Shown here: positions 1 through 64,000 of the stretch, in pieces
Position numbering within the stretch: the first letter of the stretch is position 1
Layout of the letters: every line of letters begins with the position of its first letter
Virus record (IMG/VR): IMGVR_UViG_3300026488_000026
Coordinates: 1 to 64,000 of that record
Origin: a virus
Length of the DNA stretch: 64,000 nucleotides
Reading direction: 5' to 3' (one strand)
Notes under the pieces: model-generated
The model's input: only the letters and a program-made list of their open reading frames with translations
What the model was told of the DNA's origin: nothing
Database searches by the model: none
Translations under genes and position numbers: made by a program

Positions 1-215
1 AAACTTTGTTTATAAATAAAACAAGATTTTATAGAAAAAATGTCGTTATAAAAAATTTCTTTTGTAACATTACCTATTAAAGGTTTTTTTATTTTATAAA
101 AAACATTTTCATTTATTTGCTCTTGTTGGCTATAATATTTTCTTGTTAAAATAGGAACATAATTTTTATCTAAAACAGAAACTTGTTCTTGTACATATTT
201 ATAAATTGTTCCCAT
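1..215 (-). CDS. 5' part of a distal tail-module protein (runs off window)
   Basis: ATG at 215, 10 nt after the previous stop; frame MGTIYKYVQEQ... stays open to position 1. Confidence 0.6.
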   Translation of the reverse strand, partial: MGTIYKYVQEQVSVLDKNYVPILTRKYYSQQEQINENVFYKIKKPLIGNVTKEIFYNDIFSIKSCFIYKQS

Positions 216-225
216 AAATTAAACC

Positions 226-1209
226 TTAATATTTTTCAGAAATAATCTCAAAATCTTCCTCAGGAACTACCAAAGCTAAGTTATATTTATTAATAACATT
301 TTCTGCTTCAGGAAAAATATAACAAAGTTTTTGTTTACCACTTTTATCTTGAACATTAATAACATTAGGATGATAATAACTACTATAAGAATAATTCTCA
401 TAACTATATCCCACAAACTTCCATTCATTAATAGAAGTATCAAAATTAGTATCTACAAAAAACGAAATGGGACTTGCACTCACACTACCATTTGGTTGTG
501 GATAATGCCTAAAACCTACTGATTTATCTACATCAAGTTTATGTTTTCTTGTAAAAATACCTTTATCTGTATCTCCCCACCAATAACCATTATAAAAAAT
601 AAAAGCTTTATCAGGAGTATCATGCCAAAAATTTGTAATATACATGCCTCCATTATCTTTATCAATAGAATTAAAAATTTGAAATTTAAAAAAACCATTA
701 AAAAAGAAATGATCAATAGGAGATGGGTTTCTTCGAGGAATAGTAAAACTAATACTATAATCTGTTATTAATAAATTAACTAAAAAATTACTATAAATTT
801 TAGGTTGTGGATTATAAGGATGCACATTCATATTAATTTTGAATGTTTCACAATTAGTCCCATCACTAATTGCCCCTTCTTGTTCACATAAATCTTTGCT
901 ATTATCATAATTTTTACAAGGCATAAATTGTAAATATTGATTTTTATCATTACTATCATAATAATATTTAAAAATTATATGGGGATCATAATTTAAACCA
1001 CTAACTTTATTTTTAACAACTAATAAACCAATTCCATTTCTACCCCATTTATCAGTTGCAGTTTGAGCATCTACAATTTCCCAAGCATCTGTTCTATAAT
1101 TAAAAGCTTTATATAATTCATTTAAAATAGACCAATTCTCTTCAGGATTAGATACTATACCTTCCAAACCAATTGTCATATCCATACTTCTAAACCAAGT
1201 CAATTTCAT
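226..1209 (-). CDS. putative distal tail/virion protein
   Basis: 327-aa ORF with GGAG RBS, co-oriented downstream of the tape measure gene. Confidence 0.5.
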   Translation of the reverse strand: MKLTWFRSMDMTIGLEGIVSNPEENWSILNELYKAFNYRTDAWEIVDAQTATDKWGRNGIGLLVVKNKVSGLNYDPHIIFKYYYDSNDKNQYLQFMPCKNYDNSKDLCEQEGAISDGTNCETFKINMNVHPYNPQPKIYSNFLVNLLITDYSISFTIPRRNPSPIDHFFFNGFFKFQIFNSIDKDNGGMYITNFWHDTPDKAFIFYNGYWWGDTDKGIFTRKHKLDVDKSVGFRHYPQPNGSVSASPISFFVDTNFDTSINEWKFVGYSYENYSYSSYYHPNVINVQDKSGKQKLCYIFPEAENVINKYNLALVVPEEDFEIISEKY

Positions 1210-1212
1210 TTT

Positions 1213-3102
1213 TTACTCCTCATTTAATTCTATAAGATAATTATAAGGCACTTTTATATGATTGTCTGGTATAACTATATGTTTTTTACCATCAATATAA
1301 ACTTCTGTTTCTGGCTCAATATCAACAAAATTAATTAAATACAACCATTTTGGACTACCAAAGTTTATAATTTTCAAATTATCAGCAATATTTTTATATT
1401 TATTGACTTTAATAATAGAAATACTTTGATTATCATTTTTAATCTCTTGCCAATCTCCTGACAAAGCCCCGTCTTCTACATAATTATTAACCCAAGAAGT
1501 TCCATTCCAAAAACTTGTATTTTTACGATACATTAACCCAAACCTAAAATCGTTATTATTTACATCATAAGCATTATTTCCACCCCAACCTAAAGCAAAA
1601 GGCAAATCATAATTTCTATCTCCTTCTCCCCAACCAAAATAAAATATTTGATAAGTCGGATCATCAACAAGAGCTGGATCAAATTTTTTTAATACAATTA
1701 AAACATCAGTCCCATCAGTAACATACCAATATTTTTCAATCATCTCATCTTGTTTTCCCCAATGAAGTTTAGGCATATAAAAAGATATATTATCAATAAA
1801 AGGAATATTATAGCCTTGTCCATAACCATAACGATTCCACCTATCTATACTAATATCAAAACAATCAGAATTTAAAGATTGCAAATAATCCTCTATTTTA
1901 CCTAACAATTCAATAGTATTATAAAAAATAAATTTATCTCCATTTAATTGTAAAAAACCATTTTTATTTATTTGCAAAATTATATTTTTAAGCAATCCTG
2001 TGTTATTTAAAATTGAAACATAAAAATCATTTAACTCTTTAGGAGGAAAACCATTTTTATCAAAACTTTTTATTTCTTCTTCAGTTAAAATTCTATTCCA
2101 AACATAATACCCACTTGTATAAATAGGAGAATCTATTTGTTTTCCAAATAATCCTTTAAAATTTTTCCACTTATCATTTTGTAAATTATCAACTACTTTT
2201 ACTCCATCTATATATACACTTAATTTTCCTTCAGTATTATTAAGTGTAATTGCTAATGTTACAATACCCTTTCCTTTTACTATTTCCCCAATATTACATA
2301 ACACTTCATCCTCAAAATACAACTTACCATCATTCAAATTTGTATAAATAGACACTGTCCTTTCGCTTGTATAATAATCAGATGTATAATTATAAATATA
2401 CATTCTATTTATATGAGGACAAGAAGAGGCTTGACCCTTAATCAACTCAAAAAACTGACCTGTTAAAACAATAGTCACATCTGAACTTAATTTATGTGAT
2501 GTTGGATTAATAGAATCACAATAAATTCTTACATTTCTATAAGGAGCTTGATTATTAGACCACATTTTACAAAATAAAAAATTACCTCCTCCTTGAAAAA
2601 AAACTTTATCTTTTTTCTTAGCAAACTTATAAATATTAGAATTATCTCCAATAGGACCAAAAGTCACATGATACCCATAACTTCCACCTATCCAAGCTTT
2701 ATTACTTTCTAATGTATTTTCTAAATAATTTGCCAAAACTCTCATAGGTTTTGCACTACCTTTTTTAACATCAATAGTTACAATATCCCCATCTTGCCAA
2801 ACTTTATCCCCTTGTCTAATTGTAAATTTAATTATTCCGTTATCATAAGGTTGGTCTATTTGTGCATCATCTTTAGCACCACTCACACTACCTGTTACTT
2901 TAAAAACATTGTTTGCTCCATCATATCTTAATTCCCAAGTTTCAGTTTGAACTGTATCAGGATTAAAAGCAATATTTTCAATATTTCCATTTCCTTGTGC
3001 TAATTCATAATTTGTTTCCATACTAATAGGATTACTTAAAAACTCTACTAAATTATCAATTGCTTCTCTAACTGTCTTTTTACATTCAACTCTATATGCC
3101 AT
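1213..3102 (-). CDS. virion tail protein with N-terminal beta domain shared with the tail tube protein and a LamG/ConA-like domain
   Basis: Follows the tape measure gene; LamG-like 'LSVYIDG...YVWNRILTEEEIK'; N-terminal ETW..VTGSVSGAK..YDNGIIKF repeated in 10918..12243. Confidence 0.65.
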   Translation of the reverse strand: MAYRVECKKTVREAIDNLVEFLSNPISMETNYELAQGNGNIENIAFNPDTVQTETWELRYDGANNVFKVTGSVSGAKDDAQIDQPYDNGIIKFTIRQGDKVWQDGDIVTIDVKKGSAKPMRVLANYLENTLESNKAWIGGSYGYHVTFGPIGDNSNIYKFAKKKDKVFFQGGGNFLFCKMWSNNQAPYRNVRIYCDSINPTSHKLSSDVTIVLTGQFFELIKGQASSCPHINRMYIYNYTSDYYTSERTVSIYTNLNDGKLYFEDEVLCNIGEIVKGKGIVTLAITLNNTEGKLSVYIDGVKVVDNLQNDKWKNFKGLFGKQIDSPIYTSGYYVWNRILTEEEIKSFDKNGFPPKELNDFYVSILNNTGLLKNIILQINKNGFLQLNGDKFIFYNTIELLGKIEDYLQSLNSDCFDISIDRWNRYGYGQGYNIPFIDNISFYMPKLHWGKQDEMIEKYWYVTDGTDVLIVLKKFDPALVDDPTYQIFYFGWGEGDRNYDLPFALGWGGNNAYDVNNNDFRFGLMYRKNTSFWNGTSWVNNYVEDGALSGDWQEIKNDNQSISIIKVNKYKNIADNLKIINFGSPKWLYLINFVDIEPETEVYIDGKKHIVIPDNHIKVPYNYLIELNEE

Positions 3103-3146
3103 TAATTTTCCTTTTATTAGAATGAATGATAATAATTTCTAACAAG

Positions 3147-3154
3147 TATATCGG
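3147..3154 (-). promoter_or_regulatory. late promoter box CCGATATA
   Basis: 45 nt upstream of ATG 3102. Confidence 0.75.
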
Positions 3155-3158
3155 ACTT

Positions 3159-6100
3159 TTAGCGTCCGACAATATTTTTTATTATTTCTCTTCCACTTCT
3201 ACTTGTCAAATATTCTTCAAACGCTTGTGGATCAACACTATTTAATATTACAATTTCTGGCGTTGGTGCAGTAACATTAACTTGAGGAGTTGTATTACCA
3301 CTTTCTTTAATTGCTTTTACTTCTTCTTTACTTAAAACATATTCACCTTTTTGTAAAATTGCTGGAATTTCATCGTCTTTTAATCCTCCCATTTTTTTAT
3401 TTGCTGTTTGTCTATCAACATAACCCCCTGTATGATACCTTTGTGCTTTTATAATTGCAACTCTTGCCATACCCGTAGCTATTGCTAAACTTGCCCCTAC
3501 AATATTCAAAGGATAAGGTAGCTCAACCATTGCTTTTTGTGCTGAAGCATAAGTATCAATAATAGCTTGAGCAACTCTTATAGCTTTATAAACAGCCAAC
3601 CATCTTTTTTGTTTAATTAAACCTTGTTGCATTAATTGGTCTAAAGCATTACCAAACATACCAAAATAGCTATTCATCATATTTAAACTTGTATTTAAAC
3701 TATTTAATTCTAATTGTTTTCTTCTTTCAATCTCTGTTCTTATTATATCTGTTTTTAGTTGTTCCATTTGTCTTACATATTCAACTTCAGATATTTTACC
3801 AGCCTCTTTTGCTTGTTGTAGCTCTTGTTCTTTTGCTAAAATTAATGCTTTTTGCTTATCATAATACTCATTAATTAAATCTAATTGTTGTTGATAATTT
3901 TTATATGCTCCTATAAAACTACTTGTAAAACTATCTATATTCATACCAGAAAACTGATTTGTATTTATTGTTTCTTTAATTTTATCTAATTCAACTTGTT
4001 TATTTTTTATATAAGCACTAATATAATTAAAGTAGGCATCAATTTTTCTTTTATCGTTTTCTATATCGAAATTTACTATTTGTAATTTTTTTTGTGTTTC
4101 ATACATTTTATTCAAAATCTCTAATTTAAAAGCAAAACCTTTATCGTTTAATGCTTTTGCCTCTTCATTTAATTGCCTTTCAATTACTAATAATTTTTGT
4201 TTTATTTGCATTTCTTTAATTTCTGCTTGTAATGTTTTTTTCTTATAACTTTCTTCTTTTTGATATAAACTTTTAATTTCACTTTCAAGTTGTTTTTTCT
4301 TATTTAATAGTTTTGTTCTTTGTTCTTCGTTTTTATAACCTGTTTTTATTAAAGATTTAATTTTATCTATTATTTCATAATACTCTTGTTCTTTTTTAAT
4401 TCTTTCACTTGAAAATTGTTTATATAAATCATCAGCTCTTTTAATTTCTTTTTGAACTTCAATAAGTTCATTAACTATCGGTAATCGACCTGTTTTTTCT
4501 ACATTTTTAGTATCTTGTATTAATTTAGCATAAGCATTAGTAAGTTTTGTTATTTCATTCTCTATATCTCCAAAATCTTTTAAGTTGAAAATATTTTTAA
4601 TTTGATAATCTTGAAATTTTACAGGCAAAGGTTTTTGACTTAATTTTGGATATATTGCATTTAAAGCACTCATTTTCGCTTTTAAAAGACCCTCTAAATT
4701 AGAAAAATCTTTATCAAGCCCTTCTAAATATGCTTTTAATGCTTTATAAGTATTTTTATCTAAACTATCTTTAAATTTATCTATTAACAATTTTAATTTC
4801 ATAAATTCGGCTTCTAATTTAACAACATCTTTAGGGTTTGTAGCGTTTGCCAACATAATTCTAAATTTTTTAAGCTCTTCTCCTATTCCTTCTGGCAAAA
4901 CATCAATATCAATTTTAGCTTGTTTAAAACTAATATCCATACTTTTTATTAAACCTCTTATTGTGCTTTTAAATGATTCATCAATTTGAGCTGTTAAATT
5001 TTTAACTAAATCCTCTACATCCAACCCTTGATTAACAAAAAATCTAATTTTTTCAGCAAGTTGATTAAAGCGTGATACTTCTTCGTTAGTTACTATTTTT
5101 ATTAATCCTTCTTTAGTTTCATTTTTCATTTCTTTAACATTTGACATAAATTCTTTTTTAAAAGCTTTTAATTTTCTGTCTAAATCTTCAATAGGATTTG
5201 TATCAAGTTTTAATAGATTAAAACTTTTATTTAATTTTTCAATTTCTTTATTTAATTTTTCACTTTCAGTAACTCCTGTTTTTAAGTTTTCTACCCAAGT
5301 AACATTGCCTTTAAAATTTGCTACATTTGGGACTTCCTCTTTATAAGGAGCAAAAACGCTTACAGGTTTACTCATATTATTTTTAGGTTTATAATTAGAA
5401 AACTCTTTTAATTTTTCTAATTGTAATTCAATACTTTTTATTTGTTTTTCAAGTTCTTTTGAGTTAGTTTTTAAATATTCAGCCTTTAATCTTTCTAATT
5501 TGGCACTTAATAATTGATATTCTACATATTTTTGAGCCTTATCAATTTCTTCTTGTTTTTGTTTTACAATTTCCTCTTGGTTTTTTATTATTCTTTTATA
5601 AGTTTCAAGTTGTTTTTCTATCTTGTTTAATTGATAAGTTAGTTGTTTAACTCTTTCTTTATCATTATCTACTAATGCTTCTGCTAATTGTTTTTTTAAT
5701 TGTTGTTTTTTTGCTATTAACATATCATAATGAGAAATTAAATTGTTTAATTTTTGTTGTTGTGCTAACAAACCATTAGTCTTAGCCAACTCCTCATTGA
5801 CATTTTTAATAGTAAAAAACAATTTAGTAAAAATAGTTACCGCACCAACAGCTAAAGCCACAAAAGGATTTCTTACAATTAAAGTTACTATAAACTCTAA
5901 TGCACTTCCAATTTTTTTAATTATGCCTAAAAACCCAAGACCAGCTATACTTGCTCCAGCTAATGCCTCTTTTAAAAACCTTAGCCCTTTGAATGCATAC
6001 CAACCAGCAACAATAGCACTTATACTTTTAATTATCATCCATATATTACTCAAATCTCTTTGAATTTGTGGTAATGCATTATTTATGGCATTTAACCACT

Positions 6101-9071
6101 CAATAGTTTTATTTACTATATTTTCTAATATAGGCAAAGCATTTTGCATTAAACCATTAAAAGCCAAACCAAGACTATTTTTTAATCTCTCCCATTTTCC
6201 TATATAAGTATCAAGCATAATATTTGCTTTATCTAACTCTCCACTAACTCCTTCATTCAAAATCCTCAATTGCTCTAAAATTGAATCAGCATTATTTCTT
6301 ATAGCACTCAAAGTTTGTCTTGCCAAAACTTCCATGCCACCAACAGCTTCTTGAAATTCTTGGTTGCTCATATTTTTCAATCTTTTAACAAGCCATACCA
6401 TCATGCGTTCACTATCTTCTGCACTTTTACTAACTTGTTGTGCGAACAATTGTTGGTTAATTCCAAGACTTCTAAAAAATTGTCTAACCGCATTAGAATT
6501 ATCTTGTAAAATAGTTCCTAATCTTCTTATACTTGTACCAATTGTTGATGCCTCAAAACCTGCGTTTGAAAAAGCAATCGCCAAAGCCTCAATAAAGTGT
6601 CTTGTAATATTAGCACTTTTAGCGGTTGCTAAAGCATAGTTAGAAAATACATTAATGTCTTCTGTTGATAACTTACTTGCATTTGCCACATAAGTCAATT
6701 CATCAGCTAATTGTTTAATACTAACTCCAGCTTTATTATAGTTATGAATATAAGTAATCAAAGCATTAGCCGTTGTTTCAAATTGGTCTCCTGTTAATTT
6801 TGACATTTTAATTACATATTCAGTAACCTCAACTAACTTATCACTTTCTATCCCAGCCCTACCAAGAGCCATTGCTATTTCGTTAATCGCTTTTATATCC
6901 CCTCCATAAGCAATACCAAGTCTTACTAATCTTTCTTCTAATTGTTTTGCTTTATTTGCACTAATACCAAAAACGGCACTCATTTTACCAACAGCCTCAT
7001 TCATTTGAACTATAAAACCAAAACCTCTTTGAATTACATTTATAACTTCATAAATACTCATATATAACGCACTATAACCTAATGCCATTTTAGTAATATG
7101 TTTAACAAATTTAGTAAATGAAGTTTCTTGTAATTTTGCTTTTATTTTAGCCAAAGATAAATCAAGTTTATTTAATTGTCTTATTGATTCATCAGCACTT
7201 TTTTTGATATTTCCAAAAATATTAGTATTAAAAATTCCTGTCTTTAAACTAATTTTTAATTGGTCTTGAGCTTTTGATAATTCTTCTAATTTTTTAATAT
7301 ATTGTTCTATTAATTTTTGTGCCTCTTTAATATCTTTTTCGTTTGCAAATCCCTTTCTACTACTAATTTGAATTTGTAAATTTTGAATGATTTTCATATA
7401 TCTATTTCTAATTCTTTCTATTTCTTTAATAAATTTGTTGGCATCTTTATATAAACCATCAAACAATTTTATTTCTTGAAAATTTGCTTTTTTAATTGAA
7501 TTCATAAATTTATCAAAAGCATTTCTATCAGAAAACAAAACCTCTCTTAAATTCTTAGAACTTACTACAATAGCATTCAATCTTTTTTCAAAATCTTTTA
7601 AAGCCGAAACATCTCCTGTTTTTTTAACTTCGTTGCTTAGTGCTTTAAATTCATTAATTAAATCTTTTACTACATCTCTTGGAACTCCATAACCGCTTAA
7701 AACATTTAAAGTCTCTTTCAAAATTTTCAATCTTTTTTCGACTTCTGATAAATTCTTGGTTTCTCTTTTTAACTCTCTCATATCTTTTAACAACAAACCT
7801 AAATATGTTGTTTTACCTAAACTTTTACTTTCTTTCGCTAATTTCTCAAAATCTTGTTCTAACTTTCTTAAAACAATCTCATTTACTCCAAGTTGTTTTA
7901 ACTCATTTTTTAATCTTTCAAATGTATCATACGCCTTAACTAAACCTAAACTATTATTAACTAATTGTTTAATTTCTTTGTTTAATAAAGCTAATGGTTG
8001 ACTATTACCTGTTTTAACAGCTAAATCGTATAATTTTTTTATTTCATTTCCATATTGTGCTATCTTATTACTATCTATAAAAGGCAATCTACTTGCTTTA
8101 TGAATATTTTCCAAAGCTTGTAAATAAAGATTACTATACTTTTGGGCGTTTGAAAATGCTTTTTGTGCCTCAATTTTAAATTTTTCTAATTCAGTTTCTA
8201 ATTTATTAAAAATGTTAGCATCTTTTAATTTTATGCCTTCTTTAAATAATTCATCAATTTTTTGTTTTAATTTTTTTATTTCTTCTTCACTTTTACCTAA
8301 AACTCTTAAATCAAATAAACTTGACATTAAATTTTTTCTTTTTTCTACTAAAGCACTAAATGTTTGATACTCTTTTTCAAGTTCATTTAATCTTTCATTT
8401 AACTTATCAATAGGATATTTAGCATTTTGAATAGCTTTTCTAAAACTATCAAGAGGTTTAACAAGTTCTTTTTCTAAATTACTATCTAACTTAAAATCTT
8501 TAATTTCTTTTAATTTTGTTTTATAAAAGTTCAAAGCATTTATTCTATCTTCAAGAGCTTTATTAAATAAAACTAAATTACCTATTTTTTGTTCTTTTTC
8601 TTTAATTGCTAAAAGATTTTTATACTCATTTTCTAAATCTTTTATTAAAACTTTACTTCTTGTATATGTTTTTAAGTTTTCTAAATTAGCTTGAATAAGA
8701 GCTTTAATTCCTTTTTCAGTTTGCCCTATTGTTTGTTTTAAAATGTTATAGTCATTTACAACATTTCCAACAAGTTTAGTAATATCAAAAAATTCTTTTC
8801 TAACTCTATCTAAATCTTTTGGAGTTACTTTGACTTCTTGTAATGTTTTTATTTTATTTCTAAAACTTAAAATCTTTTGATTTATTTTATCAATTTCTTT
8901 ATTTAAAACATTAAATCTATTTATAAAAGAAGGTTTTAATTCTAAACTTTCAATAGCTTTTTTTAAATTAATAAGCTCATTATCAAGACTTTTTATAATA
9001 TCTTCTATACTTTTTATACCAACTTGTTTAAATTCAATTAAAATCTCAGCTTTATTATTTCTATAAGCCAT
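3159..9071 (-). CDS. tail tape measure protein
   Basis: 1970 aa, coiled-coil rich, TP901-like core, C-terminal 'YHTGGYV..DEIPAILQKGEYVL' motif, position after chaperones. Confidence 0.92.
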   Translation of the reverse strand: MAYRNNKAEILIEFKQVGIKSIEDIIKSLDNELINLKKAIESLELKPSFINRFNVLNKEIDKINQKILSFRNKIKTLQEVKVTPKDLDRVRKEFFDITKLVGNVVNDYNILKQTIGQTEKGIKALIQANLENLKTYTRSKVLIKDLENEYKNLLAIKEKEQKIGNLVLFNKALEDRINALNFYKTKLKEIKDFKLDSNLEKELVKPLDSFRKAIQNAKYPIDKLNERLNELEKEYQTFSALVEKRKNLMSSLFDLRVLGKSEEEIKKLKQKIDELFKEGIKLKDANIFNKLETELEKFKIEAQKAFSNAQKYSNLYLQALENIHKASRLPFIDSNKIAQYGNEIKKLYDLAVKTGNSQPLALLNKEIKQLVNNSLGLVKAYDTFERLKNELKQLGVNEIVLRKLEQDFEKLAKESKSLGKTTYLGLLLKDMRELKRETKNLSEVEKRLKILKETLNVLSGYGVPRDVVKDLINEFKALSNEVKKTGDVSALKDFEKRLNAIVVSSKNLREVLFSDRNAFDKFMNSIKKANFQEIKLFDGLYKDANKFIKEIERIRNRYMKIIQNLQIQISSRKGFANEKDIKEAQKLIEQYIKKLEELSKAQDQLKISLKTGIFNTNIFGNIKKSADESIRQLNKLDLSLAKIKAKLQETSFTKFVKHITKMALGYSALYMSIYEVINVIQRGFGFIVQMNEAVGKMSAVFGISANKAKQLEERLVRLGIAYGGDIKAINEIAMALGRAGIESDKLVEVTEYVIKMSKLTGDQFETTANALITYIHNYNKAGVSIKQLADELTYVANASKLSTEDINVFSNYALATAKSANITRHFIEALAIAFSNAGFEASTIGTSIRRLGTILQDNSNAVRQFFRSLGINQQLFAQQVSKSAEDSERMMVWLVKRLKNMSNQEFQEAVGGMEVLARQTLSAIRNNADSILEQLRILNEGVSGELDKANIMLDTYIGKWERLKNSLGLAFNGLMQNALPILENIVNKTIEWLNAINNALPQIQRDLSNIWMIIKSISAIVAGWYAFKGLRFLKEALAGASIAGLGFLGIIKKIGSALEFIVTLIVRNPFVALAVGAVTIFTKLFFTIKNVNEELAKTNGLLAQQQKLNNLISHYDMLIAKKQQLKKQLAEALVDNDKERVKQLTYQLNKIEKQLETYKRIIKNQEEIVKQKQEEIDKAQKYVEYQLLSAKLERLKAEYLKTNSKELEKQIKSIELQLEKLKEFSNYKPKNNMSKPVSVFAPYKEEVPNVANFKGNVTWVENLKTGVTESEKLNKEIEKLNKSFNLLKLDTNPIEDLDRKLKAFKKEFMSNVKEMKNETKEGLIKIVTNEEVSRFNQLAEKIRFFVNQGLDVEDLVKNLTAQIDESFKSTIRGLIKSMDISFKQAKIDIDVLPEGIGEELKKFRIMLANATNPKDVVKLEAEFMKLKLLIDKFKDSLDKNTYKALKAYLEGLDKDFSNLEGLLKAKMSALNAIYPKLSQKPLPVKFQDYQIKNIFNLKDFGDIENEITKLTNAYAKLIQDTKNVEKTGRLPIVNELIEVQKEIKRADDLYKQFSSERIKKEQEYYEIIDKIKSLIKTGYKNEEQRTKLLNKKKQLESEIKSLYQKEESYKKKTLQAEIKEMQIKQKLLVIERQLNEEAKALNDKGFAFKLEILNKMYETQKKLQIVNFDIENDKRKIDAYFNYISAYIKNKQVELDKIKETINTNQFSGMNIDSFTSSFIGAYKNYQQQLDLINEYYDKQKALILAKEQELQQAKEAGKISEVEYVRQMEQLKTDIIRTEIERRKQLELNSLNTSLNMMNSYFGMFGNALDQLMQQGLIKQKRWLAVYKAIRVAQAIIDTYASAQKAMVELPYPLNIVGASLAIATGMARVAIIKAQRYHTGGYVDRQTANKKMGGLKDDEIPAILQKGEYVLSKEEVKAIKESGNTTPQVNVTAPTPEIVILNSVDPQAFEEYLTSRSGREIIKNIVGR

Positions 9072-9106
9072 ATAAAATCCTTTTGAAACTTATTGTTACT
9101 AATAGA

Positions 9107-9114
9107 TATATCAG
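9107..9114 (-). promoter_or_regulatory. late promoter box CTGATATA
   Basis: 36 nt upstream of tape measure ATG. Confidence 0.75.
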
Positions 9115-9157
9115 AAGGGATAGAATTTTAAAAGAAAGAAAGAAAAAGAAATTTGAT

Positions 9158-9283
9158 TAGGATATAAAAAAATTCTTTAAGGCTTCGGACAGTTTTAAAG
9201 TTCCCTAAAATTCGACATTTTAAACTTTTTTTATAAAAAATACTTTATAAAAATCGTCAAAACTCTTGTATAAAATTTTTTAC
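9158..9283 (+). repeat. 126-bp dispersed intergenic repeat, copy 1
   Basis: Near-identical to 24800-24926 (one substitution, one extra A). Confidence 0.95.
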
Positions 9284-9297
9284 AAAATATAAAAACT

Positions 9298-9795
9298 TTA
9301 AACCCCAACAAAAGAATGATTTATAAAAACAATCAATTGGTCTTGATCGGTTACATTAAAAGAAGAATCAAATAAAAAATGATTTAGAGCAACTGTTGGA
9401 GAATTAGGGTCATCAACTAAAGCACCTTCAGAAACATTATCGGCAACAACTTCACCAACATCATAAGTTATTCTATAAGTTATAACATTTTCTCCACCAT
9501 TTGTATTACCTTCGTCAGTATAATTTCTTTGTGGAAAACCAGCATCTACTTTTCTTGCACTTGGGTCTATATAAGCATTAACATCTGTATCATCTTTAGT
9601 AGGATTGTCTGTTCCTGTCCCAAGCCTCAAGTATAAAGTATCAAGAGAACTTGCCTCATTCATTATCTTTTTAGCATAATGAATATCTCCAGCGTTTGTT
9701 ACTATATTATGCCCTTTTATTATTCTTTCTTTACCTGTTTTTTTGTTAATTATTTTTACTAAAATGTTATCTTTTACAACTCCTTTAATTAGCAT
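9298..9795 (-). CDS. putative minor tail/virion protein
   Basis: 165 aa; 'HNIVTNAG...LGTGT' motif common in virion proteins; tail-module position. Confidence 0.55.
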   Translation of the reverse strand: MLIKGVVKDNILVKIINKKTGKERIIKGHNIVTNAGDIHYAKKIMNEASSLDTLYLRLGTGTDNPTKDDTDVNAYIDPSARKVDAGFPQRNYTDEGNTNGGENVITYRITYDVGEVVADNVSEGALVDDPNSPTVALNHFLFDSSFNVTDQDQLIVFINHSFVGV

Positions 9796-9804
9796 TTTAT
9801 CTCC

Positions 9805-10470
9805 TTAAAAATTCATTTCTTTATTTTTTTGTAATTCTTTTAACTCTTCTTGTTGTATTTTATCGTATAATTTAACACTTGCTAAATAAAAAAATTTTGT
9901 TTGGTCATACAAACCGCCCTCATCAGGTAAAAAGCCTTTTTCATAAGCATTATAACATTCAATAGCCTCACTTATTAAATCTTTGTTTATATCATAAATA
10001 GGACAATAAGTATAAACTTTATTTCCAACATTAATTCTAAAATCTTTTCTTTTTTCTTTTTCGCCTCTAAAACCGCAATTCCTTACTCTATCAAGTCCTT
10101 TTTTTCTACAATAATCACAATTCCAAGTTTTTGATTTAAACTTACTATCAAAATATATATCAATACTATCATATAAGCTATTTAATTCATCTAAAGTAAC
10201 ATCACTTTTCTTTAAAATAAATTCTCCAGCTTCTCTAATAGTCTCTGAAGTTAAAGAAGAAAAATTAAGAATTTCTCCTTTATTATTTTCAATTCTAACA
10301 ATAGAAAACCTTAAAGCATGATAATATGCTTTTAAAATTTCACCATTTATAATATAAGGCTCTAATGAATTTAATTCTCTATAAGATAAAGTTTTTAAAA
10401 CTAATTCTAAATTAGGTTGAGAAGAGGGAGTTAAAAAATGATAAACCTTATGACTTCTAATATTTTGCAT
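9805..10470 (-). CDS. putative tail assembly chaperone (second chaperone position), Cys-rich
   Basis: Between tail tube and tape measure genes; CxxC..C..CP and 'LPDEGGLYDQ' motifs. Confidence 0.55.
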   Translation of the reverse strand: MQNIRSHKVYHFLTPSSQPNLELVLKTLSYRELNSLEPYIINGEILKAYYHALRFSIVRIENNKGEILNFSSLTSETIREAGEFILKKSDVTLDELNSLYDSIDIYFDSKFKSKTWNCDYCRKKGLDRVRNCGFRGEKEKRKDFRINVGNKVYTYCPIYDINKDLISEAIECYNAYEKGFLPDEGGLYDQTKFFYLASVKLYDKIQQEELKELQKNKEMNF

Positions 10471-10474
10471 TTCA

Positions 10475-10873
10475 CTATTCTTGTCCTAAATAAATTTTTG
10501 CATTTTCTGGGTCTTTTGAAATACCTACAATAACATTGCCAATTTCAGTAATAAGACTAATAGGTAATAAATTTAAAATCTCATCTTCTACACCATAAAT
10601 ATTTTTCTTAATTTGAATTTCTTTATTGTTTTCATCTAAAAAATTAGACCAATCTACAATACCTTTTTTACAAACCTCCCAATGATAAGTACCTGTTGCA
10701 ATACTAATGCTTTCATCTTTATTCATTTTTATCATTTTATCTTCAATTTCAATTAATTCTTTAGAAGTCAAAGGTCTTATTTCAACTGTAAAAGGGTCTT
10801 TTTCACCTCTTTCCATGATTGGAATATATTTGTAAGTTATATTTCTTTGTTCTTTATTAATTTTAATTGCCAT
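10475..10873 (-). CDS. tail assembly chaperone
   Basis: 132 aa directly after tail tube gene; 'IRPLT..E' and 'GIVDWSNF' motifs. Confidence 0.7.
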   Translation of the reverse strand: MAIKINKEQRNITYKYIPIMERGEKDPFTVEIRPLTSKELIEIEDKMIKMNKDESISIATGTYHWEVCKKGIVDWSNFLDENNKEIQIKKNIYGVEDEILNLLPISLITEIGNVIVGISKDPENAKIYLGQE

Positions 10874-10906
10874 AATTTATCCTTTTTATTGATTTTTAAT
10901 TGATAA

Positions 10907-10930
10907 AGCACACAAAATTATTTGTGTGCT
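10907..10930 (-). terminator. hairpin terminator after tail tube gene
   Basis: AGCACACAAA-atta-TTTGTGTGCT, 10-bp stem overlapping the stop codon. Confidence 0.7.
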
Positions 10931-12243
10931 AAATAAAGTGCCTCGCCTAAAACAGGATGTTCATAAGCCTCAAATTCAAGTTTATTTGCAAGAACTCCAT
11001 CATCATCTTCTACACTAACACTTGTATATTTGATATAAGGCAACCAAATTGCAAATTTATGTTTTTGTGATTCATCGTCTGTTTCAGTTCTCATTTCAAG
11101 GAAAAATTCTGCTGTTTGATTGTTTTTAAATTTATTTAATTCATCCCAATTTTCAAAAGTAACAGTCATTGTTCCTTTAATTGTTTTTTTAGTAATAATT
11201 TTTTTCATAATACCTGAAGAAGTAATTGCCTCTCTATCAGATACTTGATTTTCAATTGTTATTTCTACATCTTTTCCTTCATAAGTTTTACCGTCAACTG
11301 TAAGAATTGCATTTTTTCCTACATAAGGAATAGTTGTTAAATATTTATTTGAAAGTAAAGGCTCATTTTCCGCTGTCTCAAAAGAACTTGCTCCTAAATC
11401 AATTGACAATGTTGCAATATCAGCAACAGGAAAACTAAATTTAACTGAATTAGGCACAGCACCTTTTAATGTCAAACTTCTACTATCAGTATCATCACAA
11501 CCATACATCAATTTAACAGCTAATGACTGTTCTTCTCCACAAGGTTTAGCTAATTTATAAAGAACAGCATCACCTACCTCACCAGCTTTAACTTCATAAA
11601 TTTTATACGCAACATGTGAAACTACATCAATTGTAAATTTATCTCCTACCGCAAAATTTGTTGAGCCACTTTCGATTTTAAATTTAATTATTCCATTATC
11701 ATAATCTTTGCCTGTAATTGCATCTTCTTTAGCACCACTTACACTACCTGTTACGCTCCAAACCTCTTCGCCTGCAGTATCAGCGTTAGTACATTCAATA
11801 GTCCATGTTTCAGTTTTAATAGTATCTTCGTTGTAACCAAAATTTGTTAAATTACCATCTCCTGTATTTCCACTATCAGCGGTAATAGTGCTTTCTACTT
11901 GAGGGGCGGCATCTGCTCTAATTATAGCACCTGTCCCTAATCCTGCTTCTTCTCTAATTCCAAGTGCTACTTCAAGAACTACATTACCAGCTAAATCATT
12001 ACTACCATTTCCAAGCGGTATCAATTCAAAAGCAAGAGTACCACTACCAAATTCTTTACCTGGTAATGCTGGAGCTGTAATGTAAGAATTTCTTACAACT
12101 TTTCTTTCAATAACATCAATTTCTGGTTTCAATGCACTATCAGAAGTTACTTCTACTACATCGTCGTCTGTAAAAGTTCCTCCTTTATTAAATTCTTTTT
12201 CTTTAATAACTGCATATAATGTAGATAGTGTCTTATAAGCCAT
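10918..12243 (-). CDS. major tail tube protein with inserted beta domain
   Basis: 441 aa, acidic; position after tail terminator; own late promoter and terminator. Confidence 0.85.
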   Translation of the reverse strand: MAYKTLSTLYAVIKEKEFNKGGTFTDDDVVEVTSDSALKPEIDVIERKVVRNSYITAPALPGKEFGSGTLAFELIPLGNGSNDLAGNVVLEVALGIREEAGLGTGAIIRADAAPQVESTITADSGNTGDGNLTNFGYNEDTIKTETWTIECTNADTAGEEVWSVTGSVSGAKEDAITGKDYDNGIIKFKIESGSTNFAVGDKFTIDVVSHVAYKIYEVKAGEVGDAVLYKLAKPCGEEQSLAVKLMYGCDDTDSRSLTLKGAVPNSVKFSFPVADIATLSIDLGASSFETAENEPLLSNKYLTTIPYVGKNAILTVDGKTYEGKDVEITIENQVSDREAITSSGIMKKIITKKTIKGTMTVTFENWDELNKFKNNQTAEFFLEMRTETDDESQKHKFAIWLPYIKYTSVSVEDDDGVLANKLEFEAYEHPVLGEALYLAHK

Positions 12244-12277
12244 TCTCTTATCCTTTCTAAAGTATTCTTACTTTATT

Positions 12278-12285
12278 TATATCGG
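12278..12285 (-). promoter_or_regulatory. late promoter box CCGATATA
   Basis: 35 nt upstream of tail tube ATG. Confidence 0.8.
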
Positions 12286-12289
12286 ATTA

Positions 12290-12697
12290 CTATATTCTTT
12301 TTATATACCTAACTTCTATATCTATTTTCGCAATAGCATAAGGATGAACTACACCACCTTCTCTTTTCATACTACTTACTGTCATATCTACAACCCCCAT
12401 AGGTTGCCATCTAATTTCTTCAACAACCTCATACACAACATCTATCAAATCACTTAAAATATCTTCATATTGATTTCTTGCTTGTTTATTAAAAACATAA
12501 ACACTTATATTACCAACATAATATGCCTTATTATTAGTTAAATTATCTCTTTCTTTTTCTTCACTTTCATACATAACACTAACAGCGGGAAATCTATCAA
12601 TTTGTGTCCATAAAGGCACAATATTTTTATAAAGCTTTACAAAAGCTTTTTTATTTTGTAAACCTTCTAATATTTTTTCAACAATTTTCTTTCTCAT
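12290..12697 (-). CDS. tail terminator protein
   Basis: 135 aa, 'FPAVSV' motif, immediately upstream of tail tube gene. Confidence 0.7.
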   Translation of the reverse strand: MRKKIVEKILEGLQNKKAFVKLYKNIVPLWTQIDRFPAVSVMYESEEKERDNLTNNKAYYVGNISVYVFNKQARNQYEDILSDLIDVVYEVVEEIRWQPMGVVDMTVSSMKREGGVVHPYAIAKIDIEVRYIKRI

Positions 12698-12776
12698 AAC
12701 ACTAAACCTTTTGTAATTTCAATTAATAAAATCAACATAATAATTATATAATAGATTCCTACACTTTTTTGTATAA

Positions 12777-13262
12777 TCATACTATTTCCTTTGTTTCTTT
12801 TAGTAATAATTCAAATAAATCATTAACCGATATTATACCATCTCTCCCTTTATCAAATAAAACATCATACATCCAATCTTTCCAAGCTGGAACTTTTCCA
12901 TCAGCTCTTTTAGGTTTTGCCATATCTGTAAACTTAGCATAAGGAACGCCTATTTCAGCCCAACTATATATTATAAAATCTTGTCCTTTTTTATAAGCAT
13001 CGACTTTTGTTTTTATACTTTCTAATTGTTGTCCACTTACCTTATAAGTAAATCTACGATTAGCGGGTCTCCTTTTGTGTAAATATTTTAAAGGAATAGG
13101 CGTTCCTAATGCTTTTTTTATTGCTTTTTCCCAAGCTTTTAAATCTTTATCAAGTTTTTTTGCTAAAAACTCTAACTTATGAATACTTAAAAAAGGAAGT
13201 TCTTTTTTTAAAACTTTCCAAGTTTCCCCAATTGATTTTTTAATTTTAACTTTCGCAATCAT
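12777..13262 (-). CDS. putative tail completion/neck protein
   Basis: Basic 161-aa protein, 'SGQQLESI...VPYA' resembling HK97 gp10-like proteins; synteny. Confidence 0.55.
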   Translation of the reverse strand: MIAKVKIKKSIGETWKVLKKELPFLSIHKLEFLAKKLDKDLKAWEKAIKKALGTPIPLKYLHKRRPANRRFTYKVSGQQLESIKTKVDAYKKGQDFIIYSWAEIGVPYAKFTDMAKPKRADGKVPAWKDWMYDVLFDKGRDGIISVNDLFELLLKETKEIV

Positions 13263-13816
13263 AATCTAAACATCCTAAAAGAACTTAGTAAATTTTCTAT
13301 CATAGGAGGAATATCATCAATTACTTTTATTTGCTCTCTAATTCCCGTGGACATTGAAACAATACTATCTGTGTCTTTCATAACATCATTATAAACTTTT
13401 TTACCTAACATACATAAACCAGAAATCAAACCTTCAGGAACTAAATCAATATCATTATAACCTACTTTATACTCAATTCTCATGATTTGATTGTCAGCAA
13501 TTGTAAATAAAGGAGGTAAATAAATTCGATTGTTTTCTCCAACTTCAAACTCAATTAAAGTGCTACTATCAATACTTTCTCCATCTATTTTAACATCAAC
13601 TAATTCCGTTACAATACCTTTTTTAGTATAAATTGAATTTCCATAGATTTTATTTACTCTTTCTACTAAATCTCTCTCATAAATAGCAACATTATAATAA
13701 TCGTAAATATAACTTTCACTAATATCTAAGATTTCTAATAAAAGATCATCAATTTCGTTATCTTGAACATCTAAAATACTTTTAAATTTAACTAATAAGT
13801 CGTCTTTTAAAGCCAT
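13259..13816 (-). CDS. head-tail connector/head completion protein
   Basis: 'DDLLLEIL...IYDY', 'IEYKVGY..VP', C-terminal 'IPPMIENLLSSFR' typical of gp6/gp15-like adaptors. Confidence 0.8.
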   Translation of the reverse strand: MALKDDLLVKFKSILDVQDNEIDDLLLEILDISESYIYDYYNVAIYERDLVERVNKIYGNSIYTKKGIVTELVDVKIDGESIDSSTLIEFEVGENNRIYLPPLFTIADNQIMRIEYKVGYNDIDLVPEGLISGLCMLGKKVYNDVMKDTDSIVSMSTGIREQIKVIDDIPPMIENLLSSFRMFRL

Positions 13817-13856
13817 AATTTATCCTTTTATAAAACTAAGCGTTTTAATCCAAATA

Positions 13857-14132
13857 TTATTTATTTTCTCTTTTAGACTCTGTTTTTCTTTTCCTCGTTT
13901 TACTTTTGTTATATAATTCGTCTGTATCTTTTTCTTTATGAAGGGACTCCTTTTTAGAGTTTTTAGAAGTATCTTTAATTTTTTCTATTAAAACAAATTC
14001 TTTTGGAAAAGTATTTAAAAGATAATCTCCTAACTCTTTATCTACAACATATAATCCATCATATTTATAAGGACTAAATAAAATTCCTCTTACCATAATT
14101 CCATTACCGATAACTTTAATTTTATATTTCAT
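13857..14132 (-). CDS. hypothetical late protein
   Basis: 91 aa, AGGAG RBS, late promoter upstream, basic C-terminal tail. Confidence 0.55.
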   Translation of the reverse strand: MKYKIKVIGNGIMVRGILFSPYKYDGLYVVDKELGDYLLNTFPKEFVLIEKIKDTSKNSKKESLHKEKDTDELYNKSKTRKRKTESKRENK

Positions 14133-14161
14133 TTTAAACTCCTATAATAAGTATTTTATTA

Positions 14162-14169
14162 TATATCAG
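14162..14169 (-). promoter_or_regulatory. late promoter box CTGATATA
   Basis: 30 nt upstream of ATG 14132. Confidence 0.75.
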
Positions 14170-14266
14170 TTTTATATCTTATTTATTAATAGCTCTACCT
14201 ATACAAATTTACAATGAAAAATAAAACTAAAACAACGAATTAATGGGAAATTTTAAAGATTTTGGA

Positions 14267-14305
14267 TAGGATATAAAAATTTTCTTTAAGGCTTCGGACA
14301 GTTTT
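14267..14305 (+). repeat. partial copy of the 126-bp repeat
   Basis: TAGGATATAAAAA..TTCTTTAAGGCTTCGGACAGTTTT. Confidence 0.9.
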
Positions 14306-14325
14306 TAGAGAATAATGTAAAAAGA

Positions 14326-14350
14326 AAAATCACTCATTAGGAGTGATTTT
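14326..14350 (-). terminator. terminator after major capsid gene
   Basis: AAAATCACTC-attag-GAGTGATTTT stem followed by T-rich sequence on the minus strand. Confidence 0.8.
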
Positions 14351-15563
14351 AATTAGAAGCTACATTAACGATTGCTGATACAGGAGTAGAATTTACACAA
14401 AGTTTTTTGAAGTCAATATCTCTATATCCAACATAGAGAGTTGTTGAACTTACTGCTTTTCTTTCTGTTTCAATTCCAATGTTTCCTCTATCGGCAACAC
14501 CAAAGTATGCTTTATTAACAAGAAGAACTGCTGTTTTATCTCCACTTGTTTCATCTACATCCCCATTTGCATCAAGATTATCAGGGATATATTCTGTTAC
14601 TATGATAGGCATACCAAATAGTTTTCCAATTTCACCTACCATAATAGTTGCTTTAGCACCATATTTATCAACAGTCAAAACTTCTGGCAATTCAAGCATT
14701 TGATATGCTACATTTACAGGTGCTACAATTGCAAGGTCGCCCAAATTAATTCCATAAACTCCAAGTAATCTTCTTGCTTGAGCGATTAATGATGCCGTTA
14801 CAGGGTTTCCTCCAGCATCAACTTTATTACCAGCATCTTTTGCATACTTCAAAAGTCCATCAAATGCTTTTTTAACATCATTAACATCACTAATAGAAGT
14901 ATCTCCCATCACAAGTGCTTCTTCTGTTGCTCTTGCAAGTGATTTTACAAGCTCTTGTCTAACAAGTTGTGTAATTGCTGTTACCATTTCTTGGTCTGCT
15001 TGGTCTGTTACAGCAAGTAATGTCTTAAATCTTGAAGTTGCAAAACTAATTTTTGCACCATTAATAGCACTTTCAATAGCATCCTCACCTGGAGCAATTA
15101 AATATGCTTTTGCTTTATCTGTTTTTGCTGGAATAGAAAATGTACTTCTATTTTCTGGCATTTTAAATCTTTGGAATAGCCCTTCAACTTTAAGGTCAAG
15201 TTCAAGTTCTTCCATTACTTTATTTGAAAATTCCTCAGCTAACCAACTTGCAATATCTGATGGTTTAATTGCTTTTTCAATAATAGGTGCGATTTCTTTA
15301 AATTCAGCAAAACTATCAACAGGTCTGCCAAGAAGTTTAGATTTAATGTGCAAATCAACTGCTTTTTCTTTTGCCTTTGCAACTTCTTTATCATTAATAG
15401 ATTTTTCTTCAAATTTTGTTTTTCTTTCAGTCCATTTATCTTCAAATTCTTTTTTAAGCTCTTCTACTTTTTTTTGTGCTTCAGTTTTAGTGCTGTCAAG
15501 CTCCTTTTTAAGTTCTTCTACTTGTTTTTGTAATGTAGAAATTACTTCAATTCCCATAACCAT
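14349..15563 (-). CDS. major capsid protein (HK97 fold, N-terminal coiled-coil delta domain)
   Basis: N-terminal coiled coil; 'EEALVMGD', 'FDGLLK' and 'GKLFGMPIIVTEYIP' motifs; T5-like position. Confidence 0.93.
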   Translation of the reverse strand: MVMGIEVISTLQKQVEELKKELDSTKTEAQKKVEELKKEFEDKWTERKTKFEEKSINDKEVAKAKEKAVDLHIKSKLLGRPVDSFAEFKEIAPIIEKAIKPSDIASWLAEEFSNKVMEELELDLKVEGLFQRFKMPENRSTFSIPAKTDKAKAYLIAPGEDAIESAINGAKISFATSRFKTLLAVTDQADQEMVTAITQLVRQELVKSLARATEEALVMGDTSISDVNDVKKAFDGLLKYAKDAGNKVDAGGNPVTASLIAQARRLLGVYGINLGDLAIVAPVNVAYQMLELPEVLTVDKYGAKATIMVGEIGKLFGMPIIVTEYIPDNLDANGDVDETSGDKTAVLLVNKAYFGVADRGNIGIETERKAVSSTTLYVGYRDIDFKKLCVNSTPVSAIVNVASN

Positions 15564-15590
15564 TTCCTTTCGATGTTATTTTACAAAAGT

Positions 15591-15598
15591 TATATCGG
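15591..15598 (-). promoter_or_regulatory. late promoter box CCGATATA
   Basis: 28 nt upstream of capsid ATG. Confidence 0.8.
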
Positions 15599-15749
15599 AA
15601 AGTTGTAATTTGTTTTATTATCAGCAAATTTTTTATTGTATTCTAAAATTTGTTTGTTTAAAAAATCGTTGATTTTTTTCAAGTCTTCGCGTTCTTTAAC
15701 ACAAATTTTATAACGATTTAAAAGTTCTTCAAATTCTTCTTTAGGAATT

Positions 15750-15941
15750 TCAATCATTTCCCTCTTCATTTTTTACCTTTATATGTAATATGATAGGTTT
15801 AGTTTTTGTTATATTATAATCATAACTTTGTAATTTAGGACAATTTGTTTTTAAATAAACATATTTTATTTTTTCTTTACAGGCACAACCATTAAGGAAT
15901 AGTGATGTTAATATCACGCTCAATAGTAATGTTTTTTTCAT
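15750..15941 (-). CDS. o-spanin (outer-membrane lipoprotein)
   Basis: Start moved to 15941 (AAGGA RBS); MKKTLLL..FLNGC lipobox; overlaps 3' end of i-spanin. Confidence 0.75.
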   Translation of the reverse strand: MKKTLLLSVILTSLFLNGCACKEKIKYVYLKTNCPKLQSYDYNITKTKPIILHIKVKNEEGND

Positions 15942-16215
15942 TTTTAGTTCCTTCAATTTGTTTTGCAACATTTAATTTTTCTTCTAAAGTATTTCTTTCA
16001 AAATTTACAACTTTTAAAGTGTTTTTAATTTTTAAAAGAGTTTGTTTTAAATTATTGTTTTCAAGTTCTAAATTTTTAATTGTAGTTTCTTGTTTTTGTA
16101 TTGTCTTTTTAAGTTCTTTTTCATTCAATTTTATTTGAATAAAAATAACACTAAAAGCAATTAACATAATTGCCAATAAAAAGCCAAAAATTTTATTTTT
16201 TAATAAATTAAACAT
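15892..16215 (-). CDS. i-spanin
   Basis: Start moved to 16215; single N-terminal TM helix followed by coiled coil; overlapped by lipoprotein gene. Confidence 0.75.
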   Translation of the reverse strand: MFNLLKNKIFGFLLAIMLIAFSVIFIQIKLNEKELKKTIQKQETTIKNLELENNNLKQTLLKIKNTLKVVNFERNTLEEKLNVAKQIEGTKNEKNITIERDINITIP

Positions 16216-16429
16216 TTTCTTCATCCTTACTTTTTGATTTTTCATAAGTCCTACCAGCAATCCATGCAACAGGAATACCAACAGCAATTGCAGTCCATAA
16301 ATCAATAAAAGCTTTATCTAAAGAAATAATTTTAAATCCACTTAATAAGGTTATTAAAGAAGTAAAAAAGAGAACATACCACGCCATTGAAGGTCGTGAT
16401 AAATTTTTAAACAAATCAATTTTGTTCAT
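16208..16429 (-). CDS. putative holin (2 TM)
   Basis: Two hydrophobic segments, 'RP' before TM1, 'GRTYEK' plus charged C-terminus; precedes spanins. Confidence 0.7.
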   Translation of the reverse strand: MNKIDLFKNLSRPSMAWYVLFFTSLITLLSGFKIISLDKAFIDLWTAIAVGIPVAWIAGRTYEKSKSKDEENV

Positions 16430-17891
16430 CTTTTTGTAGATATTCCGCAAGTTTTTCGTTTATAATTTTTTCAAGCTCACCATAAACATTTAAAAGATAA
16501 TCAAGTCCTTCAACATCATTTGCCTTTTTCTTTAAAAAGGCTAATAAATCAAATTGTTCTTCTTTATTATCATCATGTAGTTCTTTTTTATTTTCTATCT
16601 CTTGTTCTTTTTTTACACCATTATCATCTCTATCTTGGAAATAATTTTTCATAAATGCAAGTAATTTTGCAACTTCACTTCTACCTATAATAAAATCATA
16701 AACATTTCCATCATTTTTTACATATCTTCTAATTCTATAACCTAATGGCGGGTTTGGATAAGCTGTTAATACACTTTCACTTGTAACATTTACAATAAGC
16801 TCTCCTTCATCTCCGCCTTGAACTTGGTCTCCTACTTTTAAATTTTGACTTGATTCTATAATTTGATTTACTTTATCTTTTCCAAGATTTGTTGTTCCTC
16901 CTCTTTTTGCTTTTGTTTGCATATCTACTACCTCCTTAATTTCAGAATAAATTTTTTCAACTTGTGCTTCAAATTCCTTAACCATTTCTTCCAATTCTTG
17001 TGGTATTTCCTCAATTAAGTTTTGTCTTTTCATTTCTCTATAATGCTTTAATAAATGCCTACTTGCATCTCTTTTTTCTACAACACTAATATTAGGATCA
17101 TTTCTTGCTCCTCTTAGTGCTTGATAAGCACTTATAACACCATTTTTATTAACAACTAAATCTTCACCTTGTAATTCATGATGAGGAAATTTCCAAGTAC
17201 TCCTTTTTTCAATATCACCTACAACTAAATAACACTCTTTAATATAACTCTCTTTACCTAATTCTGCTAATTTTTGTCCTAAAGCTGTTTTATCAACTTC
17301 AGACCAAGCTTTAGTGCTAATTACATTGTTTTTTATTGCTTTTTCTTTACTCATTTCCATAAATCCTTTCTTAGTTAAATTTTGTCTTGTTGCCAACAAA
17401 CATATTCCTCTTTCACAAGGACTACTTTCTAAGACCGTAAATAAACTATCTTGGTTATCAGGAATAGATACAATACTTACTTCATAAAGCTCGATTTTAG
17501 TCCAATACCATACACCATCAATTTCTTTATAATCAAGACCTCTAAAACCTATCGAAAAAGCTTTTAAAATACCTTCTTTAATAGCTAAAAAAACTTTTGG
17601 ATTTAACGCTTTATAAACAATTGCTTCAATTTCAAGACCTTTTTGCGTTAAATTAATATTAATTACTTTTCCTACTACATCTAAAGGATTGTGTTGATAG
17701 AGTAATACAGGATTTTTCATAAAATTAGTTAAATCATAACTTTCTGGTAATACGCTTTCTTCACTTCTATCTACTATTAAATTGCCATTATCATCAAGAT
17801 AGCGATTTGCAAAACCTTTAATTAATATTTTTTCATCATCATTAACTTCAGTTGAAAATTCTTTTACAATTAAATTAAAAGTTTTATCCAT
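16416..17891 (-). CDS. prohead protease (HK97/S78-like) with long C-terminal extension
   Basis: 'NPVLLYQHN', 'AFSIGF', 'LYEVSIVSIPDN' catalytic motifs in the first ~150 aa. Confidence 0.9.
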   Translation of the reverse strand: MDKTFNLIVKEFSTEVNDDEKILIKGFANRYLDDNGNLIVDRSEESVLPESYDLTNFMKNPVLLYQHNPLDVVGKVININLTQKGLEIEAIVYKALNPKVFLAIKEGILKAFSIGFRGLDYKEIDGVWYWTKIELYEVSIVSIPDNQDSLFTVLESSPCERGICLLATRQNLTKKGFMEMSKEKAIKNNVISTKAWSEVDKTALGQKLAELGKESYIKECYLVVGDIEKRSTWKFPHHELQGEDLVVNKNGVISAYQALRGARNDPNISVVEKRDASRHLLKHYREMKRQNLIEEIPQELEEMVKEFEAQVEKIYSEIKEVVDMQTKAKRGGTTNLGKDKVNQIIESSQNLKVGDQVQGGDEGELIVNVTSESVLTAYPNPPLGYRIRRYVKNDGNVYDFIIGRSEVAKLLAFMKNYFQDRDDNGVKKEQEIENKKELHDDNKEEQFDLLAFLKKKANDVEGLDYLLNVYGELEKIINEKLAEYLQKDEQN

Positions 17892-17919
17892 AAATTCTCC
17901 TTTAGAACTTCTTTAAGAT

Positions 17920-17927
17920 TATATCGG
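17920..17927 (-). promoter_or_regulatory. late promoter box (G)CCGATATA
   Basis: 29 nt upstream of protease ATG. Confidence 0.8.
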
Positions 17928-19283
17928 CTAAACTTTTAAATCAGGATCGCCTCCTAAAGGGTCTGTACTTCCTACACTACTTGGTTTATTATTTTGGCTT
18001 TCAGAATTATCAGTATTATTTTCTGAATTATTTTTACTCATAGCAACTAAATCTTGGAAGAATTGAGCTTCGCTACCTGTTAAGAAAGCAGGGACAATAT
18101 TTTTATCTGCACCATCAAAATCCATTTCTGGTAAATCAACTAAATTTCTTGCTTCATTTAATGTGGCAAGTCCTGTTGCAAACAATGTTCTCGCACTATC
18201 AGCTTTTACATCAAGAGCCGTATCAAGTTCTGTAATTCTTCCAAAATCAAATTCAAAATGATACTTACCATAACCAAATTGTTTTCCTAAAAACAAATTA
18301 ATTTGGTCTTGTATTCTATATAAATAAGGTCTTACAGCGGTATTAAATACAACTTTCATTAATTCTTGTGGTTTTCCAGCACTACTTGACTCACCTCCTA
18401 AAACAAGTGCATTTAATTTAAAAACTCTTAAAACTCTTTTTTCACTTATATTTATACTATCTAAAAGCATTGCATCTTTAGGGCTTGCTTGAACTGTCTT
18501 ATAATCCATTTTGGCTGGTAAAACAGCTATACCTCTTCTTTCACTACCACCTTTTCCATATAAAGCATTAAATTGTTCTCTTAATTCTTCTATTTGTTGA
18601 GGAGTTAGAGCGTATTCTGCTTTTAAAATACCAGCTAAAATTACACTTCCTTCATAAAATTCTTTTAAACTTTCAATGGCATCTTTTTCTAATGTTAAAG
18701 TATCAAGTAAAGGGGCTACACTTGGTAGCCCATAATAAGCATTATTTAAAGTTGGATTTACAATCCAAATAAGTTCATTTTCTTTATAAGCAATTTTATC
18801 ATTATAAATATAACCTTTAATAAATTTAGTCGCATCGGGCACTACTTTAACATTGTGAGGTTGAGTTAAAAACCAAGTTTCATAACTTCCTTTTACATTT
18901 TCAAAAGTTAAAGGAGCTACACCAGAGAGTAATAAACCTTGAATTGCAAGTTCAATTATTGTCCCCCAAGACCAAAACGGATTTGGTCTGTATTCCCATT
19001 CTCTTAATTTTTTGTCCTTAACAGGTAGTTTTTTACCAGATTTATCTAACTGATATAATCTTGGGACGGCTTGTCCTCCAGCTTTTGCTATATAATCAAC
19101 AGCACTAAAAACAAGCTCACTTGTATGAAAAGAATTTTCCATAGCACTTGTAGCTAAAATACCATTTCCATCTTTATAATCTTCAAAAATTTTTTTATTT
19201 GCTTTTGTAGCTTTGGTATTCATATATATTAATGTTTCTTTTTTTGTCTGAGGTTGTTTTTTAAAAAGATCAAAAAAACCCAT
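17928..19283 (-). CDS. portal protein (HK97 family)
   Basis: 'RPNPF', 'YYGLPSV', 'TLNEARNLVDLP' motifs; between terminase and protease. Confidence 0.92.
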   Translation of the reverse strand: MGFFDLFKKQPQTKKETLIYMNTKATKANKKIFEDYKDGNGILATSAMENSFHTSELVFSAVDYIAKAGGQAVPRLYQLDKSGKKLPVKDKKLREWEYRPNPFWSWGTIIELAIQGLLLSGVAPLTFENVKGSYETWFLTQPHNVKVVPDATKFIKGYIYNDKIAYKENELIWIVNPTLNNAYYGLPSVAPLLDTLTLEKDAIESLKEFYEGSVILAGILKAEYALTPQQIEELREQFNALYGKGGSERRGIAVLPAKMDYKTVQASPKDAMLLDSINISEKRVLRVFKLNALVLGGESSSAGKPQELMKVVFNTAVRPYLYRIQDQINLFLGKQFGYGKYHFEFDFGRITELDTALDVKADSARTLFATGLATLNEARNLVDLPEMDFDGADKNIVPAFLTGSEAQFFQDLVAMSKNNSENNTDNSESQNNKPSSVGSTDPLGGDPDLKV

Positions 19284-19315
19284 CTATTTTCCTTTTTAAT
19301 TATTATTACATAACA

Positions 19316-19323
19316 TATATCAG
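19316..19323 (-). promoter_or_regulatory. late promoter box CTGATATA
   Basis: 33 nt upstream of portal ATG. Confidence 0.75.
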
Positions 19324-19337
19324 TTTTAATAAAAACA

Positions 19338-19495
19338 TAAAAAATAAAGGAGAGAAAAATGAAACCTAATTTTAAGGGGAGGACATTCAATTGAGCTTTA
19401 TTTAAAAATAAAGCTCAATTGAACACCCACATCAGGTGTTCTAAATTTAACACCCACTTCAGGTGTTATAAATTGAACACCCACATCAGGTGTTC
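19338..19495 (-). ncRNA. candidate late small RNA: three 27-nt hairpin repeats, an 18-bp hairpin and an anti-RBS tail
   Basis: Orphan late promoter at 19502-19509; hairpins with compensatory closing pair; 19338-19364 complementary to RBS/ATG regions of replication-arm genes. Confidence 0.55.
19421..19495. repeat. three tandem 27-bp palindromic units
   Basis: Units start at 19421, 19448 and 19475: (G/T)AACACC-CAC(A/T)TCA-GGTGTT(C/A). Confidence 0.95.
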
Positions 19496-19501
19496 TACTA
19501 T

Positions 19502-19509
19502 TATATCGG
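19502..19509 (-). promoter_or_regulatory. orphan late promoter box CCGATATA
   Basis: No ORF follows; 7 nt upstream of the hairpin array. Confidence 0.7.
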
Positions 19510-19512
19510 AAA

Positions 19513-20562
19513 TTATACAACCCGTGTTGAAATGTAAATTCCTTTATAAGTTTTTTTACTCAAAGTTGGGTCGGTAGTAAACAAAGGAAAATGTCTAATG
19601 CTTACTGTTTCTTTAAAAAACTCACTAAAATAAACTTTACCATCAGAAGTTTCTTGTCTAAATCTAAATTTTAATTGATTTACTCTCCCCCATTGTGGGT
19701 TAGAGCCAGAAAAGTCAAGAGTTATTTTATTGTTAGTAAATTTATTTAATGGATAATAAGTGCTTCTTCTTGATCTTGACATATTTCCTGTGTTACCACT
19801 ATTGTTAAAATTAGTAACTTTATCATAACCCCACATTTCAAGAATTAAGTTTTCAGGAAAAGTTTGATTAAAGACAAAACCACCAATTGAAATGGTATTG
19901 AAAAATTTTTTATTTAATTGCATTGTTTCATTTCCATCAAATTGTTTATAAGTTACAGTCCAATCAGTAGGGTCGTCATTATTCATAACAGCATCTTCTA
20001 AATACATATATTGTTTTGTATTATCCCACATAGTAATCGGTATCATTGCATTTCTTGCTTTTACTCTTGTAGTACCCTCATACCTATCCAATCTTATATT
20101 ATACATTCCTCCAAATTTAATTGGCTCTTTATAAACAATTTTAATTGTTCCAGCTGGATTACCATTAGGAAAACTTAAATGTTGTGTATAACCAGCTGGA
20201 TTTATATATTGTTTTCCAAATTCCCAATCATCAAACAAAGTATCATTAATATATACTTTTACTAAATTTTTATTTGGAAAAATTAATTGTCTTAACCACA
20301 ATAGTTTTTGAGGCGAAATGTTATCCGTATGAGAATACATAATTATTTGATTTTCTCTAACATTACTACCTCCAAAAGGAACTAAATAGCCTTTTGAAAT
20401 TGCATCATCTACATTGCTTGTAGCTACCGAATTATTTGCTACAACATAATAATCGTAACTACCAGAATCTACAATAACCAATTGATTTAATTCATAATTC
20501 TGTAATATAATCACATCTGTTGGCTTTAATACAGGTATTTTATAATGAGTATAAACTTGCAT
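19513..20562 (-). CDS. putative virion accessory protein, paralogous to the C-terminal half of 20573..22441
   Basis: Shared blocks 'NKNLxKVxxN....DWxFG.Q' and 'VS.R.FP.FT.D'. Confidence 0.55.
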   Translation of the reverse strand: MQVYTHYKIPVLKPTDVIILQNYELNQLVIVDSGSYDYYVVANNSVATSNVDDAISKGYLVPFGGSNVRENQIIMYSHTDNISPQKLLWLRQLIFPNKNLVKVYINDTLFDDWEFGKQYINPAGYTQHLSFPNGNPAGTIKIVYKEPIKFGGMYNIRLDRYEGTTRVKARNAMIPITMWDNTKQYMYLEDAVMNNDDPTDWTVTYKQFDGNETMQLNKKFFNTISIGGFVFNQTFPENLILEMWGYDKVTNFNNSGNTGNMSRSRRSTYYPLNKFTNNKITLDFSGSNPQWGRVNQLKFRFRQETSDGKVYFSEFFKETVSIRHFPLFTTDPTLSKKTYKGIYISTRVV

Positions 20563-20572
20563 TTTTCCTCCT

Positions 20573-22441
20573 TTAAATAATTTTCATAAGTTTGTAATCA
20601 CCTACAAACTTATTTTCACTATCAGATGCATCTATTGTAAATACAGGAAAAGTCCTGACACTAACTACACTTGAAAGCCAACGACTAAACAAAACATTAC
20701 CACTTTCATCTGTTTTACCTAATCTAAAATGATAAATACCATTTTTATCAAGATTAGAAATTTTATTAATAGTAAATTTACCAATAGGTATTAATCTTCC
20801 TTGTGCCTCCATGTTATTTGGGATATGTTTTGTATTTGGGGATTTACTATCGCTTTTCCATACTTCTATCCAAAAACCATCTGGTAATGTTTCTTCTTTC
20901 GGAAATTCTGCTATATAAGCAAAATTAGGACTTGCTTTTTCTACTATAATTTTAATATCTGGGTTATCAATTCTAATATATTTACAAGAATAGCGTTTAT
21001 AACCTAATTCTTCCCCAAGTATGCTTACTTCTTTTAAATAAAATTTATTACCATGGCTATCTGTAATAAATTTAGTTATCATTTTTGGTCTTGAAGTTAT
21101 TTGTAAAGAGCCTTCTTTTCTATATAATACAAGTTTATAATCGCCCAAATTTATAGGCTCTAAATATTCAATTTTAATTTCATCATCGCTATTTAATGTA
21201 GTGTTGAATTTTAAATGAGTTGTATAATCAGGATTTAAACTTTGGACTTGATTGCCAAAATCCCAATCTTCATATTCTACTCCATTAACCCAAACTTTAA
21301 ATAAATTTTTGTTTTTAAAAACATAGCGTTTTAAAAACAACAAGTTTTTACCAGAAATATCTTTTCCTTTTCTATAAATAAAAACACGATTAGTTGTATC
21401 ACTACTATCGTTAAAGCTAAACAATTCTCCCGTGTTAATATCAATACCTATTACATAAGCATTTTCTGGTTTTGGTTTTGGGGTCTTTGCATAAGAATAA
21501 AAAATAGGATTTTTCATTTTAAAATCAAAAGCATCTTTTGTTACTGAGAAATAAGGTTTAATTGATGCAAAATCATTTCCTAAAGCAATATCATATTGTG
21601 CTTGGTCTCCATAAGCTCCAACTACTAATTGCTTATCACTAAGATTACCTCCTTTACCAGCCAAATAAGCTTGATAAAAACTTGTTGGATACATTGTTAA
21701 AAAAACTTGGTCTTTATAAGGGTCAGCAGAGGTAGAAGCCGTAAATCCAGCCCCAGCATAATTATCAGAATTATTTTCATTTGTTACATTTATTTCAACA
21801 ATACCATAAACATTTCTTTTTATAGCAATGCGTTGGACATCATCCGCCGTTTGATTGTTAGGTTGTAATTGTTTTCCAATTCCTGTATCTGATTCAGTTT
21901 TTTCCCAATAAGTTTTTTTATCAATAATATCACAGATATCTTTTGGCGTGTATCTTCTAACTTCATCAACAGCACAAGGATTTTGTTTTTCAACTTCAGT
22001 TATTTTATGAATTTGAACGCCAAGATAAAACCATTTTGGATTACCATCCTCGTCTTTCCTTGCTTCATACAAACCAGCTTTCTTTCTATTAAATAAAGTC
22101 CAAGTTCCTGTTGCTTTTTGAACTAACCATTGCTCCCCTAAATGGTCGGCTGGGTCAGGTAAATCAGCAAAAGTTTCAACTTCGCCTTCCCAACCATCAA
22201 AACTTGAACTACCTCCTCCTAAACTAACTTCAACCCAACTTATCAAATCATCTTGTAATTGCCAAAATTTTCCATCTTCTTGACAATAAACTACCATTCC
22301 TGATTTTCTTCTTAAATCAGGAATGTTATCTCTCTCTTCAATAGTAGCTACAACACGAAAACCACCTTCTAAATGAGTATCTTCAACTAAAGGATATTCT
22401 CCTCCACCTGTATCAAATTTTCCTGTTATTTTAATCCCCAT
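20573..22441 (-). CDS. putative virion fibre/decoration protein
   Basis: N-terminal 'GGFRVVATIEERDNIP..RRKSGMVVY' and 'VETFADLP' modules typical of phage fibre proteins. Confidence 0.55.
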   Translation of the reverse strand: MGIKITGKFDTGGGEYPLVEDTHLEGGFRVVATIEERDNIPDLRRKSGMVVYCQEDGKFWQLQDDLISWVEVSLGGGSSSFDGWEGEVETFADLPDPADHLGEQWLVQKATGTWTLFNRKKAGLYEARKDEDGNPKWFYLGVQIHKITEVEKQNPCAVDEVRRYTPKDICDIIDKKTYWEKTESDTGIGKQLQPNNQTADDVQRIAIKRNVYGIVEINVTNENNSDNYAGAGFTASTSADPYKDQVFLTMYPTSFYQAYLAGKGGNLSDKQLVVGAYGDQAQYDIALGNDFASIKPYFSVTKDAFDFKMKNPIFYSYAKTPKPKPENAYVIGIDINTGELFSFNDSSDTTNRVFIYRKGKDISGKNLLFLKRYVFKNKNLFKVWVNGVEYEDWDFGNQVQSLNPDYTTHLKFNTTLNSDDEIKIEYLEPINLGDYKLVLYRKEGSLQITSRPKMITKFITDSHGNKFYLKEVSILGEELGYKRYSCKYIRIDNPDIKIIVEKASPNFAYIAEFPKEETLPDGFWIEVWKSDSKSPNTKHIPNNMEAQGRLIPIGKFTINKISNLDKNGIYHFRLGKTDESGNVLFSRWLSSVVSVRTFPVFTIDASDSENKFVGDYKLMKII

Positions 22442-22452
22442 TTAAAAACTCC

Positions 22453-23268
22453 TTAACTGATAGTGCTATCTAACGGACTACCTTGTTGATAAGTAGTTCG
22501 TAATGCTTTATATTCAATTGTAACACCATAATCATTTGTTATATTTATATTATCTAAATAAGTAAAATCCACGGCAAAACCCGATTCATTGTCACGCCAA
22601 TCATTAATATTTCCCCATTCAGCTGGATAAAAAACAAAATAATATCTCAATTCACCATGATTATCAAAATTATATTTTCCTGAATACCCACTTTTTAAAG
22701 CACTATTCTCAAGTGCTTTAATTTCTTCCGCAGTTAAAGTTTCTTTTACCGAAGTTCCCCAATAAACTCTTGCTCTCCAATAAACACGAAAATCTCTACT
22801 AAATGTTTGTTCTTTTGTATTAACACCACTAATTCTCCAAGTATAATAACTATTAATTTCGCTTGAAGTTTTATCCTCCCCTATATCTAAATTTTCCTGA
22901 CCATCATTTGCTAAATTACTACCTAAAATTGTATTAGCGTTTATATCTTTAATGCTAATAGAGTTTTCTTTTATATTTTCTGAATGACTTGTACTCCATT
23001 TAAAAGTTCTAATCCCACCGCTTATTGCTTGTCCTACTTCTAATTGCGTTGATTGTCCTTCAATATAAAAACTTGTAAAAGAAGGATATTGATAAGGAAA
23101 CAAAATCATTTTTAAAACTTCACAAGGTTGCATTCCATTAATATCTGTACCAGCTTCTAATCCACCATGTTTTTCTGGTACAACTTCTTCAGTTTGCATA
23201 ACACAACCACCAGACCCTCCACCAACTCCTATATCAGGGTAAATCACAGAAAATTTATTATTTGGCAT
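22453..23268 (-). CDS. putative virion protein
   Basis: 'GGLEAGT...LFPYQYPSF' motif seen in structural proteins; late promoter upstream. Confidence 0.5.
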   Translation of the reverse strand: MPNNKFSVIYPDIGVGGGSGGCVMQTEEVVPEKHGGLEAGTDINGMQPCEVLKMILFPYQYPSFTSFYIEGQSTQLEVGQAISGGIRTFKWSTSHSENIKENSISIKDINANTILGSNLANDGQENLDIGEDKTSSEINSYYTWRISGVNTKEQTFSRDFRVYWRARVYWGTSVKETLTAEEIKALENSALKSGYSGKYNFDNHGELRYYFVFYPAEWGNINDWRDNESGFAVDFTYLDNINITNDYGVTIEYKALRTTYQQGSPLDSTIS

Positions 23269-23297
23269 TTTCTTCCTTTATAGTTAGCATTTATACA

Positions 23298-23305
23298 TAT
23301 ATCAG
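23298..23305 (-). promoter_or_regulatory. late promoter box CTGATATA
   Basis: 30 nt upstream of ATG 23268. Confidence 0.75.
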
Positions 23306-23333
23306 TTATATTACTTTTAAAAACTAAAAAACC

Positions 23334-24692
23334 TTATACAACTTGAATTTGTAAATTTTGTAATTTCCACCAACCACTTGTTAAATAACGCAAAGCACCA
23401 ACAGCTAAGTCAAAATGCCCATCTTTGTTTCTTTCTATTGTTTTTCCATTTGAATTTTCTTTCCAATGAGCCAACTTTAATTCTTCTATTAATTGCATAC
23501 AATTTTCAGATATAAATAATTTTCCTTTTTGAAATGCTGTGTTAATGTCCCTAATGCTTTCTACTAATTGAATTGGTGCGGGTTGTGTATAGTAGTTATA
23601 GCTATATGCCATATCAGCCATTGTCAAACTTGCACTTGGGTCACAAAACCTTACAACTTGCATATCAGGATTTTCCGCATATCTTTGTTCTATTTCTCTG
23701 AATTGTTTAACATGCCATTCAATAGGCATTTGCCCAGCTTTATATTCGTCCAAAACATAAATATTGCCCGTCATAGGCTCTACCCAAGCTATAACAAAAC
23801 TTGTATTATCTCTATAACCTATATCAATTCCTACTACAAATGTATCTTTTGTTGTCATTTTGTTTTTCAAATCATTAATTCTAAATACATTTTTTTCTAA
23901 ATCAAAAGCATAAAATACTTGTAAATCCTCGCTAAACCCACTTTGAAACTCACATAAATATTCTTGTTCAAAACTTCTTTTATCAAGTTTAGCTTTAATT
24001 GCCTCAATCATTTCTCTTGTTATCATAGGATTATCATAAATAGTTACCTTTTTACAAAAATAATCATCGCGTTCAGCACATCTTTTCCATAATTTATAAA
24101 AATCATTATCAAAAGTTCTTGGCGTTCCTATAAAAAAAGTTTTAGAATACATAAAACCATTTTCATCAGTTCCATAATCATTTTGTGCTGGAGAAATATA
24201 AGTTTCCCAAATTTCAAGAACATTATTAATACTCGCGGTTTCATCAAAAATAACCAAACTAAATTTATCTCCAAGTGCATTTTCATAATTTTTTTCAGTA
24301 ACGACACGAAACTTTGCACCATTTTCTAATGTAAATGTTAAACCTTTCATATCTTTTGATTTAAAAGGCAATTGTAATTTGTTTACATCTTTTTCAACAT
24401 TACTAAAAATAGCTTGTGCATTTGCAAAAGTAGGCGTTACTAATAATATACTTGAATTTGGAACTAAAAGTTCAGCGGAGGCAATTTTTGACATAACTGT
24501 TGATTTACCAGCTCTTCTTGACATTAAAAAAACACCAACATTAAAATCCCCTTTTTGTATTCTATCAATTATTTCTTGTTGATATTTTGTAGGAGTAAAT
24601 TCAAAAAGTTTCATTACCTTATTATAATCTATCTTCTTTTTAACTTTTTTATAAAGCTCTATTTCTTGATTTATAGGTTTAAATTCAGACAT
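23334..24692 (-). CDS. terL: terminase large subunit
   Basis: Q motif (YQQ), Walker A 'SRRAGKS', Walker B 'VIFDE', 'GTP' coupling motif, RNase H-like 'GIDIG' and 'HFD'. Confidence 0.96.
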   Translation of the reverse strand: MSEFKPINQEIELYKKVKKKIDYNKVMKLFEFTPTKYQQEIIDRIQKGDFNVGVFLMSRRAGKSTVMSKIASAELLVPNSSILLVTPTFANAQAIFSNVEKDVNKLQLPFKSKDMKGLTFTLENGAKFRVVTEKNYENALGDKFSLVIFDETASINNVLEIWETYISPAQNDYGTDENGFMYSKTFFIGTPRTFDNDFYKLWKRCAERDDYFCKKVTIYDNPMITREMIEAIKAKLDKRSFEQEYLCEFQSGFSEDLQVFYAFDLEKNVFRINDLKNKMTTKDTFVVGIDIGYRDNTSFVIAWVEPMTGNIYVLDEYKAGQMPIEWHVKQFREIEQRYAENPDMQVVRFCDPSASLTMADMAYSYNYYTQPAPIQLVESIRDINTAFQKGKLFISENCMQLIEELKLAHWKENSNGKTIERNKDGHFDLAVGALRYLTSGWWKLQNLQIQVV

Positions 24693-24726
24693 TAAACAAT
24701 CCTTTTAATAAATTGTAATTTTAAGT

Positions 24727-24734
24727 TATATCAG
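24727..24734 (-). promoter_or_regulatory. late promoter box CTGATATA
   Basis: 35 nt upstream of terL ATG. Confidence 0.75.
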
Positions 24735-24799
24735 ATTAAATTTAAGTATAAAAAGAATTGTAAGAAATTTGTTATGAGAGTTTAATGAGTTTTTTCAGA

Positions 24800-24926
24800 T
24801 AGGATATAAAAAAAATTCTTTAAGGCTTCGGACAGTTTTAAAATTCCCTAAAATTCGACATTTTAAACTTTTTTTATAAAAAATACTTTATAAAAATCGT
24901 CAAAACTCTTGTATAAAATTTTTTAC
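24800..24926 (+). repeat. 126-bp dispersed intergenic repeat, copy 2
   Basis: Near-identical to 9158-9283. Confidence 0.95.
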
Positions 24927-24930
24927 GCTA

Positions 24931-24959
24931 TTGACAAAATGTAAAAATTTTTTTATAAT
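24931..24959 (+). promoter_or_regulatory. sigma70-type promoter of plus-strand island
   Basis: TTGACA-N17-TATAAT. Confidence 0.85.
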
Positions 24960-25000
24960 TTAAAAAAATTTAAGAACTTATCATAAAAATTAAGGAGGAA

Positions 25001-25249
25001 ATGATGACTGAATTAAGATATATTTGTGATGGATATGATTGTTGGCAAACAGGTGATTTAGATGAAATTTGGGAAATAGATAAAGAGGTTGCTGAAAAAG
25101 TAATTGAACTTGGTTTTTGCAACGAAAGTGCTAACGCAAAAGATTTACATTTATGTAAAGAATGTATTAATGAACTTTTAAAAGAATATCCTGATATTTT
25201 TGAAGTAGAAGATGAAATGCTATGTTTTAAGGAGGCAAAAAATGACTAA
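25001..25249 (+). CDS. small acidic Cys-rich hypothetical protein
   Basis: AAGGAGG RBS, consensus promoter upstream. Confidence 0.7.
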   Translation: MMTELRYICDGYDCWQTGDLDEIWEIDKEVAEKVIELGFCNESANAKDLHLCKECINELLKEYPDIFEVEDEMLCFKEAKND

Positions 25250-25445
25250 AAAATTTTTAGTTGATTTGATTGTTGTTGGATTAGCACTCATATTTTATGC
25301 ACTTTTTATTTTAGGGCTAAGTCAAAAGGTTTATAACGAGGTTTTTATTAAATATTTTAGCCCTATTATTATCTTTTTAGGTTTTTTGCAGTTAAGTGAA
25401 TTTTTAGTAAGCATAATTAAATTAATTATAAGAATTTTAAAATAA
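25242..25445 (+). CDS. small 2-TM membrane protein
   Basis: Start moved to 25242 (AAGGAGG RBS); two hydrophobic segments. Confidence 0.65.
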   Translation: MTKKFLVDLIVVGLALIFYALFILGLSQKVYNEVFIKYFSPIIIFLGFLQLSEFLVSIIKLIIRILK

Positions 25446-25462
25446 AAACAAAAAGAGATAAA

Positions 25463-25926
25463 ATGGAATATAGCGTAATAATAAACCTAACTCAACACAA
25501 AGCAACAGAAGAACGGAAACAAGCAGGTGTAATTGATTTACCAGAAAAATATCAAACAAAACTAAAAACACTTTAAACTTTTGATGAATTACTTACTTGT
25601 GAGGAAATTATTAATAGAGCTGAAAAATAAGAGATTTAGTTTTAGAGTTTTTAACAGATGATTTAAGTCCTGTTAAAAATGAGGTCAAACAAATTTTAAA
25701 ACTAAATGGAATTAAACAATTTGGGGAGTTTAGAAAATTAAATTTAGGTTTTATGCTTGGTGGTGCATCTTATTTGATATGTGTTTTAGAAGAGGAAATA
25801 AGTTATTTTGGAACACCTTTATATGCTTTTACAAAAAGAATTGTAGAGGAAACAAAAAAAGCAGATGGAACAATAGAAAAGAAAGTAATTTTTAAACATG
25901 AAGGTTTTGTCCTCACTTGTGTTTAG
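25463..25926 (+). pseudogene. disrupted Csx20-like (putative cOA ring nuclease) gene
   Basis: Reconstructs to IINLTQH..AGVIDLP..GGA..PLYAFTKR..E..DG..K..FKHEGF; in-frame TAA at 25574-25576 and 1-nt frameshift near 25627. Confidence 0.65.
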
Positions 25927-26447
25927 TCTTTTATAACTTGTTGTAAGATATTTACAAAGACATTTCCTGTTGTTCCCAATTTTTTTCTTTCTTCTTCTTT
26001 CATAACATCATCAAGCATTTTAGCAATATCTAAAATATCTTTATCAGTAGCATTTGCAAAATTTCCGCCATGTTTTTCTATTTGTTCTATTTTATCTTCT
26101 AATGTTCTCATAATAACTGAAACTACAACATTTTTAGCATTTTCTTTTATTTCTTTCATAATCGCATTATAAAATTCTTTAACATAAGGTTTTGATAGAG
26201 TTCTACTAATGTATTGATAAGGCAAACCAAGTTCTTTTGCAATTCTTTTATTACTATAACCACGAACTTTCATTTCAACTACATATCTTTCGATTGTTGA
26301 TAAAGGTTTATCAAAATTAACATTTGTAAATTCAAGTAAATCAGCTTTTATCTCGCCTTTAGCATTAGCATCAGGTAAATTTTTAAGTTCTTCTTGATTA
26401 ACAACAGGAACTCCTACAATTTCTTTTGTTTCTTTAGACATTAACAT
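25923..26447 (-). CDS. terS: terminase small subunit
   Basis: HTH 'GYSNKRIAKELGL', helical oligomerisation region, upstream of terL. Confidence 0.7.
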   Translation of the reverse strand: MLMSKETKEIVGVPVVNQEELKNLPDANAKGEIKADLLEFTNVNFDKPLSTIERYVVEMKVRGYSNKRIAKELGLPYQYISRTLSKPYVKEFYNAIMKEIKENAKNVVVSVIMRTLEDKIEQIEKHGGNFANATDKDILDIAKMLDDVMKEEERKKLGTTGNVFVNILQQVIKD

Positions 26448-26697
26448 TCCTTTTTTCTAATGAGTCAGCAAATTTTAATACTAAATCATTTATTTCATCT
26501 TCACTAATTTTAGTTTCTTTGTTTTTACAACATTCACAACGACTTTTGTTATCTAATTCGTCTAAATCATTAACATAAAAAATATTAGAACAAGTGCAAA
26601 CAATTTCATATTTACCAAAATTCTCTAAATATGTATAATCAAGCATTGGATTAATTTTTTTCATTTTTAGTTCCTTTATTGTATAAAATTTAATCAA
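26434..26697 (-). CDS. small Zn-ribbon-like hypothetical protein
   Basis: CTC...CECC motif. Confidence 0.5.
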   Translation of the reverse strand: MIKFYTIKELKMKKINPMLDYTYLENFGKYEIVCTCSNIFYVNDLDELDNKSRCECCKNKETKISEDEINDLVLKFADSLEKRNVNV

Positions 26698-26732
26698 TTT
26701 ATTATAACAAATTTAATCAATTTAGTAAATTT

Positions 26733-27047
26733 TTATATTTTTGATTTTATTTTTTTTACAATTTCTACTTCAATTAGATATAATAAATTTGCTCCTTTAT
26801 GTGCCATAATACCTCCAAAAGCACTTGCTCCATAAATACTTACATTAAGCATATCATAAGCAAGAACAAATCCTATTAAACCTAAAAATCCTGCATAAAA
26901 CAAATCTAATAAATATAGCATTATTTTAGTTTTAATAGGTTTGTTTTTCAAATCTCTTTGTGTGAAATTTATTGAAGTAGCCCAAAGTATAAAAATCATT
27001 AAAATTATATAAGCTTTTAAAGTTACTTCGTCCCATTTATTTTTCAT
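26733..27047 (-). CDS. putative holin-like membrane protein (3 TM)
   Basis: Hydrophobic segments and 'AFGGIMAHKGA' resembling LydA-type holins; late promoter upstream. Confidence 0.55.
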   Translation of the reverse strand: MKNKWDEVTLKAYIILMIFILWATSINFTQRDLKNKPIKTKIMLYLLDLFYAGFLGLIGFVLAYDMLNVSIYGASAFGGIMAHKGANLLYLIEVEIVKKIKSKI

Positions 27048-27074
27048 TTTTTACCTTTTATATAATATTACTTA

Positions 27075-27082
27075 TATATCGA
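27075..27082 (-). promoter_or_regulatory. late promoter box variant TCGATATA
   Basis: 28 nt upstream of ATG 27047. Confidence 0.6.
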
Positions 27083-27155
27083 AATGTTAAGGTTTATAAA
27101 TTATTATTTACTTATTTATTTGTTATAATATTAAATAAAATTTTAAAGGTAAAAA

Positions 27156-27881
27156 ATGAAAAAAATTGCTCTTTTATCAGGAGGTAAAGATAGTGTTACA
27201 ATGGTTGATTTGTTATTAAAAAATAATTATAAAGTAGATTATATTATTTATAATGACACAAAAATGGAATTTAAAGAAATGTATGAATATATGGAAAGAG
27301 TTAAAAAATATTTTAAAGAAAAATACAATAAGGAAATTATTACTTTAACTACTGAAAAAGATTATGTTAAAGATTTGTTTCTTAAAAAAAGAAAAAGGGG
27401 AGAATATAAAGGTTATTATTATGGTGTTTTATCTAAAAATCTACCTTTTTGTTGGTGGCGTGATTATGTAAAAAAAGCTCCAATGAATAAATGGTTAAAA
27501 CAAAATAATATAAAAAATTACTATATGTATATTGGTTTTTCAAATAATGAAAAAAGAAGAGCTAAAAGGTTTAAAAGAAACAATCCTAACGCTATTTTTC
27601 CACTTATTGAATATTTTGATATGAGTGAAAATGATTGTTTAGAATATACTAAACAAATAAATTTATATAATCCTTTATATGATTATTTTCAAAGAACAGG
27701 ATGTAGATTGTGTCCTTATCGTAAAAAAGAAGATATTTATAAAATTTACAAATATTTTCCTAATGTTTGGGAGGAATATAAAAAAATGGAAGAATTATTT
27801 GAAAATAAAGGGAAAGTTATTAGTAGGTATTTTTTCGATAAACCAATAAAAGAATTAGAAAGAGAATTTAAAATAATTTAG
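27156..27881 (+). CDS. PAPS reductase-family (PP-loop) protein
   Basis: 'SGGKDS' PP-loop, 'DT..EF', 'RTGCRLCPY' Fe-S motif. Confidence 0.85.
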   Translation: MKKIALLSGGKDSVTMVDLLLKNNYKVDYIIYNDTKMEFKEMYEYMERVKKYFKEKYNKEIITLTTEKDYVKDLFLKKRKRGEYKGYYYGVLSKNLPFCWWRDYVKKAPMNKWLKQNNIKNYYMYIGFSNNEKRRAKRFKRNNPNAIFPLIEYFDMSENDCLEYTKQINLYNPLYDYFQRTGCRLCPYRKKEDIYKIYKYFPNVWEEYKKMEELFENKGKVISRYFFDKPIKELEREFKII

Positions 27882-28212
27882 GTAATTTATATTTAAAGAA
27901 ATGATAAAACTTTACAGCATAATAAAAAAGGTAGCTTGTAAATTTTCCTACTTTTAAATCTAATAAGCAATTTAAAAAGCATTTATCAGCTTTATCATAA
28001 AGTTCTAAATCACACAAATAATCATGTAAAATAGCACAAGGTAAATAATCAGTTCTATTTGGCGGATAAAAAATCCAAAATATACGCGGAATAGTAGCCC
28101 CGTCGCTTATATAACCTTTTGGTATTTTAATGTTTTTATAATAAAAATCTTTTAAAACTTTAAATTTATGATTTTTTAAAGGTTGTAACCATACATCACT
28201 ATATTTTAACAT
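27868..28212 (-). CDS. DUF1353-like protein
   Basis: 'IPKGYISDGATIPRIFW...AILHDYL' signature. Confidence 0.85.
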   Translation of the reverse strand: MLKYSDVWLQPLKNHKFKVLKDFYYKNIKIPKGYISDGATIPRIFWIFYPPNRTDYLPCAILHDYLCDLELYDKADKCFLNCLLDLKVGKFTSYLFYYAVKFYHFFKYKLPKLF

Positions 28213-28733
28213 TATTCACCTTCCCAATTTATAGCATCAAGTTCTTCTAAACTTACTGCTTTTTTTGCTTTTTTTCTTAATGTTATTTTTTTATTCCATA
28301 ATGTTGAATAATTAAGTCCTAACTCAACAAGCATCTTTTTTACTTCCTCAATCGGCACTTCGTGGTCTTTATTGTAATAATCACCTACAATTATTGTTTT
28401 TAAGCCTAAATCAAGTGCTAATTCGTAACCTGCTTTTAATTTTTGTATATCTATAAAATCTGCATCCATTGTAATTCCATTAGAACAAGTAAAGCCATTT
28501 TTTATAAAATAATCAAAAGCTGATTTTATTTCTTCAATTTTTAATTCTCTTGCTTTTTCTAATATTAATTCCTCATCAGGGACAATATTTCCATTTTCAT
28601 CAAGTTTATAAAAAGGAAATCTTGCTTCTGGTAATTTATCCGTTAAAATAAAACCTTCTTTATCTTTATATTCTTCTTCGTTTTCTACATCAATTGGTAT
28701 TAGTCTTTTTTCTTCATTTACAAAAAATAACAT
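28212..28733 (-). CDS. DUF4376-like tail fibre assembly protein
   Basis: 'ARELKIEEIK' and C-terminal 'SLEELDAINW'. Confidence 0.75.
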   Translation of the reverse strand: MLFFVNEEKRLIPIDVENEEEYKDKEGFILTDKLPEARFPFYKLDENGNIVPDEELILEKARELKIEEIKSAFDYFIKNGFTCSNGITMDADFIDIQKLKAGYELALDLGLKTIIVGDYYNKDHEVPIEEVKKMLVELGLNYSTLWNKKITLRKKAKKAVSLEELDAINWEGE

Positions 28734-29707
28734 TATTTTCCTCCTTCAGTTTTATAAATTAAATCTACTTCACTTTCAGTTAAATTTCTTGTAAAAATTC
28801 TTAATCTATCAACAGCTCCTGCTTTTCTATAACTATTTGTTACACCCCAACCAAAAACACACAAGTAATTAGAAAAATACATATTATATTTTGAAATTTT
28901 ACTACAATTTTGTTTTAAAGTTTGTTTTTTTCCATTAATAAAAATATCCCCATATTCAAATTTTCTAAAATTTGCTGAAACATGAATCCATTTATTTTTA
29001 TATTTATTAATATCAACCCCAAAATTATCGCCATTACCCGTATTAAATCCTAATTTTCCACTCTTACAAATATACAAATCACATTTATAAAATCCTATTG
29101 GCATTTGATAATTCATACCATTCCATTTAAACCAAAAACTAACATTAACTTCTTTAGTATCTTTATTAAAAGGCAATTTATTAATTCTTAGCTGTCCACC
29201 ATTAGAATAAACAGCTAATTTCTCTTTGCCTTCGACATAAGTTACATCTCCGTTTTTTACAGCTTTATATTTTCCACTTTCATCAGTTAAACTATTATTA
29301 AATTTAAACAAAGCAATTCCACTTTTATCGCCAAAAAAATCAACTTTATCAGCTGGCGGAATGTTCATAATTATTGTTCCTTTATCTCCAATCCAAACAT
29401 TATCATCTTTATTATTTTTTACACATTCAAATTTTTCTAATGTTTTAATGTTTAACCAAACAAAACCTTTAAATAAAGGATTAGTTGTTACTTGTGGATT
29501 ATTTAAACTAATAACATTTGCAATATTTTTTGGTATTTTATCAACAATTTTTAGTTTGCCTTGGTTTATTAAATCACGCACACTTTGATTTTCTACATTT
29601 TCTTTTAGATAACATTTATAAATAAGATTTTGTTTATCAACATTTAAAACTACAACTAAATTATCTTTTTTACCAGAAATTTTACTATCTAAATTTTCAA
29701 CTAACAT
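28733..29707 (-). CDS. LamG/ConA-like domain fibre or receptor-binding protein
   Basis: 'SFWFK', 'NKWIHV', 'IFING', 'DRLRIFTRNLTESEV'. Confidence 0.75.
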   Translation of the reverse strand: MLVENLDSKISGKKDNLVVVLNVDKQNLIYKCYLKENVENQSVRDLINQGKLKIVDKIPKNIANVISLNNPQVTTNPLFKGFVWLNIKTLEKFECVKNNKDDNVWIGDKGTIIMNIPPADKVDFFGDKSGIALFKFNNSLTDESGKYKAVKNGDVTYVEGKEKLAVYSNGGQLRINKLPFNKDTKEVNVSFWFKWNGMNYQMPIGFYKCDLYICKSGKLGFNTGNGDNFGVDINKYKNKWIHVSANFRKFEYGDIFINGKKQTLKQNCSKISKYNMYFSNYLCVFGWGVTNSYRKAGAVDRLRIFTRNLTESEVDLIYKTEGGK

Positions 29708-29722
29708 TAAAACTCCTTATTT

Positions 29723-31285
29723 TTAATTAATTTGATATCCCCAAAGTTCATCTTTAAAAACATTACCTTTTCCATCGGTCCAATAAACAACAAAACTTGA
29801 ATTATCGTTTTCTTTTATCCCACCTAAAACAAAAGCTGGTTTATCTAATGTTTCTAATAATTTAACAGCATTAGTATCGTTTGCTACAAAATTAATAAAT
29901 AGCATATTTCTTCTTGTATCATTGCTATTTCCATCATTATTAATTAATTTTAGCCCATTAGGTAAATTATAAAATTTAAGGCTATCTTCTTTACAATCAA
30001 TTTCTATTCTTGTTGCATTGTCTATGTTTGTATATTTAGAACTTGTAGCCCTAATATGTAGATGTTTTTTATTATCTGAATCATTAAACCAATCAATTCT
30101 GGCTTGTGCTGGATAAGCACTGCCTAAACCAAAATTATAACCTACCCAGCTACCAGAGCTTGTTGTATTCTTGTAAGCTTGGTATGTTCCTTTATCTCCA
30201 GCTACAATATCATAAGCATTAATATTTGAACTTGTAACATCAACTGCTAAACCTAATGTTCCCGTAGTCCAATTATATTTTAAACTTTTTCCTAAAGTTG
30301 AACTTGCGTTGTAATTATCATTTTGACTTACAACAACATCATAATTTACATAATCATTAGTTTTAACAACTAACGCTTTCCATTCATTTGAATTACCTTT
30401 CCTTCTAACAATAATTTCTTCAGCTAAATTATCATAAATTAATTGTCCTCCTTTTGGGTATTCATTAATATCATTTTTCCAATCTTCTATTCTTTGATGA
30501 ACAACATCTTGAGAGTTTGATGGTAAATAAATCCAACCATCATTCCAAAAAACAAAACCTGAATATTTAATTTCTTTATTTGCTACTAATGAAGTTTTAC
30601 CTTTAAACCAACCAAAATGCCCAGCTGAGTTATAAATAACAAGATTTTTATTTTTAAAATCAATCCAATAATATCCATCTTCTGGCGTTCCTTGTCCTGT
30701 TGGCGGGTAGCCTGTAACATAATTAATACGATTTTCAATAGAACGATTAAAATCCCAACCAAAATCCCCACGAGCTTTTATAGCATTATTACGACCACAA
30801 TATAAATTATAATCTTTTGTATCTCCATAAATAGGAATACCAGCTCCTATAACGCCATATTGATTAACAGCAAATTGAACTTGTGATGTATAAGCTTGTA
30901 TAACTTTTTCGCTATGTGTAAAAATTCTTAAAGGCGTAACATTTTTACTATCAACAGTTGTATCAATATTTAATGCTGAGTTTGTTCCTTGTGGGTTGTG
31001 TTGTAAATATGGACTTGTTATTGCTTTATCTCCATCAGTTTTATATAAAAATTTATTTTTTTCTCCTTCAATTGTAGTTCCATATTTTATTTTTAAAAGT
31101 TGTCCGTTTGAAATTGCGTCATTAACTGTAACTCCAACAACTTCATTTGGATCAACTACTAAAACATAATGTTCAAATACATCAGAACTAATAGCAACTT
31201 TTAAAATATCTCCTCTTTTAAATTTATCAAGTTTTGAAAATTTAGTATCTACTATTGCTATTTCTGTATGAGTTGGGATTGCCAT
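29723..31285 (-). CDS. putative tail fibre/receptor-binding protein
   Basis: 520 aa, beta-rich (N/S/T/G/Y), first gene of late arm, next to LamG and DUF4376-like genes. Confidence 0.55.
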   Translation of the reverse strand: MAIPTHTEIAIVDTKFSKLDKFKRGDILKVAISSDVFEHYVLVVDPNEVVGVTVNDAISNGQLLKIKYGTTIEGEKNKFLYKTDGDKAITSPYLQHNPQGTNSALNIDTTVDSKNVTPLRIFTHSEKVIQAYTSQVQFAVNQYGVIGAGIPIYGDTKDYNLYCGRNNAIKARGDFGWDFNRSIENRINYVTGYPPTGQGTPEDGYYWIDFKNKNLVIYNSAGHFGWFKGKTSLVANKEIKYSGFVFWNDGWIYLPSNSQDVVHQRIEDWKNDINEYPKGGQLIYDNLAEEIIVRRKGNSNEWKALVVKTNDYVNYDVVVSQNDNYNASSTLGKSLKYNWTTGTLGLAVDVTSSNINAYDIVAGDKGTYQAYKNTTSSGSWVGYNFGLGSAYPAQARIDWFNDSDNKKHLHIRATSSKYTNIDNATRIEIDCKEDSLKFYNLPNGLKLINNDGNSNDTRRNMLFINFVANDTNAVKLLETLDKPAFVLGGIKENDNSSFVVYWTDGKGNVFKDELWGYQIN

Positions 31286-31316
31286 TTTAAATTTCTCCTT
31301 ATTATGACTTTATTTA

Positions 31317-31324
31317 TATATCAG
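31317..31324 (-). promoter_or_regulatory. late promoter box CTGATATA
   Basis: 32 nt upstream of ATG 31285. Confidence 0.75.
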
Positions 31325-31355
31325 TTTATTTATTGTTTAAATAAGATACAATTTT

Positions 31356-31502
31356 GTAAAAAATTTTATACAAGAGTTTTGCTTAAATTTTACTCATTTT
31401 ATAAAAAATTTTTTATACTAAAATTGTTAAAATATCCGTAAATTCGAGCTTTTGTAGTTTATCAAAAAGTGTCCGAAGCCTTAAAGAAAATTTTTTATTC
31501 CA
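31356..31502 (-). repeat. inverted, diverged copy of the 126-bp repeat
   Basis: Reverse complement keeps both ends: TTCTTTAAGGCTTCGGACA and CAAAACTCTTGTATAAAATTTTTTAC. Confidence 0.85.
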
Positions 31503-31578
31503 TCTAAATTTTCATTTATTTATTTTATTTTTGTATCTAAAATTACAAAAATAAAAGTTGTAATTTATAAATTTAATA

Positions 31579-31607
31579 TTGACATTAATAAATTCTTATG
31601 ATAAAAT
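31579..31607 (+). promoter_or_regulatory. sigma70-type promoter
   Basis: TTGACA-N17-TAAAAT with TG extension. Confidence 0.75.
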
Positions 31608-31632
31608 TAAAATAAAAAAGAAAGGAGCATAA

Positions 31633-33492
31633 ATGAATAGATTGATTGAAATTATCGAAAAAGAAAAAAAAGAAAGAAGAAAAATTAAAAAAATTTTGAT
31701 AAAAAGAAAAGATAAAAAAGTAGCAATTAAACCAAATTCATTTGATAAATTTGGTCAATTGCTTAAAAATTATACAATAATTTTATACCAAATGTCAAGA
31801 GTTTTATCAAATTTTTCTAATAAAAATAAAGCAATTTTGAATAATTTGTTATTTTTATTAGAAAAATTTGATAATTCATCAAGTTTTTATAGAAACTACA
31901 AATATTTTATAATGGGAATTATAGAAGGACAAATAAATCCTCAAGTTGTCGCTCAAAATTTTACTCAATTTTATATTACTCTTACTTCTACGCATTTTGA
32001 AACTAAAGGTTTAAGTTTTGTTGCAAATCCTTATCAAGCTACTCAACAAGATAAAGCAAGACCTAATTTAAGACATGGTAAGTTTGGTTATATAAGAAAA
32101 TATGGATACGAACAAAATTTAGGTTTGGTATTTGATGACGAAAGTTATGATGTTGTTGAATATTTTAAAATGATAACAAACGATAAATGTGCTTTTTATA
32201 CGCCAAATAATAAATATTCTAAAAATTCATTAAGATTTGATATTGATGATAAAACTTTGAATATGAATGAAATGGAAATTTTAATTAGAACTACAATGAA
32301 TAAATTGAATATAAATGGTGAAGTTGAAATTATCGAAACAACAAAAGGTTGGCAATTTGCAATTTATGTGCCATTGTTTTTTATTAAAACTTTTTATGAT
32401 AAAAGCGATTATGTTGTAGAACAAATTTTTATTAGTGATAGAAAAACAACGAAAGCATTTGATGCCTATCAAAAGTTTAATAGAAAGTTTATTAAAGTTT
32501 TAGAAAATTTAGCTAAAGAGCTTTTTAATGTTAAATTAGAAGTTGATAAATTTGCTTTAGAACAAGAAAAAGTTAGAATATGGCGAAATGCAAAAGCTCA
32601 TAATCATTGTTATTTTTCTGTTATTGATAATGAAAAAACAACAATTTTAGAAATGATTGATTTACCTGAAGAAGATGAAAAAGAAAATTTTATAAATTAT
32701 TTTGAAACTAAAAAAGCAAATGAAATTGAATTACGAAATAAAATGCCAAATGTTTATAAATTTTTTAAAAAATATAATTTTTCAATGCCTAAAATAAATT
32801 GCTCTTTAATCGGTAAAATGAGTGAAAATACCGAAAGTTTTTATTTAACAAAAGCAATCGTTCATAAATTTGTAATTGATTATAATCATTTAGAAAATTT
32901 TGATATTTTGTTGGCTGAATTAAGCGAGGCAATTGAGCTTGATTTTAGAAATATTTATCAAGAGGAAAAATCAATTGAAAATATAAATATTGTAATTGAT
33001 TATTATTTAGAAAATTTCGATATTTATCTAACCGCCCAAAAAACGGCAAGAAGTCGCATGTTTGCTAAAAGTTTAAAAGCTTTTGAAAATATAAGAAAAA
33101 ATAGAAATAATTTAGGCGAAATAAAGCAAAAAATTGAAAAAAATAAAAATGAACTTGAAAAAATTAAAAATAATGATGAAAATAAATTGTCAGTTAGAAA
33201 AATGGCTAAAGAATTAGAAAAAATTGCTTTTGAATTGCCTAAATCTACGCTATATGATTATATTAGAAAAGGGAATGTTGATATTTTAATTGAAATGATT
33301 GAAATGTTATATGAATATGTTATAATTTTAATGAATGGTAATGAAAAAGAGCAACAAAAAGCAATTCAATTGTTTGAAATAATCGAACAATTAAAAGGTG
33401 CTGTTAGATATGTTGTAACTATGATGAAATTTGGTTTGGTTAGAAATGAAAAATTGCGAAAGTTTTTTTATGTAGAAAAACGAAAGGAATGA
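31633..33492 (+). CDS. putative Rep protein: AEP/primase-like domain plus C-terminal HTH
   Basis: 'YTPN..LRFDIDD' and 'ETTKGWQF' motifs; HTH 'LSVRKMAKEL..LPKSTLYDYI'. Confidence 0.55.
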   Translation: MNRLIEIIEKEKKERRKIKKILIKRKDKKVAIKPNSFDKFGQLLKNYTIILYQMSRVLSNFSNKNKAILNNLLFLLEKFDNSSSFYRNYKYFIMGIIEGQINPQVVAQNFTQFYITLTSTHFETKGLSFVANPYQATQQDKARPNLRHGKFGYIRKYGYEQNLGLVFDDESYDVVEYFKMITNDKCAFYTPNNKYSKNSLRFDIDDKTLNMNEMEILIRTTMNKLNINGEVEIIETTKGWQFAIYVPLFFIKTFYDKSDYVVEQIFISDRKTTKAFDAYQKFNRKFIKVLENLAKELFNVKLEVDKFALEQEKVRIWRNAKAHNHCYFSVIDNEKTTILEMIDLPEEDEKENFINYFETKKANEIELRNKMPNVYKFFKKYNFSMPKINCSLIGKMSENTESFYLTKAIVHKFVIDYNHLENFDILLAELSEAIELDFRNIYQEEKSIENINIVIDYYLENFDIYLTAQKTARSRMFAKSLKAFENIRKNRNNLGEIKQKIEKNKNELEKIKNNDENKLSVRKMAKELEKIAFELPKSTLYDYIRKGNVDILIEMIEMLYEYVIILMNGNEKEQQKAIQLFEIIEQLKGAVRYVVTMMKFGLVRNEKLRKFFYVEKRKE

Positions 33493-33740
33493 AAATGCAA
33501 GTTACAAAATCAAATCTTTATAATTTGATAACAAATGATGCTTTGTTATCAAAACTTTGGGAAGAAAATTTAGCTTGGTATGGTTATTATAAAGATAAAA
33601 ACGAAACACATGGTATGAGTTATATAAAATATATGGCTTATATGGATTTACATCAAAAATGTGTTGAGCTTAAAAAAGCAAAATTAGATAAACATGAAGA
33701 AAAAATAATAAAAGAATTTGTTAATTTTTATTTTAGTTAA
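33489..33740 (+). CDS. hypothetical protein
   Basis: Overlapping stop/start within operon. Confidence 0.6.
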   Translation: MKMQVTKSNLYNLITNDALLSKLWEENLAWYGYYKDKNETHGMSYIKYMAYMDLHQKCVELKKAKLDKHEEKIIKEFVNFYFS

Positions 33741-33750
33741 AGGAATAAGA

Positions 33751-34236
33751 ATGGAATTTATAAAAACAGATTGGTCGTTTAGTTTGGAAAATATAAAAGA
33801 AAAATTAAAAAAGCAAAAAATTCATCTTAGTAAAAAACAATATGATGTTATAACTCCGATAGTTTTGCCTTCAAGAAATTATGAGGAAATTCGTAATGCC
33901 TATATGAAGTCAGTTCAAAAATTAGGAAGGTATTATCATATTCCAGCTTTTAGTAATGTAAAAATAGTATATTTTAATAATATGAGTTGGTTTATTTATT
34001 CTAAGGCTTATTTAGAAGAATGGTTGGAATTTTTGTTATTACAAACAAAAATTAAATTGTCCGATAATATTTTTGAAATACATAAATTAGCACCAAAAGT
34101 TATAGAAAAAGAATTAAAGTTTTTTATAAAGCAAAAGGAAAAAGCACAATTTGATTTAGTTAAAGTTTTTTATGAAGATAAAGCCATTGGTTACAACGCA
34201 GTTAATGAATTTTTAAATTTTAAGGAGATTAAATGA
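33751..34236 (+). CDS. hypothetical protein
   Basis: AAGGA RBS before ATG 33751. Confidence 0.6.
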   Translation: MEFIKTDWSFSLENIKEKLKKQKIHLSKKQYDVITPIVLPSRNYEEIRNAYMKSVQKLGRYYHIPAFSNVKIVYFNNMSWFIYSKAYLEEWLEFLLLQTKIKLSDNIFEIHKLAPKVIEKELKFFIKQKEKAQFDLVKVFYEDKAIGYNAVNEFLNFKEIK

Positions 34237-34478
34237 TTCTTAAAAGAAAAGTTAGTTTTGAAAGATTAAAGTTTATCTTAGAACATTTGAATAAAAATGT
34301 TGATGTTTTGGCAATAGTTGATAGTGAAAATCATAAAATTTTTGTAAAAATTGGCACAATTTGCTATGAAATTACACAAAAAACGCAAAAAATTTTAAAT
34401 GAAAGCAAAAATTTTTATGAAATTTTGCGTTTTTTGAACGAAAAAGCAATAAAAATTGAAGATTTTAAGGAAATTTGA
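34233..34478 (+). CDS. hypothetical protein
   Basis: AAGGAG RBS, ATGA overlap. Confidence 0.6.
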   Translation: MILKRKVSFERLKFILEHLNKNVDVLAIVDSENHKIFVKIGTICYEITQKTQKILNESKNFYEILRFLNEKAIKIEDFKEI

Positions 34479-35026
34479 TGAAAAAATTGCAAAAAAATGA
34501 AAAAAATTTGTTAATTTTGCCGATTTTTGAGCTATTTCCTTCAAAAAATATTGAAAATTGGTTTGAAACTTTAATGTTTAAGCGTTTAGCTAATTTATTT
34601 TATGTTATAAAGCAAAAAGAGCTTGGAGTTTTAGCCCAGGAATTAGATGAGATTAGTAGAAATTTAGTGTTTGCAAGTTATTTAAAAACTTATAAAACTT
34701 TGGATTATTTTTATGTTTTAATAAAAAATGGTAAGTTTATTGGCGTGATTAGTTTTGATATTTCTTCTGAAAATTTATATTTTAAACAAGGTAAATATTT
34801 GATATTTGCTCAAACAGGTTTAGTTTCAAATGAAATTTCGGATTTTTGGTTTATGATGCGTAATTTGCGTGATTTAACAAACAAAATTATAAAAAAAGAA
34901 CAACCTGATTTTGCAATTGCTTATTTAAAAAATATAAGCCATAACAAACGATTTTTAAAACAAGTAGAAAAAGAACATAATTTAAAAATAAGTTTGGTAT
35001 ATAATTTAACTTACGGAGCTTTTTAA
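34475..35026 (+). CDS. hypothetical protein
   Basis: Coupled ORF within operon. Confidence 0.55.
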   Translation: MMKKLQKNEKNLLILPIFELFPSKNIENWFETLMFKRLANLFYVIKQKELGVLAQELDEISRNLVFASYLKTYKTLDYFYVLIKNGKFIGVISFDISSENLYFKQGKYLIFAQTGLVSNEISDFWFMMRNLRDLTNKIIKKEQPDFAIAYLKNISHNKRFLKQVEKEHNLKISLVYNLTYGAF

Positions 35027-35304
35027 TGAAAACAAACTTAATTTTATCTGATAAAGAACTTGGTAAAGAAAATAATCAAAAAATTGTGGATTTAATTAGA
35101 GAAATTTATCCTTATTTATCGCTTGATGCTGTGGCTAAGCTTACAGGTTTATCAAAAACAAAAGTTAAAGAAATTTTAAAAGCAAACAATATAAATAAAG
35201 AAAACGACCCAAGCTGGTATAATAATACGCCAATTGTGATTTGGTTGCCAAGTGAATTTTATGATAAGGTTGATATTGAAAATTTAAAATTTGTAAAAAA
35301 ATAG
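35026..35304 (+). CDS. HTH DNA-binding protein
   Basis: 'LSLDAVAKLTGLSKTKVKEIL'. Confidence 0.65.
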   Translation: MKTNLILSDKELGKENNQKIVDLIREIYPYLSLDAVAKLTGLSKTKVKEILKANNINKENDPSWYNNTPIVIWLPSEFYDKVDIENLKFVKK

Positions 35305-35305
35305 C

Positions 35306-35335
35306 TTGACATATGCAATAATAAAATGCTATAAT
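35306..35335 (+). promoter_or_regulatory. sigma70-type promoter
   Basis: TTGACA-N18-TATAAT with TGn extension. Confidence 0.8.
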
Positions 35336-35367
35336 TTTTTTGAAGTAAATTTAAAAAGGAGAATCAA

Positions 35368-35817
35368 ATGAATGAAATTAATTTGTCAGCTTATTTAAAA
35401 CAAATGCTTGAGCCACAAGTTGTAATTGAAATTTGTAATTATGAATTTGGCAAAGATTTTAAAGAAAAATTTGAAAAAGAAGAGCTTTTAAGTTATCTTA
35501 TTAATAGGTTATTAAAAAATAATGATTTGGCATCAAATATGTATGATTTTGTTGAAGTTGTTGGTTTTATCGTCCAACAAGAATTTAAGAATTATGGGCG
35601 AGTTTATATAGATGTTGATGAACTTGATAATGTTTTTTATGTTTTAGTTGGTAGAATGTTAGAAAATGGTATTCCTAAAAACTTAATTAAACAATTTTTA
35701 GTTGATTGTTTTAAATCATTTTATGGTTTGCTTGATAAAAAAATTTCTGATTTAATTTGGGAATATCAAAATAAAAAAGAAAAATTACCAAATCAGCTTT
35801 CAGGATTTGACAAATGA
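35368..35817 (+). CDS. hypothetical protein
   Basis: AAGGAG RBS, promoter upstream. Confidence 0.65.
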   Translation: MNEINLSAYLKQMLEPQVVIEICNYEFGKDFKEKFEKEELLSYLINRLLKNNDLASNMYDFVEVVGFIVQQEFKNYGRVYIDVDELDNVFYVLVGRMLENGIPKNLIKQFLVDCFKSFYGLLDKKISDLIWEYQNKKEKLPNQLSGFDK

Positions 35818-36119
35818 TTGAACGCAAATTAAGTTGTTATCAGGTCCAAAAGGTTATGGACCTTTTTTATTTAAAAAAAGCAACTATTTCAAAAATAGCC
35901 CAATATTTTAAAGTTGGTTATAAGACAATTCAATATATAGTCCAAGGCAAAACTTATCGTGATTGTTGGCGTTATGATAGATATGGTTGGGAAAATGAAA
36001 ATGATTTCAAACTTGCTTATGAACATAGGAAAAGAGAGAACATTAAAAATTATGGAAATGGTAGAAAATCTCCAAAAATAGAATTCCTATTAGAACAAAT
36101 AAAAAAAGGAAAAGTTTGA
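35814..36119 (+). CDS. HTH DNA-binding protein
   Basis: 'TISKIAQYFKVGYKTIQYIVQGKTY'. Confidence 0.6.
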   Translation: MIERKLSCYQVQKVMDLFYLKKATISKIAQYFKVGYKTIQYIVQGKTYRDCWRYDRYGWENENDFKLAYEHRKRENIKNYGNGRKSPKIEFLLEQIKKGKV

Positions 36120-36355
36120 AAACAATTTGGCTTGTTAAATGCCTAAAATGTAATGATGAAGTTGAAAATGGAAAGTGCAAATGTGGAAATGTTGGCGTTA
36201 GAAAAAAAGGAAAACAAATTTTAGTTTTATTTTGTGACGATTTAAAAACTTGCAACTTAAAAAAAGTTGTAAGATACAAAAACTTAATAATAAAAGAAAA
36301 AAGTTGGTTTCCTTTTAGTTTTGCTAAAATTGAAAAAGTTGAGATGGAGGTATAA
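36116..36355 (+). CDS. Zn-ribbon hypothetical protein
   Basis: CLKC...CKCG motif, TTG start with AAGGA RBS. Confidence 0.55.
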   Translation: MKTIWLVKCLKCNDEVENGKCKCGNVGVRKKGKQILVLFCDDLKTCNLKKVVRYKNLIIKEKSWFPFSFAKIEKVEMEV

Positions 36356-36430
36356 ATGGGTTTTTATTTTAGTTTTATTTTGGTTGGTGTTGTTTGTTTG
36401 CTTTTATTTTCAATTATAAAAGGACTTTAA
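36356..36430 (+). CDS. 24-aa membrane peptide
   Basis: GGAGG RBS; MGFYFSFILVGVVCLLLFSIIKGL; TAA-ATG coupling on both sides. Confidence 0.55.
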   Translation: MGFYFSFILVGVVCLLLFSIIKGL

Positions 36431-36517
36431 ATGTTTGAAGAGATAATTTTTTTAGTTAGTTATTTTGTGTTTTTGATTATTGTAACGATTGAACTTTTAA
36501 GTAAGAAAGGAGAATAA
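36431..36517 (+). CDS. 28-aa membrane peptide
   Basis: AAGGA RBS; MFEEIIFLVSYFVFLIIVTIELLSKKGE; TAA-ATG coupling. Confidence 0.55.
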   Translation: MFEEIIFLVSYFVFLIIVTIELLSKKGE

Positions 36518-36778
36518 ATGAAAATAACAATACAAAGTTTTTTTGGTGCGGTAGCTTTTATTAGTTTTGTAATTGCAAGTTTTTATTTTAGTGCAATTTT
36601 AGGTTTTATTACATTTCTTTTTGGAGGATTTTTTATAAATGGAATGGAAGTTTTTATGAAAGCAAATTGGGAATTGTTTAGTAATGAACTTGTTTTAGCA
36701 ATTTCTTCATTAATTGTTGGTATAATTTCATTTCTTTTTGCTGTTTGGTTGGATAGTTTAGATAAAGATAAATTTTAA
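36518..36778 (+). CDS. membrane protein
   Basis: AAGGAG RBS; hydrophobic segments. Confidence 0.65.
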   Translation: MKITIQSFFGAVAFISFVIASFYFSAILGFITFLFGGFFINGMEVFMKANWELFSNELVLAISSLIVGIISFLFAVWLDSLDKDKF

Positions 36779-36790
36779 AGGAGAATTAAA

Positions 36791-37033
36791 ATGCTTTGGC
36801 TCAAAATTAAAAATGTTGGTTATTTAAAAGTTAAGGATATTAGCTATGTAGGCGAAGTTAGTTTGATTGATTTTGATGAATATACAAATAAAAATTTATA
36901 TGGATTTGAAATTGTAATTGGAGGAGAACTTTTACCTTTAGTTTATGATAGTAAAGAAAAAGCAATTAAGGTTAATGAGGAAATTAAAAAACAACTTTTG
37001 ATGAGTGCAAAAATTATAAAATTAGAAATTTAG
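36791..37033 (+). CDS. hypothetical protein
   Basis: AAGGAG RBS. Confidence 0.65.
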   Translation: MLWLKIKNVGYLKVKDISYVGEVSLIDFDEYTNKNLYGFEIVIGGELLPLVYDSKEKAIKVNEEIKKQLLMSAKIIKLEI

Positions 37034-37062
37034 TTTTCAATAGAAAATAAAAGGAGTATAAA

Positions 37063-37359
37063 ATGATGGTTGTAACAAGCTTAAATTTTTTTGAAAATTT
37101 AAAAAGCACTGAAATAAGCGAAGAGCAAGAAGAGCAACTTATAAAATTTTATGAATTGTTGATTGATTATAAAAATGTAATAGATGAAGCAAGAGAAGAT
37201 AAAAATATTTTGCTAATTCAAATAGAAAACAACAAAGAATTGTTAGTATATTACTATGGGCTTTATTTTTTATATTTGAATGAAGAAAAAATTTTTAGTT
37301 TTAATTCAAAAGATTTGACTATAATTGGAGATTTTTTAAAGGAGGCGTTAGATGATTAA
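37063..37359 (+). CDS. hypothetical protein
   Basis: AAGGAG RBS. Confidence 0.65.
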   Translation: MMVVTSLNFFENLKSTEISEEQEEQLIKFYELLIDYKNVIDEAREDKNILLIQIENNKELLVYYYGLYFLYLNEEKIFSFNSKDLTIIGDFLKEALDD

Positions 37360-37711
37360 GTTTATTAAACGCTATGTGTGCCAAGGTAAAGTTCAAAATG
37401 ATTATGAAAACAAAGTTGATTTTTTTCAAGTGATTGTTGAAAAAGAAGATGGAAGTCTTGAATGGAATGATGTTGTTGTTAAAGGTTTTTTGGTTTATTT
37501 AAAAGGCGGAAATTATGATAGATTTATCCGAGGTATGTATAAAATAAAAGAAGAAAAATGGAAAGAGCTTGAAAGCAAATTGTTTGATAAAGTTGAAGTT
37601 ATTGATTGTAATAAAGAAACTGAGCTTGAAGTTTTTGAGCTTGCATTATCAGGCGTTAGTTTGCCTGAAATTCAAAAATTTTTAGAAGAAAATGCGGAGA
37701 AAGTTAAATGA
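37352..37711 (+). CDS. hypothetical protein
   Basis: AAGGAGG RBS. Confidence 0.65.
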   Translation: MIKFIKRYVCQGKVQNDYENKVDFFQVIVEKEDGSLEWNDVVVKGFLVYLKGGNYDRFIRGMYKIKEEKWKELESKLFDKVEVIDCNKETELEVFELALSGVSLPEIQKFLEENAEKVK

Positions 37712-38013
37712 GAATTTTTCTCCTTTTATTGATAATTTCAAGTTTGTTTGGCTATGATTTGTTGTGTTTAGTAGGTAAGAACGGCGATAAATGGTTGGAA
37801 GTTGAAAAACAATTAAGTTTGCATTGTGATAGCGAAAAATTAAAAATAAATGCGGTTAGATTTAGGCAAATTAGCGATTTGTTTGTTTATGAAATGCCAA
37901 ATAAAGCGGTGTTGTTTTGCGAGAAAGATTGGGTGTGGAGCTTTAGAAAGCTGATTATAATCGGCAAAGAAAATTTTAAAAGCGGTGATTGCAAAAGTTT
38001 TTATAAAAAATAA
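37708..38013 (+). CDS. putative exported protein
   Basis: Signal-peptide-like MRIFLLLLIISSLFG. Confidence 0.55.
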   Translation: MRIFLLLLIISSLFGYDLLCLVGKNGDKWLEVEKQLSLHCDSEKLKINAVRFRQISDLFVYEMPNKAVLFCEKDWVWSFRKLIIIGKENFKSGDCKSFYKK

Positions 38014-38476
38014 AGTTTGTAAAGGTTTTGGTAGAGGATTTGCTGTGGTTTTGGCGTGGATTTGTTAGTTATATGCCAAGCTATTTGTGAGTAATTGGTA
38101 GGTAAAAGAAAGTCCGCGGATTTTTTAGCGTTTTGCACTCAAATAACCTCCCCCGTTTAATTCACAAGCCACATGTGAATATCTGCTTTTAGTGTCAAAC
38201 GCTTTTTGTTTACTTAACATAATGCATATTCTCAGGACATTTTAAAGCTAAAAAGTGTGAATAACTCAACGAATGGCAATTCAATTTTAAGTGAATGTTA
38301 AGGATTTTTTATAAAATAGTAAAATTATAGTGTCTGACACTATAAAAAATTTTTAACATAAGGTAGTTTATAGAATAAGCATCGGTCGGCGTGGTTGCGG
38401 TCCTTTGCGGTCCTCTTTTATCGCCCTACAAGGAAAGGTCAAAAAATGCCGCGTTTTGTGGGTCACATTGTAGATT

Positions 38477-38825
38477 AAAATTTTTTCTTTTAAATCTAAA
38501 ACAAATTAACTAAAATTTTTTCTTTTAAATCTAAAACAAATTAACTAAAATTTTTCTTTTAAATCTAAAGCAAATTAACTAAAAATTACCTTGCAAAATT
38601 AAAATTTTTTCTTTTAAATCTAAAACAAATTAACTAATAAACTAAAAACAAACAAATTAATAAACAAATTAATTAACTAACAAACTACCTTGCAAGATTA
38701 AAATTTTTTCTTTTAAATCTAAAACAAATTAATAAACAAATTAATTAACTAACAAACTACTTTGCAAGATTAAAAAATTTTCTTTTAAAATTAAAAGCTA
38801 ACAAACTAAAACTATCTTGCAATTT
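38477..38825. repeat. AT-rich tandem/mosaic repeat array (about six copies of a ~35-bp unit)
   Basis: Unit AAAATTTTTTCTTTTAAATCTAAAACAAATTAACT, later copies interleaved with ACTA(C/T)(C/T)TTGCAA blocks. Confidence 0.9.
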
Positions 38826-38864
38826 TTTAAATTATCAAAAGTCTTTGACACTTTTTATTAAAAT

Positions 38865-38897
38865 AACGCCAAGGGGACTAATTTTCCCTTTGGCGTT
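38865..38897 (-). terminator. hairpin terminator of the early cluster
   Basis: AACGCCAAGGGG...CCCTTTGGCGTT, 12-bp stem with one non-canonical pair. Confidence 0.7.
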
Positions 38898-39220
38898 TGA
38901 AAATCTTATTCCATAGTTTTTCTTCTGTCTTAACCACTTCTATATTTCCTGCTTTTATTTCTTGCTCTATTGCTTGTTTGTTTCCATCTTTGAAAAAGCA
39001 AAAATCTTCCAAAAAAAATTTTTAAATATTTTGAAGTTGTAACCGAAAAATTATAAGCATTTTTCAAGAGATAGATTTTTCTTTCTTTTATAATTACTCC
39101 GTCTTTTTCTTTTTTAATATATGTTTTTCCTGCAATAAGAGTATTATAACTTTGAAAAATAACTCCTGATTCATTTCCTATTAAAAACTGATTTTTTTGT
39201 ATTTGTTTTACTTTTAGCAT
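38878..39220 (-). CDS. early hypothetical protein, apparently frameshifted at a T8 tract (reads 38930..39220 as given)
   Basis: 'FQSYNTLIA..SVTTSKY' motif; removing one T at 39011-39018 gives ..FLEDFC..AIEQEIKAGNI.. ending at 38878. Confidence 0.55.
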
Positions 39221-39233
39221 TGTGTGTCTCCTT

Positions 39234-39650
39234 TTAGTTTACTCTATAAATATAATAAGTTTTACCATTTATAGTAATTTCTCTTTCGTCTCCATCATAA
39301 CTCGCAATTACACTTCCTGCACCATCATATTTTAATACATCTTCAACCCAAGCATCAACATCCACATAATATCGCAAATTTTCTGGTATATCTGATTCAT
39401 AGCATTCTTCATAAATAGTATATAATTCATTTTTTGCATACTCTTCTACATCATCATAATCATTAAAAACTAAAAATTCACAGCATCCACAATCTACAAA
39501 TAAATAGTTGTTCTCTTTTCTGAATTCACAATCTTTCAAATCTTTTGGAAGCACTTGAAGTGCTTCCGCCAAAATTTTCAAATCATACTTATCTTGAATA
39601 TTAAAATATTCTAACACTTCTTTAAAAGTTAATTCATTATCATATAACAT
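39234..39650 (-). CDS. acidic early hypothetical protein (ArdA-like C-terminus)
   Basis: 'IPENLRYYVDVDAW..D..DG.G..ASYDG.E' motif, highly acidic; AAGGAGG RBS. Confidence 0.55.
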   Translation of the reverse strand: MLYDNELTFKEVLEYFNIQDKYDLKILAEALQVLPKDLKDCEFRKENNYLFVDCGCCEFLVFNDYDDVEEYAKNELYTIYEECYESDIPENLRYYVDVDAWVEDVLKYDGAGSVIASYDGDEREITINGKTYYIYRVN

Positions 39651-39662
39651 TTTACACCTCCT

Positions 39663-40568
39663 TTAATTTTCTAAATCTTCAATTATATAATCTAAAAAAG
39701 TATCTTCATCAAAATCTAATAAAATTTCGATAAAATCATTAAGTTTATCATAATCTACTATTAAATGATAAATAAATTCGTCTTTCGCCCATTCATATAA
39801 ATTTTTAAATAATTCTTTTTTGTTTTGTTTTTTATTGCAATCTTCACAATCTTTATAATAATTTTCATAAATTTCAATTAATTCTTCTTTTTTAATTTTT
39901 TTAAGAAGTTTATCAATTAATTCATCTTCGCTATAATCAATTAAACTTGAAATAATCCAACTTAAAGTTTTATAATCTAAATTATTATAATATTTAACAT
40001 CTTTTAAATACTCTTTTATGTCATCTACTAATACATAATAATTTGTGCCATCATGATGCCTGATTATCACTTCAATTTTTTTGTATTTTTTGCAATCAAA
40101 AACTTCCACTTCAATATCACCATCCGTTGCTTTATTTAGGAAATTTTCAAAAGTGCCTATATATTGTATTTCATAATCAAAATTGCCTCGCCATGTCCCT
40201 ACGCTTTCATCTACCAACCATAGGTTGCCATTATCAATTTTTTCATTTAATTCATCTATAAAAAATTTCCAATCTTCTCTCGTCAAATCTCCTGCTTTTC
40301 TCCAATCCCAATATTCATAATCTTCTATAATTTCATTTTTTTGTTTTTTTAAATTTTTTATTTCTTCTTTAAAATCTTTTATTGTTCTTTTAATTTTATT
40401 ATATGTTACACTTCCTGTTATAACATCTTTTAACATCTCTTCATTTTCTTTTATTTCATATTCAAGTGCTTCAATTCTTTCATTAAGTTCTTGCTCAACC
40501 AAATATTTAGCATTTTCTTCTACTACTATATCCCAATTAAATTCCATTATTTTTCTACATTCTTTCAT
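39663..40568 (-). CDS. acidic early hypothetical protein
   Basis: 'GTWRG...HHDGTNYY' motif; AAGGAGG RBS; consensus promoter upstream. Confidence 0.7.
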   Translation of the reverse strand: MKECRKIMEFNWDIVVEENAKYLVEQELNERIEALEYEIKENEEMLKDVITGSVTYNKIKRTIKDFKEEIKNLKKQKNEIIEDYEYWDWRKAGDLTREDWKFFIDELNEKIDNGNLWLVDESVGTWRGNFDYEIQYIGTFENFLNKATDGDIEVEVFDCKKYKKIEVIIRHHDGTNYYVLVDDIKEYLKDVKYYNNLDYKTLSWIISSLIDYSEDELIDKLLKKIKKEELIEIYENYYKDCEDCNKKQNKKELFKNLYEWAKDEFIYHLIVDYDKLNDFIEILLDFDEDTFLDYIIEDLEN

Positions 40569-40597
40569 TTGTGCCTCCTTTTATTTTTGTTAATGAC

Positions 40598-40626
40598 ATT
40601 ATAAAAAATTTTTTATAAAATGTCAA
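40598..40626 (-). promoter_or_regulatory. sigma70-type promoter with palindromic spacer
   Basis: TTGACA-N17-TATAAT overlapping TTATAAAAAATTTTTTATAA. Confidence 0.88.
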
Positions 40627-40816
40627 GAATTTTTTATAAAAAATATAAAAAATTTTTTATATTTTTATTTTTGTATATACATTAATATATAAGAAAAATT
40701 TTTCCGCTCTTTCATTTTTTAGTTTTTTATTTATAAAAAATAAATGCCAAACACCAAATTTTTCATTCGTTTTACTTTATAAAAAATTTGAAAATTTTTC
40801 AAAATTTTTGTATATT

Positions 40817-40900
40817 TTACTATTACCGCTTTTTTAATAAATTTTGAAAATTTAATTTTATTACTATTACCGATTTTTTAGTAGATTTTAAAAGTTTTAA
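40817..40900. repeat. two imperfect 44-bp direct repeats
   Basis: TTACTATTACCG(C/A)TTTTTTA at 40817 and 40861. Confidence 0.75.
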
Positions 40901-40995
40901 ATAGGAGGCACAAAAGGCAAAAAGCTCGAAATTTCGGAGGCACAAATGAAATGCTATAAATAAGGAGACACAATTTCTTTTTTGGCTTTTTGCCT
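40900..40995 (-). ncRNA. candidate anti-RBS small RNA
   Basis: Orphan promoter at 41001-41030; 14-bp inverted repeat 40912-40925/40985-40998; three segments complementary to RBS regions at 40563-40579 and 39223-39233. Confidence 0.6.
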
Positions 40996-41000
40996 TTTAA

Positions 41001-41030
41001 ATTATAAAAAATTTTATAATTACTTGTCAA
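41001..41030 (-). promoter_or_regulatory. orphan sigma70-type promoter
   Basis: TTGACA-N18-TATAAT; no ORF for 430 nt downstream. Confidence 0.8.
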
Positions 41031-41067
41031 GAATTTTTACAAAAATGTAAAAAATTTTTATAAAAAA

Positions 41068-41365
41068 CTACTTTTTTGATAGTTTTTCTTTTTTCTTATT
41101 AAAATGTTCTACAATATGACCCATTCTACGCTTAATTAAAACACTTACAATTGCTCCTAATGTTCCGCCTAATACAAATAATAAAATAATCTTTTTTAAT
41201 TATCCCATTGCTAATACCTAATCCTATGCTTGTAATCCAAAGTATTTGAATTATAAAAGCAAACACCCCTGTTTTAAAAATTGATTTTTCAACTACAACA
41301 TACACACTATATGTTCTCATAATTTGAAATAAAAAATTAAAAAAGAAAACTAAAAAAGCCGTCAT
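41068..41365 (-). CDS. small membrane protein, apparently frameshifted near 41180 (reads 41132..41365 as given)
   Basis: An alternate frame supplies a last TM helix FVLGGTLGAIVSVLI ending at TAG 41068. Confidence 0.5.
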
Positions 41366-42714
41366 TTTTCCGCCTTTGTAATTATAAGTTCTTCTAAATA
41401 ATCAGCCTTATCTTTATCAACTCTAAACTCTTTAAATCTTGGAAAATCCATAACTAATTGTTTTTTGCCGTTTGAATTTGTTATATAATACAAATCCGTA
41501 TAATAAATTTCTACAAGTTTGCCTATCAATTTATCTCCATTAAGCTCTCTAATTTTATCAGTTAAACCACTTCCCACTTTTATTTTAAATTTTCCATCTT
41601 CAGTTTGACAAATAAATCCGCCTATTTTACCTTCATATTTCCCTTCACCTTCAAACCAATCTATAATCCTTAAAGTGCAACTTTCAAGTCCTTTATACTT
41701 AATCCATTTTTTACTTCTTTTTTTCTCATAAATTCCATTCAAATCTTTAAGCATAATTCCTTCGCCTCCTTTATTTTTAACTTTTTCAAATAAACTTTTA
41801 ACTTGCTCAAAATTATCACAAACGAATTGGTCTATTAATTTGATGCTTAAATTTTCAACCCCCCTTAAATTTTGACCCCCCTTATTTTCAAAATCTAAAC
41901 CTCCCAATATTTTTAAAAGTCTAACCCGCCTATCTTTTAAAGTCGGACAATAAAATTCAAGATTATTCCACTCTCTAATTGTAAGATAATCAAAACAATG
42001 AAAATTAAGTTCTTGTTTTTCTTTTTCAGTTGCGGTTTCTTTTATAACTTTAGTTACAAGTCCTGATGTTTCTTGTCTTGTTTTTGCAAGTAATTCGCCA
42101 TCATAATAACCATCTGGTTTGTTTTTTAGTTCTTTAAAAATATATGGTAAATTTAAAACACTACCATTGTATGTAATAGCATTTATTTCATCTTTATTTT
42201 TGTAAATAAGACATCTAACGCCATCTAATTTTTCTTCTACTGCAATTGGAAATTTAATTTCATTAATATCAATTTTATTAATGTCATATGCTTTCATAAT
42301 AGTTGTATCTGGTATAAACTCATAACCAAGTGCCTCATTTATTAACTTAACTTTAACTCCAAGTTTTAATTTTTTAGTTAAAATGTCTTGATAATATTTT
42401 CCTTCAATTCCACACTTTGATAAAAATGAAATTACCTTTTGTTCGGCTTCATTACTTCTTGCTTTAAGATTTACAAGATAATCAACAAGTTCTAAAAATT
42501 TATTAGGAGGTATAAGAAAACCACCATATTTAAATTGAATTTCTGGTAGTTTTCTAATATGCGTATTTAAAAAAGGATTGATTAGAGTCTTTAATAAATC
42601 AAGAAAATAAGGAACATCTTTATATTCTTGAATTATTTTTATTTTTTCTTTTTTAGAGTTTGTTAGCATCAATTTATCAAAACCTGAAACCCATTTAAAA
42701 TTATCTTTTTTCAT
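41362..42714 (-). CDS. lig: ATP-dependent DNA ligase
   Basis: Motif I 'EEKLDGVR', 'YDGEL', 'FD', 'EGIMLK', 'WIKYK', OB-fold 'VGSG', 'FPRF..FRVDK'. Confidence 0.96.
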   Translation of the reverse strand: MKKDNFKWVSGFDKLMLTNSKKEKIKIIQEYKDVPYFLDLLKTLINPFLNTHIRKLPEIQFKYGGFLIPPNKFLELVDYLVNLKARSNEAEQKVISFLSKCGIEGKYYQDILTKKLKLGVKVKLINEALGYEFIPDTTIMKAYDINKIDINEIKFPIAVEEKLDGVRCLIYKNKDEINAITYNGSVLNLPYIFKELKNKPDGYYDGELLAKTRQETSGLVTKVIKETATEKEKQELNFHCFDYLTIREWNNLEFYCPTLKDRRVRLLKILGGLDFENKGGQNLRGVENLSIKLIDQFVCDNFEQVKSLFEKVKNKGGEGIMLKDLNGIYEKKRSKKWIKYKGLESCTLRIIDWFEGEGKYEGKIGGFICQTEDGKFKIKVGSGLTDKIRELNGDKLIGKLVEIYYTDLYYITNSNGKKQLVMDFPRFKEFRVDKDKADYLEELIITKAEK

Positions 42715-42716
42715 TT

Positions 42717-43649
42717 TTAGCCCTCCTTTGGTAAAAATTTAAAAATATGTTTTATTACTTCTAAAGTCCAAGCATTTCCTATTAATTTATGTCTTTCTCT
42801 ATTTGGTATTATTATAGTTTTATCCTCAATAATACCAAATTTAGTATAATTATCAGGCAAAGTTTGTAATCTTTCACACTCAATAATATCAAGCATTCTA
42901 AATTTTTTATTTTTTATATCAATAAGATATTTATTATGATGATGTGTTCCTGTAGTAAGACAAGCACTTTTATCTGAATTTAAAAAAGAAAACATATTTT
43001 TTTCCAACCTACTTTTATTACCATACTTATTATACATAAAAGGTAATAATTCTCTATCGCATTTTTTATTTAATAAAACTTCTTTTAATTTTATATTTTT
43101 ATCTTCTGGCAAATCTTTAATAGGAATATTAGTCCAATAAAGTCTTGGACGCCTTTGGGCTGACACAAGTTTGCTATCTATAAGTATAGGCTCTATTTCT
43201 AATTCTTTTGAAATAATATTTTTCCATTTTTTAGCCATTTTAACATTTTCAAGTAAAAAATATTTAGGTTTTACTTCTTTTAAAATACGGACATATTCCC
43301 AAAATAAATAAGATTGTCCTTCAAATTCAAAACCTTTTTCTTTTAATTCTAAATATTGCTCTAATGAAACTATTTCGATTTTTTCTTTTGTAATCATTCC
43401 TTGTTGTTTACCAGCAAAACTAAAATTTTGACAACTACTACCTCCTATTAATAAATTAATATTTTTAAATTTATTTCCATCAACCTCTCTTATATCTCCA
43501 ATAAAAATAGTATTAGGAAAATGGTATTTAGTTACACCAATAGCAAATTTATCAATTTCACTTGCATAATATTTATCTATTTTAAAATTAAGTTCTTTCA
43601 AAGCAAGTTGTCCTATTGATATACCATCAAACAAACTTAATATATTCAT
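42717..43649 (-). CDS. DNA cytosine-C5 methyltransferase
   Basis: 'LSLFDGI', 'GSSCQ' (PCQ variant), 'ENV', 'QRRPRLYW', 'ERLQTLP', 'IGNAW'. Confidence 0.92.
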   Translation of the reverse strand: MNILSLFDGISIGQLALKELNFKIDKYYASEIDKFAIGVTKYHFPNTIFIGDIREVDGNKFKNINLLIGGSSCQNFSFAGKQQGMITKEKIEIVSLEQYLELKEKGFEFEGQSYLFWEYVRILKEVKPKYFLLENVKMAKKWKNIISKELEIEPILIDSKLVSAQRRPRLYWTNIPIKDLPEDKNIKLKEVLLNKKCDRELLPFMYNKYGNKSRLEKNMFSFLNSDKSACLTTGTHHHNKYLIDIKNKKFRMLDIIECERLQTLPDNYTKFGIIEDKTIIIPNRERHKLIGNAWTLEVIKHIFKFLPKEG

Positions 43650-43655
43650 TTTTAA

Positions 43656-43862
43656 TTATCCTTTTTTAATATTTTTGCAAGTTGTTTCTTTCCAACGCCA
43701 TAAACTTGTAATTAAATCATATATTCCTACTTCTTTATCTACAACAATTAAATTTTGAGTAATTATTTCTATTTGATAACCTTGGCTAATCCATTGTCTA
43801 ATTTTCTTTTGAGTATCAGTTACTGACTCAACCATACAAATAAATTCTTTTTTCATTTTCAA
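43656..43862 (-). CDS. hypothetical protein
   Basis: Coupled ORF. Confidence 0.55.
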   Translation of the reverse strand: MKMKKEFICMVESVTDTQKKIRQWISQGYQIEIITQNLIVVDKEVGIYDLITSLWRWKETTCKNIKKG

Positions 43863-44125
43863 TCCTTCTTACAATAATCTCTTAAAAAATCTAAAAAATC
43901 ATATAAGCCTATCTCATTAATAAATTCTTCCCAACTTAATTCAAATTCACCTAAATCTACACAATCTTTATCATAATGTCCATTAAACTCAATTGGACGA
44001 CATTCACCATAACTTATTGTTATAAAAGTTCTTTTTGAGGAAATAAACTCTTCAAAAGCTTCTTTTAAATAATCATCAAAAATTTTATCATAAGCCTCAC
44101 CAAAATTTTTTGCACAAATCCACAT
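43859..44125 (-). CDS. hypothetical protein
   Basis: Coupled ORF, AAGGAG RBS. Confidence 0.55.
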   Translation of the reverse strand: MWICAKNFGEAYDKIFDDYLKEAFEEFISSKRTFITISYGECRPIEFNGHYDKDCVDLGEFELSWEEFINEIGLYDFLDFLRDYCKKD

Positions 44126-44450
44126 TTAATCCACTCCTTATTAAAAGATAGTCCTCAAATTTTTTGAATTCTTTAAACAATTCTTTTTCTATATATTCTT
44201 GATATAGTTTTTTATAATTTTTTAAAATAAATTTAACAAAATTATAGTATAAATCAGCCATTGTTTCATCTTCCCAATTATATAAATAAACACTAAAATT
44301 GTTATTAAAATAAAAAAATGTAACTACAATTGTAGGATTTCCTTCATTATCCCAACTTGTATTAACCCATATTTCTCCAATTAAGTCTGCTTTCGTAACT
44401 TGTTTATTTATTTTATTTACTATTTTAAGCATTCTTTTTTTACTAATCAT
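44097..44450 (-). CDS. hypothetical protein
   Basis: AAGGAG RBS. Confidence 0.6.
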   Translation of the reverse strand: MISKKRMLKIVNKINKQVTKADLIGEIWVNTSWDNEGNPTIVVTFFYFNNNFSVYLYNWEDETMADLYYNFVKFILKNYKKLYQEYIEKELFKEFKKFEDYLLIRSGLNVDLCKKFW

Positions 44451-44451
44451 T

Positions 44452-44700
44452 TTATTCTCCTTCTGTTGTTGATACTAAAGGTTTAACTTTATTTATTATA
44501 ATCCACCAAAATTTTTTCCATAAAGGTAATTTAATGATATACCAATTTTTGTCATCCATTGAATACTCTCTAATTCTATTTTTATTTGTAGTCCATTGAA
44601 CTCCCATTAATTTAAAAATAATAGGTTTTGTTTTACCTCTTGGGTTTCTAAAAGCATAACCTTTTTCTAAAAGGTATTTTTGTGCTTTTCTTATTGTCAT
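44452..44700 (-). CDS. hypothetical basic protein
   Basis: Promoter-RBS cassette upstream. Confidence 0.65.
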   Translation of the reverse strand: MTIRKAQKYLLEKGYAFRNPRGKTKPIIFKLMGVQWTTNKNRIREYSMDDKNWYIIKLPLWKKFWWIIINKVKPLVSTTEGE

Positions 44701-44731
44701 TTTTCTCTCCTTTATTTTTTATTGCGTAAAA

Positions 44732-44760
44732 ATTATAAAAAATTTTTTATAAAAAGTCAA
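44732..44760 (-). promoter_or_regulatory. sigma70-type promoter with palindromic spacer
   Basis: TTGACT-N17-TATAAT over TTATAAAAAATTTTTTATAA. Confidence 0.85.
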
Positions 44761-44771
44761 GAGAAAACAAA

Positions 44772-45659
44772 TTATTTATAAAGATTTTGAAGAAAATCAT
44801 TAAAATCTTTATATCCGCTTTTGTAGAATTCTCTAATAAGAGGATTTTTGGAGCTAATTGCAAGTTTTAAATTAAACCATTTTTTTAAATTTGACTGATA
44901 AAATTTTTTAATTGCTTCTTGCCCTCTTTTATCATTATCAAGCATAATATAAATTGTATCTATACCTTTTTTTAAAAGATAACTAATTTTATAAGAGTTA
45001 AAATTAACTGCCAAACCAAAATTTGCAATAGCTTGGATATTTAATTGATATAAGCTTAAAGCATCCATGATACCTTCAACAAGATAAATTTCGTTTTGAT
45101 TCAAATCAATTTTAGGATAAATTAAACTTTTTAAATCTAAACCTTTTGCATATAAATATTTTGGCTCTAAATTTTTATCGTAAGCTCTTGTGTTATATCC
45201 AATACATTCTCCGTTATCGTTATAAAAAGGAAATATAACTCTATCTTTATATAAACCTCTTCTACAAATATAAAGGTCATATTTTTTTATTGTTTGAAAA
45301 TTTAACCCCCGCCATTTTTTAGGCAACTCTTCATCTCTTGGAGGTAAAATAAAAGATTTTGTTTTTGTTTGTTTTTGGTTTGTTAATTGTTGTAAAAGAT
45401 TGTTATATTTAGTTTGTTGTTGAATTTCATAGAGTTCCTCGTCTGAAAATTTAGTATTATCTAACCAAAAATTTTTGTTAATTTTATAACCACAACTAAA
45501 ACATTCACCAAAGCCTGTTTCAAAATTAATCCACATACTTTCATGTTTATCATCATGTTCTGGGTTTAAACAATTAACAAGAAAAAAACTATCTCCTGTT
45601 TGTTTGTAATTAACACCTAAGCGTTTTAGTTTATCAATTATTAATAATTTTAAATTCAT
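44772..45659 (-). CDS. dnaG: DNA primase (Zn finger + TOPRIM)
   Basis: 'CLNPEHDDKHES..CFSCG', 'RVIFP', 'PKY', 'LVEGIMDAL', 'LDNDKRG', 'KDFND'. Confidence 0.93.
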   Translation of the reverse strand: MNLKLLIIDKLKRLGVNYKQTGDSFFLVNCLNPEHDDKHESMWINFETGFGECFSCGYKINKNFWLDNTKFSDEELYEIQQQTKYNNLLQQLTNQKQTKTKSFILPPRDEELPKKWRGLNFQTIKKYDLYICRRGLYKDRVIFPFYNDNGECIGYNTRAYDKNLEPKYLYAKGLDLKSLIYPKIDLNQNEIYLVEGIMDALSLYQLNIQAIANFGLAVNFNSYKISYLLKKGIDTIYIMLDNDKRGQEAIKKFYQSNLKKWFNLKLAISSKNPLIREFYKSGYKDFNDFLQNLYK

Positions 45660-46137
45660 TGTTAAATCTTTCTATTATTTCTGGCGTATTTTCTTTTCTT
45701 AATTGAATATCAAATATTTCTAAATTAATTGTTTGAGTATCTAAAAAGACCTTATAATATCTAAATTTTTTTTGAATATCTTTATCTTTTAGAAGAAAAT
45801 GTACTTTTTTATAAGTGTCTTTTAATATAGAATTATCATTATACATAGTATTAAACCAAAAATAATAAAGAACATACTTAATAATATGTTGTCCTACTTT
45901 TTTAAGTTTTGAATGTTTATTACTTGTAGCTTCATAAATAATAATTGAATTTCCTTTTGCCAAATGTAACAACATATCATCAGGAACATTTAATAAAAAT
46001 TTTTTATATGCTTTTTGTTCTAATAAAGACGATTGCAATCTACAAAAAGAAATATTAGAAACTGAATTTATAAGAATGTGATTATGTTCAAAAACTTTCA
46101 GCCCAGCTGTTAAATTAACATATTCTTTTATTTTCAT
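45634..46137 (-). CDS. conserved hypothetical protein
   Basis: 'YVNLTAGL..RLQSSLLEQK..LLHLAKG'; coupled to GGDEF and primase genes. Confidence 0.6.
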   Translation of the reverse strand: MKIKEYVNLTAGLKVFEHNHILINSVSNISFCRLQSSLLEQKAYKKFLLNVPDDMLLHLAKGNSIIIYEATSNKHSKLKKVGQHIIKYVLYYFWFNTMYNDNSILKDTYKKVHFLLKDKDIQKKFRYYKVFLDTQTINLEIFDIQLRKENTPEIIERFNNEFKIINN

Positions 46138-46619
46138 TTTCTACCTTTCTTTTTAATTATAATTTTATCTAATTGTTTTATACTCTCACGAAAAGATAAA
46201 TTTTTTCCAAAATAACCCTCAGCAAAAGTGATGTTTTTAATAGAACTTAAATCTAACTTATCATAAGGTTGATAAATAATTACAAACTCATCTCCTCCTA
46301 TTCTAAAAATTCTACCACTAACATTTTGTTTTTTCATTAATTTTTTAATTTGTTCAACAACATTAATTATAAATTTATCTCCAGCTTCATAGCCTTGTTC
46401 TCTATTTAATAAATGTAGATTGTCTAAATCAATTAAAATTAAATTATAAAACCATTTGTTTTTACTTTCGATTTGTTCTTTATATTCTGTTTTTAAAAGT
46501 TCATCAAGATAATGTCTATTATAAACTTGTGTTAAATGGTCTTTTTTAAGATTTTCAATTTTCTTTTTTAAATCAGAGATTATTTCCTCTAAAAGTTCTA
46601 TTCTTTCTTCGCAACTCAT
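46134..46619 (-). CDS. GGDEF-domain protein (putative diguanylate cyclase)
   Basis: Coiled coil, then 'DHLTQVYNR', 'IDLDN..LN..G..AGD' and 'RIGGDEF'. Confidence 0.92.
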   Translation of the reverse strand: MSCEERIELLEEIISDLKKKIENLKKDHLTQVYNRHYLDELLKTEYKEQIESKNKWFYNLILIDLDNLHLLNREQGYEAGDKFIINVVEQIKKLMKKQNVSGRIFRIGGDEFVIIYQPYDKLDLSSIKNITFAEGYFGKNLSFRESIKQLDKIIIKKKGRK

Positions 46620-46620
46620 T

Positions 46621-46917
46621 TTATTCTCCTATTAATTGTAAATGCAAATTGTTTTTTGCTAAAAGCCCTTTTCTTTTTGCTTTAAAAGTAAAAAATCCTT
46701 CAATTTTATTAAACAAAAGATTGTATAAATCATTTATATTTGAATTTATCCCTGCTTTTTCGATATATTTGTCAATTGTATAAAAAATATCCTTTGCTTT
46801 ATTTTCAATCTCTTCTCTTGTATCTCCTTTTACTTTTATATATACTTCAAAATCTTCAATATCTTTATTTATAAGAGAGACAGGAACTTTAAAGTCCCTA
46901 TAAAGTGTTTCAACCAT
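46621..46917 (-). CDS. hypothetical protein
   Basis: AAGGAG RBS. Confidence 0.6.
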   Translation of the reverse strand: MVETLYRDFKVPVSLINKDIEDFEVYIKVKGDTREEIENKAKDIFYTIDKYIEKAGINSNINDLYNLLFNKIEGFFTFKAKRKGLLAKNNLHLQLIGE

Positions 46918-46930
46918 TTTTAACTCCTTA

Positions 46931-47359
46931 TTAATGTGAATTTACTTTTATCGTAGGCGTTGGAGCTTGAGTTGTAATTTTTGTTTCTACAATAGATATA
47001 ATAGTTTGTGGTCTAAAATTGACTTTGTAATAATAAGCAGGAACATTTACTTCTTTTAATTGTTCAATAAAATAAGCCGTATTATCTGATAAACCGAAAT
47101 ATTCTTTAATGTAAGAATTGTGTCCAACTTTACATGTTACTTCTAATTGATTATCATGTTTATCATAATCTATACTACAAAATCCCTTTATTTCAAGTAG
47201 GTATTTATCGGTTATACCATTAAAAAACACAATTCGTCTTAATACTTTAAAATTATCCGCCTCATAACTAATATTATATGAGGCGGTTTCTGCTTCTCTT
47301 GAACAACCTATAAATAAAGTAGCTAATATTAACCCAAAAATTAAAATTTTAGTTTTCAT
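46931..47359 (-). CDS. phage lipoprotein
   Basis: Lipobox 'LFIGC'; 'NIS.EADNF.V.RRIVF.NGITD' motif common in phages. Confidence 0.75.
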   Translation of the reverse strand: MKTKILIFGLILATLFIGCSREAETASYNISYEADNFKVLRRIVFFNGITDKYLLEIKGFCSIDYDKHDNQLEVTCKVGHNSYIKEYFGLSDNTAYFIEQLKEVNVPAYYYKVNFRPQTIISIVETKITTQAPTPTIKVNSH

Positions 47360-48035
47360 TTTTAATTCCTTTACTTATATTTATTTTGCAATTTCTATAA
47401 TCAGCTTTTAACCATTTAGCTTTTGCCTCAGATGAAGTATCCTTTTGAAATTTACCATCTATTATCTTGCCTTTTCTACTATTAATTTCTTTCCAAGTTT
47501 CATATAAAGTACATTTAGGGTCATAACCAAGTTTCATTAACATACCTATACAAAAAACCATAATGTCATTAATACCGTCTACAATCTCTTCTTCATTAAT
47601 TCCAACATAATCATCAAATTTTTTCTTTTCTTCCTCTGTTAAATCTAACATAAAGAAACCTTCAACCCATTCTTTTAAAATAGGGCGTTTTTCTTTTGTA
47701 AGTTTAAACCCCGCAATTTCAAACATTTCTTCAATTATATTTGTAAATTCATTTACCATATCAAATTCTTGTTGGTCTAATAATCTTTCTCTTTGCCATT
47801 TTTCAATTCTATTAATTATATTGTTTGGAATATCATCAATATAAAATAATGTTTGATTTGTAACATAATCATAATGTGTTGTAATCCCATCAAAATTAAA
47901 ATCTTCTATATGCCCTGTATCATCAAATTCTACACTAAAAAATTCATATTCTCTTTCAACATCGATAACAATCCCGTAACCATATCTACAATCCCAAACC
48001 CTATCATTTAATTTCACATTTTTAAAATAACTCAT
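47349..48035 (-). CDS. MazG-like nucleotide pyrophosphohydrolase with extra N-terminal domain
   Basis: 'IIEEMFE', 'EIVDGINDIMV', 'EINSRKG..GKFQKD'. Confidence 0.7.
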   Translation of the reverse strand: MSYFKNVKLNDRVWDCRYGYGIVIDVEREYEFFSVEFDDTGHIEDFNFDGITTHYDYVTNQTLFYIDDIPNNIINRIEKWQRERLLDQQEFDMVNEFTNIIEEMFEIAGFKLTKEKRPILKEWVEGFFMLDLTEEEKKKFDDYVGINEEEIVDGINDIMVFCIGMLMKLGYDPKCTLYETWKEINSRKGKIIDGKFQKDTSSEAKAKWLKADYRNCKINISKGIKNEN

Positions 48036-48283
48036 TTTAACTCTCCTTTTTGTTTTAAATATTTTTTAATTTTTTGATGTTTTTCTTTAATTTGTTTATC
48101 TTCTTGTTCAGTATAGCACTTTTTAGTTCCACTTTTAAATAAAATACAAAACCCAATTCCTAAATCTTTATATTTAATACTACCATTTTTATTCCAACCA
48201 ATAGGTATTGAAAAAGGTTGTAAATCCTCTATAAGAACTATCTCATCTAAATATATTAAATCTTTTCCTATTTGTATTGTCAT
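48032..48283 (-). CDS. hypothetical protein
   Basis: Coupled ORF. Confidence 0.55.
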   Translation of the reverse strand: MTIQIGKDLIYLDEIVLIEDLQPFSIPIGWNKNGSIKYKDLGIGFCILFKSGTKKCYTEQEDKQIKEKHQKIKKYLKQKGELK

Positions 48284-48285
48284 TT

Positions 48286-48810
48286 TTAACTCCTTTCTAA
48301 ATGTTCAAAAATTAATTGCTGTGGTAAAAGTTTCCAACAAAACCAACTTGTATTAAACCAATTTCCACCACCTTTTTTAAGACCCATATGTTCTAAAAAT
48401 TGCACTCGTCTATCTAATACAATCACTTCAATCCCATATTCTCTAAACATATTACCTCTTTTAATTCCTTCAAGAGTAGTAATAGGTAATAAAAAAGCAA
48501 ATGGTTTTCCTAATTGATAAGCTCTTTCTAAAAATTTATCTTTCAAAGAATAAGGCGGGTTTGTCACGATAATATCATAATCAAAGTCAGGAATGTCTTT
48601 TAAAAAATCAAAACCATTTTTTAAATGTGTATTTACAACTTTAAAGCCATTTTCTTTTAAAACTTTTGTTATATTACTATTACCAAAATCAGTGCATTCC
48701 CAAATTACTTTGTTTTTTGGTAAATATTTTAATAAAGGTTTAATTGCATACTCAGGTGTATAAATTTCATCAAACTTTTTGCTTTGTTTTAATGCCTCTT
48801 TAATTGCCAT
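48286..48810 (-). CDS. minimal amino (N6A/N4C) DNA methyltransferase 1
   Basis: 'DEIYTP', 'IWEC', 'FDF', 'TNPPYS'. Confidence 0.85.
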   Translation of the reverse strand: MAIKEALKQSKKFDEIYTPEYAIKPLLKYLPKNKVIWECTDFGNSNITKVLKENGFKVVNTHLKNGFDFLKDIPDFDYDIIVTNPPYSLKDKFLERAYQLGKPFAFLLPITTLEGIKRGNMFREYGIEVIVLDRRVQFLEHMGLKKGGGNWFNTSWFCWKLLPQQLIFEHLERS

Positions 48811-48819
48811 TTTTTGCCT

Positions 48820-49086
48820 TTATGCTTTTAAATCTAATTTTAAATCAAAGTCTATTAATTCTAAATCTCTTTCTAATAATCTTCCTTTTAACCTTTTATT
48901 TTCTATTTTTTCTTGATTATAAAGTTTTTTATAATAGTTAATTTTATTTTCAAGTTCATTAATATATTCTTGTAATAAGCGTAAATGATAAAATTTAATA
49001 GATAACTTATCATTATCAGTAATTTCAAGTTTCCATCTTTTAATTGCTTCAATAGTAGGTTGAACGATTTGTTTTTTATTTTTCAT
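48820..49086 (-). CDS. hypothetical coiled-coil protein
   Basis: AAGGAGAG RBS. Confidence 0.6.
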   Translation of the reverse strand: MKNKKQIVQPTIEAIKRWKLEITDNDKLSIKFYHLRLLQEYINELENKINYYKKLYNQEKIENKRLKGRLLERDLELIDFDLKLDLKA

Positions 49087-49354
49087 TTTTCTCTCCTTTA
49101 TTTTTTAATATATTAAAGGCTATCATAAACGCTTTTTTAAAAGCGTTATCATCTATGTTTAAGAAAAACTTTTCATCTACCATAAAACTATCTTTTCCGT
49201 TATTATAAACAACTTCTAATTGTCCATCACTACTCTTTAACCATTCTTTAAAAGCGTCCCAAAATAGAACGCCTGAAATAGCGTCAAGTGCTGTTTCTTT
49301 ATCATATGCTTTTTCTATTACAAAAACCTTTTTATTTTTCCGTTTATTTTTCAT
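49076..49354 (-). CDS. hypothetical protein
   Basis: Promoter-RBS cassette upstream. Confidence 0.65.
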   Translation of the reverse strand: MKNKRKNKKVFVIEKAYDKETALDAISGVLFWDAFKEWLKSSDGQLEVVYNNGKDSFMVDEKFFLNIDDNAFKKAFMIAFNILKNKGEKNEK

Positions 49355-49384
49355 TTTTCTCTCCTTTATTTTTATTGCATTAAA

Positions 49385-49413
49385 ATTATAAAAAATTTTT
49401 TATAGTTTGTCAA
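49385..49413 (-). promoter_or_regulatory. sigma70-type promoter with palindromic spacer
   Basis: TTGACA-N17-TATAAT over TATAAAAAATTTTTTATA. Confidence 0.88.
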
Positions 49414-49927
49414 GTTCTTTTATTTTAAATTTATCAAATTCCCATTTAATACAACCTTTATAATCTTTCTGTAACCAAACAACTCCCCATTGAAAACCAC
49501 TTTGTGGAAACTCTTTTGGTGTTTTATCTAAAAGCAATACTTCTTTAATACCATAATTATTTTCTTTCATTTCTCTTAATCTTGCTTTTAAACTTAATAA
49601 ATGATTTAAAGTAATAAGATATACAATATTTTTAGTATTTATTTTATAAGAATGTTTTAAAAAGTCTCTAACTAACGAAAAAGGAGGGTTAGTAATAATC
49701 CAATCGACTTGTTTATTATAATCAAAAAAGTTTTTATTTTCTTTTATTTCACACCATTCTTTGTTTTCTGGTAAATATTTATAAAAACTACCATTTCCTT
49801 TACAAGGCTCTAAAAATAAATCATTTGTTTTAAAATATTGTTTAAAATAATTTATTATTTGTTTTGCCAAATAATCTGGTGTATATATTTCATCGTTTCC
49901 TGAATTTGGTACTAATTTTTTAGACAT
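49400..49927 (-). CDS. minimal amino DNA methyltransferase 2
   Basis: 'DEIYTP', 'LEPCKGNGSF', 'TNPPFS'; start moved to 49927 (AAGGA RBS). Confidence 0.85.
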   Translation of the reverse strand: MSKKLVPNSGNDEIYTPDYLAKQIINYFKQYFKTNDLFLEPCKGNGSFYKYLPENKEWCEIKENKNFFDYNKQVDWIITNPPFSLVRDFLKHSYKINTKNIVYLITLNHLLSLKARLREMKENNYGIKEVLLLDKTPKEFPQSGFQWGVVWLQKDYKGCIKWEFDKFKIKELDKL

Positions 49928-50525
49928 TGTCGCGTTCCTTTTTAAGTTCAAACCACTCAATATCTTTTCCTCCAACCAGAAAATCTTTACAATAATAAAT
50001 AGATTTAAAACTTGGTCTTTTTCCTATTAAACCTTTTTCATTAAAAAACATAGCTCGTTTATTAGGCATTAATAATTGCAATTTTATATCCTTAAATACA
50101 TTATAAACTCCACTATCATTTAACCAACTTGCTGTATTCAATAAGCAAAAAGGCTTATTAAAACTAATTGCTCTTTCAAAAAAACTTTTTTTATTTTTAA
50201 ATGGTGGATTACTTATAATAATATCCCAATCTTCCTCTGGTTCATATTCAAAGAAATCTTGTCCTATTGCTATATGAGAAGCAATCACACTATATCCTTC
50301 TTTTTCAAAAATATCTACATAATTACTTCTAAACATCTTAATTCTATTATATAGTATATCCTCTTTTAAATCAAAAGGACACCATATTATTAAATCTTTT
50401 TTAGCTTTTATTCTTTTTGACTCTCTAAATTTCTCAATAAAAGGAATAAGAGGAAGAATCAAAGAAGGGTATGTATAACTTTCGTCATTCCCTGTAAATT
50501 TATATTGATTAACATTCATTACCAA
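49920..50525 (-). CDS. minimal amino DNA methyltransferase 3
   Basis: 'DESYT', 'IWCPFD', 'GQDFF', 'SNPPF'. Confidence 0.85.
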   Translation of the reverse strand: MVMNVNQYKFTGNDESYTYPSLILPLIPFIEKFRESKRIKAKKDLIIWCPFDLKEDILYNRIKMFRSNYVDIFEKEGYSVIASHIAIGQDFFEYEPEEDWDIIISNPPFKNKKSFFERAISFNKPFCLLNTASWLNDSGVYNVFKDIKLQLLMPNKRAMFFNEKGLIGKRPSFKSIYYCKDFLVGGKDIEWFELKKERDNV

Positions 50526-53199
50526 GCTCCTTTAAATATTTTTCGATTTCTTTTTCATCAATATTATTTGGTAAGGTTATAACTTCTTTCATATTATAGC
50601 CTATATCAAGTTCTGCTTCTAATTTTACAACAGGTTTTTCATAAAGTCCATTATTATAATCTTTTACCATACATTCAATTAAATTATCATTTACAAATTT
50701 AATAACCTTTAAATCTTTTTTAATATATAAATATATGGCATCATGAATTGTATTAACAATTTTAATTTTATCTATTAACCCTGCTTCTTCAATTTTCTTT
50801 TGAAAACAAACTATCGCATAAAGTGTTAAAATATTTCCACTTTGGATATTAAAATTAGTTGCTACTCTTTGAGCTTTTTCTTTTGTTTGAGTATTCCAAC
50901 TTTTAATATCTGGTATTAATAGTCTCAAACCCGAATAACGCGAAATTAAATAGCCTTGCTTTTCAGCTTGTTTAATAATACTATCTTGATATTCTTTTGT
51001 AACTTTATATAAAGTCCAATAAGCATCATATATTTCTTTTCCAACTAAATGTTCACTCCCACCATAACTTAAACCAAAAGTATAAGGTTTACCTTTTTGC
51101 CTAATTTCAGGATATTTTTTCTTTATGGAATTAATTACATTAATTCTATATGTTTCTTTATCAATTTCTTTTTTATTTTTATAATTATCTGGTAACAAAC
51201 TTTCACTAAAATAATCAATTTCTCCGTTTTCTAATTCAACTTCGTAAAATTTTGTATCACTTTTAAGTTTTTCTATTTTTTCTTTAATATCAGGCATTTC
51301 ATCAGAAAAATAATAAAAAGCGTTTTGACAATGTCCATCCACGCCTTTTAAAAATACATCAAGTTTTGCAGGGTCTTTACTTGCATTTGCTATTAATCTA
51401 TCTTCTAAAGCACTATAATCTGACGCTCCTAATAAAAATTCCTCAGGTGCTATAAATAATTTTTTAATTTCTTTTCCATATTTACTACCACTTGGAATTG
51501 TTTGCATATTAATAACCCCACTACTACTTAATCTACCACTAATTGTTCCGCTCTGATTAAAATTAGCAAAAATCCTATAATCATTTGGTGCAACTTCAAT
51601 ATACCCTTCAAGCATATTTTTTAAATAAGCTGTTTTTATTTTTTCACTTGCTTGGTATTCACTTATTAAATTTAACACTTCTAATTTTTCTTCATCTTTA
51701 ATTGTTTTTTTCCATTCTTCTAAAACTTCATTACTTGTTGAAGGCTCACCTGCTTTTGTAGTTTCAATAACAGGCAAATCCATAACTTCAAAAAATAAAA
51801 TTTTTTTCTGTTGGCTACTACTTGGATTAAAAGGTTTTAAAAATTCTTCCCAATTTTCTTTTTTATTTTTGTGAGTTTTATTATATTTTTCTTTTGCTTG
51901 TAATGCTAAAATTTTTTCAGTAGCTTTAACATAAACATTTTCTCTTAATTTTGCTAAATCTTTTTTAACAATTTCTTTCATTCTTTCATAAAATTCTTTA
52001 GTTTGCTCTAAATCAATACGCAAACCATTCATTTTCATTTTATTTAAAGCAAAACCAATATCTCTAAATTTTCTATAAGTCTCCACAAAACCTTCTTGTT
52101 TTAATTCTTTCCACAAATCTTTAAAAATTTTATAGTTTGCAACCACATCAATATTATTATAAATAGCAACTTTTTCAAAATCATACTCTATTAATTTACT
52201 TTGGTCTATTTCTTTATCCCAATCTCCAAAATATTTAAAAGCTAATTGCTTTAAACTTAAATTTTTTCTTTCAGTAGAATTATAAAGTAGATAAGCCATA
52301 AGTAATGTATCATCAATTTTAAATTTATTAATTAAAGGCTCTTGATTTATTTGAAAATTAAAGTCTCTCATAATTTCATGAACTAAAAAAGTTAAGTCAA
52401 AACCTAAAAAATTATGTCCTATAATTACACCTTCATAATTTTCAAAAAACTCTTTTAAATATTGTTTAATTAATTGATAATCTTCTTCACTATGATATTG
52501 AGGATGAATAGCAATACAAGTAGGGTTTTTGGCATCTTTTGTAAAACTAATTGTAAGAAGCCTGTTTTTATACCATTCAAGCCCTGTTGTCTCAATATCA
52601 CACACTACTGCTTTTGTTTCTAATAATGTGTCTAAATATTGTTTTACTTCATTTGGTTGTTTTAAAAAGGTATGATTAATTTCAATATTTTCAAATTTAT
52701 CTTTATATTCACCTTTTATAAAGGCTTTATAAGCTTCAAAACTTAATTGTAACTCTCTTGCTCTATTTGGATATCTTTCAACAATAATAGGATTTAAAAA
52801 AGGTATAATATTTATTTGAGATAAATCAAAGATTTCTTTATTTTTCCCACTACCAAACGAAAATTCTGTTCCTTTAATAACTCTACCAAAATTATTACTA
52901 AAATTTTTATCTTTTGTAATTTCCTGATAAGTATCTGAATGCCCTATTAACCATACATCTATACCCATAATTTGTGAATATTCAAAAACCTCTTCTATAA
53001 CTTCCTTTAAAACTGCTTTTTTAATTCTTCCTTTTTTAGGAACAGGTATAGACACAAAAGCAAAATCTTTTACATCTAAATTAAAAGGTTGCAATAATTG
53101 CTTATGTAAAAAACCATAATTTTCTTTAAAACAAATATTGTCTGGTAACCAAATAATTGCTTTTGGATTTGTAGTATTGTAAGTAAATAAATAGTTCAT
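50509..53199 (-). CDS. polA: family A DNA polymerase with 3'-5' exonuclease
   Basis: Exo 'DIETTGL' and 'HN..FD'; 'TISGRLSS..NMQ'; motif A 'DYSALE', motif B 'RQKGKPYTFGLSYG', motif C 'IHD'. Confidence 0.96.
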   Translation of the reverse strand: MNYLFTYNTTNPKAIIWLPDNICFKENYGFLHKQLLQPFNLDVKDFAFVSIPVPKKGRIKKAVLKEVIEEVFEYSQIMGIDVWLIGHSDTYQEITKDKNFSNNFGRVIKGTEFSFGSGKNKEIFDLSQINIIPFLNPIIVERYPNRARELQLSFEAYKAFIKGEYKDKFENIEINHTFLKQPNEVKQYLDTLLETKAVVCDIETTGLEWYKNRLLTISFTKDAKNPTCIAIHPQYHSEEDYQLIKQYLKEFFENYEGVIIGHNFLGFDLTFLVHEIMRDFNFQINQEPLINKFKIDDTLLMAYLLYNSTERKNLSLKQLAFKYFGDWDKEIDQSKLIEYDFEKVAIYNNIDVVANYKIFKDLWKELKQEGFVETYRKFRDIGFALNKMKMNGLRIDLEQTKEFYERMKEIVKKDLAKLRENVYVKATEKILALQAKEKYNKTHKNKKENWEEFLKPFNPSSSQQKKILFFEVMDLPVIETTKAGEPSTSNEVLEEWKKTIKDEEKLEVLNLISEYQASEKIKTAYLKNMLEGYIEVAPNDYRIFANFNQSGTISGRLSSSGVINMQTIPSGSKYGKEIKKLFIAPEEFLLGASDYSALEDRLIANASKDPAKLDVFLKGVDGHCQNAFYYFSDEMPDIKEKIEKLKSDTKFYEVELENGEIDYFSESLLPDNYKNKKEIDKETYRINVINSIKKKYPEIRQKGKPYTFGLSYGGSEHLVGKEIYDAYWTLYKVTKEYQDSIIKQAEKQGYLISRYSGLRLLIPDIKSWNTQTKEKAQRVATNFNIQSGNILTLYAIVCFQKKIEEAGLIDKIKIVNTIHDAIYLYIKKDLKVIKFVNDNLIECMVKDYNNGLYEKPVVKLEAELDIGYNMKEVITLPNNIDEKEIEKYLKELGNEC

Positions 53200-53200
53200 T

Positions 53201-53647
53201 TTAATCTCCTTTTATATTAATTTCAATGATTATTTTATTATTTTCTTTATTTATATTTATTAAGTAATTTTTATTTTCTTCATACTTTTTATAAGGTCTT
53301 AATAAACAATCCATAGAAATAAATAAATTATTCAATTCATAAACACAACCATCATCTGCAGTAAATAAAATACTACTAAAATTAGCATCTTGTGGAGGTC
53401 TATTATCAAAACTAATACTTTTTATTTTAAGAGGACTTTTTCTTTTATCAAAATAAAATTTACATCCAATAAGTTTTTTTAATTCTATTGTTCCATCAAA
53501 TTCAATTATTAAATAATCCTCTGGTAGAGAATTACTCATAAATAGCCATCTATCAAAATTATAAATTTTTAAATCACTTAAATCAATTAACAATCTTATT
53601 TTTTCTCGTTCTCTATAAATAAAATGGTCTTTTGTTAATATTTTCAT
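53201..53647 (-). CDS. hypothetical protein
   Basis: Promoter-RBS cassette upstream. Confidence 0.6.
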   Translation of the reverse strand: MKILTKDHFIYREREKIRLLIDLSDLKIYNFDRWLFMSNSLPEDYLIIEFDGTIELKKLIGCKFYFDKRKSPLKIKSISFDNRPPQDANFSSILFTADDGCVYELNNLFISMDCLLRPYKKYEENKNYLININKENNKIIIEINIKGD

Positions 53648-53679
53648 TTTTTTCTCCTTTACTTTAATTTAGCAACAAT

Positions 53680-53708
53680 ATTATAAAAAATTTTTTATAA
53701 AAAAGCAA
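53680..53708 (-). promoter_or_regulatory. sigma70-type promoter with palindromic spacer
   Basis: TTGCTT-N17-TATAAT over TTATAAAAAATTTTTTATAA. Confidence 0.8.
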
Positions 53709-53714
53709 GAAAAA

Positions 53715-55070
53715 TTAGAAAGATTTAAAAGAATTTATCCATTTTTGATAGGAGACATATAAAATAATATCTTTGTGAGAAATTTTTAATTTTTGAGACC
53801 ATTCTTTTTGTAACCTACAACGCCTTTCGCCCTTTTCTAAAAAACAAAAAGTAAAAAATAAAGGCTCTTTTTTGTTTTTATGTTCTCTCCTTAATCTACC
53901 TATTGTCTGTTCGTAAGTTTCTTTTGTATGTGTTGCCAAATTAATAATAGTATCCATTCTATAAATACTTACGCCTTTTTGCAAAATAGTGCCTCCAATT
54001 AATACTCTTAACTTTTCATTTTCAAAATCCTCTAAATATTTTTTTCTTTCTTTACCTGTAGTAGCTTGATTAATAATTTCAGCTCTTATACCTTTTTTAG
54101 CTAATAGGTTTTTTAAATTTTCTTGGTTTTCATTATAAGTAGAATACAAAAATATACTTCTGCCTTTCTTTAATAAAAATTCAACAAAATCAACAACATC
54201 ATCTAATAAAAGTTTTGAATTATAAAGTCTTTGCCAAGCTTTTTGAGCTTCATATTTTCCACTATAAAAAATAGGTAAATAGTGTTGAATTATTATATGC
54301 TTAACAGGTTTAATGTCAGGATTACCTCCTATAACTAAATTACTAAAATGGTCATAAATAGCTTCAGTAAGACCATCAGAACGCGTAGGGGTAGCACTTA
54401 ATCCTAATCTATATTTAGCATCAAAAGAAAGCATTGTTTTTGTTAATGCCCCTACTGAAACTAAATGGCATTCATCAACTATAATAAAACCCACTTCTTT
54501 ATTTAGTCTATTAACTACATCTTTATTTAGATTTAAAAATTGAAGTGTAGAAATATAAATATCTCCTTTTTCAAATTTATTTTTAGAATTCAATAAAACC
54601 ACTTTGGCGTTTGAATTTTGTGTAAATTCTTTATAAGTTTGCTCTACCAAAGAAGTTTTATCAACTAAAAACAAAGTTTTAATTCCTAATTGTTTTATTA
54701 AATAAATAGAACTATATGTTTTACCAGACCCTGCTGGTGCTTGATAAATACACGCATTTTCAGGAGAATTTTTAAGTTTATCTAAAATTTTTTTAATATC
54801 TTTCTTTTGATAGTCTCTTAAAGAAAAATCAATTAAATTAAAATTTATTTTTTCGCCAGAATTTTTTTTACAAATTAATTTAAAATTATCAGTTTTTAAA
54901 CTTCTTATTAATTTTTCATAATTTCTTGGTAAAATTAAACCTTCTTTAATAGGGATTATAGTAGAAACTTGTTCTTCTTTTCTTTTATCATAATAAATAT
55001 AGTTTCTTATATTAACATTTTTTACAAAATCTTTTTTTATTTTATAACCAGAACAAATTACAATTTCCAT
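53715..55070 (-). CDS. superfamily II DExH helicase (T5 D10/UvsW-like)
   Basis: 'LRDYQ', 'APAGSGKT', 'DECH', 'GLSATPTRSDG', 'QTIGRLRR'. Confidence 0.93.
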   Translation of the reverse strand: MEIVICSGYKIKKDFVKNVNIRNYIYYDKRKEEQVSTIIPIKEGLILPRNYEKLIRSLKTDNFKLICKKNSGEKINFNLIDFSLRDYQKKDIKKILDKLKNSPENACIYQAPAGSGKTYSSIYLIKQLGIKTLFLVDKTSLVEQTYKEFTQNSNAKVVLLNSKNKFEKGDIYISTLQFLNLNKDVVNRLNKEVGFIIVDECHLVSVGALTKTMLSFDAKYRLGLSATPTRSDGLTEAIYDHFSNLVIGGNPDIKPVKHIIIQHYLPIFYSGKYEAQKAWQRLYNSKLLLDDVVDFVEFLLKKGRSIFLYSTYNENQENLKNLLAKKGIRAEIINQATTGKERKKYLEDFENEKLRVLIGGTILQKGVSIYRMDTIINLATHTKETYEQTIGRLRREHKNKKEPLFFTFCFLEKGERRCRLQKEWSQKLKISHKDIILYVSYQKWINSFKSF

Positions 55071-55072
55071 GG

Positions 55073-55351
55073 TTAAACCATTTCAAAAAATTTACTTAAT
55101 TTATCATATAAAAAAGCTCCTATTCTATAATTACCATTTCCTAAATTTTCAATATACTTTTCAAATTTTTTTAAAACATACAAAATTCTTTGCTTACTAT
55201 CTCCTGTTTCACTTGCAATTTCTTTTAAAGAAAATTTCCCTTTTTCCCTTTGAATTTTAGCTCCTAATAATAAATACAATAAACCTCTAACAGAAATAGA
55301 ATTTAATTCATTTTTTGAAATTTCATTTAATCTTTTTAATAACAATTTCAT
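55073..55351 (-). CDS. winged-HTH protein
   Basis: 'FSLKEIASETGDSKQRILYVLKK'. Confidence 0.6.
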   Translation of the reverse strand: MKLLLKRLNEISKNELNSISVRGLLYLLLGAKIQREKGKFSLKEIASETGDSKQRILYVLKKFEKYIENLGNGNYRIGAFLYDKLSKFFEMV

Positions 55352-55390
55352 TTTTCTCTCCTTATAAAATTTTTTGAATTATAATATATT

Positions 55391-55837
55391 TTAAGGTTGA
55401 AATCCATAGTTTTTTGCCAATTCACTACTTGAAACACCACTTAAAATAAGTTTTTTGTTTATTTTTAAAATTCTTGAATATAAACTTTTTAAAATTTGTC
55501 CACTATATGCTTTATTATTTGCAAGTTCAGTGCCGATATTATAAACAACATTATATTCTTTCAAATTCAAATCATTTATATTTAATTCATTTTTCAAAAT
55601 ATCTGATTGAAGTTCAGAAAAATCAAAACCCTGAACTTCTCCATAAAAATTTTCTAAAAGATATTTTACAATTTTTTCAATATTTTGATTAATAATCAAA
55701 ATATTATTTTTAAATTTTAGTTTATTTTCAATTTTAACTAAATCAACTTCTGTTAATTCTACTTTTGCCCAACTTTTTGGGAAACCATAATAAAAATACA
55801 TAAGTTCAATTTTTCTATTCATACTTGTGCCTTTCAA
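55391..55837 (-). CDS. hypothetical protein, possibly degenerate DnaC/IstB-like
   Basis: 'VVYNIGTE..ILKSLYSR..KLILSG' echoes the DnaC C-terminal pattern; no Walker A. Confidence 0.35.
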   Translation of the reverse strand: MKGTSMNRKIELMYFYYGFPKSWAKVELTEVDLVKIENKLKFKNNILIINQNIEKIVKYLLENFYGEVQGFDFSELQSDILKNELNINDLNLKEYNVVYNIGTELANNKAYSGQILKSLYSRILKINKKLILSGVSSSELAKNYGFQP

Positions 55838-56390
55838 TTATTTCTGAAATTACTTTTAAACACTTTATAATAAAATCTTCCATTTCTTCATTCTTAATAA
55901 CAAAATCAAAATTTAAGTCTTCCCAATCTTTTTCACTAATGTGATTATCTTTACTTTGTATGTCTCTTTCTATTTTAATAGCATAATATTCATAATCTGG
56001 GTAATCGTTTATCAAACTTTTATATTCATTTTTAAAGCGTAAATCAGGTATAAAAATAATATCATAGTTATTTTTATCAATTTCTTTTTTTAATACTTTT
56101 ACAAAAATATCTTTTCCAAAAACTTCTCTTAAACTCATACCTGTATCTTGCAACAATTCACGCATTGTTTTATCTCCAACTACTTCAAAATCCTTATTTT
56201 TCCATTCTTCTATTACTTCAAGGGGAAAACCCCATTGTTTTGAAACAAATCTTTTTAAAGGATAAGCAAAAGAAAGTTTTTTTATCTTTAATAAAGGATA
56301 ATTTTTTAAAATATAATCCATCATAATATTTGCACAAGTATCTTTACCCGCCCCTTTTTTACCACTTATACTAATAATTATTTTTGGCAT
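55815..56390 (-). CDS. deoxynucleoside monophosphate kinase
   Basis: 'SGKKGAGKDT', 'SFAYPLK', 'RELLQ..G', 'DLRFKNE', 'HISE'. Confidence 0.92.
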   Translation of the reverse strand: MPKIIISISGKKGAGKDTCANIMMDYILKNYPLLKIKKLSFAYPLKRFVSKQWGFPLEVIEEWKNKDFEVVGDKTMRELLQDTGMSLREVFGKDIFVKVLKKEIDKNNYDIIFIPDLRFKNEYKSLINDYPDYEYYAIKIERDIQSKDNHISEKDWEDLNFDFVIKNEEMEDFIIKCLKVISEIIERHKYE

Positions 56391-57214
56391 TATAACTCCT
56401 TAATTATATTTTCATATAAATTAGTTTGATAAATTTTAATACTATTTAACATTGCTAAAGCTATTTTTCTTATTTCTTCTTGTGCATCTTTTTTTAATCT
56501 TAAATTAAAAAAGTTTACTAAACTATCTTTATCCATCTGTACCCAAAATATTGTATAAGCACCAACAGGTTGAATTGCCCTTGCTTGTTCTGGTTTTAAA
56601 CCTGTTTCTAAAGCCTTTTCATATACTGAAGTTATATAATTATAAGTATCTTCAAACATTCTTTCAATATTTTGTCTATCGCCATAATCTAATGAATTAT
56701 AATTTTCCATTTCAGGCATATAAAATTCAAAAGGCACTTTATTATTTTTTACATACCTACGACTCATTTCTAAGTAACTTGCTCCTCTATGACGCATAAA
56801 TTGTCTTGCTACAAAAATAGGGCATTTTATTTTAAATGTGGCAACTTCACTTGCATGGTCAAGCATTAATTGAGTTAAAATATCCTTATCCCCATCAGCT
56901 ATTTGTTCAAAAGTTGGCAAATTTTCATGCCTTAAACTTTCTCTTATCCTATCACTAAAATAAGCTGGTGTAATAAACTCAAACACACTTTCATGCTTTA
57001 AAACTTGTAATCTTTTATACAACTTAGCTGGGTCTTTTGCTTGTTCATTACCATAACTCAAACTTGCAATTGTGGCAACCATTTCTTCTCTACTTTCTTG
57101 ATTAAGATTACCAGCCCAACCGCTCCACAATTCTACAAAACCATTTTCCCATTTTGTATTAATATTATAAATAGGTTTTACCAAAGAGATTCTTTTAAAA
57201 TATTTATTTTCCAT
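56390..57214 (-). CDS. thyX: flavin-dependent thymidylate synthase
   Basis: 'HESVFE', 'RQFMRHR..SYLEMSRRY', 'EQAR..P', 'LR..AQEEIR'. Confidence 0.95.
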   Translation of the reverse strand: MENKYFKRISLVKPIYNINTKWENGFVELWSGWAGNLNQESREEMVATIASLSYGNEQAKDPAKLYKRLQVLKHESVFEFITPAYFSDRIRESLRHENLPTFEQIADGDKDILTQLMLDHASEVATFKIKCPIFVARQFMRHRGASYLEMSRRYVKNNKVPFEFYMPEMENYNSLDYGDRQNIERMFEDTYNYITSVYEKALETGLKPEQARAIQPVGAYTIFWVQMDKDSLVNFFNLRLKKDAQEEIRKIALAMLNSIKIYQTNLYENIIKEL

Positions 57215-57452
57215 TTGCTTTTCCTTTCAAGAATTTTAATAATTCTTTTTCAAGTTTTTCTTTTGTTGGTTTTTTTCTTATTTTTTTAACCATTTTACTA
57301 CTTGTATGGTATCTTAAAATAGTTTCTTTAGGGATTTTAAATTCTTTAACTAAACCTTCAGGTATTATTAAATCATAATAGTAGATTTTTTTCTCTTCTG
57401 GTACATACAAAATTGTTCCTTTAAAGTTTTTATAAGTAATTTCAACTATCAT
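57204..57452 (-). CDS. hypothetical protein
   Basis: AAGGAG RBS. Confidence 0.6.
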   Translation of the reverse strand: MIVEITYKNFKGTILYVPEEKKIYYYDLIIPEGLVKEFKIPKETILRYHTSSKMVKKIRKKPTKEKLEKELLKFLKGKANGK

Positions 57453-57696
57453 TTTTTTCTCCTTTCAAATTTTTATAAATTTTAACAAATTGTTCTTTTG
57501 CACTTAAAAAATCAGAATGCTTACTAATAACTACTCTTTTATTATCTTTAAATCTTGTTATAAAATATATTGTACCATATTGCCCTATTTCAAAATCTTG
57601 CATAATTTTATCTTTTAATGCTTTGTTATACATAATATTTATATACTTTTCGTTCTTTTTATTTTTCTTTATTAATTTTTTAATAAAAGTAAACAT
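57442..57696 (-). CDS. hypothetical protein
   Basis: AGGGAGG RBS. Confidence 0.6.
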   Translation of the reverse strand: MFTFIKKLIKKNKKNEKYINIMYNKALKDKIMQDFEIGQYGTIYFITRFKDNKRVVISKHSDFLSAKEQFVKIYKNLKGEKNDS

Positions 57697-57707
57697 TAAT
57701 TCCTCCT

Positions 57708-58928
57708 TTATAAAATTATTCCCGTATCATCAAAACGCATAAAATGAAAATTTGTTTCAGCCACATATACATTTTTTTGAGCATTTCTCGCCTTTATTGT
57801 AAAAATTCTTGCAACTTTATTATCATAATCATCTTTATTTTGATAAATAAACAACAATACAGTGGCACTAAACTCAAGCTCTCTACTACCTCTTGTAGTA
57901 ATAGAAATTCTATTATCTTTTTCTTTTACTTCAGTTAAATTAACTTGTGTTGGAGCTATTATAACAATTCCAAGCTCCCTTGTCAATCTATGTAATTTCT
58001 TTACAAAACTACTTAAACTTTTCCATTCTTCTTTTGAAGAAGGCATTTCTACTAAATTGAGATAATCAATACCAAAAACTTTAAAACCCTCTTTTGCTCT
58101 AATTCTTATTTCTCTCTCTAATTCATAAACATCATAAGGCTGGTCATTTATATAAAATTTATTTTCTCTATTAAAAAATTCTTTCTTCCATTGATTAATT
58201 TTTTCAACATAATCAGGATTTCCATAAACTTTTTTAAAATATTCTTGATTTTCACAACAATACATTCGTGCTATTGTTTCATCGTTTCCAAGCTCAAGAT
58301 TAAATAAACAAACATTTTCACCTTGTTTATAAGAATGTAACAATTGTTGTAAAGTAAAAATAGACTTACCTCCTCCCGATAAACCTCCTATTATAGAAAG
58401 ACCTCCAAGCATTAAGTTTTTATCTTTCATTGATTTCATAAAAGGCTCTATCAATTTAATATTAATAGGATTATAATCGGCATCTTTAACATCAATAGTA
58501 GCTTTTGTAGCAATAGAAAGTTCTTCTTCAATTTTTTTAATCAAAGAAACCGCGGTTTTATCTTTTTCTTTTAATTTATAAACTAATGTTTCTATATATT
58601 TATCAATAATATTTAATTGATAACTTTCAATTAAAATTTCTAACAAACCATTTTTATCAATATCATTAACATCTATATCTTCAAAACTTTCTAACAAACT
58701 AATATAATTTAATTCTTCATTCTCCTTAACATTAAGTTTAATATAATCTTTTAAAAGGTCAAATGAAGGTAAAAATCCTTTTTCTTTTTCAAAATTATCA
58801 ATAAAAAAATATATATCCTTTAATCTTGTTATAAACATTTCTGCTTTAAGTCTACGAAAAAAAGATAAATCTTTTTTCTTCAAAACATAAGCTAACGCCA
58901 TTCTTTGTGACGAATTAGTATTAATCAT
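57708..58928 (-). CDS. dnaB: DnaB-like replicative helicase
   Basis: 'GLSGGGKS', 'FNLEL', 'IDYLNL', 'PTQVN', 'RGSRELEFSA', 'KARN'; probable start MINTNS at 58928. Confidence 0.9.
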   Translation of the reverse strand: MINTNSSQRMALAYVLKKKDLSFFRRLKAEMFITRLKDIYFFIDNFEKEKGFLPSFDLLKDYIKLNVKENEELNYISLLESFEDIDVNDIDKNGLLEILIESYQLNIIDKYIETLVYKLKEKDKTAVSLIKKIEEELSIATKATIDVKDADYNPINIKLIEPFMKSMKDKNLMLGGLSIIGGLSGGGKSIFTLQQLLHSYKQGENVCLFNLELGNDETIARMYCCENQEYFKKVYGNPDYVEKINQWKKEFFNRENKFYINDQPYDVYELEREIRIRAKEGFKVFGIDYLNLVEMPSSKEEWKSLSSFVKKLHRLTRELGIVIIAPTQVNLTEVKEKDNRISITTRGSRELEFSATVLLFIYQNKDDYDNKVARIFTIKARNAQKNVYVAETNFHFMRFDDTGIIL

Positions 58929-59601
58929 ATTGTAACCTTTCAACTTTAACACCATTTTCTTTTAAAAACTCTAAACCACTTGTATCCCTATATTCTTCTT
59001 TATAAACCACTCTTCTAATACCCGCTTGTATAATGTGTTTAGCACAATTATGACAAGGGGATAGTGTAACATAAAGAGTTGTATCTTTTGTTGGTAGCCC
59101 ATTTTTAGCACAAAATAAAATTGCATTCAATTCAGCATGTATTACTATATCGTGATTAGTTTTAAGTTCTTTTTTAACTTCAAAATCTCCAACAATTCTA
59201 TAATTATTTGAATTATCATTTAAAAAATCAATAATTCCAATTTGTTTACCACATTTAGAACAAAACACTTTTCTCTTTTCTTTATCTTCTATTAGGTCTG
59301 CCTCACAACATTTACTTACCAAAATCTCTTTTTCTTCTTCACAATCAAATTTTTGAGGAACTTCTACATAACCAAAACCCCCACAACAATAACAAGTGCA
59401 ATTACCATTAACACCTCTACCATTACAACAATTACAAATTTCTTTAATTTTTTTAGAATAACCTGTTGGCGTTCCATTATAACCGACACTAATAATTCTC
59501 CCGTCTTTTGCTATAACTGCCCCTACTTTTGCTCTAATACATTTACTTTGTTCAGCCCAAACCTCTGCTGTTTTCATCATTGCAATATCATATTTTTTCA
59601 T
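58921..59601 (-). CDS. dCMP deaminase with Cys-rich insertion
   Basis: 'SKC..KVGAVI..GYNG', 'HAELNAI', 'PCHNC'. Confidence 0.93.
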   Translation of the reverse strand: MKKYDIAMMKTAEVWAEQSKCIRAKVGAVIAKDGRIISVGYNGTPTGYSKKIKEICNCCNGRGVNGNCTCYCCGGFGYVEVPQKFDCEEEKEILVSKCCEADLIEDKEKRKVFCSKCGKQIGIIDFLNDNSNNYRIVGDFEVKKELKTNHDIVIHAELNAILFCAKNGLPTKDTTLYVTLSPCHNCAKHIIQAGIRRVVYKEEYRDTSGLEFLKENGVKVERLQYD

Positions 59602-59652
59602 TTTTAACTCCTTTTTATTATTACTTCATTTTTTTTAAATATTTTATTTCCT

Positions 59653-60147
59653 TTAATCTAAACTTAACATAAATTGTTTAATTTGTTTAATAGTTTTTAC
59701 AACTTTTTTATAGTATTTTAAACCCTTTTTCCAATTATAACCAGCATTATAACTACAAACTGCTCTTTTCCAACTAATTTGTTTACTATAACCTTTGCTT
59801 CGCCAATAATTATAAAAAAACTTAAACCTTTCTAAAGCAACACTAAAACTAAAATCATAATCTTTTATTAATCTTTCACAAATTCTACTTTGTTTCCATT
59901 TATTAGAATTTATAGTAGAGGGCATAATATGAAAAACACCACAACTCGGATCATTTAAGTCTATTAAATATTTACCAAACTTACTTTCAACCCAAGCAAT
60001 TGCTGTCATCGTATATTGTAAATCAAATTTTTTAGCTTTATCCCAAGTCTTTTTCATAATTTGATATTGTTGTTGAGATAAATGAAACATAGGATTTTGA
60101 GCAAATAAATTTGATGAAATTAATAAAGTGATTAATAATTTTTTCAT
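59653..60147 (-). CDS. lytic transglycosylase/lysozyme-like protein with signal peptide
   Basis: 'AIAWVESKFG', 'GVFHI', 'SYNAG'; start moved to 60147 (MKKLLITLLISSNLFA). Confidence 0.8.
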   Translation of the reverse strand: MKKLLITLLISSNLFAQNPMFHLSQQQYQIMKKTWDKAKKFDLQYTMTAIAWVESKFGKYLIDLNDPSCGVFHIMPSTINSNKWKQSRICERLIKDYDFSFSVALERFKFFYNYWRSKGYSKQISWKRAVCSYNAGYNWKKGLKYYKKVVKTIKQIKQFMLSLD

Positions 60148-60176
60148 ACTAATTCCTTTATATTTAATTTTCAAAA

Positions 60177-60205
60177 ATTATAAATAAAAAAGGAAAAATT
60201 GTCAA
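60177..60205 (-). promoter_or_regulatory. sigma70-type promoter
   Basis: TTGACA-N17-TATAAT. Confidence 0.85.
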
Positions 60206-60212
60206 GAATTTT

Positions 60213-61196
60213 TTACGAATTATTTAAAAAATTCAAATATTCAATACCTTTTTCTATATCAAGAAATAATTTTATTCTATCAAAAGAAGAATCAGAAGGA
60301 TTAATCACAGCAAGAACAGCAGGAGTTATATTTGTATCGTGTGTCATAAACTTTTTACCATATTCATCAAATCTTTTATAACTACCAACTACAAAACAAT
60401 GACTTATTTTATTATCTGGTTGAACATACATTTGATAACCAAATTGATGAGTATGCCCCATACAAATAATATCATCAGGTTTATTAAAAATTGCTTGTTT
60501 TACTAAAGGAAAAGCTGGATTATACTGACTTCTACCAGAAAAACTATGTCTCATTCTAATTGTAACATTCGTATCGTTAGGAAATTGTAAATTTAATCTA
60601 ATGTCTTCAGCAACAATACATTCTTCTCCTAAAACCTCTCTAAAATAAACTTCAAATAAATTCCACACATCATGATTTCCTAAAACACAAGCTAAAATAT
60701 GTAAATTATCAAAATAATATTTTAATAAAGCAAACGCCTCTTCTTGTGTTATAGAATGTTTTGCAAACAATTTTGAAAGATAACCTACCCAATTATCTAA
60801 ATAATCTCCTAAACCTATAATAAAAACATTTTCATTTTTTCTTGCTAATTCTAAGTGTTTTTCAAATAACTCTAAATCAGTCGCTTGATTGTCTAAATGT
60901 GGGTCACCCATAAATAAAATTCCAATCGCTTTATTTTCTTTAAATTTTATAGGGACATTTGAAAAATATTGGTCCTTTTGTTTTTCATATTTAAAAATTT
61001 CTTTTCTAACTTTTATAATATCATCAATTTCTCTTTTTAATTGAGGGGGCTTAATTTGTTCATATTTTGCTTTTTTTCTCCAAGTATAATAAGTTCTTTC
61101 CGCTATCCCTAATTCCAACAAAATCTCATCTCTTTCTTTACCTTGCTCTAATAATTTACAAAATCTATTAAATTTTTCATAATCAAATCTTGCCAT
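60213..61196 (-). CDS. HTH-fused calcineurin-like metallophosphoesterase
   Basis: 'GDPH', 'GD', 'GNHD', 'H', 'GHTH'; N-terminal HTH 'LGIAERTYYTW'. Confidence 0.88.
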   Translation of the reverse strand: MARFDYEKFNRFCKLLEQGKERDEILLELGIAERTYYTWRKKAKYEQIKPPQLKREIDDIIKVRKEIFKYEKQKDQYFSNVPIKFKENKAIGILFMGDPHLDNQATDLELFEKHLELARKNENVFIIGLGDYLDNWVGYLSKLFAKHSITQEEAFALLKYYFDNLHILACVLGNHDVWNLFEVYFREVLGEECIVAEDIRLNLQFPNDTNVTIRMRHSFSGRSQYNPAFPLVKQAIFNKPDDIICMGHTHQFGYQMYVQPDNKISHCFVVGSYKRFDEYGKKFMTHDTNITPAVLAVINPSDSSFDRIKLFLDIEKGIEYLNFLNNS

Positions 61197-61210
61197 TTTA
61201 ATTCCTTTCC

Positions 61211-62557
61211 TTAATTAAATTTTAATGGTAGTCTAAATTGATATCCTTTTGGTAATAAACTATCATCTCTTACAAATTTTACATTTTTACCTCCTATACC
61301 ATAGAGTCTATATTTTTCAACTTCTGTTTCAAAATAATGATTTTTTACAAAGTCAAAGTGTTCTACAAATTCATTATCAATATTACTTATTGCAACTTCA
61401 TAAAAATTCTTATAACACATAGGGCATAATTGTTTTTTAAATTTAGAAAAATAATTACCACAACAAACACATTTTCTAAACATTCCTACTTGCAAATCCA
61501 CTATTTGTCTATAAATTTCTTCTTTATTAAAATAATAAATATTTTCTTGAACATATAAATTTTCCAAACCAAATGTTACAATTTCATCAGTTATTTTATA
61601 CTTAATTTTTTTACCATTTTCTAATATAAAACCAATAGGTAACAAATTTTCATCAAACCAATAATCTAAAACTTTAATAAAACTTTTTCTTGTTTTTAAT
61701 TTTAAAATTTTAATGCCTTGTTTATCTATTATTAAATGTTTTTTAATTAAATTTTTACCTAAACTTTTTAAATCATAGAAAGTATTAATTTCTTTTATAT
61801 TAGGATATTTAATTTTTATGTTATTGTATTTTTTAAAACGAAAATTTTTAATTTTTTTGCCTTCGTTAATCATAAATAAAGGAACTAAAATGTCTTTTTC
61901 ATAAATAAAATAAAAGGACATGTTATTTTTAAACTTAAAAATTTCTTTTAAAAAACTAATTATTTTTTTACTTTTTAAATCAGAATCAATTAAATTTCCT
62001 TTTTTAACAAAACTAAAAATTTTATATTCACTTACACCTTTAGGTAAAATATAAAAATCTAAAGGATAATTTAATTTATCGCCAACGCCTCTAAGCAATT
62101 TAATTTTATAATCTTTTAAATCCAAATTTTCAATTTTTAATAAAGCATATAACTCTTCTTTTGTATATAACTTTTTTAAAACACTTAAAATAAAATCTTC
62201 ACCTACATTTAAAAATTTACCACTTAAAAACAATTTAATTATCCAAACTATCTTTTTATTAATACTTTTAGTATATTCTTTTAAAGCCGTTAAATCTCCT
62301 TGCTCTATATAAAAAAGAATTAAACCTAATGCTGAAATTAAATCTCCACCTTCTATCAAATCACCTTCTCTTATAAAACTTAAAAAATTTTTATTTTTTG
62401 GAGTTAAAGAATAATATGCCGAAATTAATAATTCAAATTCTTTTCTAAACTTATTATAAGCAACTAAAAAAGCATTTTGTCTATTATAGTAGCCTTTTTC
62501 AAAATAAAAATCATTTACTAAATTAAAAAGAATTGTAATATTTTTTGATTTCATCAC
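61211..62557 (-). CDS. hypothetical protein, possibly inactive ligase paralog with C-terminal Zn finger
   Basis: Weak colinear resemblance to 41362..42714; CVCC...CPMC. Confidence 0.4.
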   Translation of the reverse strand: MMKSKNITILFNLVNDFYFEKGYYNRQNAFLVAYNKFRKEFELLISAYYSLTPKNKNFLSFIREGDLIEGGDLISALGLILFYIEQGDLTALKEYTKSINKKIVWIIKLFLSGKFLNVGEDFILSVLKKLYTKEELYALLKIENLDLKDYKIKLLRGVGDKLNYPLDFYILPKGVSEYKIFSFVKKGNLIDSDLKSKKIISFLKEIFKFKNNMSFYFIYEKDILVPLFMINEGKKIKNFRFKKYNNIKIKYPNIKEINTFYDLKSLGKNLIKKHLIIDKQGIKILKLKTRKSFIKVLDYWFDENLLPIGFILENGKKIKYKITDEIVTFGLENLYVQENIYYFNKEEIYRQIVDLQVGMFRKCVCCGNYFSKFKKQLCPMCYKNFYEVAISNIDNEFVEHFDFVKNHYFETEVEKYRLYGIGGKNVKFVRDDSLLPKGYQFRLPLKFN

Positions 62558-63125
62558 TATCTATCCTTTCTACTTTACCATATTGAATAAAATCTCTAAT
62601 AAAAATAATACTTTTTACTATAATAAATTTAAGACTACTCAAAGATATGTTATTTACTTTAGCCGTTTTTATTAAACCATAACCTTTTATAAAATAATCA
62701 TGCAAAAGTTTTAATTCAAAATCAGTAAAATAATTTTTTAATAATTCTCTTATATTTTCTTGTAATAAATATCTCTCAACATCTTCCATATAATTTTCAT
62801 TTATATGAAATTCCTCATAATTTTCAGGGGGAGCAGTAAGCCAACTTTCTTTATCTTTTAAACTTTTTTTAATTGCACCATATTTATTTAAACTATTTTT
62901 AGCAACCCAATCTAACATTCTTCCATAAATTTTTTTATAAGCAAATCCCATAAAATAATCGTTTTTATCACTATCATATTTTTCTTTTGCTAAAAGATAA
63001 CCTAAAACCCCTTCTTGAATTAAATCCTCTAAATCAATTCCTGCAAAACTTCTCTCGTATATTTTATAAGCTAAACCTTCAATGTGTTTATAATCTTTTT
63101 CTGGTATATTATACTTATTTGACAT
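62523..63125 (-). CDS. phage RNA polymerase sigma factor (FliA/sigma28-like region 2)
   Basis: 'DLEDLIQEGVLG..AKEKYD...F..FAYKKIYGRMLDW' plus a degenerate region 4. Confidence 0.88.
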   Translation of the reverse strand: MSNKYNIPEKDYKHIEGLAYKIYERSFAGIDLEDLIQEGVLGYLLAKEKYDSDKNDYFMGFAYKKIYGRMLDWVAKNSLNKYGAIKKSLKDKESWLTAPPENYEEFHINENYMEDVERYLLQENIRELLKNYFTDFELKLLHDYFIKGYGLIKTAKVNNISLSSLKFIIVKSIIFIRDFIQYGKVERIDSDEIKKYYNSF

Positions 63126-64000
63126 TTATAAGCTCCTTAACTTCTAAACTTGAAATCCCATTTTCTTTTATAACAGTAAACAAATAATCAGCAAAAATTT
63201 CTTCAATTTCATTGTGATGTGTAATAATAAATATAGCTTTATCTTTTTTCAAATAATTTAAAACATTTTTCATAAACTCAATCCCCTCATCATCTAAAAC
63301 ACCAAGTAATTCATCTATAACAAGAAAATTAATATTTATACCAATTAATTCTTCTAAAGTTTTAATTGTGGCTAAAAGCAATAACAAACTAACTCTTGTC
63401 TTTTCGCCTGAACTTAATTGATAAAAAGTTTTTTTAACACCTCTATCTATAAATTTATAATCCAAACTTCCTTTATTTATTTTAATTTCAAAATCGAAAT
63501 CAAAAGCACTTTTATCTTTAAAAAATTCAATATTAAGTTTTAATAAACGCACATAATCTTTTAAAAATTCGTTCATTATGATACCTTTTTTAAACAAACT
63601 TAAAATTTCTTTATATACATCAATTTTCTTACTTAAATAAAGGCGTTTTTCTTTTAATTCTTTTAATTTCTCTCTTAATTTATCAATATTATCTTCAAGT
63701 TGTTTTTTAAGTTCTTTTTGTTTTATATATTCATCTCTTTTTACTTTTAATTTTTCAATTTGTAATAAAATATCTTTTTTCTTTTGTTCAAAACTATTTT
63801 TAATTTCTTCATACTTTTCTTTTAAAATATCTACTTTATTTTTCTCTTTTTTATAATACTTTTTAAATTCCTTAAATTCTTCATCCGCCTTTTTAAATTG
63901 TTCCTCATAAATTTTATATTTATCAACCACTTGACTACCACAAACAGGACAAATACCTTCTTTTAAATCTTCTTTCAATTTATATAAATTTTCAGCTTTA
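63115..64000 (-). CDS. C-terminal part of SbcC/Rad50-like (gp46/D13-like) recombination ATPase
   Basis: Zn hook 'CPVCG', signature 'LSSGE', Walker B 'LVIDE..LD', 'IITH'; continues beyond the window. Confidence 0.92.
   Translation of the reverse strand, partial: KAENLYKLKEDLKEGICPVCGSQVVDKYKIYEEQFKKADEEFKEFKKYYKKEKNKVDILKEKYEEIKNSFEQKKKDILLQIEKLKVKRDEYIKQKELKKQLEDNIDKLREKLKELKEKRLYLSKKIDVYKEILSLFKKGIIMNEFLKDYVRLLKLNIEFFKDKSAFDFDFEIKINKGSLDYKFIDRGVKKTFYQLSSGEKTRVSLLLLLATIKTLEELIGININFLVIDELLGVLDDEGIEFMKNVLNYLKKDKAIFIITHHNEIEEIFADYLFTVIKENGISSLEVKELINVK

Follow-up and report, generated by a model that had tools for sequence, protein, structure and literature searches.

Two promoter classes and their promoters without a gene

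The window analysed here is a stretch of 64,000 nt, part of the 78.8-kb genome (25% GC) of an uncultured phage; a DNA metagenome from a hydrothermal vent is the one sequencing run that contains it. It was compared with two relatives, giving a set of three genomes (G0 for the window phage, plus G1 and G2) in which the portal is 88-92% identical. A more distant relative, L171, was also examined at the site upstream of the portal gene.

Late genes of this phage are marked by a box, YGATATAW, found in 11 intergenic copies on the minus strand, ten of which sit 34-42 nt 5' of an ATG (those of TerL, portal, protease/capsid and others). We take this box to resemble the -10 element of sigma28. A CGATA-type -10 at a fixed distance from late starts, together with a gene for a FliA-like sigma factor at 62523-63125 (minus strand), points to late promoters of the sigma28 (FliA) type. 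The product of that gene matches PF04542 (Sigma70_r2) at 1e-7, and its best NCBIfam matches, FliA (7e-13) and FliA/WhiG (9e-12), both fall under the curated cut-offs; presumably, it is this factor that reads the late boxes. The remaining copy of the box, at 19508 (19509-19501, minus strand), is the only one of the 11 lacking an ATG 34-42 nt downstream, the next ATG being 225 nt away. It lies directly after the stop codon of the gene at 19513-20562, is a full match to the CCGATATAA subtype, and the block TTTCCGATATAA at this position is identical in both relatives.

The other class is of the sigma70 type, and its members have a Shine-Dalgarno (SD) sequence and an ATG within about 25-75 nt, except for an antisense promoter at 31798 and for the one at 41030-41001 on the minus strand. 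The latter, TTGACA-18-TATAAT, matches the consensus at 12 of 12 positions and is kept in G1 at 65583; no conserved ORF was found between it and the next promoter, at 40626-40598. The first-pass annotation had stated that each class owns one promoter with no ORF behind it, which proved correct. Each of the two loci would therefore have, as a free-standing small RNA gene does, a promoter of its own, predicted in both cases from the sequence.

A predicted structured late-sense unit with an inverted copy of early leaders

In the late sense, the first locus opens with the ORF-less late box at 19509-19501; next come three hairpins that covary among the genomes, then a longer one, and after it 27 nt, predicted to be unpaired, that exactly complement early gene starts. 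All these parts lie on the minus strand. The three tandem hairpins (19421-19495) share a 7-bp stem, GAACACC/GGTGTTC, a UGNNNUG loop and a 27-nt period; the motif has three matches there against 0.18 expected, and every cell is paired in the three genomes, with compensatory A-U/G-C and G-C/U-A/A-U changes. The long hairpin (19386-19423) is a perfect helix of 16-18 bp in which three pairs have changed on both sides and two G-U pairs are possible in the late-sense strand only. Across the three genomes the hairpins of this locus show six compensatory pairs. The long hairpin is followed by the anti-leader (19337-19364), whose late-sense RNA, UUUCAUUUUUCUCUCCUUUAUUUUUUA, is complementary to an early leader with its SD and AUG. 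In the predicted folds of all three phages the anti-leader is unpaired and the 5' domain strongly structured (z about -5). Further downstream lies a second late box, CTGATATAT (19314-19323, minus strand), 39 nt 5' of the portal ATG and thus the portal gene's own promoter, of which a 13-14-nt block also precedes the genes that start at 14132 and 23268. The portal gene itself occupies 17928-19283 on the minus strand (PF04860 at 7e-39; phrog_12).

The segment at 19337-19364 is an exact inverted copy of gene starts at 49086 (27 nt), 44700 (26 nt), 49354 (25 nt), 72205 (24 nt) and 55351 (18 nt), and 150 shuffles gave no exact complement longer than 15 nt. By duplex energy, the start region of an 88-aa gene (49081-49107) ranks first of 99, followed by the early promoter-leader cassette at 44697-44760, where TTGACT-17-TATAAT precedes ..GCAATAAAAAATAAAGGAGAGAAAAATG and the predicted target start of an 82-aa gene. 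The cassette and predicted target start of a 92-aa gene at 49349-49413 rank third, and the start region of another 92-aa gene at 55346-55363 ranks fifth, all of them on the minus strand. The five best duplexes have energies between -35.5 and -26.6 kcal/mol, the best of shuffled sequences reaching -22.1 +/- 2.0; the comparison with shuffled controls, proposed in the first-pass annotation, thus places this locus far outside chance. The best predicted partners of the element are, in each of the three genomes, genes that come first after a sigma70-type promoter (Mann-Whitney p = 4e-4, 1.6e-4 and 8e-5). Late genes, on the other hand, rank 30th or lower of 99 in G0 and 26th or lower across the three genomes, in agreement with the earlier remark that no structural-gene starts had been noticed to match beyond the core SD. 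Moreover, the anti-leader is the longest non-trivial copy of an anti-start region in each of the three genomes, where one outlier of 22-23 nt per genome stands out upstream of the portal gene. The early leader itself belongs to a promoter-leader cassette of about 70 nt repeated at at least four sites, and the start tag AAAGGAGAGAAAAATG is carried by 4-5 early genes in G0 and G1.

G1 and G2 retain the element at the equivalent position even though the flanks have diverged beyond alignment, and the SD complement, the CAT and their spacing are preserved in the three phages. Its sequence follows the leaders of each phage, from AAATAAAGGAGAGAAAAATG (G0) to AAACAAAGGAGAGAAAAATG (G1) and ACAAAAGGAGAAAAAATG (G2), the G0/G1-type motif being wholly absent from G2. 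Co-variation of element and targets among relatives, anticipated in the first-pass annotation, is hence observed at this locus, and at 40.9 kb it takes the form of a module and a tag that are present or absent together (see below).

Such co-variation could also be the trace of an evolutionary relic, in which inverted start-region copies would be scars of rearrangements or of lost divergent genes, kept alike by ancestry and gene conversion, and would have no function as RNA. Membership of a repeated cassette makes the leader prone to homogenisation, and the matching changes in element and leaders could stem from gene conversion among the cassette copies and not from selection for pairing. In L171 the equivalent place, 5' of the portal gene, is taken by a genuine divergent gene that starts ATGAAACCC; the G0 element (ATGAAACCT...) could therefore be what is left of such a start. 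In addition, G2 has plus-strand promoter-leader cassettes within the late region, and the three genomes compared are closely related. Against a relic stand the retention of SD complement, CAT and spacing between diverged flanks, the lack of conservation of the short plus-strand ORFs behind the element (MKPNFKGRTFN, MNRLIEL and MKKKKERKLN), its position in a late-sense unit that is structured, covaries and follows a late box of its own, and the match in G1 between the triple site at 40.9 kb and a tag on six unrelated genes. We regard a relic as unlikely.

A function of the opposite strand, where the SD and ATG copies would start tiny ORFs on antisense transcripts (11 aa at 19359, and MKCYK at 40946), appears highly improbable. 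Both loci do read on the plus strand as a good SD followed by ATG, and the 5-codon ORF at 40.9 kb has a similar counterpart in G1 (MKFYK). However, no consensus promoter was found upstream at either locus on that strand (only 9-10 of 12 matches, which is the chance rate), the 19.3-kb peptides vary among the phages, and it is in the other direction that the strong promoters and the late box face.

An operon and the repeated anti-SD sites upstream of it

At 40.9 kb, fold and motif outline a candidate RNA of about 90 nt (40904-40998, minus strand) with three UUGUG(C/U)CUCC sites. Two unpaired anti-SD sites (40964-40973 and 40936-40951) lie inside a predicted closing stem of 12-14 bp (40985-40998 with 40912-40925), and a third (40904-40913) comes just after it; G1 preserves this stem by losing one matched base from each arm. 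TTGTGYCTCC occurs five times against 0.08 expected, three of the five at 40904-40973. Over 16 nt the segment is exactly complementary to the SD and AUG of the gene at 40568, where shuffles reached at most 15. As the first-pass annotation had indicated, both hairpin-containing segments are real and their complements to SD/ATG regions, of 27 and 16 nt, are non-random. Judged by duplex energy alone, the 40.9-kb locus of G0 is not above shuffles (best -30.1 against -24.9 +/- 2.4); nor is the fold of the RNA unusually stable (z = -1.7 and -0.9).

The operon immediately downstream (38930-40582, minus strand) encodes proteins of 301, 138 and 96 aa, the second of them weakly ArdA-like, with the start regions GGAGGCACAAATG, GGAGGTGTAAAATG and GGAGACACACAATG. 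Its own promoter (40598-40626, minus strand) is a 12/12 match of the same sigma70 class as the one at 41030. By duplex energy the three genes rank 1, 13 and 16 of 99 in G0 (p = 0.007), which bears out the reported match between this segment and the start tags of the adjoining operon. In G1 the pattern is sharper: the tag GGAG[GA][CT]A[CT]A..ATG (GGAGGYACA-type) is found downstream of the RNA at the starts of six genes in a row, most of them unrelated, and at no gene start elsewhere, and these six rank 1-5 and 11 of 111 (p = 2.6e-5). Each C-to-U difference in the G1 targets sits opposite a G in the RNA, so that a G-U pair forms. G2 lacks both the RNA module and the tag while retaining the neighbouring sequence. 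Since G0 and G1 are about 90% identical over the entire 560-nt spacer, conservation there says little on its specific parts.

The discrete small RNAs proposed at first remain candidates, for neither segment is followed by a convincing terminator. A terminator scan found none at 40.9 kb, where the closing stem is followed only by UUUU (G0) or UUU (G1), and none at 19.3 kb, where the long hairpin has no U-tract. At 19.3 kb, moreover, element and portal gene are separated by the late promoter of the latter, and the complement may be no more than part of a long leader of the portal mRNA. These features invite a purely cis-acting reading, in which the operon would acquire, by read-through from 41030, a leader of 460 nt with anti-SD sites that fold onto the first start. 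The unit at 19.3 kb would then set the stability and translation of the portal mRNA as a long structured leader or as a processing site, leaving early mRNAs unaffected. In favour of this reading, each segment shares its strand with the gene that directly follows, with no terminator found in between, and tandem promoters would yield isoforms with and without the leader. Nevertheless, the 19.3-kb tail matches early leaders over 27 nt and the portal start is not among its better partners, and a single fold-back fails to explain sites that match all six G1 cistrons. We consider action in cis alone very unlikely.

The 40.9-kb spacer is also repeat-rich, with CGGTAATAGTAA present twice and several AT palindromes, and it adjoins the ligase gene among replication genes. 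Within its 560 bp, AT-rich and ORF-less, the three 10-bp repeats that hold the anti-SD sites are spaced 28 and 32 bp apart. Such a highly conserved arrangement could suit iterons or operators of a transcription-activated origin, as part of a reading at the DNA level in which a phage protein would block early transcription at the leaders and stimulate the portal late promoter. The distance from the element to the portal late box, 14 nt in G0 and G1 and 2 nt in G2, differs by about one helical turn, and a precedent exists in p4 of phi29, one protein that reportedly represses early and activates late promoters (PMC3100819). Sites for a protein, however, give no reason for the exact coincidence with SD, spacer and ATG, nor for keeping the CAT. 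The other ten late promoters all lack the element, the tagging of each cistron start in an operon is a pattern that belongs to the RNA level, and the G-U pairs of the long hairpin are possible in the late sense only. Furthermore, the six operon tags of G1, none identical to the repeats, are all G-U compatible with the repeat complement, so RNA pairing fits better than a single protein reading both. Altogether, DNA-level sites seem distinctly unlikely.

Proposed pairing and its relation to known systems

The reading that we prefer, to which we give slightly less than an even chance, is that the mirror copies of the ribosome-binding leaders of two gene sets, which follow the two promoters without an ORF, act as antisense RNAs that pair over SD and AUG and turn down the translation of these genes. 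Sequences, statistics, structural covariation, conservation and class-specific complementarity were all observed in three genomes; from them we infer transcription of these strands, RNA ends, pairing and repression. On three genomes the case is a well-founded hypothesis, not a result. Two non-structural gene sets would thus be labelled by stereotyped translation-initiation regions, with one transcribed mirror copy per label. At the first locus, a structured RNA with an unpaired 27-nt tail would come either from late transcription driven by the box (19509-19501) or from transcripts that run on past the terminase operon, and this tail would pair with the leader common to the first genes of several sigma70-driven early operons and block ribosome loading, the long duplex probably inviting cleavage as well. 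In this way the FliA-like sigma factor and the late box would give rise to an RNA whose sequence complements the leaders that sigma70-type promoters produce, and late transcription would also turn off early translation. The same duplex could equally work in the other direction and damp the late RNA while early leaders are abundant.

At the second locus, the strong promoter at 41030 would yield the RNA of about 90 nt, whose large loop may expose two, perhaps three, UUGUG(C/U)CUCC sites for pairing with the GGAGGYACA-type starts of the operon just downstream, the weakly ArdA-like gene included. The first-pass annotation had joined both loci in a cascade that silences earlier gene classes. Of this proposal, the half that stands in its temporal sense is the late RNA against sigma70-made early leaders. 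No feature sets the targets at 40.9 kb apart as an earlier class; RNA and operon both carry a consensus sigma70-type promoter, and the cascade is only half supported because locus and targets share one promoter class. Being co-expressed with its targets, the 40.9-kb RNA would limit or delay their translation and not switch a stage; it looks like a c4-like brake on one operon.

Accounts of the timing of phage genes usually invoke promoters, sigma factors and a few proteins, such as RegB and RegA of T4. Possible, if rather doubtful, is a wider proposal in which the late sigma28-like programme would make an anti-leader RNA that jointly silences the sigma70-driven early operons by perfect 20-27-nt pairing, as an RNA counterpart of T4 RegB/RegA. 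The combination of a tag and its transcribed mirror copy would then be a widespread, unrecognised temporal layer, with a second, operon-private tag/anti-tag pair in the same genome. If true, early-gene shut-off could be read directly from the sequence of uncultured phages, and unexplained stereotyped start tags, such as the SAS of mycobacteriophages, would gain a concrete partner. The tag/anti-tag pairs, short and easy to transplant, could also find use as orthogonal translational switches.

Among published systems, the nearest parallel is precisely the SAS of Cluster K mycobacteriophages, which combines tags with one inverted copy. SAS/ESAS (Pope et al. 2011, PMC3203893) is a tag that contains the SD; it precedes by a few bases the ATG in many non-structural genes of unrelated families, and structural genes lack it. 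One copy lies on the complementary strand, and the authors leave open whether RNA or protein is the reader. Likewise, the phages studied here carry SD-containing tags on unrelated non-structural genes, AAAGGAGAGAAAAATG on 4-5 (G0, G1) and GGAGGYACA on all six of one G1 operon, with late genes ranking low and a single inverted copy away from a gene start, upstream of the portal gene. On the other hand, these tags do not conform to the SAS consensus GGGATAGGAGCCC, host phylum and phage group differ, and the inverted SAS copy, for which no promoter, RNA structure or antisense role has been proposed, contrasts with the late box and covarying RNA structure found here.

For the 40.9-kb RNA the comparison is with the c4 antisense RNA, and P4 CI RNA and P22 sar RNA are of the same general kind. 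The c4 RNA of P1/P7 (Rfam RF01695; Citron and Schuster 1990 via PMC2864571) shares a strand with its target, is encoded shortly before it and has complementarity to the downstream ribosome-binding site; c4 is freed by processing of the operon transcript and represses in trans. The 40.9-kb RNA has a similar place, about 330-430 nt ahead of the gene at 40568, shares its strand and carries the 16-nt SD/AUG complement. It differs in having three repeated anti-SD sites aimed at every cistron of the operon and in that a context of lysogeny immunity is not evident. The c4 covariance model gave no match at E<=5 in 40560-41140 or 19270-19530, and no Rfam family matched in the window at its gathering score.

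RsaE/RoxS of Firmicutes are C-rich small RNAs that pair with SD sequences of many mRNAs, and the 40.9-kb candidate resembles them in setting several unpaired C-rich motifs of one RNA against G-rich ribosome-binding sites. The early shut-off logic of the 19.3-kb tier is, in turn, shared with RegB/RegA of T4, which silence early mRNAs post-transcriptionally through an extended SD context (RegB: GG*AGRAYARAA) that middle and late mRNAs escape (review PMC3014915); T4 employs a protein reader, and here the candidate reader is an RNA complement from a late promoter. In the flagellar hierarchy of Campylobacter jejuni, class-specific small RNAs tied to one sigma-factor class are reported to modulate another (PMC11187230). 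The Rfam families of RsaE/RoxS have no match at these loci, and, unlike these RNAs and those of C. jejuni, which are host-encoded and unrelated in sequence, the candidates described here would act on the phage's own, privately tagged genes.

Genome, relatives and promoter classes

The 64 kb analysed here open a single contig of 78.9 kb whose ends overlap by 127 bp, which indicates a circularly assembled phage genome (G0) of ~78.8 kb and 25% GC, with nearly all genes on the minus strand. The sole sequencing run containing it is a DNA run from a hydrothermal-vent metagenome, which may be the source sample. The portal gene (17928-19283, minus strand), with a protease/capsid gene next to it leftward, is separated from its upstream gene by a 229-nt spacer (19284-19512) that holds the first locus, at 19.3 kb; to the right of this locus lie three genes of unknown function and then the large terminase (23334-24692). 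The right arm, from about 39 to 78 kb, carries replication and early-type genes, including a DNA ligase (41362-42714) and a phage sigma factor (62523-63125). Relatives were sought with the portal protein and a portal profile in viral, metagenome and genome contig collections, which yielded two close genomes, G1 (83.9 kb, portal 92% identical) and G2 (80.6 kb, 88%), two short distant contigs with portal proteins 63-65% identical, and no prophage relatives. Neither locus had a megablast match among 50,697 phage records. No tRNA, tmRNA or Rfam family was matched in the window at gathering score, and at E<=5 the two loci returned chance fragments of miRNA, snoRNA and tmRNA only; pattern scans using TGGGYGTTCAATTGA and TTTCATTTGTGCCTCCGA also gave chance matches only, and many of these were simply gene starts of the opposite strand.

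A near-consensus sigma70-type promoter family, cTTGACa-17/18-TATAAT, recurs across the non-structural arms, and several of its copies are followed by the same leader (..GCAATAAAAAATAAAGGAGAGAAAAATG). A late box, YGATATAW (CTGATATAT or CCGATATAA), has 11 intergenic copies on the minus strand, 10 of them 34-42 nt upstream of the ATG of the terminase, portal, protease/capsid and other late genes. We take this box to resemble the sigma28 -10 element. The best family matches of the sigma factor are FliA and FliA/WhiG, both under curated cut-offs, and a FliA-like factor together with YGATATAW ahead of ten late-gene ATGs makes the late programme appear sigma28-like. On these grounds, the two promoter classes described in the first-pass annotation are real.

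Two further promoters were noted. At 31700-31798, a minus-strand sigma70-type promoter (TTGACA-18-TATAAT) sits within the 5' part of a plus-strand gene (31633-33492) and reads antisense into the first 165 nt of this 619-aa gene; a long hairpin and then a U-rich run follow, the arrangement is kept in G1 at 54513, and the unit is a candidate cis-antisense small RNA. Beyond the window, at genome 66925-67001 (L172:2925-3001), a consensus promoter opens onto the leader of the gene at 66897. This leader, 75 nt in length, contains an imperfect palindrome, GACTATTGGTTAGAACATTGGTTTAACCATTAGTC, is kept in G1 (7518) and G2 (3117), and is possibly structured.

An inverted early leader upstream of the portal gene

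The eleventh late box (CCGATATAA, 19509-19501, minus strand) lies directly after the stop codon of the upstream gene, and the next ATG is 225 nt away. In late sense it is followed by three tandem hairpins (GAACACC-UGNNNUG-GGUGUUC), for which a lambda boxB-like reading (CCU-GAAGU-GGG) is conceivable, then by a perfectly paired hairpin of 16-18 bp, a brief variable segment and a tail, UUUCAUUUUUCUCUCCUUUAUUUUUUA, beyond which come the portal gene's own late box (19323-19314, minus strand) and the portal start. This tail, the element at 19337-19364, reproduces, exactly and in inverted orientation, the leader, Shine-Dalgarno sequence (SD) and AUG at five gene starts, three of which belong to first genes behind sigma70-type promoters; the exact matches span 27 nt for the gene at 49086, 26 for 44700, 25 for 49354, 24 for 72205 and 18 for 55351. 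Among 150 dinucleotide shuffles, exact complements reached at most 15 nt, and the top five duplex energies (-35.5 to -26.6 kcal/mol) compare with -22.1 +/- 2.0 for the best of the shuffles. In the predicted fold, the RNA has strong structure (z = -5.4) and an unpaired tail. No terminator was found at this locus, and the element may belong to a portal mRNA isoform with a long leader or to a read-through RNA of the terminase operon. The portal start region was tried as its cis partner and rejected, being absent from the better duplexes, which fits poorly with purely cis-acting leaders, a quite improbable explanation.

The late box, hairpins and element occupy the same position in G1 and G2. Across the 34 hairpin pairs of the three genomes every cell is paired, with six pairs altered on both sides, and two G-U pairs are possible in the late-sense strand only, which suggests structure in the late-sense RNA. 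On either side of the element the sequences are unalignable among the three phages; the SD complement, CAT and spacing are retained. In G0, ..AAATAAAGGAGAGAAAAATG is found in the element and in all its leaders; in G1, ..AAACAAAGGAGAGAAAAATG is found in the element and in most leaders; in G2, the element reads ..ACAAAAGGAGAAAAAATG, the leaders are of the GGAGAA type, and the G0/G1 motif AAGGAGAGAAAAATG has zero occurrences. Judged by these three genomes, the element is tracking each phage's own leaders, with changes in the element matched by changes in the leaders, the co-variation for which the first-pass annotation proposed a check. Moreover, in each genome the genes predicted to pair best with it are those that come first after a sigma70-type promoter (Mann-Whitney p = 4e-4, 1.6e-4 and 8e-5), with late-box genes ranking 26th or lower in all three. 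When each genome was scanned for complements of start regions, excluding those that are mere backs of gene starts, a single outlier emerged in all three, the locus 1 element (22-23 nt, 6-7 targets); the background was 13-17 nt.

The two distant contigs have the late box but neither hairpins nor element. At about the element position, one (L171) carries a real divergent gene starting ATGAAACCC, so that a vestigial origin of the element is possible; the same gene favours the view that the element is a relic kept by gene conversion, which we consider unlikely. The hairpin unit's place ahead of the portal late box is taken by CCAGTGGACAAACCATCTAT(T/A)ATG, with three copies in L170 (400-660), the other distant contig, and one in L171 (640-660). 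In G2, an intergenic pyrimidine stretch at 2183-2211, UUUUCUCUCCUUUCCUCCUUUUGUUUUUUU in minus sense, bears two anti-SD-like motifs with 14-nt matches to G2 leaders; the homologous G0 spacer is pyrimidine-rich and without CUCC.

A candidate RNA ahead of a tagged operon

The second locus, at 40.9 kb, begins with a sigma70-type promoter (41030-41001, minus strand, 12/12) followed by ~400 nt in which no conserved ORF occurs, as far as the next promoter (40626-40598, minus strand, 12/12), that of the genes at 40568, 39650 and 39220; none of the small minus-strand ORFs from 41000 to 40627 is conserved between G0 and G1. In the predicted fold of the first ~90 nt, a closing stem of 12-14 bp (40985-40998 with 40912-40925) bounds a large loop where UUGUGUCUCC and UUUCAUUUGUGCCUCC are unpaired, and a third site, UUGUGCCUCC, lies past the stem. 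Within G0, a 10-mer of this locus occurs five times against 0.08 expected, one copy being the back of the 40568 start region, and the complement that the locus has to this start region, at 16 nt, is barely longer than the 15 nt reached by shuffles. Neither the stability of the fold is unusual nor is the duplex energy better than that of shuffles, so that the duplex screen against shuffled controls advanced in the first-pass annotation turned out favourable at locus 1 and unfavourable here in G0. By duplex energy, the three genes of the operon rank 1, 13 and 16 of 99 (p = 0.007).

Comparison with relatives is stronger at this locus than within-genome statistics. G1 retains the promoter, all three sites and the stem, the latter preserved by the loss of one matching base from each arm. 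Its tag, GGAG[GA][CT]A[CT]A..ATG, marks six consecutive downstream genes, mostly unrelated, and no other gene start; in the duplex-energy ranking they take places 1-5 and 11 out of 111 (p = 2.6e-5). Every difference between the G1 tags GGAGGUACA and the RNA UGUGCCUCC is a G-U pair, a pattern that fits poorly with sites for a DNA-binding protein or origin iterons, as does the coincidence of the sites with SD, spacer and ATG; we regard such DNA sites as distinctly unlikely. In G2, the ligase, the homologue of the ArdA-like gene and the spacer's downstream, repeat-rich part are present, and the RNA module and the tag are both absent, so module and tag are kept together in G1 and gone together in G2. 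A weak match to ArdA antirestriction proteins (E = 3e-4, under cut-off) was obtained for the middle gene of the operon (39234-39650), which G1 and G2 conserve. The predicted target genes (82-148 aa) and the 301-aa and 349-aa neighbours gave no Pfam, PHROG or NCBIfam family. The remainder of the 560-nt spacer (40627-40895), beside the ligase gene, contains a direct repeat (CGGTAATAGTAA, twice), AT palindromes and a block, TATATTAATGTATATACAA; in part it persists even in G2, where the anti-SD module is absent, and it may act as an origin or as some other regulatory region.

Proposed pairing over start sites and known parallels

A private start-site tag with one mirror copy on a presumably transcribed strand would allow RNA-RNA pairing that occludes SD and AUG. 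This is the simplest reading of tag and mirror copy, and we hold it tentatively, at a little under even probability. At locus 1, late transcription would yield the complement of early leaders and thereby a temporal logic. The promoters without ORFs and the complementary segments noticed in the first-pass annotation are confirmed. The interpretation given there, a cascade of small RNAs each silencing an earlier gene class, is partly supported, as to class-specific complementarity, conservation and structure; the 'earlier class' is not supported at locus 2, where RNA and targets share one promoter class, and the full two-tier cascade is less likely than the pairing explanation. Altogether, the sequence case is coherent, backed in three genomes by conservation, structure and class specificity, and what it describes would be phage antisense control of translation combined with tags like the start-associated sequences of mycobacteriophages. 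That the mirror copies instead serve plus-strand tiny ORFs seems very improbable. After the mirror-copy starts such ORFs read MKPNFKGRTFN (G0), MNRLIEL (G1) and MKKKKERKLN (G2) at 19359-19394, and MKCYK (G0) and MKFYK (G1) at 40946-40963; no plus-strand promoter was found for them at either place.

Among phage antisense RNAs, P4 CI, P22 sar and lambda OOP belong to the same broad kind as the candidate RNAs here. So does c4 (PMC2864571). As far as sequence goes, the architecture of locus 2 resembles that of P1 c4, where the antisense RNA immediately precedes the operon that it targets; the c4 model has no match at locus 2. The closest published parallel is found in the start-associated sequences of Cluster K mycobacteriophages, stereotyped SD-containing tags on non-structural genes, of which several genomes hold a single copy in opposite orientation and whose reader may be an RNA or a protein (PMC3203893). 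In T4, proteins follow the same logic as that proposed here: RegB cleaves early mRNAs where GGAG stands in an extended context, and RegA acts as a repressor at the start regions of early genes (PMC3014915).

A plus-strand gene at 25242-25445 has a start region (25215-25245, ATGAAATGCTATGTTTTAAGGAGGCAAAAAATG) that shares a 12-nt block, ATGAAATGCTAT, with the plus strand of the 40.9-kb module. This start region forms the best duplex with the 40.9-kb RNA in 42-nt windows (-30.1 kcal/mol) and the third in 32-nt windows, and could be either a chance match or an extra target.

What the first reader, a model, noticed from the sequence alone, without database searches (positions are those of the whole stretch)
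19338..19509. Late-promoter RNA upstream of the portal gene: three co-varying hairpins, a long hairpin and a 27-nt anti-RBS tail
Seen: CCGATATA at 19502-19509 puts a likely start at ~19495, the first base of hairpin 1. Three 27-nt units each form a 7-bp stem with loop UGA(U/A)GUG. The closing pair is G-C in two units and U-A in the other, a compensatory change. An 18-bp perfect inverted repeat follows (19386-19423) without a U-tract. Then 19338-19364 is complementary to start regions at 49081-49107 (27/27), 44697-44722 (26/26 with 19337-19362), 49349-49373 (25/25) and 55346-55363 (18/18). The portal gene has its own late box (19316), so this promoter is not needed for it. Inference: a late sRNA with protein-binding hairpins plus an antisense domain. 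Alternatives for the hairpins are a protein sponge, an antitoxin or crRNA mimic, or a packaging-related RNA. Caveat: the target sequence is low-complexity.
Basis: partly seen in the sequence, partly recalled or inferred. Interest (0 to 1): 0.82.

Follow-up and report, generated by a model that had tools for sequence, protein, structure and literature searches.

The report
Late phage RNA with anti-ribosome-site tail
An uncultured hydrothermal-vent phage and its two close relatives keep, behind a late promoter just before the portal gene, a strongly folded non-coding RNA element (three near-identical hairpins plus one long hairpin). It is followed by a stretch that mirrors the ribosome-binding leader of the phage's own early genes, so it may switch those genes off late in infection, but no transcript has been seen.

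Summary
A CCGATATA box (19502-19509, minus strand) is one of about 13 conserved sigma-28-like late boxes. It is the only intergenic one with no gene behind it.

Six bases downstream lie three 27-nt hairpin units, then a 16-17-bp hairpin. After a variable spacer comes a 27-nt stretch whose RNA is perfectly complementary to the 5'UTR, Shine-Dalgarno and AUG of four early genes (27, 26, 25 and 24 nt).

Only two relatives exist in the collections searched, and both keep the element. All 63 hairpin pairs are intact, with double (compensatory) changes at two stem positions. G.U pairs occur only on the gene-sense strand. The hairpin segment is better conserved than the neighbouring gene.

Each genome's tail best matches its own early leaders and matches the portal's ribosome site poorly.

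Best reading (about 0.4): a late riboregulator or leader RNA that silences early-cassette genes in trans. The role of the hairpin array is unknown.

Rivals:
- a cis insulator for portal;
- an antitoxin- or CRISPR-repeat-like decoy, with the tail being a scar of an inverted early cassette;
- a 3'-end stabiliser.

Expression is untested, and no RNA run is listed. Earlier notes of this scan describe the same kind of candidate on other phage DNA.

The parts
19502..19509 (-). Orphan class-A late promoter box CCGATATA (sigma-28-like -10). It starts 3 nt after the stop codon of the 349-aa ORF and ends 6 nt before hairpin 1.
   Evidence: 6 copies, all on the sense strand. Conserved at the same place in G001 and G002, with the same 6-nt distance to hairpin 1.
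19475..19495 (-). Hairpin 1: GAACACC-UGAUGUG-GGUGUUC. Predicted transcript start at about 19495.
19448..19468 (-). Hairpin 2: UAACACC-UGAAGUG-GGUGUUA. The closing pair is U-A here and in G001, and A-U in G002.
19421..19441 (-). Hairpin 3, identical to hairpin 1. In G001 and G002 stem position 5 is G-C instead of A-U.
19386..19423 (-). Long hairpin (16-17 bp, 4-nt loop) with an invariant CAAUUGA base and a co-varying middle. No U-tract follows.
19363..19387 (-). Variable, G-poor spacer: 25, 30 and 22 nt in the three genomes, 47-57% identical.
19337..19363 (-). Anti-TIR core: the complement of the early 5'UTR, SD and AUG. It is part of the pyrimidine-rich tail 19324-19362.
19359..19394 (+). Plus-strand 11-codon mini-ORF behind the mirrored RBS. 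It is not conserved (MKPNFKGRTFN, MNRLIEL, MKKKKERKLN), and no conserved plus-strand promoter was found.
19315..19323 (-). Class-B late box CTGATATAT, the portal gene's own promoter, downstream of the tail.
17928..19283 (-). Portal gene (PF04860). Its weak SD is AAAGGAA.
19513..20562 (-). 349-aa ORF of unknown function, the last of three ORFs inserted between TerL and portal in this subclade only.
49081..49107 (-). Best predicted target: the translation-initiation region (TIR) of an 88-aa early gene. 27/27 complementary, -34.3 kcal/mol. Its orthologue is also the top target in G001.
44697..44722 (-). Predicted target: TIR of an 82-aa gene behind the early cassette at 44760 (26/26).
49349..49373 (-). 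Predicted target: TIR of a 92-aa gene behind the early cassette at 49413 (25/25).
55346..55363 (-). Weaker predicted target: TIR of a 92-aa gene (18-nt match, -24.8 kcal/mol).
62523..63125 (-). Phage sigma factor (Sigma70_r2; best NCBIfam hits are FliA/WhiG). It is the presumed reader of the late boxes.

Best explanation
The interval between the 349-aa ORF and the portal gene encodes a late, untranslated, structured RNA. It would be made from a strong sigma-28-like promoter read by the phage's own sigma factor.

The first 110 nt fold into three near-identical stem-loops and one long stem-loop. These would act as a stabilising and probably protein-recognised 5' domain.

The RNA would then continue into an unstructured, G-poor, pyrimidine-rich segment. 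Its core (CAU plus an anti-Shine-Dalgarno and U-rich run) pairs with nearly the whole 5'UTR, the SD and the start codon of the first genes behind the phage's sigma-70 early-promoter cassettes.

Late in infection this pairing would block ribosome binding on those early mRNAs, and could expose them to double-strand RNases. That would be an RNA counterpart of the early-gene shut-off that T4 achieves with the RegA and RegB proteins.

**Shown:** the sequence features, their conservation, the covariation of the stems, the strand bias, the complementarity and its class preference.

**Inferred:** transcription, the extent of the transcript, trans action, and any role of the hairpins.
For: **Promoter**
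- C[CT]GATATA boxes sit 34-43 nt upstream of orthologous late genes in three genomes (52 nt at one G000 gene). This copy is conserved with a fixed 6-nt distance to hairpin 1.
- The phage sigma has Sigma70_r2, and its best hits are FliA models.
- More distant relatives carry (A/C)CGATA-type boxes before portal.

**RNA structure**
- Nine hairpins show 63 of 63 standard pairs, with both-side changes at two columns. 0 of 500 shuffles reach the observed covariation score.
- The long hairpin has 49 of 50 pairs, 3 double changes and 3 columns with G.U pairs. Those pairs would be A.C on the other strand.
- The invariant loop U1 and G7 add a wobble pair on the sense strand only.
- The box plus hairpin segment is 86-90% identical between genomes, against 68-82% for the adjacent ORF DNA and 47-57% for the spacer.

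**Tail**
- Perfect complementarity of 27, 26, 25 and 24 nt, with 0 expected by chance.
- The top partners score -32 to -37 kcal/mol against a median of -13. They are 5'-proximal genes of early cassettes, and the top partners are orthologous in G000 and G001.
- Each tail's longest perfect matches are in its own genome: 27/26/25/24, 22/21/18 and 17/16/16.
- The portal's ribosome site is a poor partner, ranking 79/102, 67/115 and 35/101.
- Late-gene sites pair less well than the others (Mann-Whitney p = 0.008), and 0 of 34 late genes have AAGGAGAG.
- The tail is predicted to be unpaired, with pairing probability 0.08-0.30.

**Precedent**
- sRNAs that are sigma-28-dependent or that carry an anti-SD act within the flagellar hierarchy (PMC11187230). 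The phage c4 RNA blocks an RBS in trans (PMC12197685).
Against: - No transcript data exist. No listed sequencing run is RNA.
- No terminator follows the tail, and a long unprotected 3' tail is atypical for an sRNA. The long hairpin could itself end the RNA, which would exclude the tail.
- Only three closely related genomes carry the element (portal 89-95% identical), so the covariation rests on few independent events. Short DNA palindromes can also be kept perfect by template switching.
- The tail is A/T-rich and looks like a consensus RBS. In G001 both leader variants coexist, so the 'co-variation' is soft.
- G002 carries plus-strand early-cassette mini-genes inside the late module. The mirrored RBS could therefore be a scar of such an insertion, kept similar by recombination.
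- The predicted target proteins have no known function.
Confidence: 0.4

Rival explanations
1. A cis-acting leader or insulator for the portal gene. The strong class-A promoter would make a structured leader. The long hairpin, and perhaps Rho acting on the G-poor, C-richer tail, would stop or attenuate that transcription. On any read-through RNA the pyrimidine tract would pair with the portal's Shine-Dalgarno sequence. Portal, needed in few copies, would then be translated only from its own weaker class-B promoter, which lies between the two pairing partners.
For: Folding pairs the portal SD with an upstream U/C tract in all three genomes (pairing probability about 0.8-1.0). The class-B box lies in the loop between the partners. 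The class-A boxes precede the prohead-protease and major-capsid genes and two further large late genes, and portal has a class-B box. The spacer and tail are G-poor and unstructured.
Against: The tail matches the portal's ribosome site poorly (ranks 79/102, 67/115 and 35/101) and matches early leaders perfectly. In G001 the predicted partner of the portal SD is a different U/C tract. A/U-rich sequences pair promiscuously. This model gives no reason for three hairpins with conserved loops or for conserving CAU at the right spacing.
Confidence: 0.2
2. The functional unit is only the RNA of about 110 nt: three tandem hairpin repeats plus a palindrome. It would act as a decoy for a host RNA-binding defence protein. 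[quoted passage not shown] On this view the mirrored RBS downstream is a scar of an inverted early-promoter cassette and has no RNA function.
For: The order promoter, tandem repeats, palindrome matches the type III antitoxin layout (PMC5086642). Phage TE carries and expands such repeats without a toxin gene (PMC3475682). Phage Racrs are solitary repeat-like RNAs (PMC10651486). The hairpin segment is the most conserved part, and loop positions U1, G2, U6 and G7 are invariant. G002 shows that early cassettes with tiny basic ORFs do land inside the late module. The element arrived with a 3-ORF insertion that more distant relatives lack.
Against: The units are 27 nt, against the 36-nt unit of ToxI (PMC3475682). 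They are simple hairpins, whereas ToxI is pseudoknotted in its complex. A scan of 185,579 species genomes for the hairpin gave only scattered hits in unrelated, mostly high-GC genomes, with no array and no AT-rich host. There is no ToxN in the phage (though the control was silent). There is no Rfam hit. A late promoter is an odd choice for counter-defence. The 17-nt core of the tail is identical in G000 and G001 although the adjacent spacer is unalignable, which argues for selection rather than a decaying scar.
Confidence: 0.2
3. A cluster that forms or stabilises the 3' ends of the upstream late operon (TerL and the 271-, 622- and 349-aa ORFs). The hairpins would block 3' exonucleases or be processed by RNase III. 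The CCGATATA box would simply restart transcription for portal and the head genes.
For: The hairpins start 20 nt after the stop codon of the last inserted ORF. The long perfect duplex could be an RNase III substrate (inference). The cluster sits at the end of an inserted module.
Against: The phage's clear terminators are 10-bp stems followed by a U-tract (14326-14350 and 10907-10930), and none is scored here. The box lies upstream of the hairpins at a fixed 6-nt distance, so they are at the 5' end of its transcript. Conserved loop bases are not needed for an exonuclease block.
Confidence: 0.1
4. DNA-level sites: three palindromic operators for a dimeric protein (a regulator, or small terminase at a pac site), or hairpins that form in single-stranded DNA at an origin.
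For: Three evenly spaced perfect palindromes lie near the packaging genes. All three assemblies close on a 127-bp end overlap, which is compatible with a circular or permuted genome and so with headful packaging.
Against: Both-side changes keep pairing intact while different variants coexist in one genome, which is not what half-site recognition predicts. G.U pairs are tolerated on one strand only. The site is 4 kb from TerL and outside the replication genes. It lies immediately downstream of a promoter.
Confidence: 0.06

Closest known systems
c4 antisense RNA of phages P1/P7; also P22 sar and lambda OOP
   Same: These are phage-encoded non-coding RNAs whose exposed segments pair with the ribosome-binding region of the phage's own mRNA and block translation (PMC12197685).
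   Different: There is no sequence or Rfam relationship. c4, sar and OOP serve immunity or lysogeny decisions and act on one transcript. This element sits behind a late lytic promoter, would target a whole class of early leaders (4-8 genes), and carries a triple-hairpin domain. The complementary stretch is a linear tail, not a loop.
T4 RegA (translational repressor) and RegB (endoribonuclease cutting GGAG in early Shine-Dalgarno sequences)
   Same: The proposed outcome is the same: post-transcriptional shut-off of many early mRNAs at their ribosome sites as infection proceeds. This rests on my own knowledge; the review PMC3014915 was listed but not read.
   Different: Those are proteins made early. 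Here the agent would be an RNA made late, and its specificity would come from 17-27 nt of base pairing.
Sigma-28 / flagellar-hierarchy sRNAs (C. jejuni CJnc170/FlmR and CJnc230/FlmE; E. coli sigma-28-dependent UTR-derived sRNAs)
   Same: CJnc170 is a FliA (sigma-28)-dependent sRNA suggested to control several RpoN-dependent (earlier-class) genes. [quoted passage not shown]
   Different: Those are host chromosomal, with no sequence likeness, short seeds and defined 3' ends. This element is viral, has a 27-nt match, and has no evident 3' end.
Type III antitoxin arrays (ToxI, etc.) and phage pseudo-ToxI
   Same: One promoter, a tandem array of short repeats, then a palindromic hairpin. Phage TE carries such repeats without the toxin gene (PMC5086642; PMC3475682).
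   Different: The units are 27 nt and are plain hairpins. The palindrome has no U-tract. No ToxN-family gene lies downstream or anywhere in the phage. No host array with this repeat was found.
RNA anti-CRISPRs (Racr) / solitary repeat units
   Same: Non-coding, repeat-like hairpin RNAs in phage intergenic DNA (PMC10651486).
   Different: No CRISPR repeat resembling the unit was found in the species-representative genome collection. The units are separated by only 6 nt, so there are no spacers.

Membership tests
Trans-acting anti-RBS riboregulator of a phage (c4-like in function) | A segment complementary to the SD and start region of the phage's own mRNAs | tested here: met
   Perfect matches of 27, 26, 25 and 24 nt. 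Duplexes of -32 to -37 kcal/mol against a median of -13.
Trans-acting anti-RBS riboregulator of a phage (c4-like in function) | The complementary segment is accessible (unpaired) in the RNA | tested here: met
   Predicted pairing probability of 0.08-0.30 in the three genomes. This is a prediction only.
Trans-acting anti-RBS riboregulator of a phage (c4-like in function) | The RNA is transcribed and includes the segment | not testable with these tools
   No RNA run is listed. No terminator is predicted before or after the tail.
Trans-acting anti-RBS riboregulator of a phage (c4-like in function) | Regulator and targets change together across relatives | tested here: inconclusive
   Perfect matches within a genome exceed cross-genome ones. 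There are only 3 genomes, and G001 holds both leader variants.
c4 antisense RNA family (Rfam) | A match to the covariance model | tested here: not met
   No Rfam family reaches its threshold. Only sub-threshold miRNA-like noise appears on the long hairpin.
Sigma-28 (FliA)-type promoter | A -10 element of the CCGATAT type, recurring upstream of a gene class | tested here: met
   C[CT]GATATA lies 34-43 nt before orthologous late ATGs in 3 genomes (52 nt at one G000 gene). The consensus GCCGATAA/GCCGATAT is from my own knowledge.
Sigma-28 (FliA)-type promoter | A cognate FliA-family sigma factor is present | tested here: inconclusive
   ORF 62523-63125 has Sigma70_r2 (E = 1e-7). Its best NCBIfam hits are FliA (7e-13) and FliA_WhiG (9e-12), both below the curated cut-offs.
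Type III toxin-antitoxin antitoxin array / pseudo-ToxI | A tandem array of short direct repeats behind one promoter | tested here: met
   Three 27-nt units behind the box. The unit is shorter than ToxI's 36 nt.
Type III toxin-antitoxin antitoxin array / pseudo-ToxI | A Rho-independent terminator after the array | tested here: not met
   A long palindrome is present, but no U-tract terminator is scored.
Type III toxin-antitoxin antitoxin array / pseudo-ToxI | A ToxN-family toxin downstream, or a host array with like repeats | tested here: inconclusive
   The downstream gene is portal. PF13958 was not found in the phage, but the control genomes were silent too. There is no array in the species genomes, and the host is unknown.
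RNA anti-CRISPR (Racr) | Likeness to a CRISPR repeat of the host | tested here: inconclusive
   The genome-contig scan gave only scattered hits in unrelated, mostly high-GC genomes. The host is unknown and the pattern was strict.
Lambda-type nut site (boxA + boxB) or HK022 put antitermination RNA | A GNRA-like pentaloop with A at loop position 5, and a conserved boxA | tested here: not met
   Loop position 5 is an invariant U: the nine pentaloops are GAUGU, GAAGU, GAGAU, GGGGU and GAAAU. A GCUCUUU string occurs in G002 only. The boxA and boxB definitions are from my own knowledge.
Intrinsic terminator | A G+C-rich stem followed by a U-tract | tested here: not met
   0 sites in 18800-20000. The phage's real terminator-like hairpins look different.

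The most novel reading that the evidence does not exclude
A two-domain late phage RNA that performs the early-to-late switch at the level of translation. Its linear anti-leader tail would silence the whole class of sigma-70 early-cassette genes. Its triple-hairpin head would titrate a host or phage RNA-binding protein, for example a defence nuclease. This would be an RNA-only counterpart of T4 RegA and RegB. Similar notes on other genomes in this scan hint that such elements may be widespread in uncultured phages.
Probability: 0.15. Interest if true: 0.8.

Novelty: new variant of a known kind. Interest (0 to 1): 0.58.

Why it matters
Temporal gene control in lytic phages is understood mostly through transcription and a few proteins (T4 RegA and RegB). 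A late RNA that masks a leader shared by early genes would add a simple, evolvable RNA layer to the early-to-late switch.

It would also explain why early genes in this phage share an identical leader that late genes avoid.

The triple hairpin, with invariant loop bases and compensatory stem changes, matches no Rfam family. It is a clean candidate for a specific RNA-protein interaction.

The element is small, sharply bounded and testable with reporter fusions, even though the host is unknown.

Tried and rejected
**Searches that found nothing useful**
- Rfam at E <= 10: only sub-threshold miRNA-like hits on the palindrome.
- DNA search of 50,697 phage records: no match. The closest cultured phages have portals no more than 26% identical.
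- Public runs: one DNA holder (a hydrothermal-vent metagenome, probably the source) and one small-share run. No RNA holder is listed. Read laying was not used, because contigs cannot show RNA ends.
The 50-73% portal relatives found could therefore not be fetched.

**Searches for further copies of the element**
- Hairpin pattern in viral contigs: only the two relatives, plus single chance hairpins.
- Metagenome contigs: the same two relatives, plus two GC-rich chance hits.
- Genome contigs: 95 unrelated hits. They include a repeat in one Omnitrophota MAG that only shares the 21-mer.
- Covariance model R1: no further copy in the three genomes or in the 23 more distant loci searched (L232-L254).

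**Readings considered and set aside**
- Plus-strand coding. The 27-nt period is a multiple of 3, and in G000 the mini-ORF is in frame with a 52-aa TTG ORF across one TGA. Rejected: the frame is closed in G001 and G002, the substitutions are compensatory rather than codon-wise, and TGA ends the upstream ORF in G001.
- A plus-strand sigma-70-like site at 19032-19059. It is not conserved.
- A TnpB- or Cas-like partner. Pfam, PHROGs, NCBIfam, PADLOC, PDB sequence search and the protein atlas gave nothing for the three inserted ORFs.
- A CsrA sponge. The loops contain no GGA (read from the sequence).
Full report
**Setting.** The window is the first 64 kb of a 78,936-bp IMG/VR virus record with 25.4% G+C. 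Its 127-bp 'terminal repeat' recurs with exactly that length in both relatives. I take this to be an assembly overlap of a circular or permuted genome (inference). The only run that holds the DNA is a hydrothermal-vent metagenome.

Around the finding all genes are on the minus strand:
- TerL, 23334-24692;
- three ORFs with no family match, of 271, 622 and 349 aa;
- the 229-bp interval 19284-19512;
- portal, 17928-19283;
- prohead protease;
- major capsid protein.

**Observation.**
- The hairpin pattern occurs exactly three times, against 0.04 expected.
- The 27-mer of the tail has four near-perfect copies in the window and a fifth at 72202-72225, against none in shuffles.
- The palindrome 19386-19423 is the longest perfect hairpin in the genome. 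It folds at -19.7 kcal/mol with z = -8.2.
- Each small hairpin gains an eighth U.G pair on the minus-strand RNA and closes a pentaloop.

**Is the box a promoter?**
- CCGATATA occurs six times, always on the gene-sense strand. The looser C[CT]GATATA precedes TerL, the 271-aa ORF, portal, protease, capsid and the tail genes at 34-43 nt from the ATG (52 nt at one G000 gene). The same boxes sit before the same orthologues in both relatives.
- Two flavours exist. CCGATATA stands before the protease and capsid genes and two further large late genes of unassigned function. CTGATATAT stands before portal, TerL and others.
- The phage encodes a sigma factor at 62523-63125. It matches Sigma70_r2, and its best NCBIfam matches are FliA models, though below their cut-offs. 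From my own knowledge, sigma-28 -10 elements read GCCGATAA or GCCGATAT, which fits.
- Portal relatives at 41-58% identity carry (A/C)CGATA-type boxes before portal.

The copy at 19509 starts 3 nt after the upstream stop codon and ends 6 nt before hairpin 1 in all three genomes. No gene follows it. I accept it as a probable strong late promoter. This is still inference from pattern.

**Relatives.** Only two genomes carry the element: G001 (83.9 kb) and G002 (80.6 kb), with portals 95% and 89% identical.
- Pattern scans of the viral, metagenome and species-genome collections found no other copy. Nor did a covariance model built here.
- In 21 more distant relatives, either TerL is followed directly by portal or the interval before portal holds unrelated sequence. 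None has the hairpin array.
- The three unknown ORFs and the element therefore look like one insertion specific to this subclade.

**Is it an RNA structure, and on which strand?**
- Across the nine hairpins all 63 pairs are standard. The closing pair is G-C six times, U-A twice and A-U once. Stem position 5 is A-U six times and G-C three times. There are no half-changed intermediates, and 0 of 500 shuffles reach the covariation score.
- Variants coexist within one genome. That argues against recognition of half-sites by a dimeric protein.
- The long hairpin keeps 49 of 50 pairs, with three both-side changes and three columns with G.U pairs. All of these are G.U on the gene-sense strand and would be A.C on the other.
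- The invariant loop ends U1 and G7 also pair on the sense strand only.
- The 88-nt box-plus-hairpins segment has constant length and is 86-90% identical. The adjacent ORF DNA is 68-82% identical and the spacer 47-57%.

Caveats: there are only three close genomes, so few independent events. Short palindromes can also be repaired to perfection by template switching. Even so, a selected sense-strand RNA structure is the best reading (about 0.8).

**The tail.** The sequence mirrored at 19337-19363 is not just a generic RBS.
- It is the 3' end of a repeated early cassette: TTGACw-N17-TATAAT followed by a leader of about 25 nt ending in AAUAAAGGAGAGAAAAAUG. The complementarity covers almost the whole predicted 5'UTR of those mRNAs.
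- I called genes crudely and computed duplexes against every translation-initiation region (TIR). The top partners stand apart at -32 to -37 kcal/mol, against a median of -13. All are small genes of 82-115 aa.
- The two best are orthologous between G000 and G001.
- Late-gene TIRs pair less well (p = 0.008). None of 34 late genes uses AAGGAGAG, and half use AAGGA.
- The portal's own TIR ranks 79th of 102, 67th of 115 and 35th of 101. The tail is therefore not tuned to portal.
- Each tail has its longest perfect matches in its own genome. The T/C and G/A differences between tails mirror differences between the genomes' early leaders.
- The 17-nt core UCAUUUUUCUCUCCUUU is identical in G000 and G001, although the preceding spacer is unalignable.
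- The tail is predicted to be unpaired.

**What weakens the antisense reading.**
- There is no RNA evidence at all.
- No terminator follows the tail. A stand-alone sRNA with a naked 3' tail of 60 nt or more would be unusual. The RNA may instead be the 5' part of a longer late transcript, or end by Rho action on this G-poor stretch (inference).
- If it ends at the long hairpin, the tail is not in it.
- G002 shows that early cassettes driving tiny basic ORFs do sit on the plus strand inside the late module. The mirrored RBS with its unconserved 7-11-codon ORF could be the scar of such an insertion, kept like the other cassettes by recombination.
- I found no conserved plus-strand promoter, so a functional plus-strand mini-gene is unlikely. 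A scar cannot be excluded.

**The cis alternative.** Folding pairs the portal SD with an upstream U/C tract in all three genomes, and the portal's own promoter lies between the partners. This is an attractive way to keep portal output low despite a strong upstream promoter. However, the partner differs in G001, and the tail fits the early leaders far better than it fits portal.

**The hairpin array.** Its function is open.
- The layout of promoter, tandem repeats and palindrome recalls type III antitoxin loci and phage TE's pseudo-ToxI (PMC5086642, PMC3475682).
- Repeat-like hairpins also recall RNA anti-CRISPRs (PMC10651486).
- Neither is supported. The units are 27 nt and are plain hairpins, no toxin gene is present, and no host array or CRISPR repeat with this sequence turned up. 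The host is unknown, so these tests are weak.
- It is not a lambda boxB: loop position 5 is an invariant U.
- It is not a terminator.

**Verdict.** I commit to a late, sigma-28-like-promoter-driven structured RNA whose unpaired tail silences the early-cassette genes by masking their leaders (0.4). The rivals are listed above.

The closest known systems are, in function, phage c4/sar/OOP antisense RNAs and T4 RegA/RegB, and, in logic, sigma-28-dependent flagellar sRNAs (PMC12197685, PMC11187230). It is a new variant of a known kind.

Earlier notes of this scan describe similar anti-RBS RNA candidates in other phage genomes. I used them as leads only.

Noticed in passing
window 40896-41030 (minus strand); G001 about 65500-65583: A perfect sigma-70 early promoter (TTGACA-N17-TATAAT at 41030) fires into ORF-less sequence that holds a small GGC-AAAAA-GCC hairpin and a GUCUCCUU anti-SD-like motif. 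G001 keeps it with GCCUCCUU. It is possibly a second anti-RBS RNA, and it is already the subject of another first-stage note.
   Followed up: partly
whole genomes G000, G001, G002: All three records end in a direct repeat of exactly 127 bp. I read this as an assembly overlap, so the genomes are probably complete circles, although CheckV rates them 42-44% complete.
   Followed up: partly
window 3154, 12285, 15598, 17927, 19509 versus 9114, 14169, 19323, 23305, 24734, 31324: There are two flavours of late box. CCGATATA stands before the protease and capsid genes, two further large late genes of unknown function, and the orphan site. (A)CTGATATA(T) stands before portal, TerL, the 1970-aa ORF and others. 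This could reflect promoter strength or two timing classes.
   Followed up: partly
window 19513-23268: Three late ORFs (271, 622 and 349 aa) between TerL and portal have no match in Pfam, NCBIfam or PADLOC (one weak PHROG of unknown function). They are absent from relatives with 41-58% portal identity, where TerL abuts portal or the interval holds unrelated sequence. This looks like an inserted accessory module.
   Followed up: partly
G002 35681-35906 (L127 15681-15906): Two early promoters lie back to back and form a 15-bp palindrome. One drives a 41-aa lysine-rich ORF that converges on the portal gene's 3' end. Its transcript would run antisense into portal.
   Followed up: partly
window 14326-14350 and 10907-10930: Conserved 10-bp hairpins followed by U-rich sequence on the sense strand. 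One lies just after the capsid gene and one after the 441-aa gene, and both are probably the phage's real intrinsic terminators. The 10907 hairpin (AGCACACAAA...) is conserved in all three genomes.
   Followed up: no
window 76513 (outside the 64-kb window: genome coordinate); G001 15449; G002 11808: A second CCGATATA box with no SD-ATG at the usual distance, conserved in all three genomes. It is apparently inside or just before a gene in the tail-fibre region.
   Followed up: no
L243-L245, L247 (distant relatives), about 100-250 nt upstream of portal: A different conserved repeat (…ATAGGTCTTGGGACAC…) occurs once, twice or as an inverted pair before the portal promoter of more distant relatives. 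It may be a binding site for a late regulator.
   Followed up: no
G002 57272-57352: A perfect 21-bp hairpin lies next to a 14-bp hairpin, between the two best predicted tail targets of G002. Its loop, UGGAGUG, fits the UGRRRUG loop pattern of the triple hairpins.
   Followed up: no
L147, L148, L156, L170, L190 (one Omnitrophota MAG): The 21-mer GAACRCCTGGYGTGGGTGTTC recurs on five contigs of one MAG within a longer GC-rich dispersed repeat. It is unrelated to the phage element.
   Followed up: no

Follow-up and report, generated by a model that had tools for sequence, protein, structure and literature searches.

A gene-less promoter and a candidate anti-RBS leader RNA complementary to the ribosome sites of the neighbouring operon in an uncultured phage

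Directly behind a perfect promoter that leads no gene, the phage analysed here carries a module (40903-40998, minus strand) whose RNA would contain three segments, boxes 1 to 3, complementary to ribosome-binding sites (RBS) of the operon that lies next to it. We propose, at a probability of about 0.55, that the module is an anti-RBS leader RNA, which would mask transcripts begun upstream of the operon's own promoter (P-proximal) and may act in trans as well. Firing of the promoter in front of the module (P-distal), pairing of the boxes, the resulting block of translation and its timing are all steps that we infer from the sequence.

The phage is uncultured; a single sequencing run is listed for it, a hydrothermal-vent DNA metagenome that is probably the source sample. 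Its record spans 78,936 bp with direct terminal repeats and 25% G+C; the window, meaning the whole stretch of DNA that was analysed, is the first 64 kb of it. Nearly all genes are encoded on the minus strand, a plus-strand block at 31.6-38.0 kb excepted. The module is placed within a 560-bp non-coding interval, preceded by a 77-aa ORF and followed by a minus-strand operon of three genes, which start at 40568, 39650 and 39220 (Table 1). Judging only by the sigma70-type promoter, the target genes would belong to an 'early' class. The gene 1 protein found no match in Pfam and PHROG searches, and among 5.8 billion proteins it retrieved, other than itself, a single homologue, located in a related phage that we call G001 (the present phage being G000). 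For the gene 2 protein a match to ArdA was recovered below the curated cut-off (E 3e-4). An ArdA identity of this 138-aa protein was unsupported by a PDB sequence search, by Foldseek and by VIA-align of a pLDDT-87 model, and since the structure searches do not back the match we refrain from calling the operon anti-restriction. The open frame of gene 3 ends early; beyond a T8/T7 run, the rest of the gene up to 38878 is found in a different frame, as judged against the 112-aa orthologue of G001. In total two genes near the region show a frameshift when compared with their orthologues in G001, in one case at the T8/T7 homopolymer run, and the assembly may therefore hold homopolymer errors. A replication origin at 41 kb was also considered and dropped, as the cumulative GC skew tracks gene orientation with no signal there; an origin would more plausibly lie in the tandem repeats at 38.5-38.8 kb.

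Table 1. Features of the locus in window coordinates, in the order in which the minus strand would be transcribed; module features are named from their minus-strand RNA.
Feature	Coordinates	Strand	Description
77-aa ORF			upstream of the non-coding interval, after the ATP-dependent DNA ligase gene (41362..42714)
P-distal	41001..41030	(-)	TTGACA (41030-41025), 18 nt, TATAAT (41006-41001); no ORF behind
Predicted transcription start	40993..40995	(-)	at the base of the closing stem, 6-8 nt downstream of the -10 hexamer; same geometry in G001
Closing stem, 5' arm	40985..40998	(-)	AAAAGGCAAAAAGC in RNA; would pair with 40912-40925
Box 1	40962..40972	(-)	UGUGUCUCCUU; complement of gene 3 SD and spacer
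Box 2	40936..40951	(-)	UUUCAUUUGUGCCUCC; complement of gene 1 SD, spacer, AUG and next codon
Box 3	40903..40914	(-)	UUUGUGCCUCCU; tail predicted to be single-stranded, immediately 3' to the stem
Two 37-nt direct repeats, each with GGTAATAGTA	40817..40897		between module and P-proximal; repeat family D2
P-proximal	40598..40626	(-)	TTGACA, 17 nt, TATAAT; 12/12 consensus; about 22 nt before the gene 1 SD
Gene 1 ribosome site	40563..40579	(-)	AGGAGGCACAAAUGAAA; putative target of boxes 2 and 3
Gene 1	39663..40568	(-)	301 aa, without known family
Gene 2 ribosome site	39650..39662	(-)	AGGAGGUGUAAAA; can pair with box 3 via three G.U pairs
Gene 2	39234..39650	(-)	138 aa
Gene 3 SD and spacer	39223..39233	(-)	AAGGAGACACA; putative target of box 1
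Gene 3	38878..39220	(-)	open frame stops at 38930 (96 aa)
Likely intrinsic terminator of the operon	38866..38896	(-)	G+C-rich stem, 9-nt loop, U-rich tail; read from sequence

The orphan TTGACA-N18-TATAAT promoter on the minus strand, from which the original prediction started, is present and scores 12/12. Promoter-like sites as such are not enriched in this AT-rich region (29 against 26.9 in shuffles), and only two sites between 38000 and 42000 reach 12/12, P-distal and P-proximal. Both fall into a family of nearly identical phage promoters that a genome-wide scan placed at 40626, 41030, 44760, 49413, 60205, 67001 and 72266, and whose members share upstream and spacer sequence. All of them except 41030 are followed by an SD and ATG within about 70 nt. 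Thus, as the other members lead genes, the promoter at 41030 is a genuine member of the family and is genuinely gene-less. The member at 67001, outside the window, was tried as a second orphan and discarded, as it has a 70-nt leader and a real gene. Congruent with the orphan status claimed for 41030, the next start codon with an SD lies about 430 nt away, and the minus-strand ORFs in 40580-40995 include none that has an SD or is conserved in G001. In G001, P-distal retains both hexamers intact with a spacer of 17 nt and an identity of 27/30. No intrinsic terminator was predicted between the module and P-proximal, in a scan that also misses the operon's own likely terminator because the loop of the latter exceeds 8 nt; an sRNA-type 3' end after the module was likewise looked for and not found.

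The sequence relations on which the original prediction rested are all reproduced. The perfect 14-bp inverted repeat 40912-40925/40985-40998 encloses 59 nt between its arms. Box 2 of the minus-strand RNA (the plus strand of 40936-40951 reads GGAGGCACAAATGAAA) matches the gene 1 site at 40563-40578 in 16/16 positions, box 1 matches the gene 3 site at 39223-39233 in 11/11, and box 3 matches 40568-40579 in 12/12. In addition, box 3 and the gene 2 site, at the start at 39650, can form 13 contiguous pairs of which three are G.U. Boxes 1 and 2 are situated in the loop and box 3 directly after the stem. All three are CCUCC boxes, and the matches are more than generic anti-SD complements, as bases of the spacer and of the start codon are included. 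With at most one mismatch allowed, the window contains 10 occurrences of GGAGGCACAA where 1.3 are expected, and its exact copies are the gene 1 RBS, two of the boxes and one site within a gene. When the module was resampled 5000 times under a first-order Markov model, not a single resample held a 16-nt perfect complement to the three sites, while 12 held one of at least 11 nt. Similarly, among all 97-nt windows of the genome, a 16-nt complement is found only in those that overlap the module and in the antisense of the sites themselves. The complementarity of the boxes is thus not due to chance.

Structure predictions were exploited for the module alone, for the long leader and for module-target pairs. 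For the module on its own, the stem-closed fold is both the minimum free energy (MFE) and the centroid structure in the two genomes that have it, at -18 to -22 kcal/mol, a value that barely beats shuffles (z about -1.8). The loop accessibility that had been put forward for checking is predicted to be high: at both 37 and 60 C most of the box positions are unpaired, with a mean P(unpaired) of 0.56-0.96 (0.73 for box 1 and 0.93-0.96 for box 3). When the leader of about 446 nt, from the predicted start to gene 1, is folded as a whole, box 2 is predicted to pair with the SD and AUG of the first gene in the MFE and in the centroid structure, for G000 as well as for G001. These long-leader folds reach z -4.5 (G000) and -4.8 (G001), and 0/100 shuffles fold as well. 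The two partners are separated by about 370 nt, and the predicted pairing is consequently no short-range local hairpin. To rank targets, the energy gain on cofolding the module with the -30..+21 region of each gene was computed. In G001 the six genes called in the operon occupy ranks 1-6 of 95, and in G000 the operon genes are at 1, 6 and 7 of 88 (gene 2 at 7), ranks that are not independent of each other as the gene calls are crude and the signature is common to the operon. Box 3 is the segment used in the cofolds for all three targets. The stem was assessed by single-sequence folds; RNAalifold on a two-sequence MAFFT alignment gave no useful consensus, because a paired indel made it misplace the stem arms.

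Relatives of the locus are rare. Across phage records, IMG/VR, JGI metagenomes, GTDB genomes and the 5.8-billion-protein collection, only two were recovered, G001 (83.9 kb, ligase 87% identical) and G002 (80.6 kb, ligase 78% identical). The blastn search of 39200-41400 against 50,697 phage records yielded no match, and a related-locus search with the 301-aa protein found none. With the ligase as query, either single or as alignment, IMG/VR returned G001 and G002 only, and JGI metagenomes and GTDB genomes returned nothing. Loose three-box and two-box DNA patterns mostly hit coding repeats of unrelated viruses in IMG/VR, with G001 as the sole true match, and the true matches of a GGTAATAG-repeat pattern in metagenomes were again G001 and G002 alone.

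The conservation in related phages that the original prediction had called for is found in one of the two: the module is kept in G001 and is absent from G002. The layout of G001 is the same as that of G000, with promoter, closing stem, boxes, GGTAATAGTA repeats and P-proximal; all three boxes of G001 read TTGTGCCTCC, and the site of its first gene, which differs from the first gene of G000, is GGAGGTACAAATGAAA. Neither the small ORF nor P-distal nor the module exists in G002, which retains P-proximal and the GGTAATAGTA repeats; the latter, present in all three genomes, are possibly a protein-binding site. Intact inverted genes behind the RBS copies, named beforehand as the outcome that would speak against a regulatory RNA, were not encountered, as G001 is equally ORF-less and G002 has no inverted gene there. 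The ribosome-site signature of the operon follows the same distribution as the module. GGAGG-YRYA is used in G000 and G001, while the homologous operon of G002 uses GGAGCGAAA, GGAGGAATA and GGAGAAAAA, and no complement of G002's own GGAGCGAAAA sites exists anywhere in that genome. Hence module and signature are together present in two genomes and together absent from the third.

Between G000 and G001, the four flanking genes are 49% identical at four-fold sites and 61-73% at third codon positions. The module is identical in 80/94 positions (85%) and the boxes in 39/41, with box 2 at 16/16, figures that are limited by the high chance identity of AT-rich DNA. As judged from this comparison, the module appears conserved well above the neutral level in the sole relative that has it. 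Conservation is at about the same level across the entire 470-nt intergenic region, and the constraint is thus not specific to the boxes. Compared with the spacers of the orthologous target sites, the boxes have changed less (CACAAATG vs TACAAAAATG, TGTAAAATG vs TACAAAATG and GGAGACACACAATG vs GGAGGTACATAATG). Moreover, none of the operon ribosome sites that were read in G001 equals a box complement exactly, and the boxes are therefore not fresh copies of such sites.

Several of the differences between the two genomes are compatible with maintained pairing. The stem arms carry a matched one-base deletion in G001 (A5/U5 to A4/U4; in the DNA, T5 to T4 in the other arm), an indel that, like the frameshifts nearby, sits in homopolymer runs. 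Box 1 has GUCUCC where the gene 3 SD is GGAGA in G000, and GCCUCC where the orthologous SD is GGAGG in G001. Where targets and boxes differ otherwise, the change is always a transition that faces a G or U of the box UGUG, so that the pairs would persist as G.U. At the orthologous sites we count six transitions and no transversions, against a background of 53-65% transitions, a weak signal with p roughly 0.04-0.08. Considering that the module exists in two genomes only, each covariation represents a single event and none is decisive alone.

A systematic search for complements of ribosome sites revealed a second case at 19341-19364, in the late region. Here the plus strand is identical to the leader and RBS AAAATAAAGGAGAGAAAAATGAAA, giving a 24-nt complement, and its core AAGGAGAGAAAAATG is common to five minus-strand genes, all operon-leading and three of them directly behind family promoters. 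No real ORF stands behind 19341-19364, the mini-ORF having 11 codons in G000 and 7 unrelated ones in G001. The element lies between an orphan CCGATATA at 19502-19509 and CTGATATA at 19316-19323, and the latter precedes a 451-aa gene starting at 19283. Such YYGATATA motifs number 26 against 11.6 expected, and are located 28-45 nt before many late-region starts. The minus-strand RNA of this element is predicted to fold strongly (z -6.7), with the anti-RBS segment as its unpaired 3' tail. G001 keeps the element, with C for the T of G000, and several of the G001 targets likewise have C; G002 has neither the AAGGAGAGAAAAATG signature nor the inverted copy. The layout common to 19.3 kb and 41 kb, namely an orphan promoter, a structured anti-RBS RNA, a proximal promoter and a gene, raises the odds that both elements are functional. 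A bolder reading, which we hold to be doubtful, is that the phage times its gene classes by translation, in an RNA-only shut-off cascade with class 'barcodes'. Each class may then have a private signature, GGAGG-YRYA for the operon starting at 40568 and AAGGAGAGAAAAATG for the five genes, and each signature may have exactly one ORF-less inverted copy behind an orphan promoter, of sigma70 type at 41030 and of the late YYGATATA type at 19502. The RNA from these orphan promoters may silence its whole signature class in trans.

How an anti-RBS leader at 41 kb could operate follows from the position of the module. The module would form the 5' part of the RNA from P-distal, and would also be contained in read-through from the upstream ligase operon. 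Its largely unpaired boxes would pair with the SD, spacer and AUG of the targets: gene 1 would be bound by box 2, gene 3 by box 1, and either gene 1 or gene 2 by box 3. Such pairing would keep 30S subunits off the three ribosome sites. In cis, long transcripts would thereby carry their own masks and be translationally silent, while the short transcripts from P-proximal would be translated. In trans, the module RNA, either whole or processed, could silence the P-proximal transcripts too. As the targets constitute the adjacent operon, a leader mechanism in cis is possible, and as no terminator is predicted between the module and P-proximal, masking in cis is the simplest form. On the other hand, a perfect promoter is needless for masking of read-through, which suggests that the RNA also has a purpose of its own. 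The original prediction, a trans-acting sRNA or a cis-masking leader, is thus partly supported: an anti-RBS role at the RNA level fits the conservation, the co-occurrence with the signature and the predicted folds, and the discrete RNA of about 100 nt that it envisaged gains no support from the terminator scan, which also overlooks the operon's own likely terminator. Several observations speak against an anti-RBS leader: pairing in cis must span about 370 nt, the fold of the module alone is marginal, conservation extends over the whole intergenic region, and G002 manages without the module.

The boxes could instead be relics, left over from inverted duplications of cassettes and kept by conserved surroundings or by recent exchange. 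This lineage copies long promoter-leader-RBS cassettes round the genome in both orientations, as exemplified by 22-nt identical ribosome sites on opposite-strand genes of G002, and inverted RBS copies can consequently arise without regulatory purpose. The mini-ORF behind the second inverted copy in G001 opens with the first 18 bases of another gene, a typical scar of recombination, and the equal conservation of the flanking non-coding DNA as well as the absence of the module from G002 would fit leftovers too. Relics are however difficult to reconcile with boxes that stay nearly identical where synonymous sites are near saturation, that outlast the spacers of their targets and equal no operon site read in G001, and that have an ORF behind them in no relative. 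Neither would three copies be expected to assemble right behind a perfect promoter that has no other purpose, within or beside a stem that is maintained, and we consider this origin unlikely. Somewhat more improbable still is that boxes and inverted repeat act as DNA, binding a phage or host protein, for example as an operator or roadblock set placed behind both promoters, with a fourth site overlapping the gene 1 RBS. A stretch of 450 bp does contain four copies of one 10-mer, all of them 20-90 bp behind a promoter, the region holds other conserved repeats (GGTAATAGTA) that resemble protein sites, and an inverted repeat is equally valid as DNA. The boxes are however non-palindromic and contain the SD consensus, and the matches also cover the start codon and the codon after it, as expected of RNA pairing and not of an operator. 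Furthermore, the box spacing of 32/28 bp in G000 is 30/28 bp in G001, so that helical phasing is not kept, and the target variants are exactly those that G.U pairing tolerates in the sense RNA.

The opposite strand offers yet another explanation, namely a plus-strand RNA of 40825-41000 that would either act as a decoy, drawing off ribosomes or an SD-binding repressor, or be antisense to the P-distal transcript. This strand displays three strong SDs and a 5-codon mini-ORF (MKCYK in G000 and MKFYK in G001), which in G001 retains its frame and stop and shows one synonymous and one non-synonymous substitution; a 10/12 promoter-like site is available at 40788-40816 (+), and the predicted fold is as good as that of the minus strand (z -2.3). 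Yet promoter-like sites do not exceed the shuffles (29 vs 26.9), the -35 hexamer of this one is degraded in G001, a start codon accompanies only 1/3 SDs, the G001 fold is no better than shuffles (z -0.6), and downstream on that strand there is only the antisense of the ligase operon. We regard a role of the plus strand as very improbable, and return to the anti-RBS leader as the preferred interpretation.

Shut-off of phage gene classes is usually credited to transcription factors, nucleases and translational repressor proteins, whereas the sequence here suggests a purely RNA device. If correct, an anti-RBS leader would explain the otherwise puzzling ribosome-site signature common to the genes of one operon, would point, with the 19.3-kb element, towards an undescribed class of phage translational regulators, and would represent a compact, portable part for synthetic gene control.

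Among established systems, the IS10 transposase mRNA is subject to fold-back inhibition. Promoter-dependent masking of ribosome sites has been described for the phage T4 genes e, soc, 49 and I-TevI (PMC3014915). As in the T4 e-type and IS10 cases, the complement of the SD and AUG lies upstream of the operon's own P-proximal, so that only longer transcripts include it, also in G001, and in both genomes the long transcript is predicted to fold the SD and AUG into a helix. The T4 mask is however one local hairpin at the site, while the putative mask here is a separate, stem-closed module about 370 nt off, with three boxes for three cistrons and with a perfect promoter of its own directly in front, which masking of read-through does not demand.

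Phage antisense RNA of the c4 kind is encoded on the same strand as the operon that it targets and upstream of it, and its exposed segments pair with the first downstream gene at its ribosome site; in P1, it acts in trans as a processed RNA. The c4 RNA is known from phages P1 and P7 (Citron and Schuster 1990, as summarized in PMC8201110). Analogously, the module at 40903-40998 is upstream of its target at 40563-40579, both on the minus strand and with no terminator predicted between them, and its boxes are predicted mostly unpaired. It differs in having three boxes for several cistrons instead of two loop segments, in a phage without sign of being temperate and with targets other than an antirepressor operon. 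Rfam gave no match at gathering score over the window and no C4 match at E up to 10 over 40550-41100, and the 38-kb non-coding stretch gave a chance-level match only (E 0.66).

Trans-acting sRNAs such as RNAIII of S. aureus and RsaE/RoxS place C/U-rich seeds on SD regions. LhrC of Listeria is an sRNA with three redundant CU-rich sites (PMC4132741). Similar to this type, the module would offer several unpaired CU-rich sites in one short RNA, in loops and in a single-stranded stretch, for pairing with AG-rich ribosome sites, and has its own promoter in front; an intrinsic terminator after it is not predicted by the scan, which overlooks the operon's own likely terminator too. The seeds of such sRNAs are however generic and 4-9 nt long, while the boxes cover 11-16 nt including spacer and start-codon bases private to one operon, and are phage-encoded next to their targets. 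Aggregated, the anti-RBS leader would, if true, carry the principles of T4 gene e and P1 c4 over to an arrangement of several cistrons in which each gene has a box matched to it.

Besides the anti-RBS module, the window holds a second inverted ribosome-binding site (RBS) element without an ORF, at 19316-19509, the parts of which are listed in the table in their order on the minus strand. The predicted fold of this element has a z of -6.7, and the core of the leader and RBS that is matched by its 24-nt complement is common to five other genes. The element is kept in the relative G001, with a mini-ORF that is not the same, and the differences between the arms of the long hairpin in the two phages are paired changes that leave the stem intact.

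Coordinates of the features within and beyond the region under study
Feature	Position	Strand	Context
Orphan CCGATATA	19502-19509	minus	first part of the 19316-19509 element
Three hairpin repeats, 27 nt each		minus	after CCGATATA
Long perfect hairpin		minus	after the three 27-nt repeats
24-nt complement of leader and RBS		minus	unpaired tail after the long hairpin
CTGATATA	19316-19323	minus	after the 24-nt anti-RBS tail, before the 451-aa gene
451-aa gene	start 19283	minus	downstream of CTGATATA
Perfect TTGACA-N18-TATAAT	31769-31798	minus	within 5' part of plus-strand gene 31633..33492
G+C-richer segment	38013-38480		in non-coding stretch 38013-38930
Tandem repeats, ~45-60 nt	38480-38830		in non-coding stretch 38013-38930
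Two direct repeats, 37 nt each	40817-40897		each an A-run, then GGTAATAGTA

The perfect TTGACA-N18-TATAAT at 31769-31798, facing the gene that starts at 31285, ~480 nt away, may be another long-leader promoter. G001 shares both this promoter and the sequence after it, and the counterpart in the second relative, G002, is likewise a perfect N18 promoter, followed by other sequence. A promoter-leader-RBS cassette of ~70 nt, consisting of TTGAC(A/T), a common spacer, TATAAT and, further on, aataaaaataaaggagagaaaaATG, recurs in near-identical copies upstream of unrelated genes (44700-44760, 49354-49413 and genome 72205-72266). In G002 the cassette exists in a version of its own, placed on either strand, and genes on opposite strands there have ribosome sites that are identical over 22 nt. 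In the late region (3147-31324, minus strand), YYGATATA is enriched, at 26 against 11.6 expected. As it lies 28-45 nt upstream of many start codons, it is likely a late promoter element.

None of the three genomes has lost the 37-nt repeats near the module, not even G002, from which the module is absent, and a similar copy is present at genome position 77479; these repeats are probably a protein-binding site. The genes on the two sides of the region each show a frameshift when set against the G001 orthologue, through either real decay or homopolymer errors of assembly: at 41085-41365 a 77-aa ORF corresponds to one of 100 aa in G001, and gene 3 (38878-39220) has a T8 run as opposed to T7 in G001, where the protein is 112 aa.

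The 900 bp of non-coding sequence at 38013-38930, situated between convergent gene blocks, could encode a non-coding RNA or serve as a replication origin or partition site. Its sole Rfam match is at chance level; the G+C-richer segment is kept in G001, with tandem repeats unlike those seen here. Finally, the 138-aa protein of gene 2 (39234-39650) displays conserved Cys residues and a confident structure model (pLDDT 87). No clear structural relative was recovered from the PDB, and Pfam yielded a weak match, under the cut-off (E 3e-4), to ArdA.
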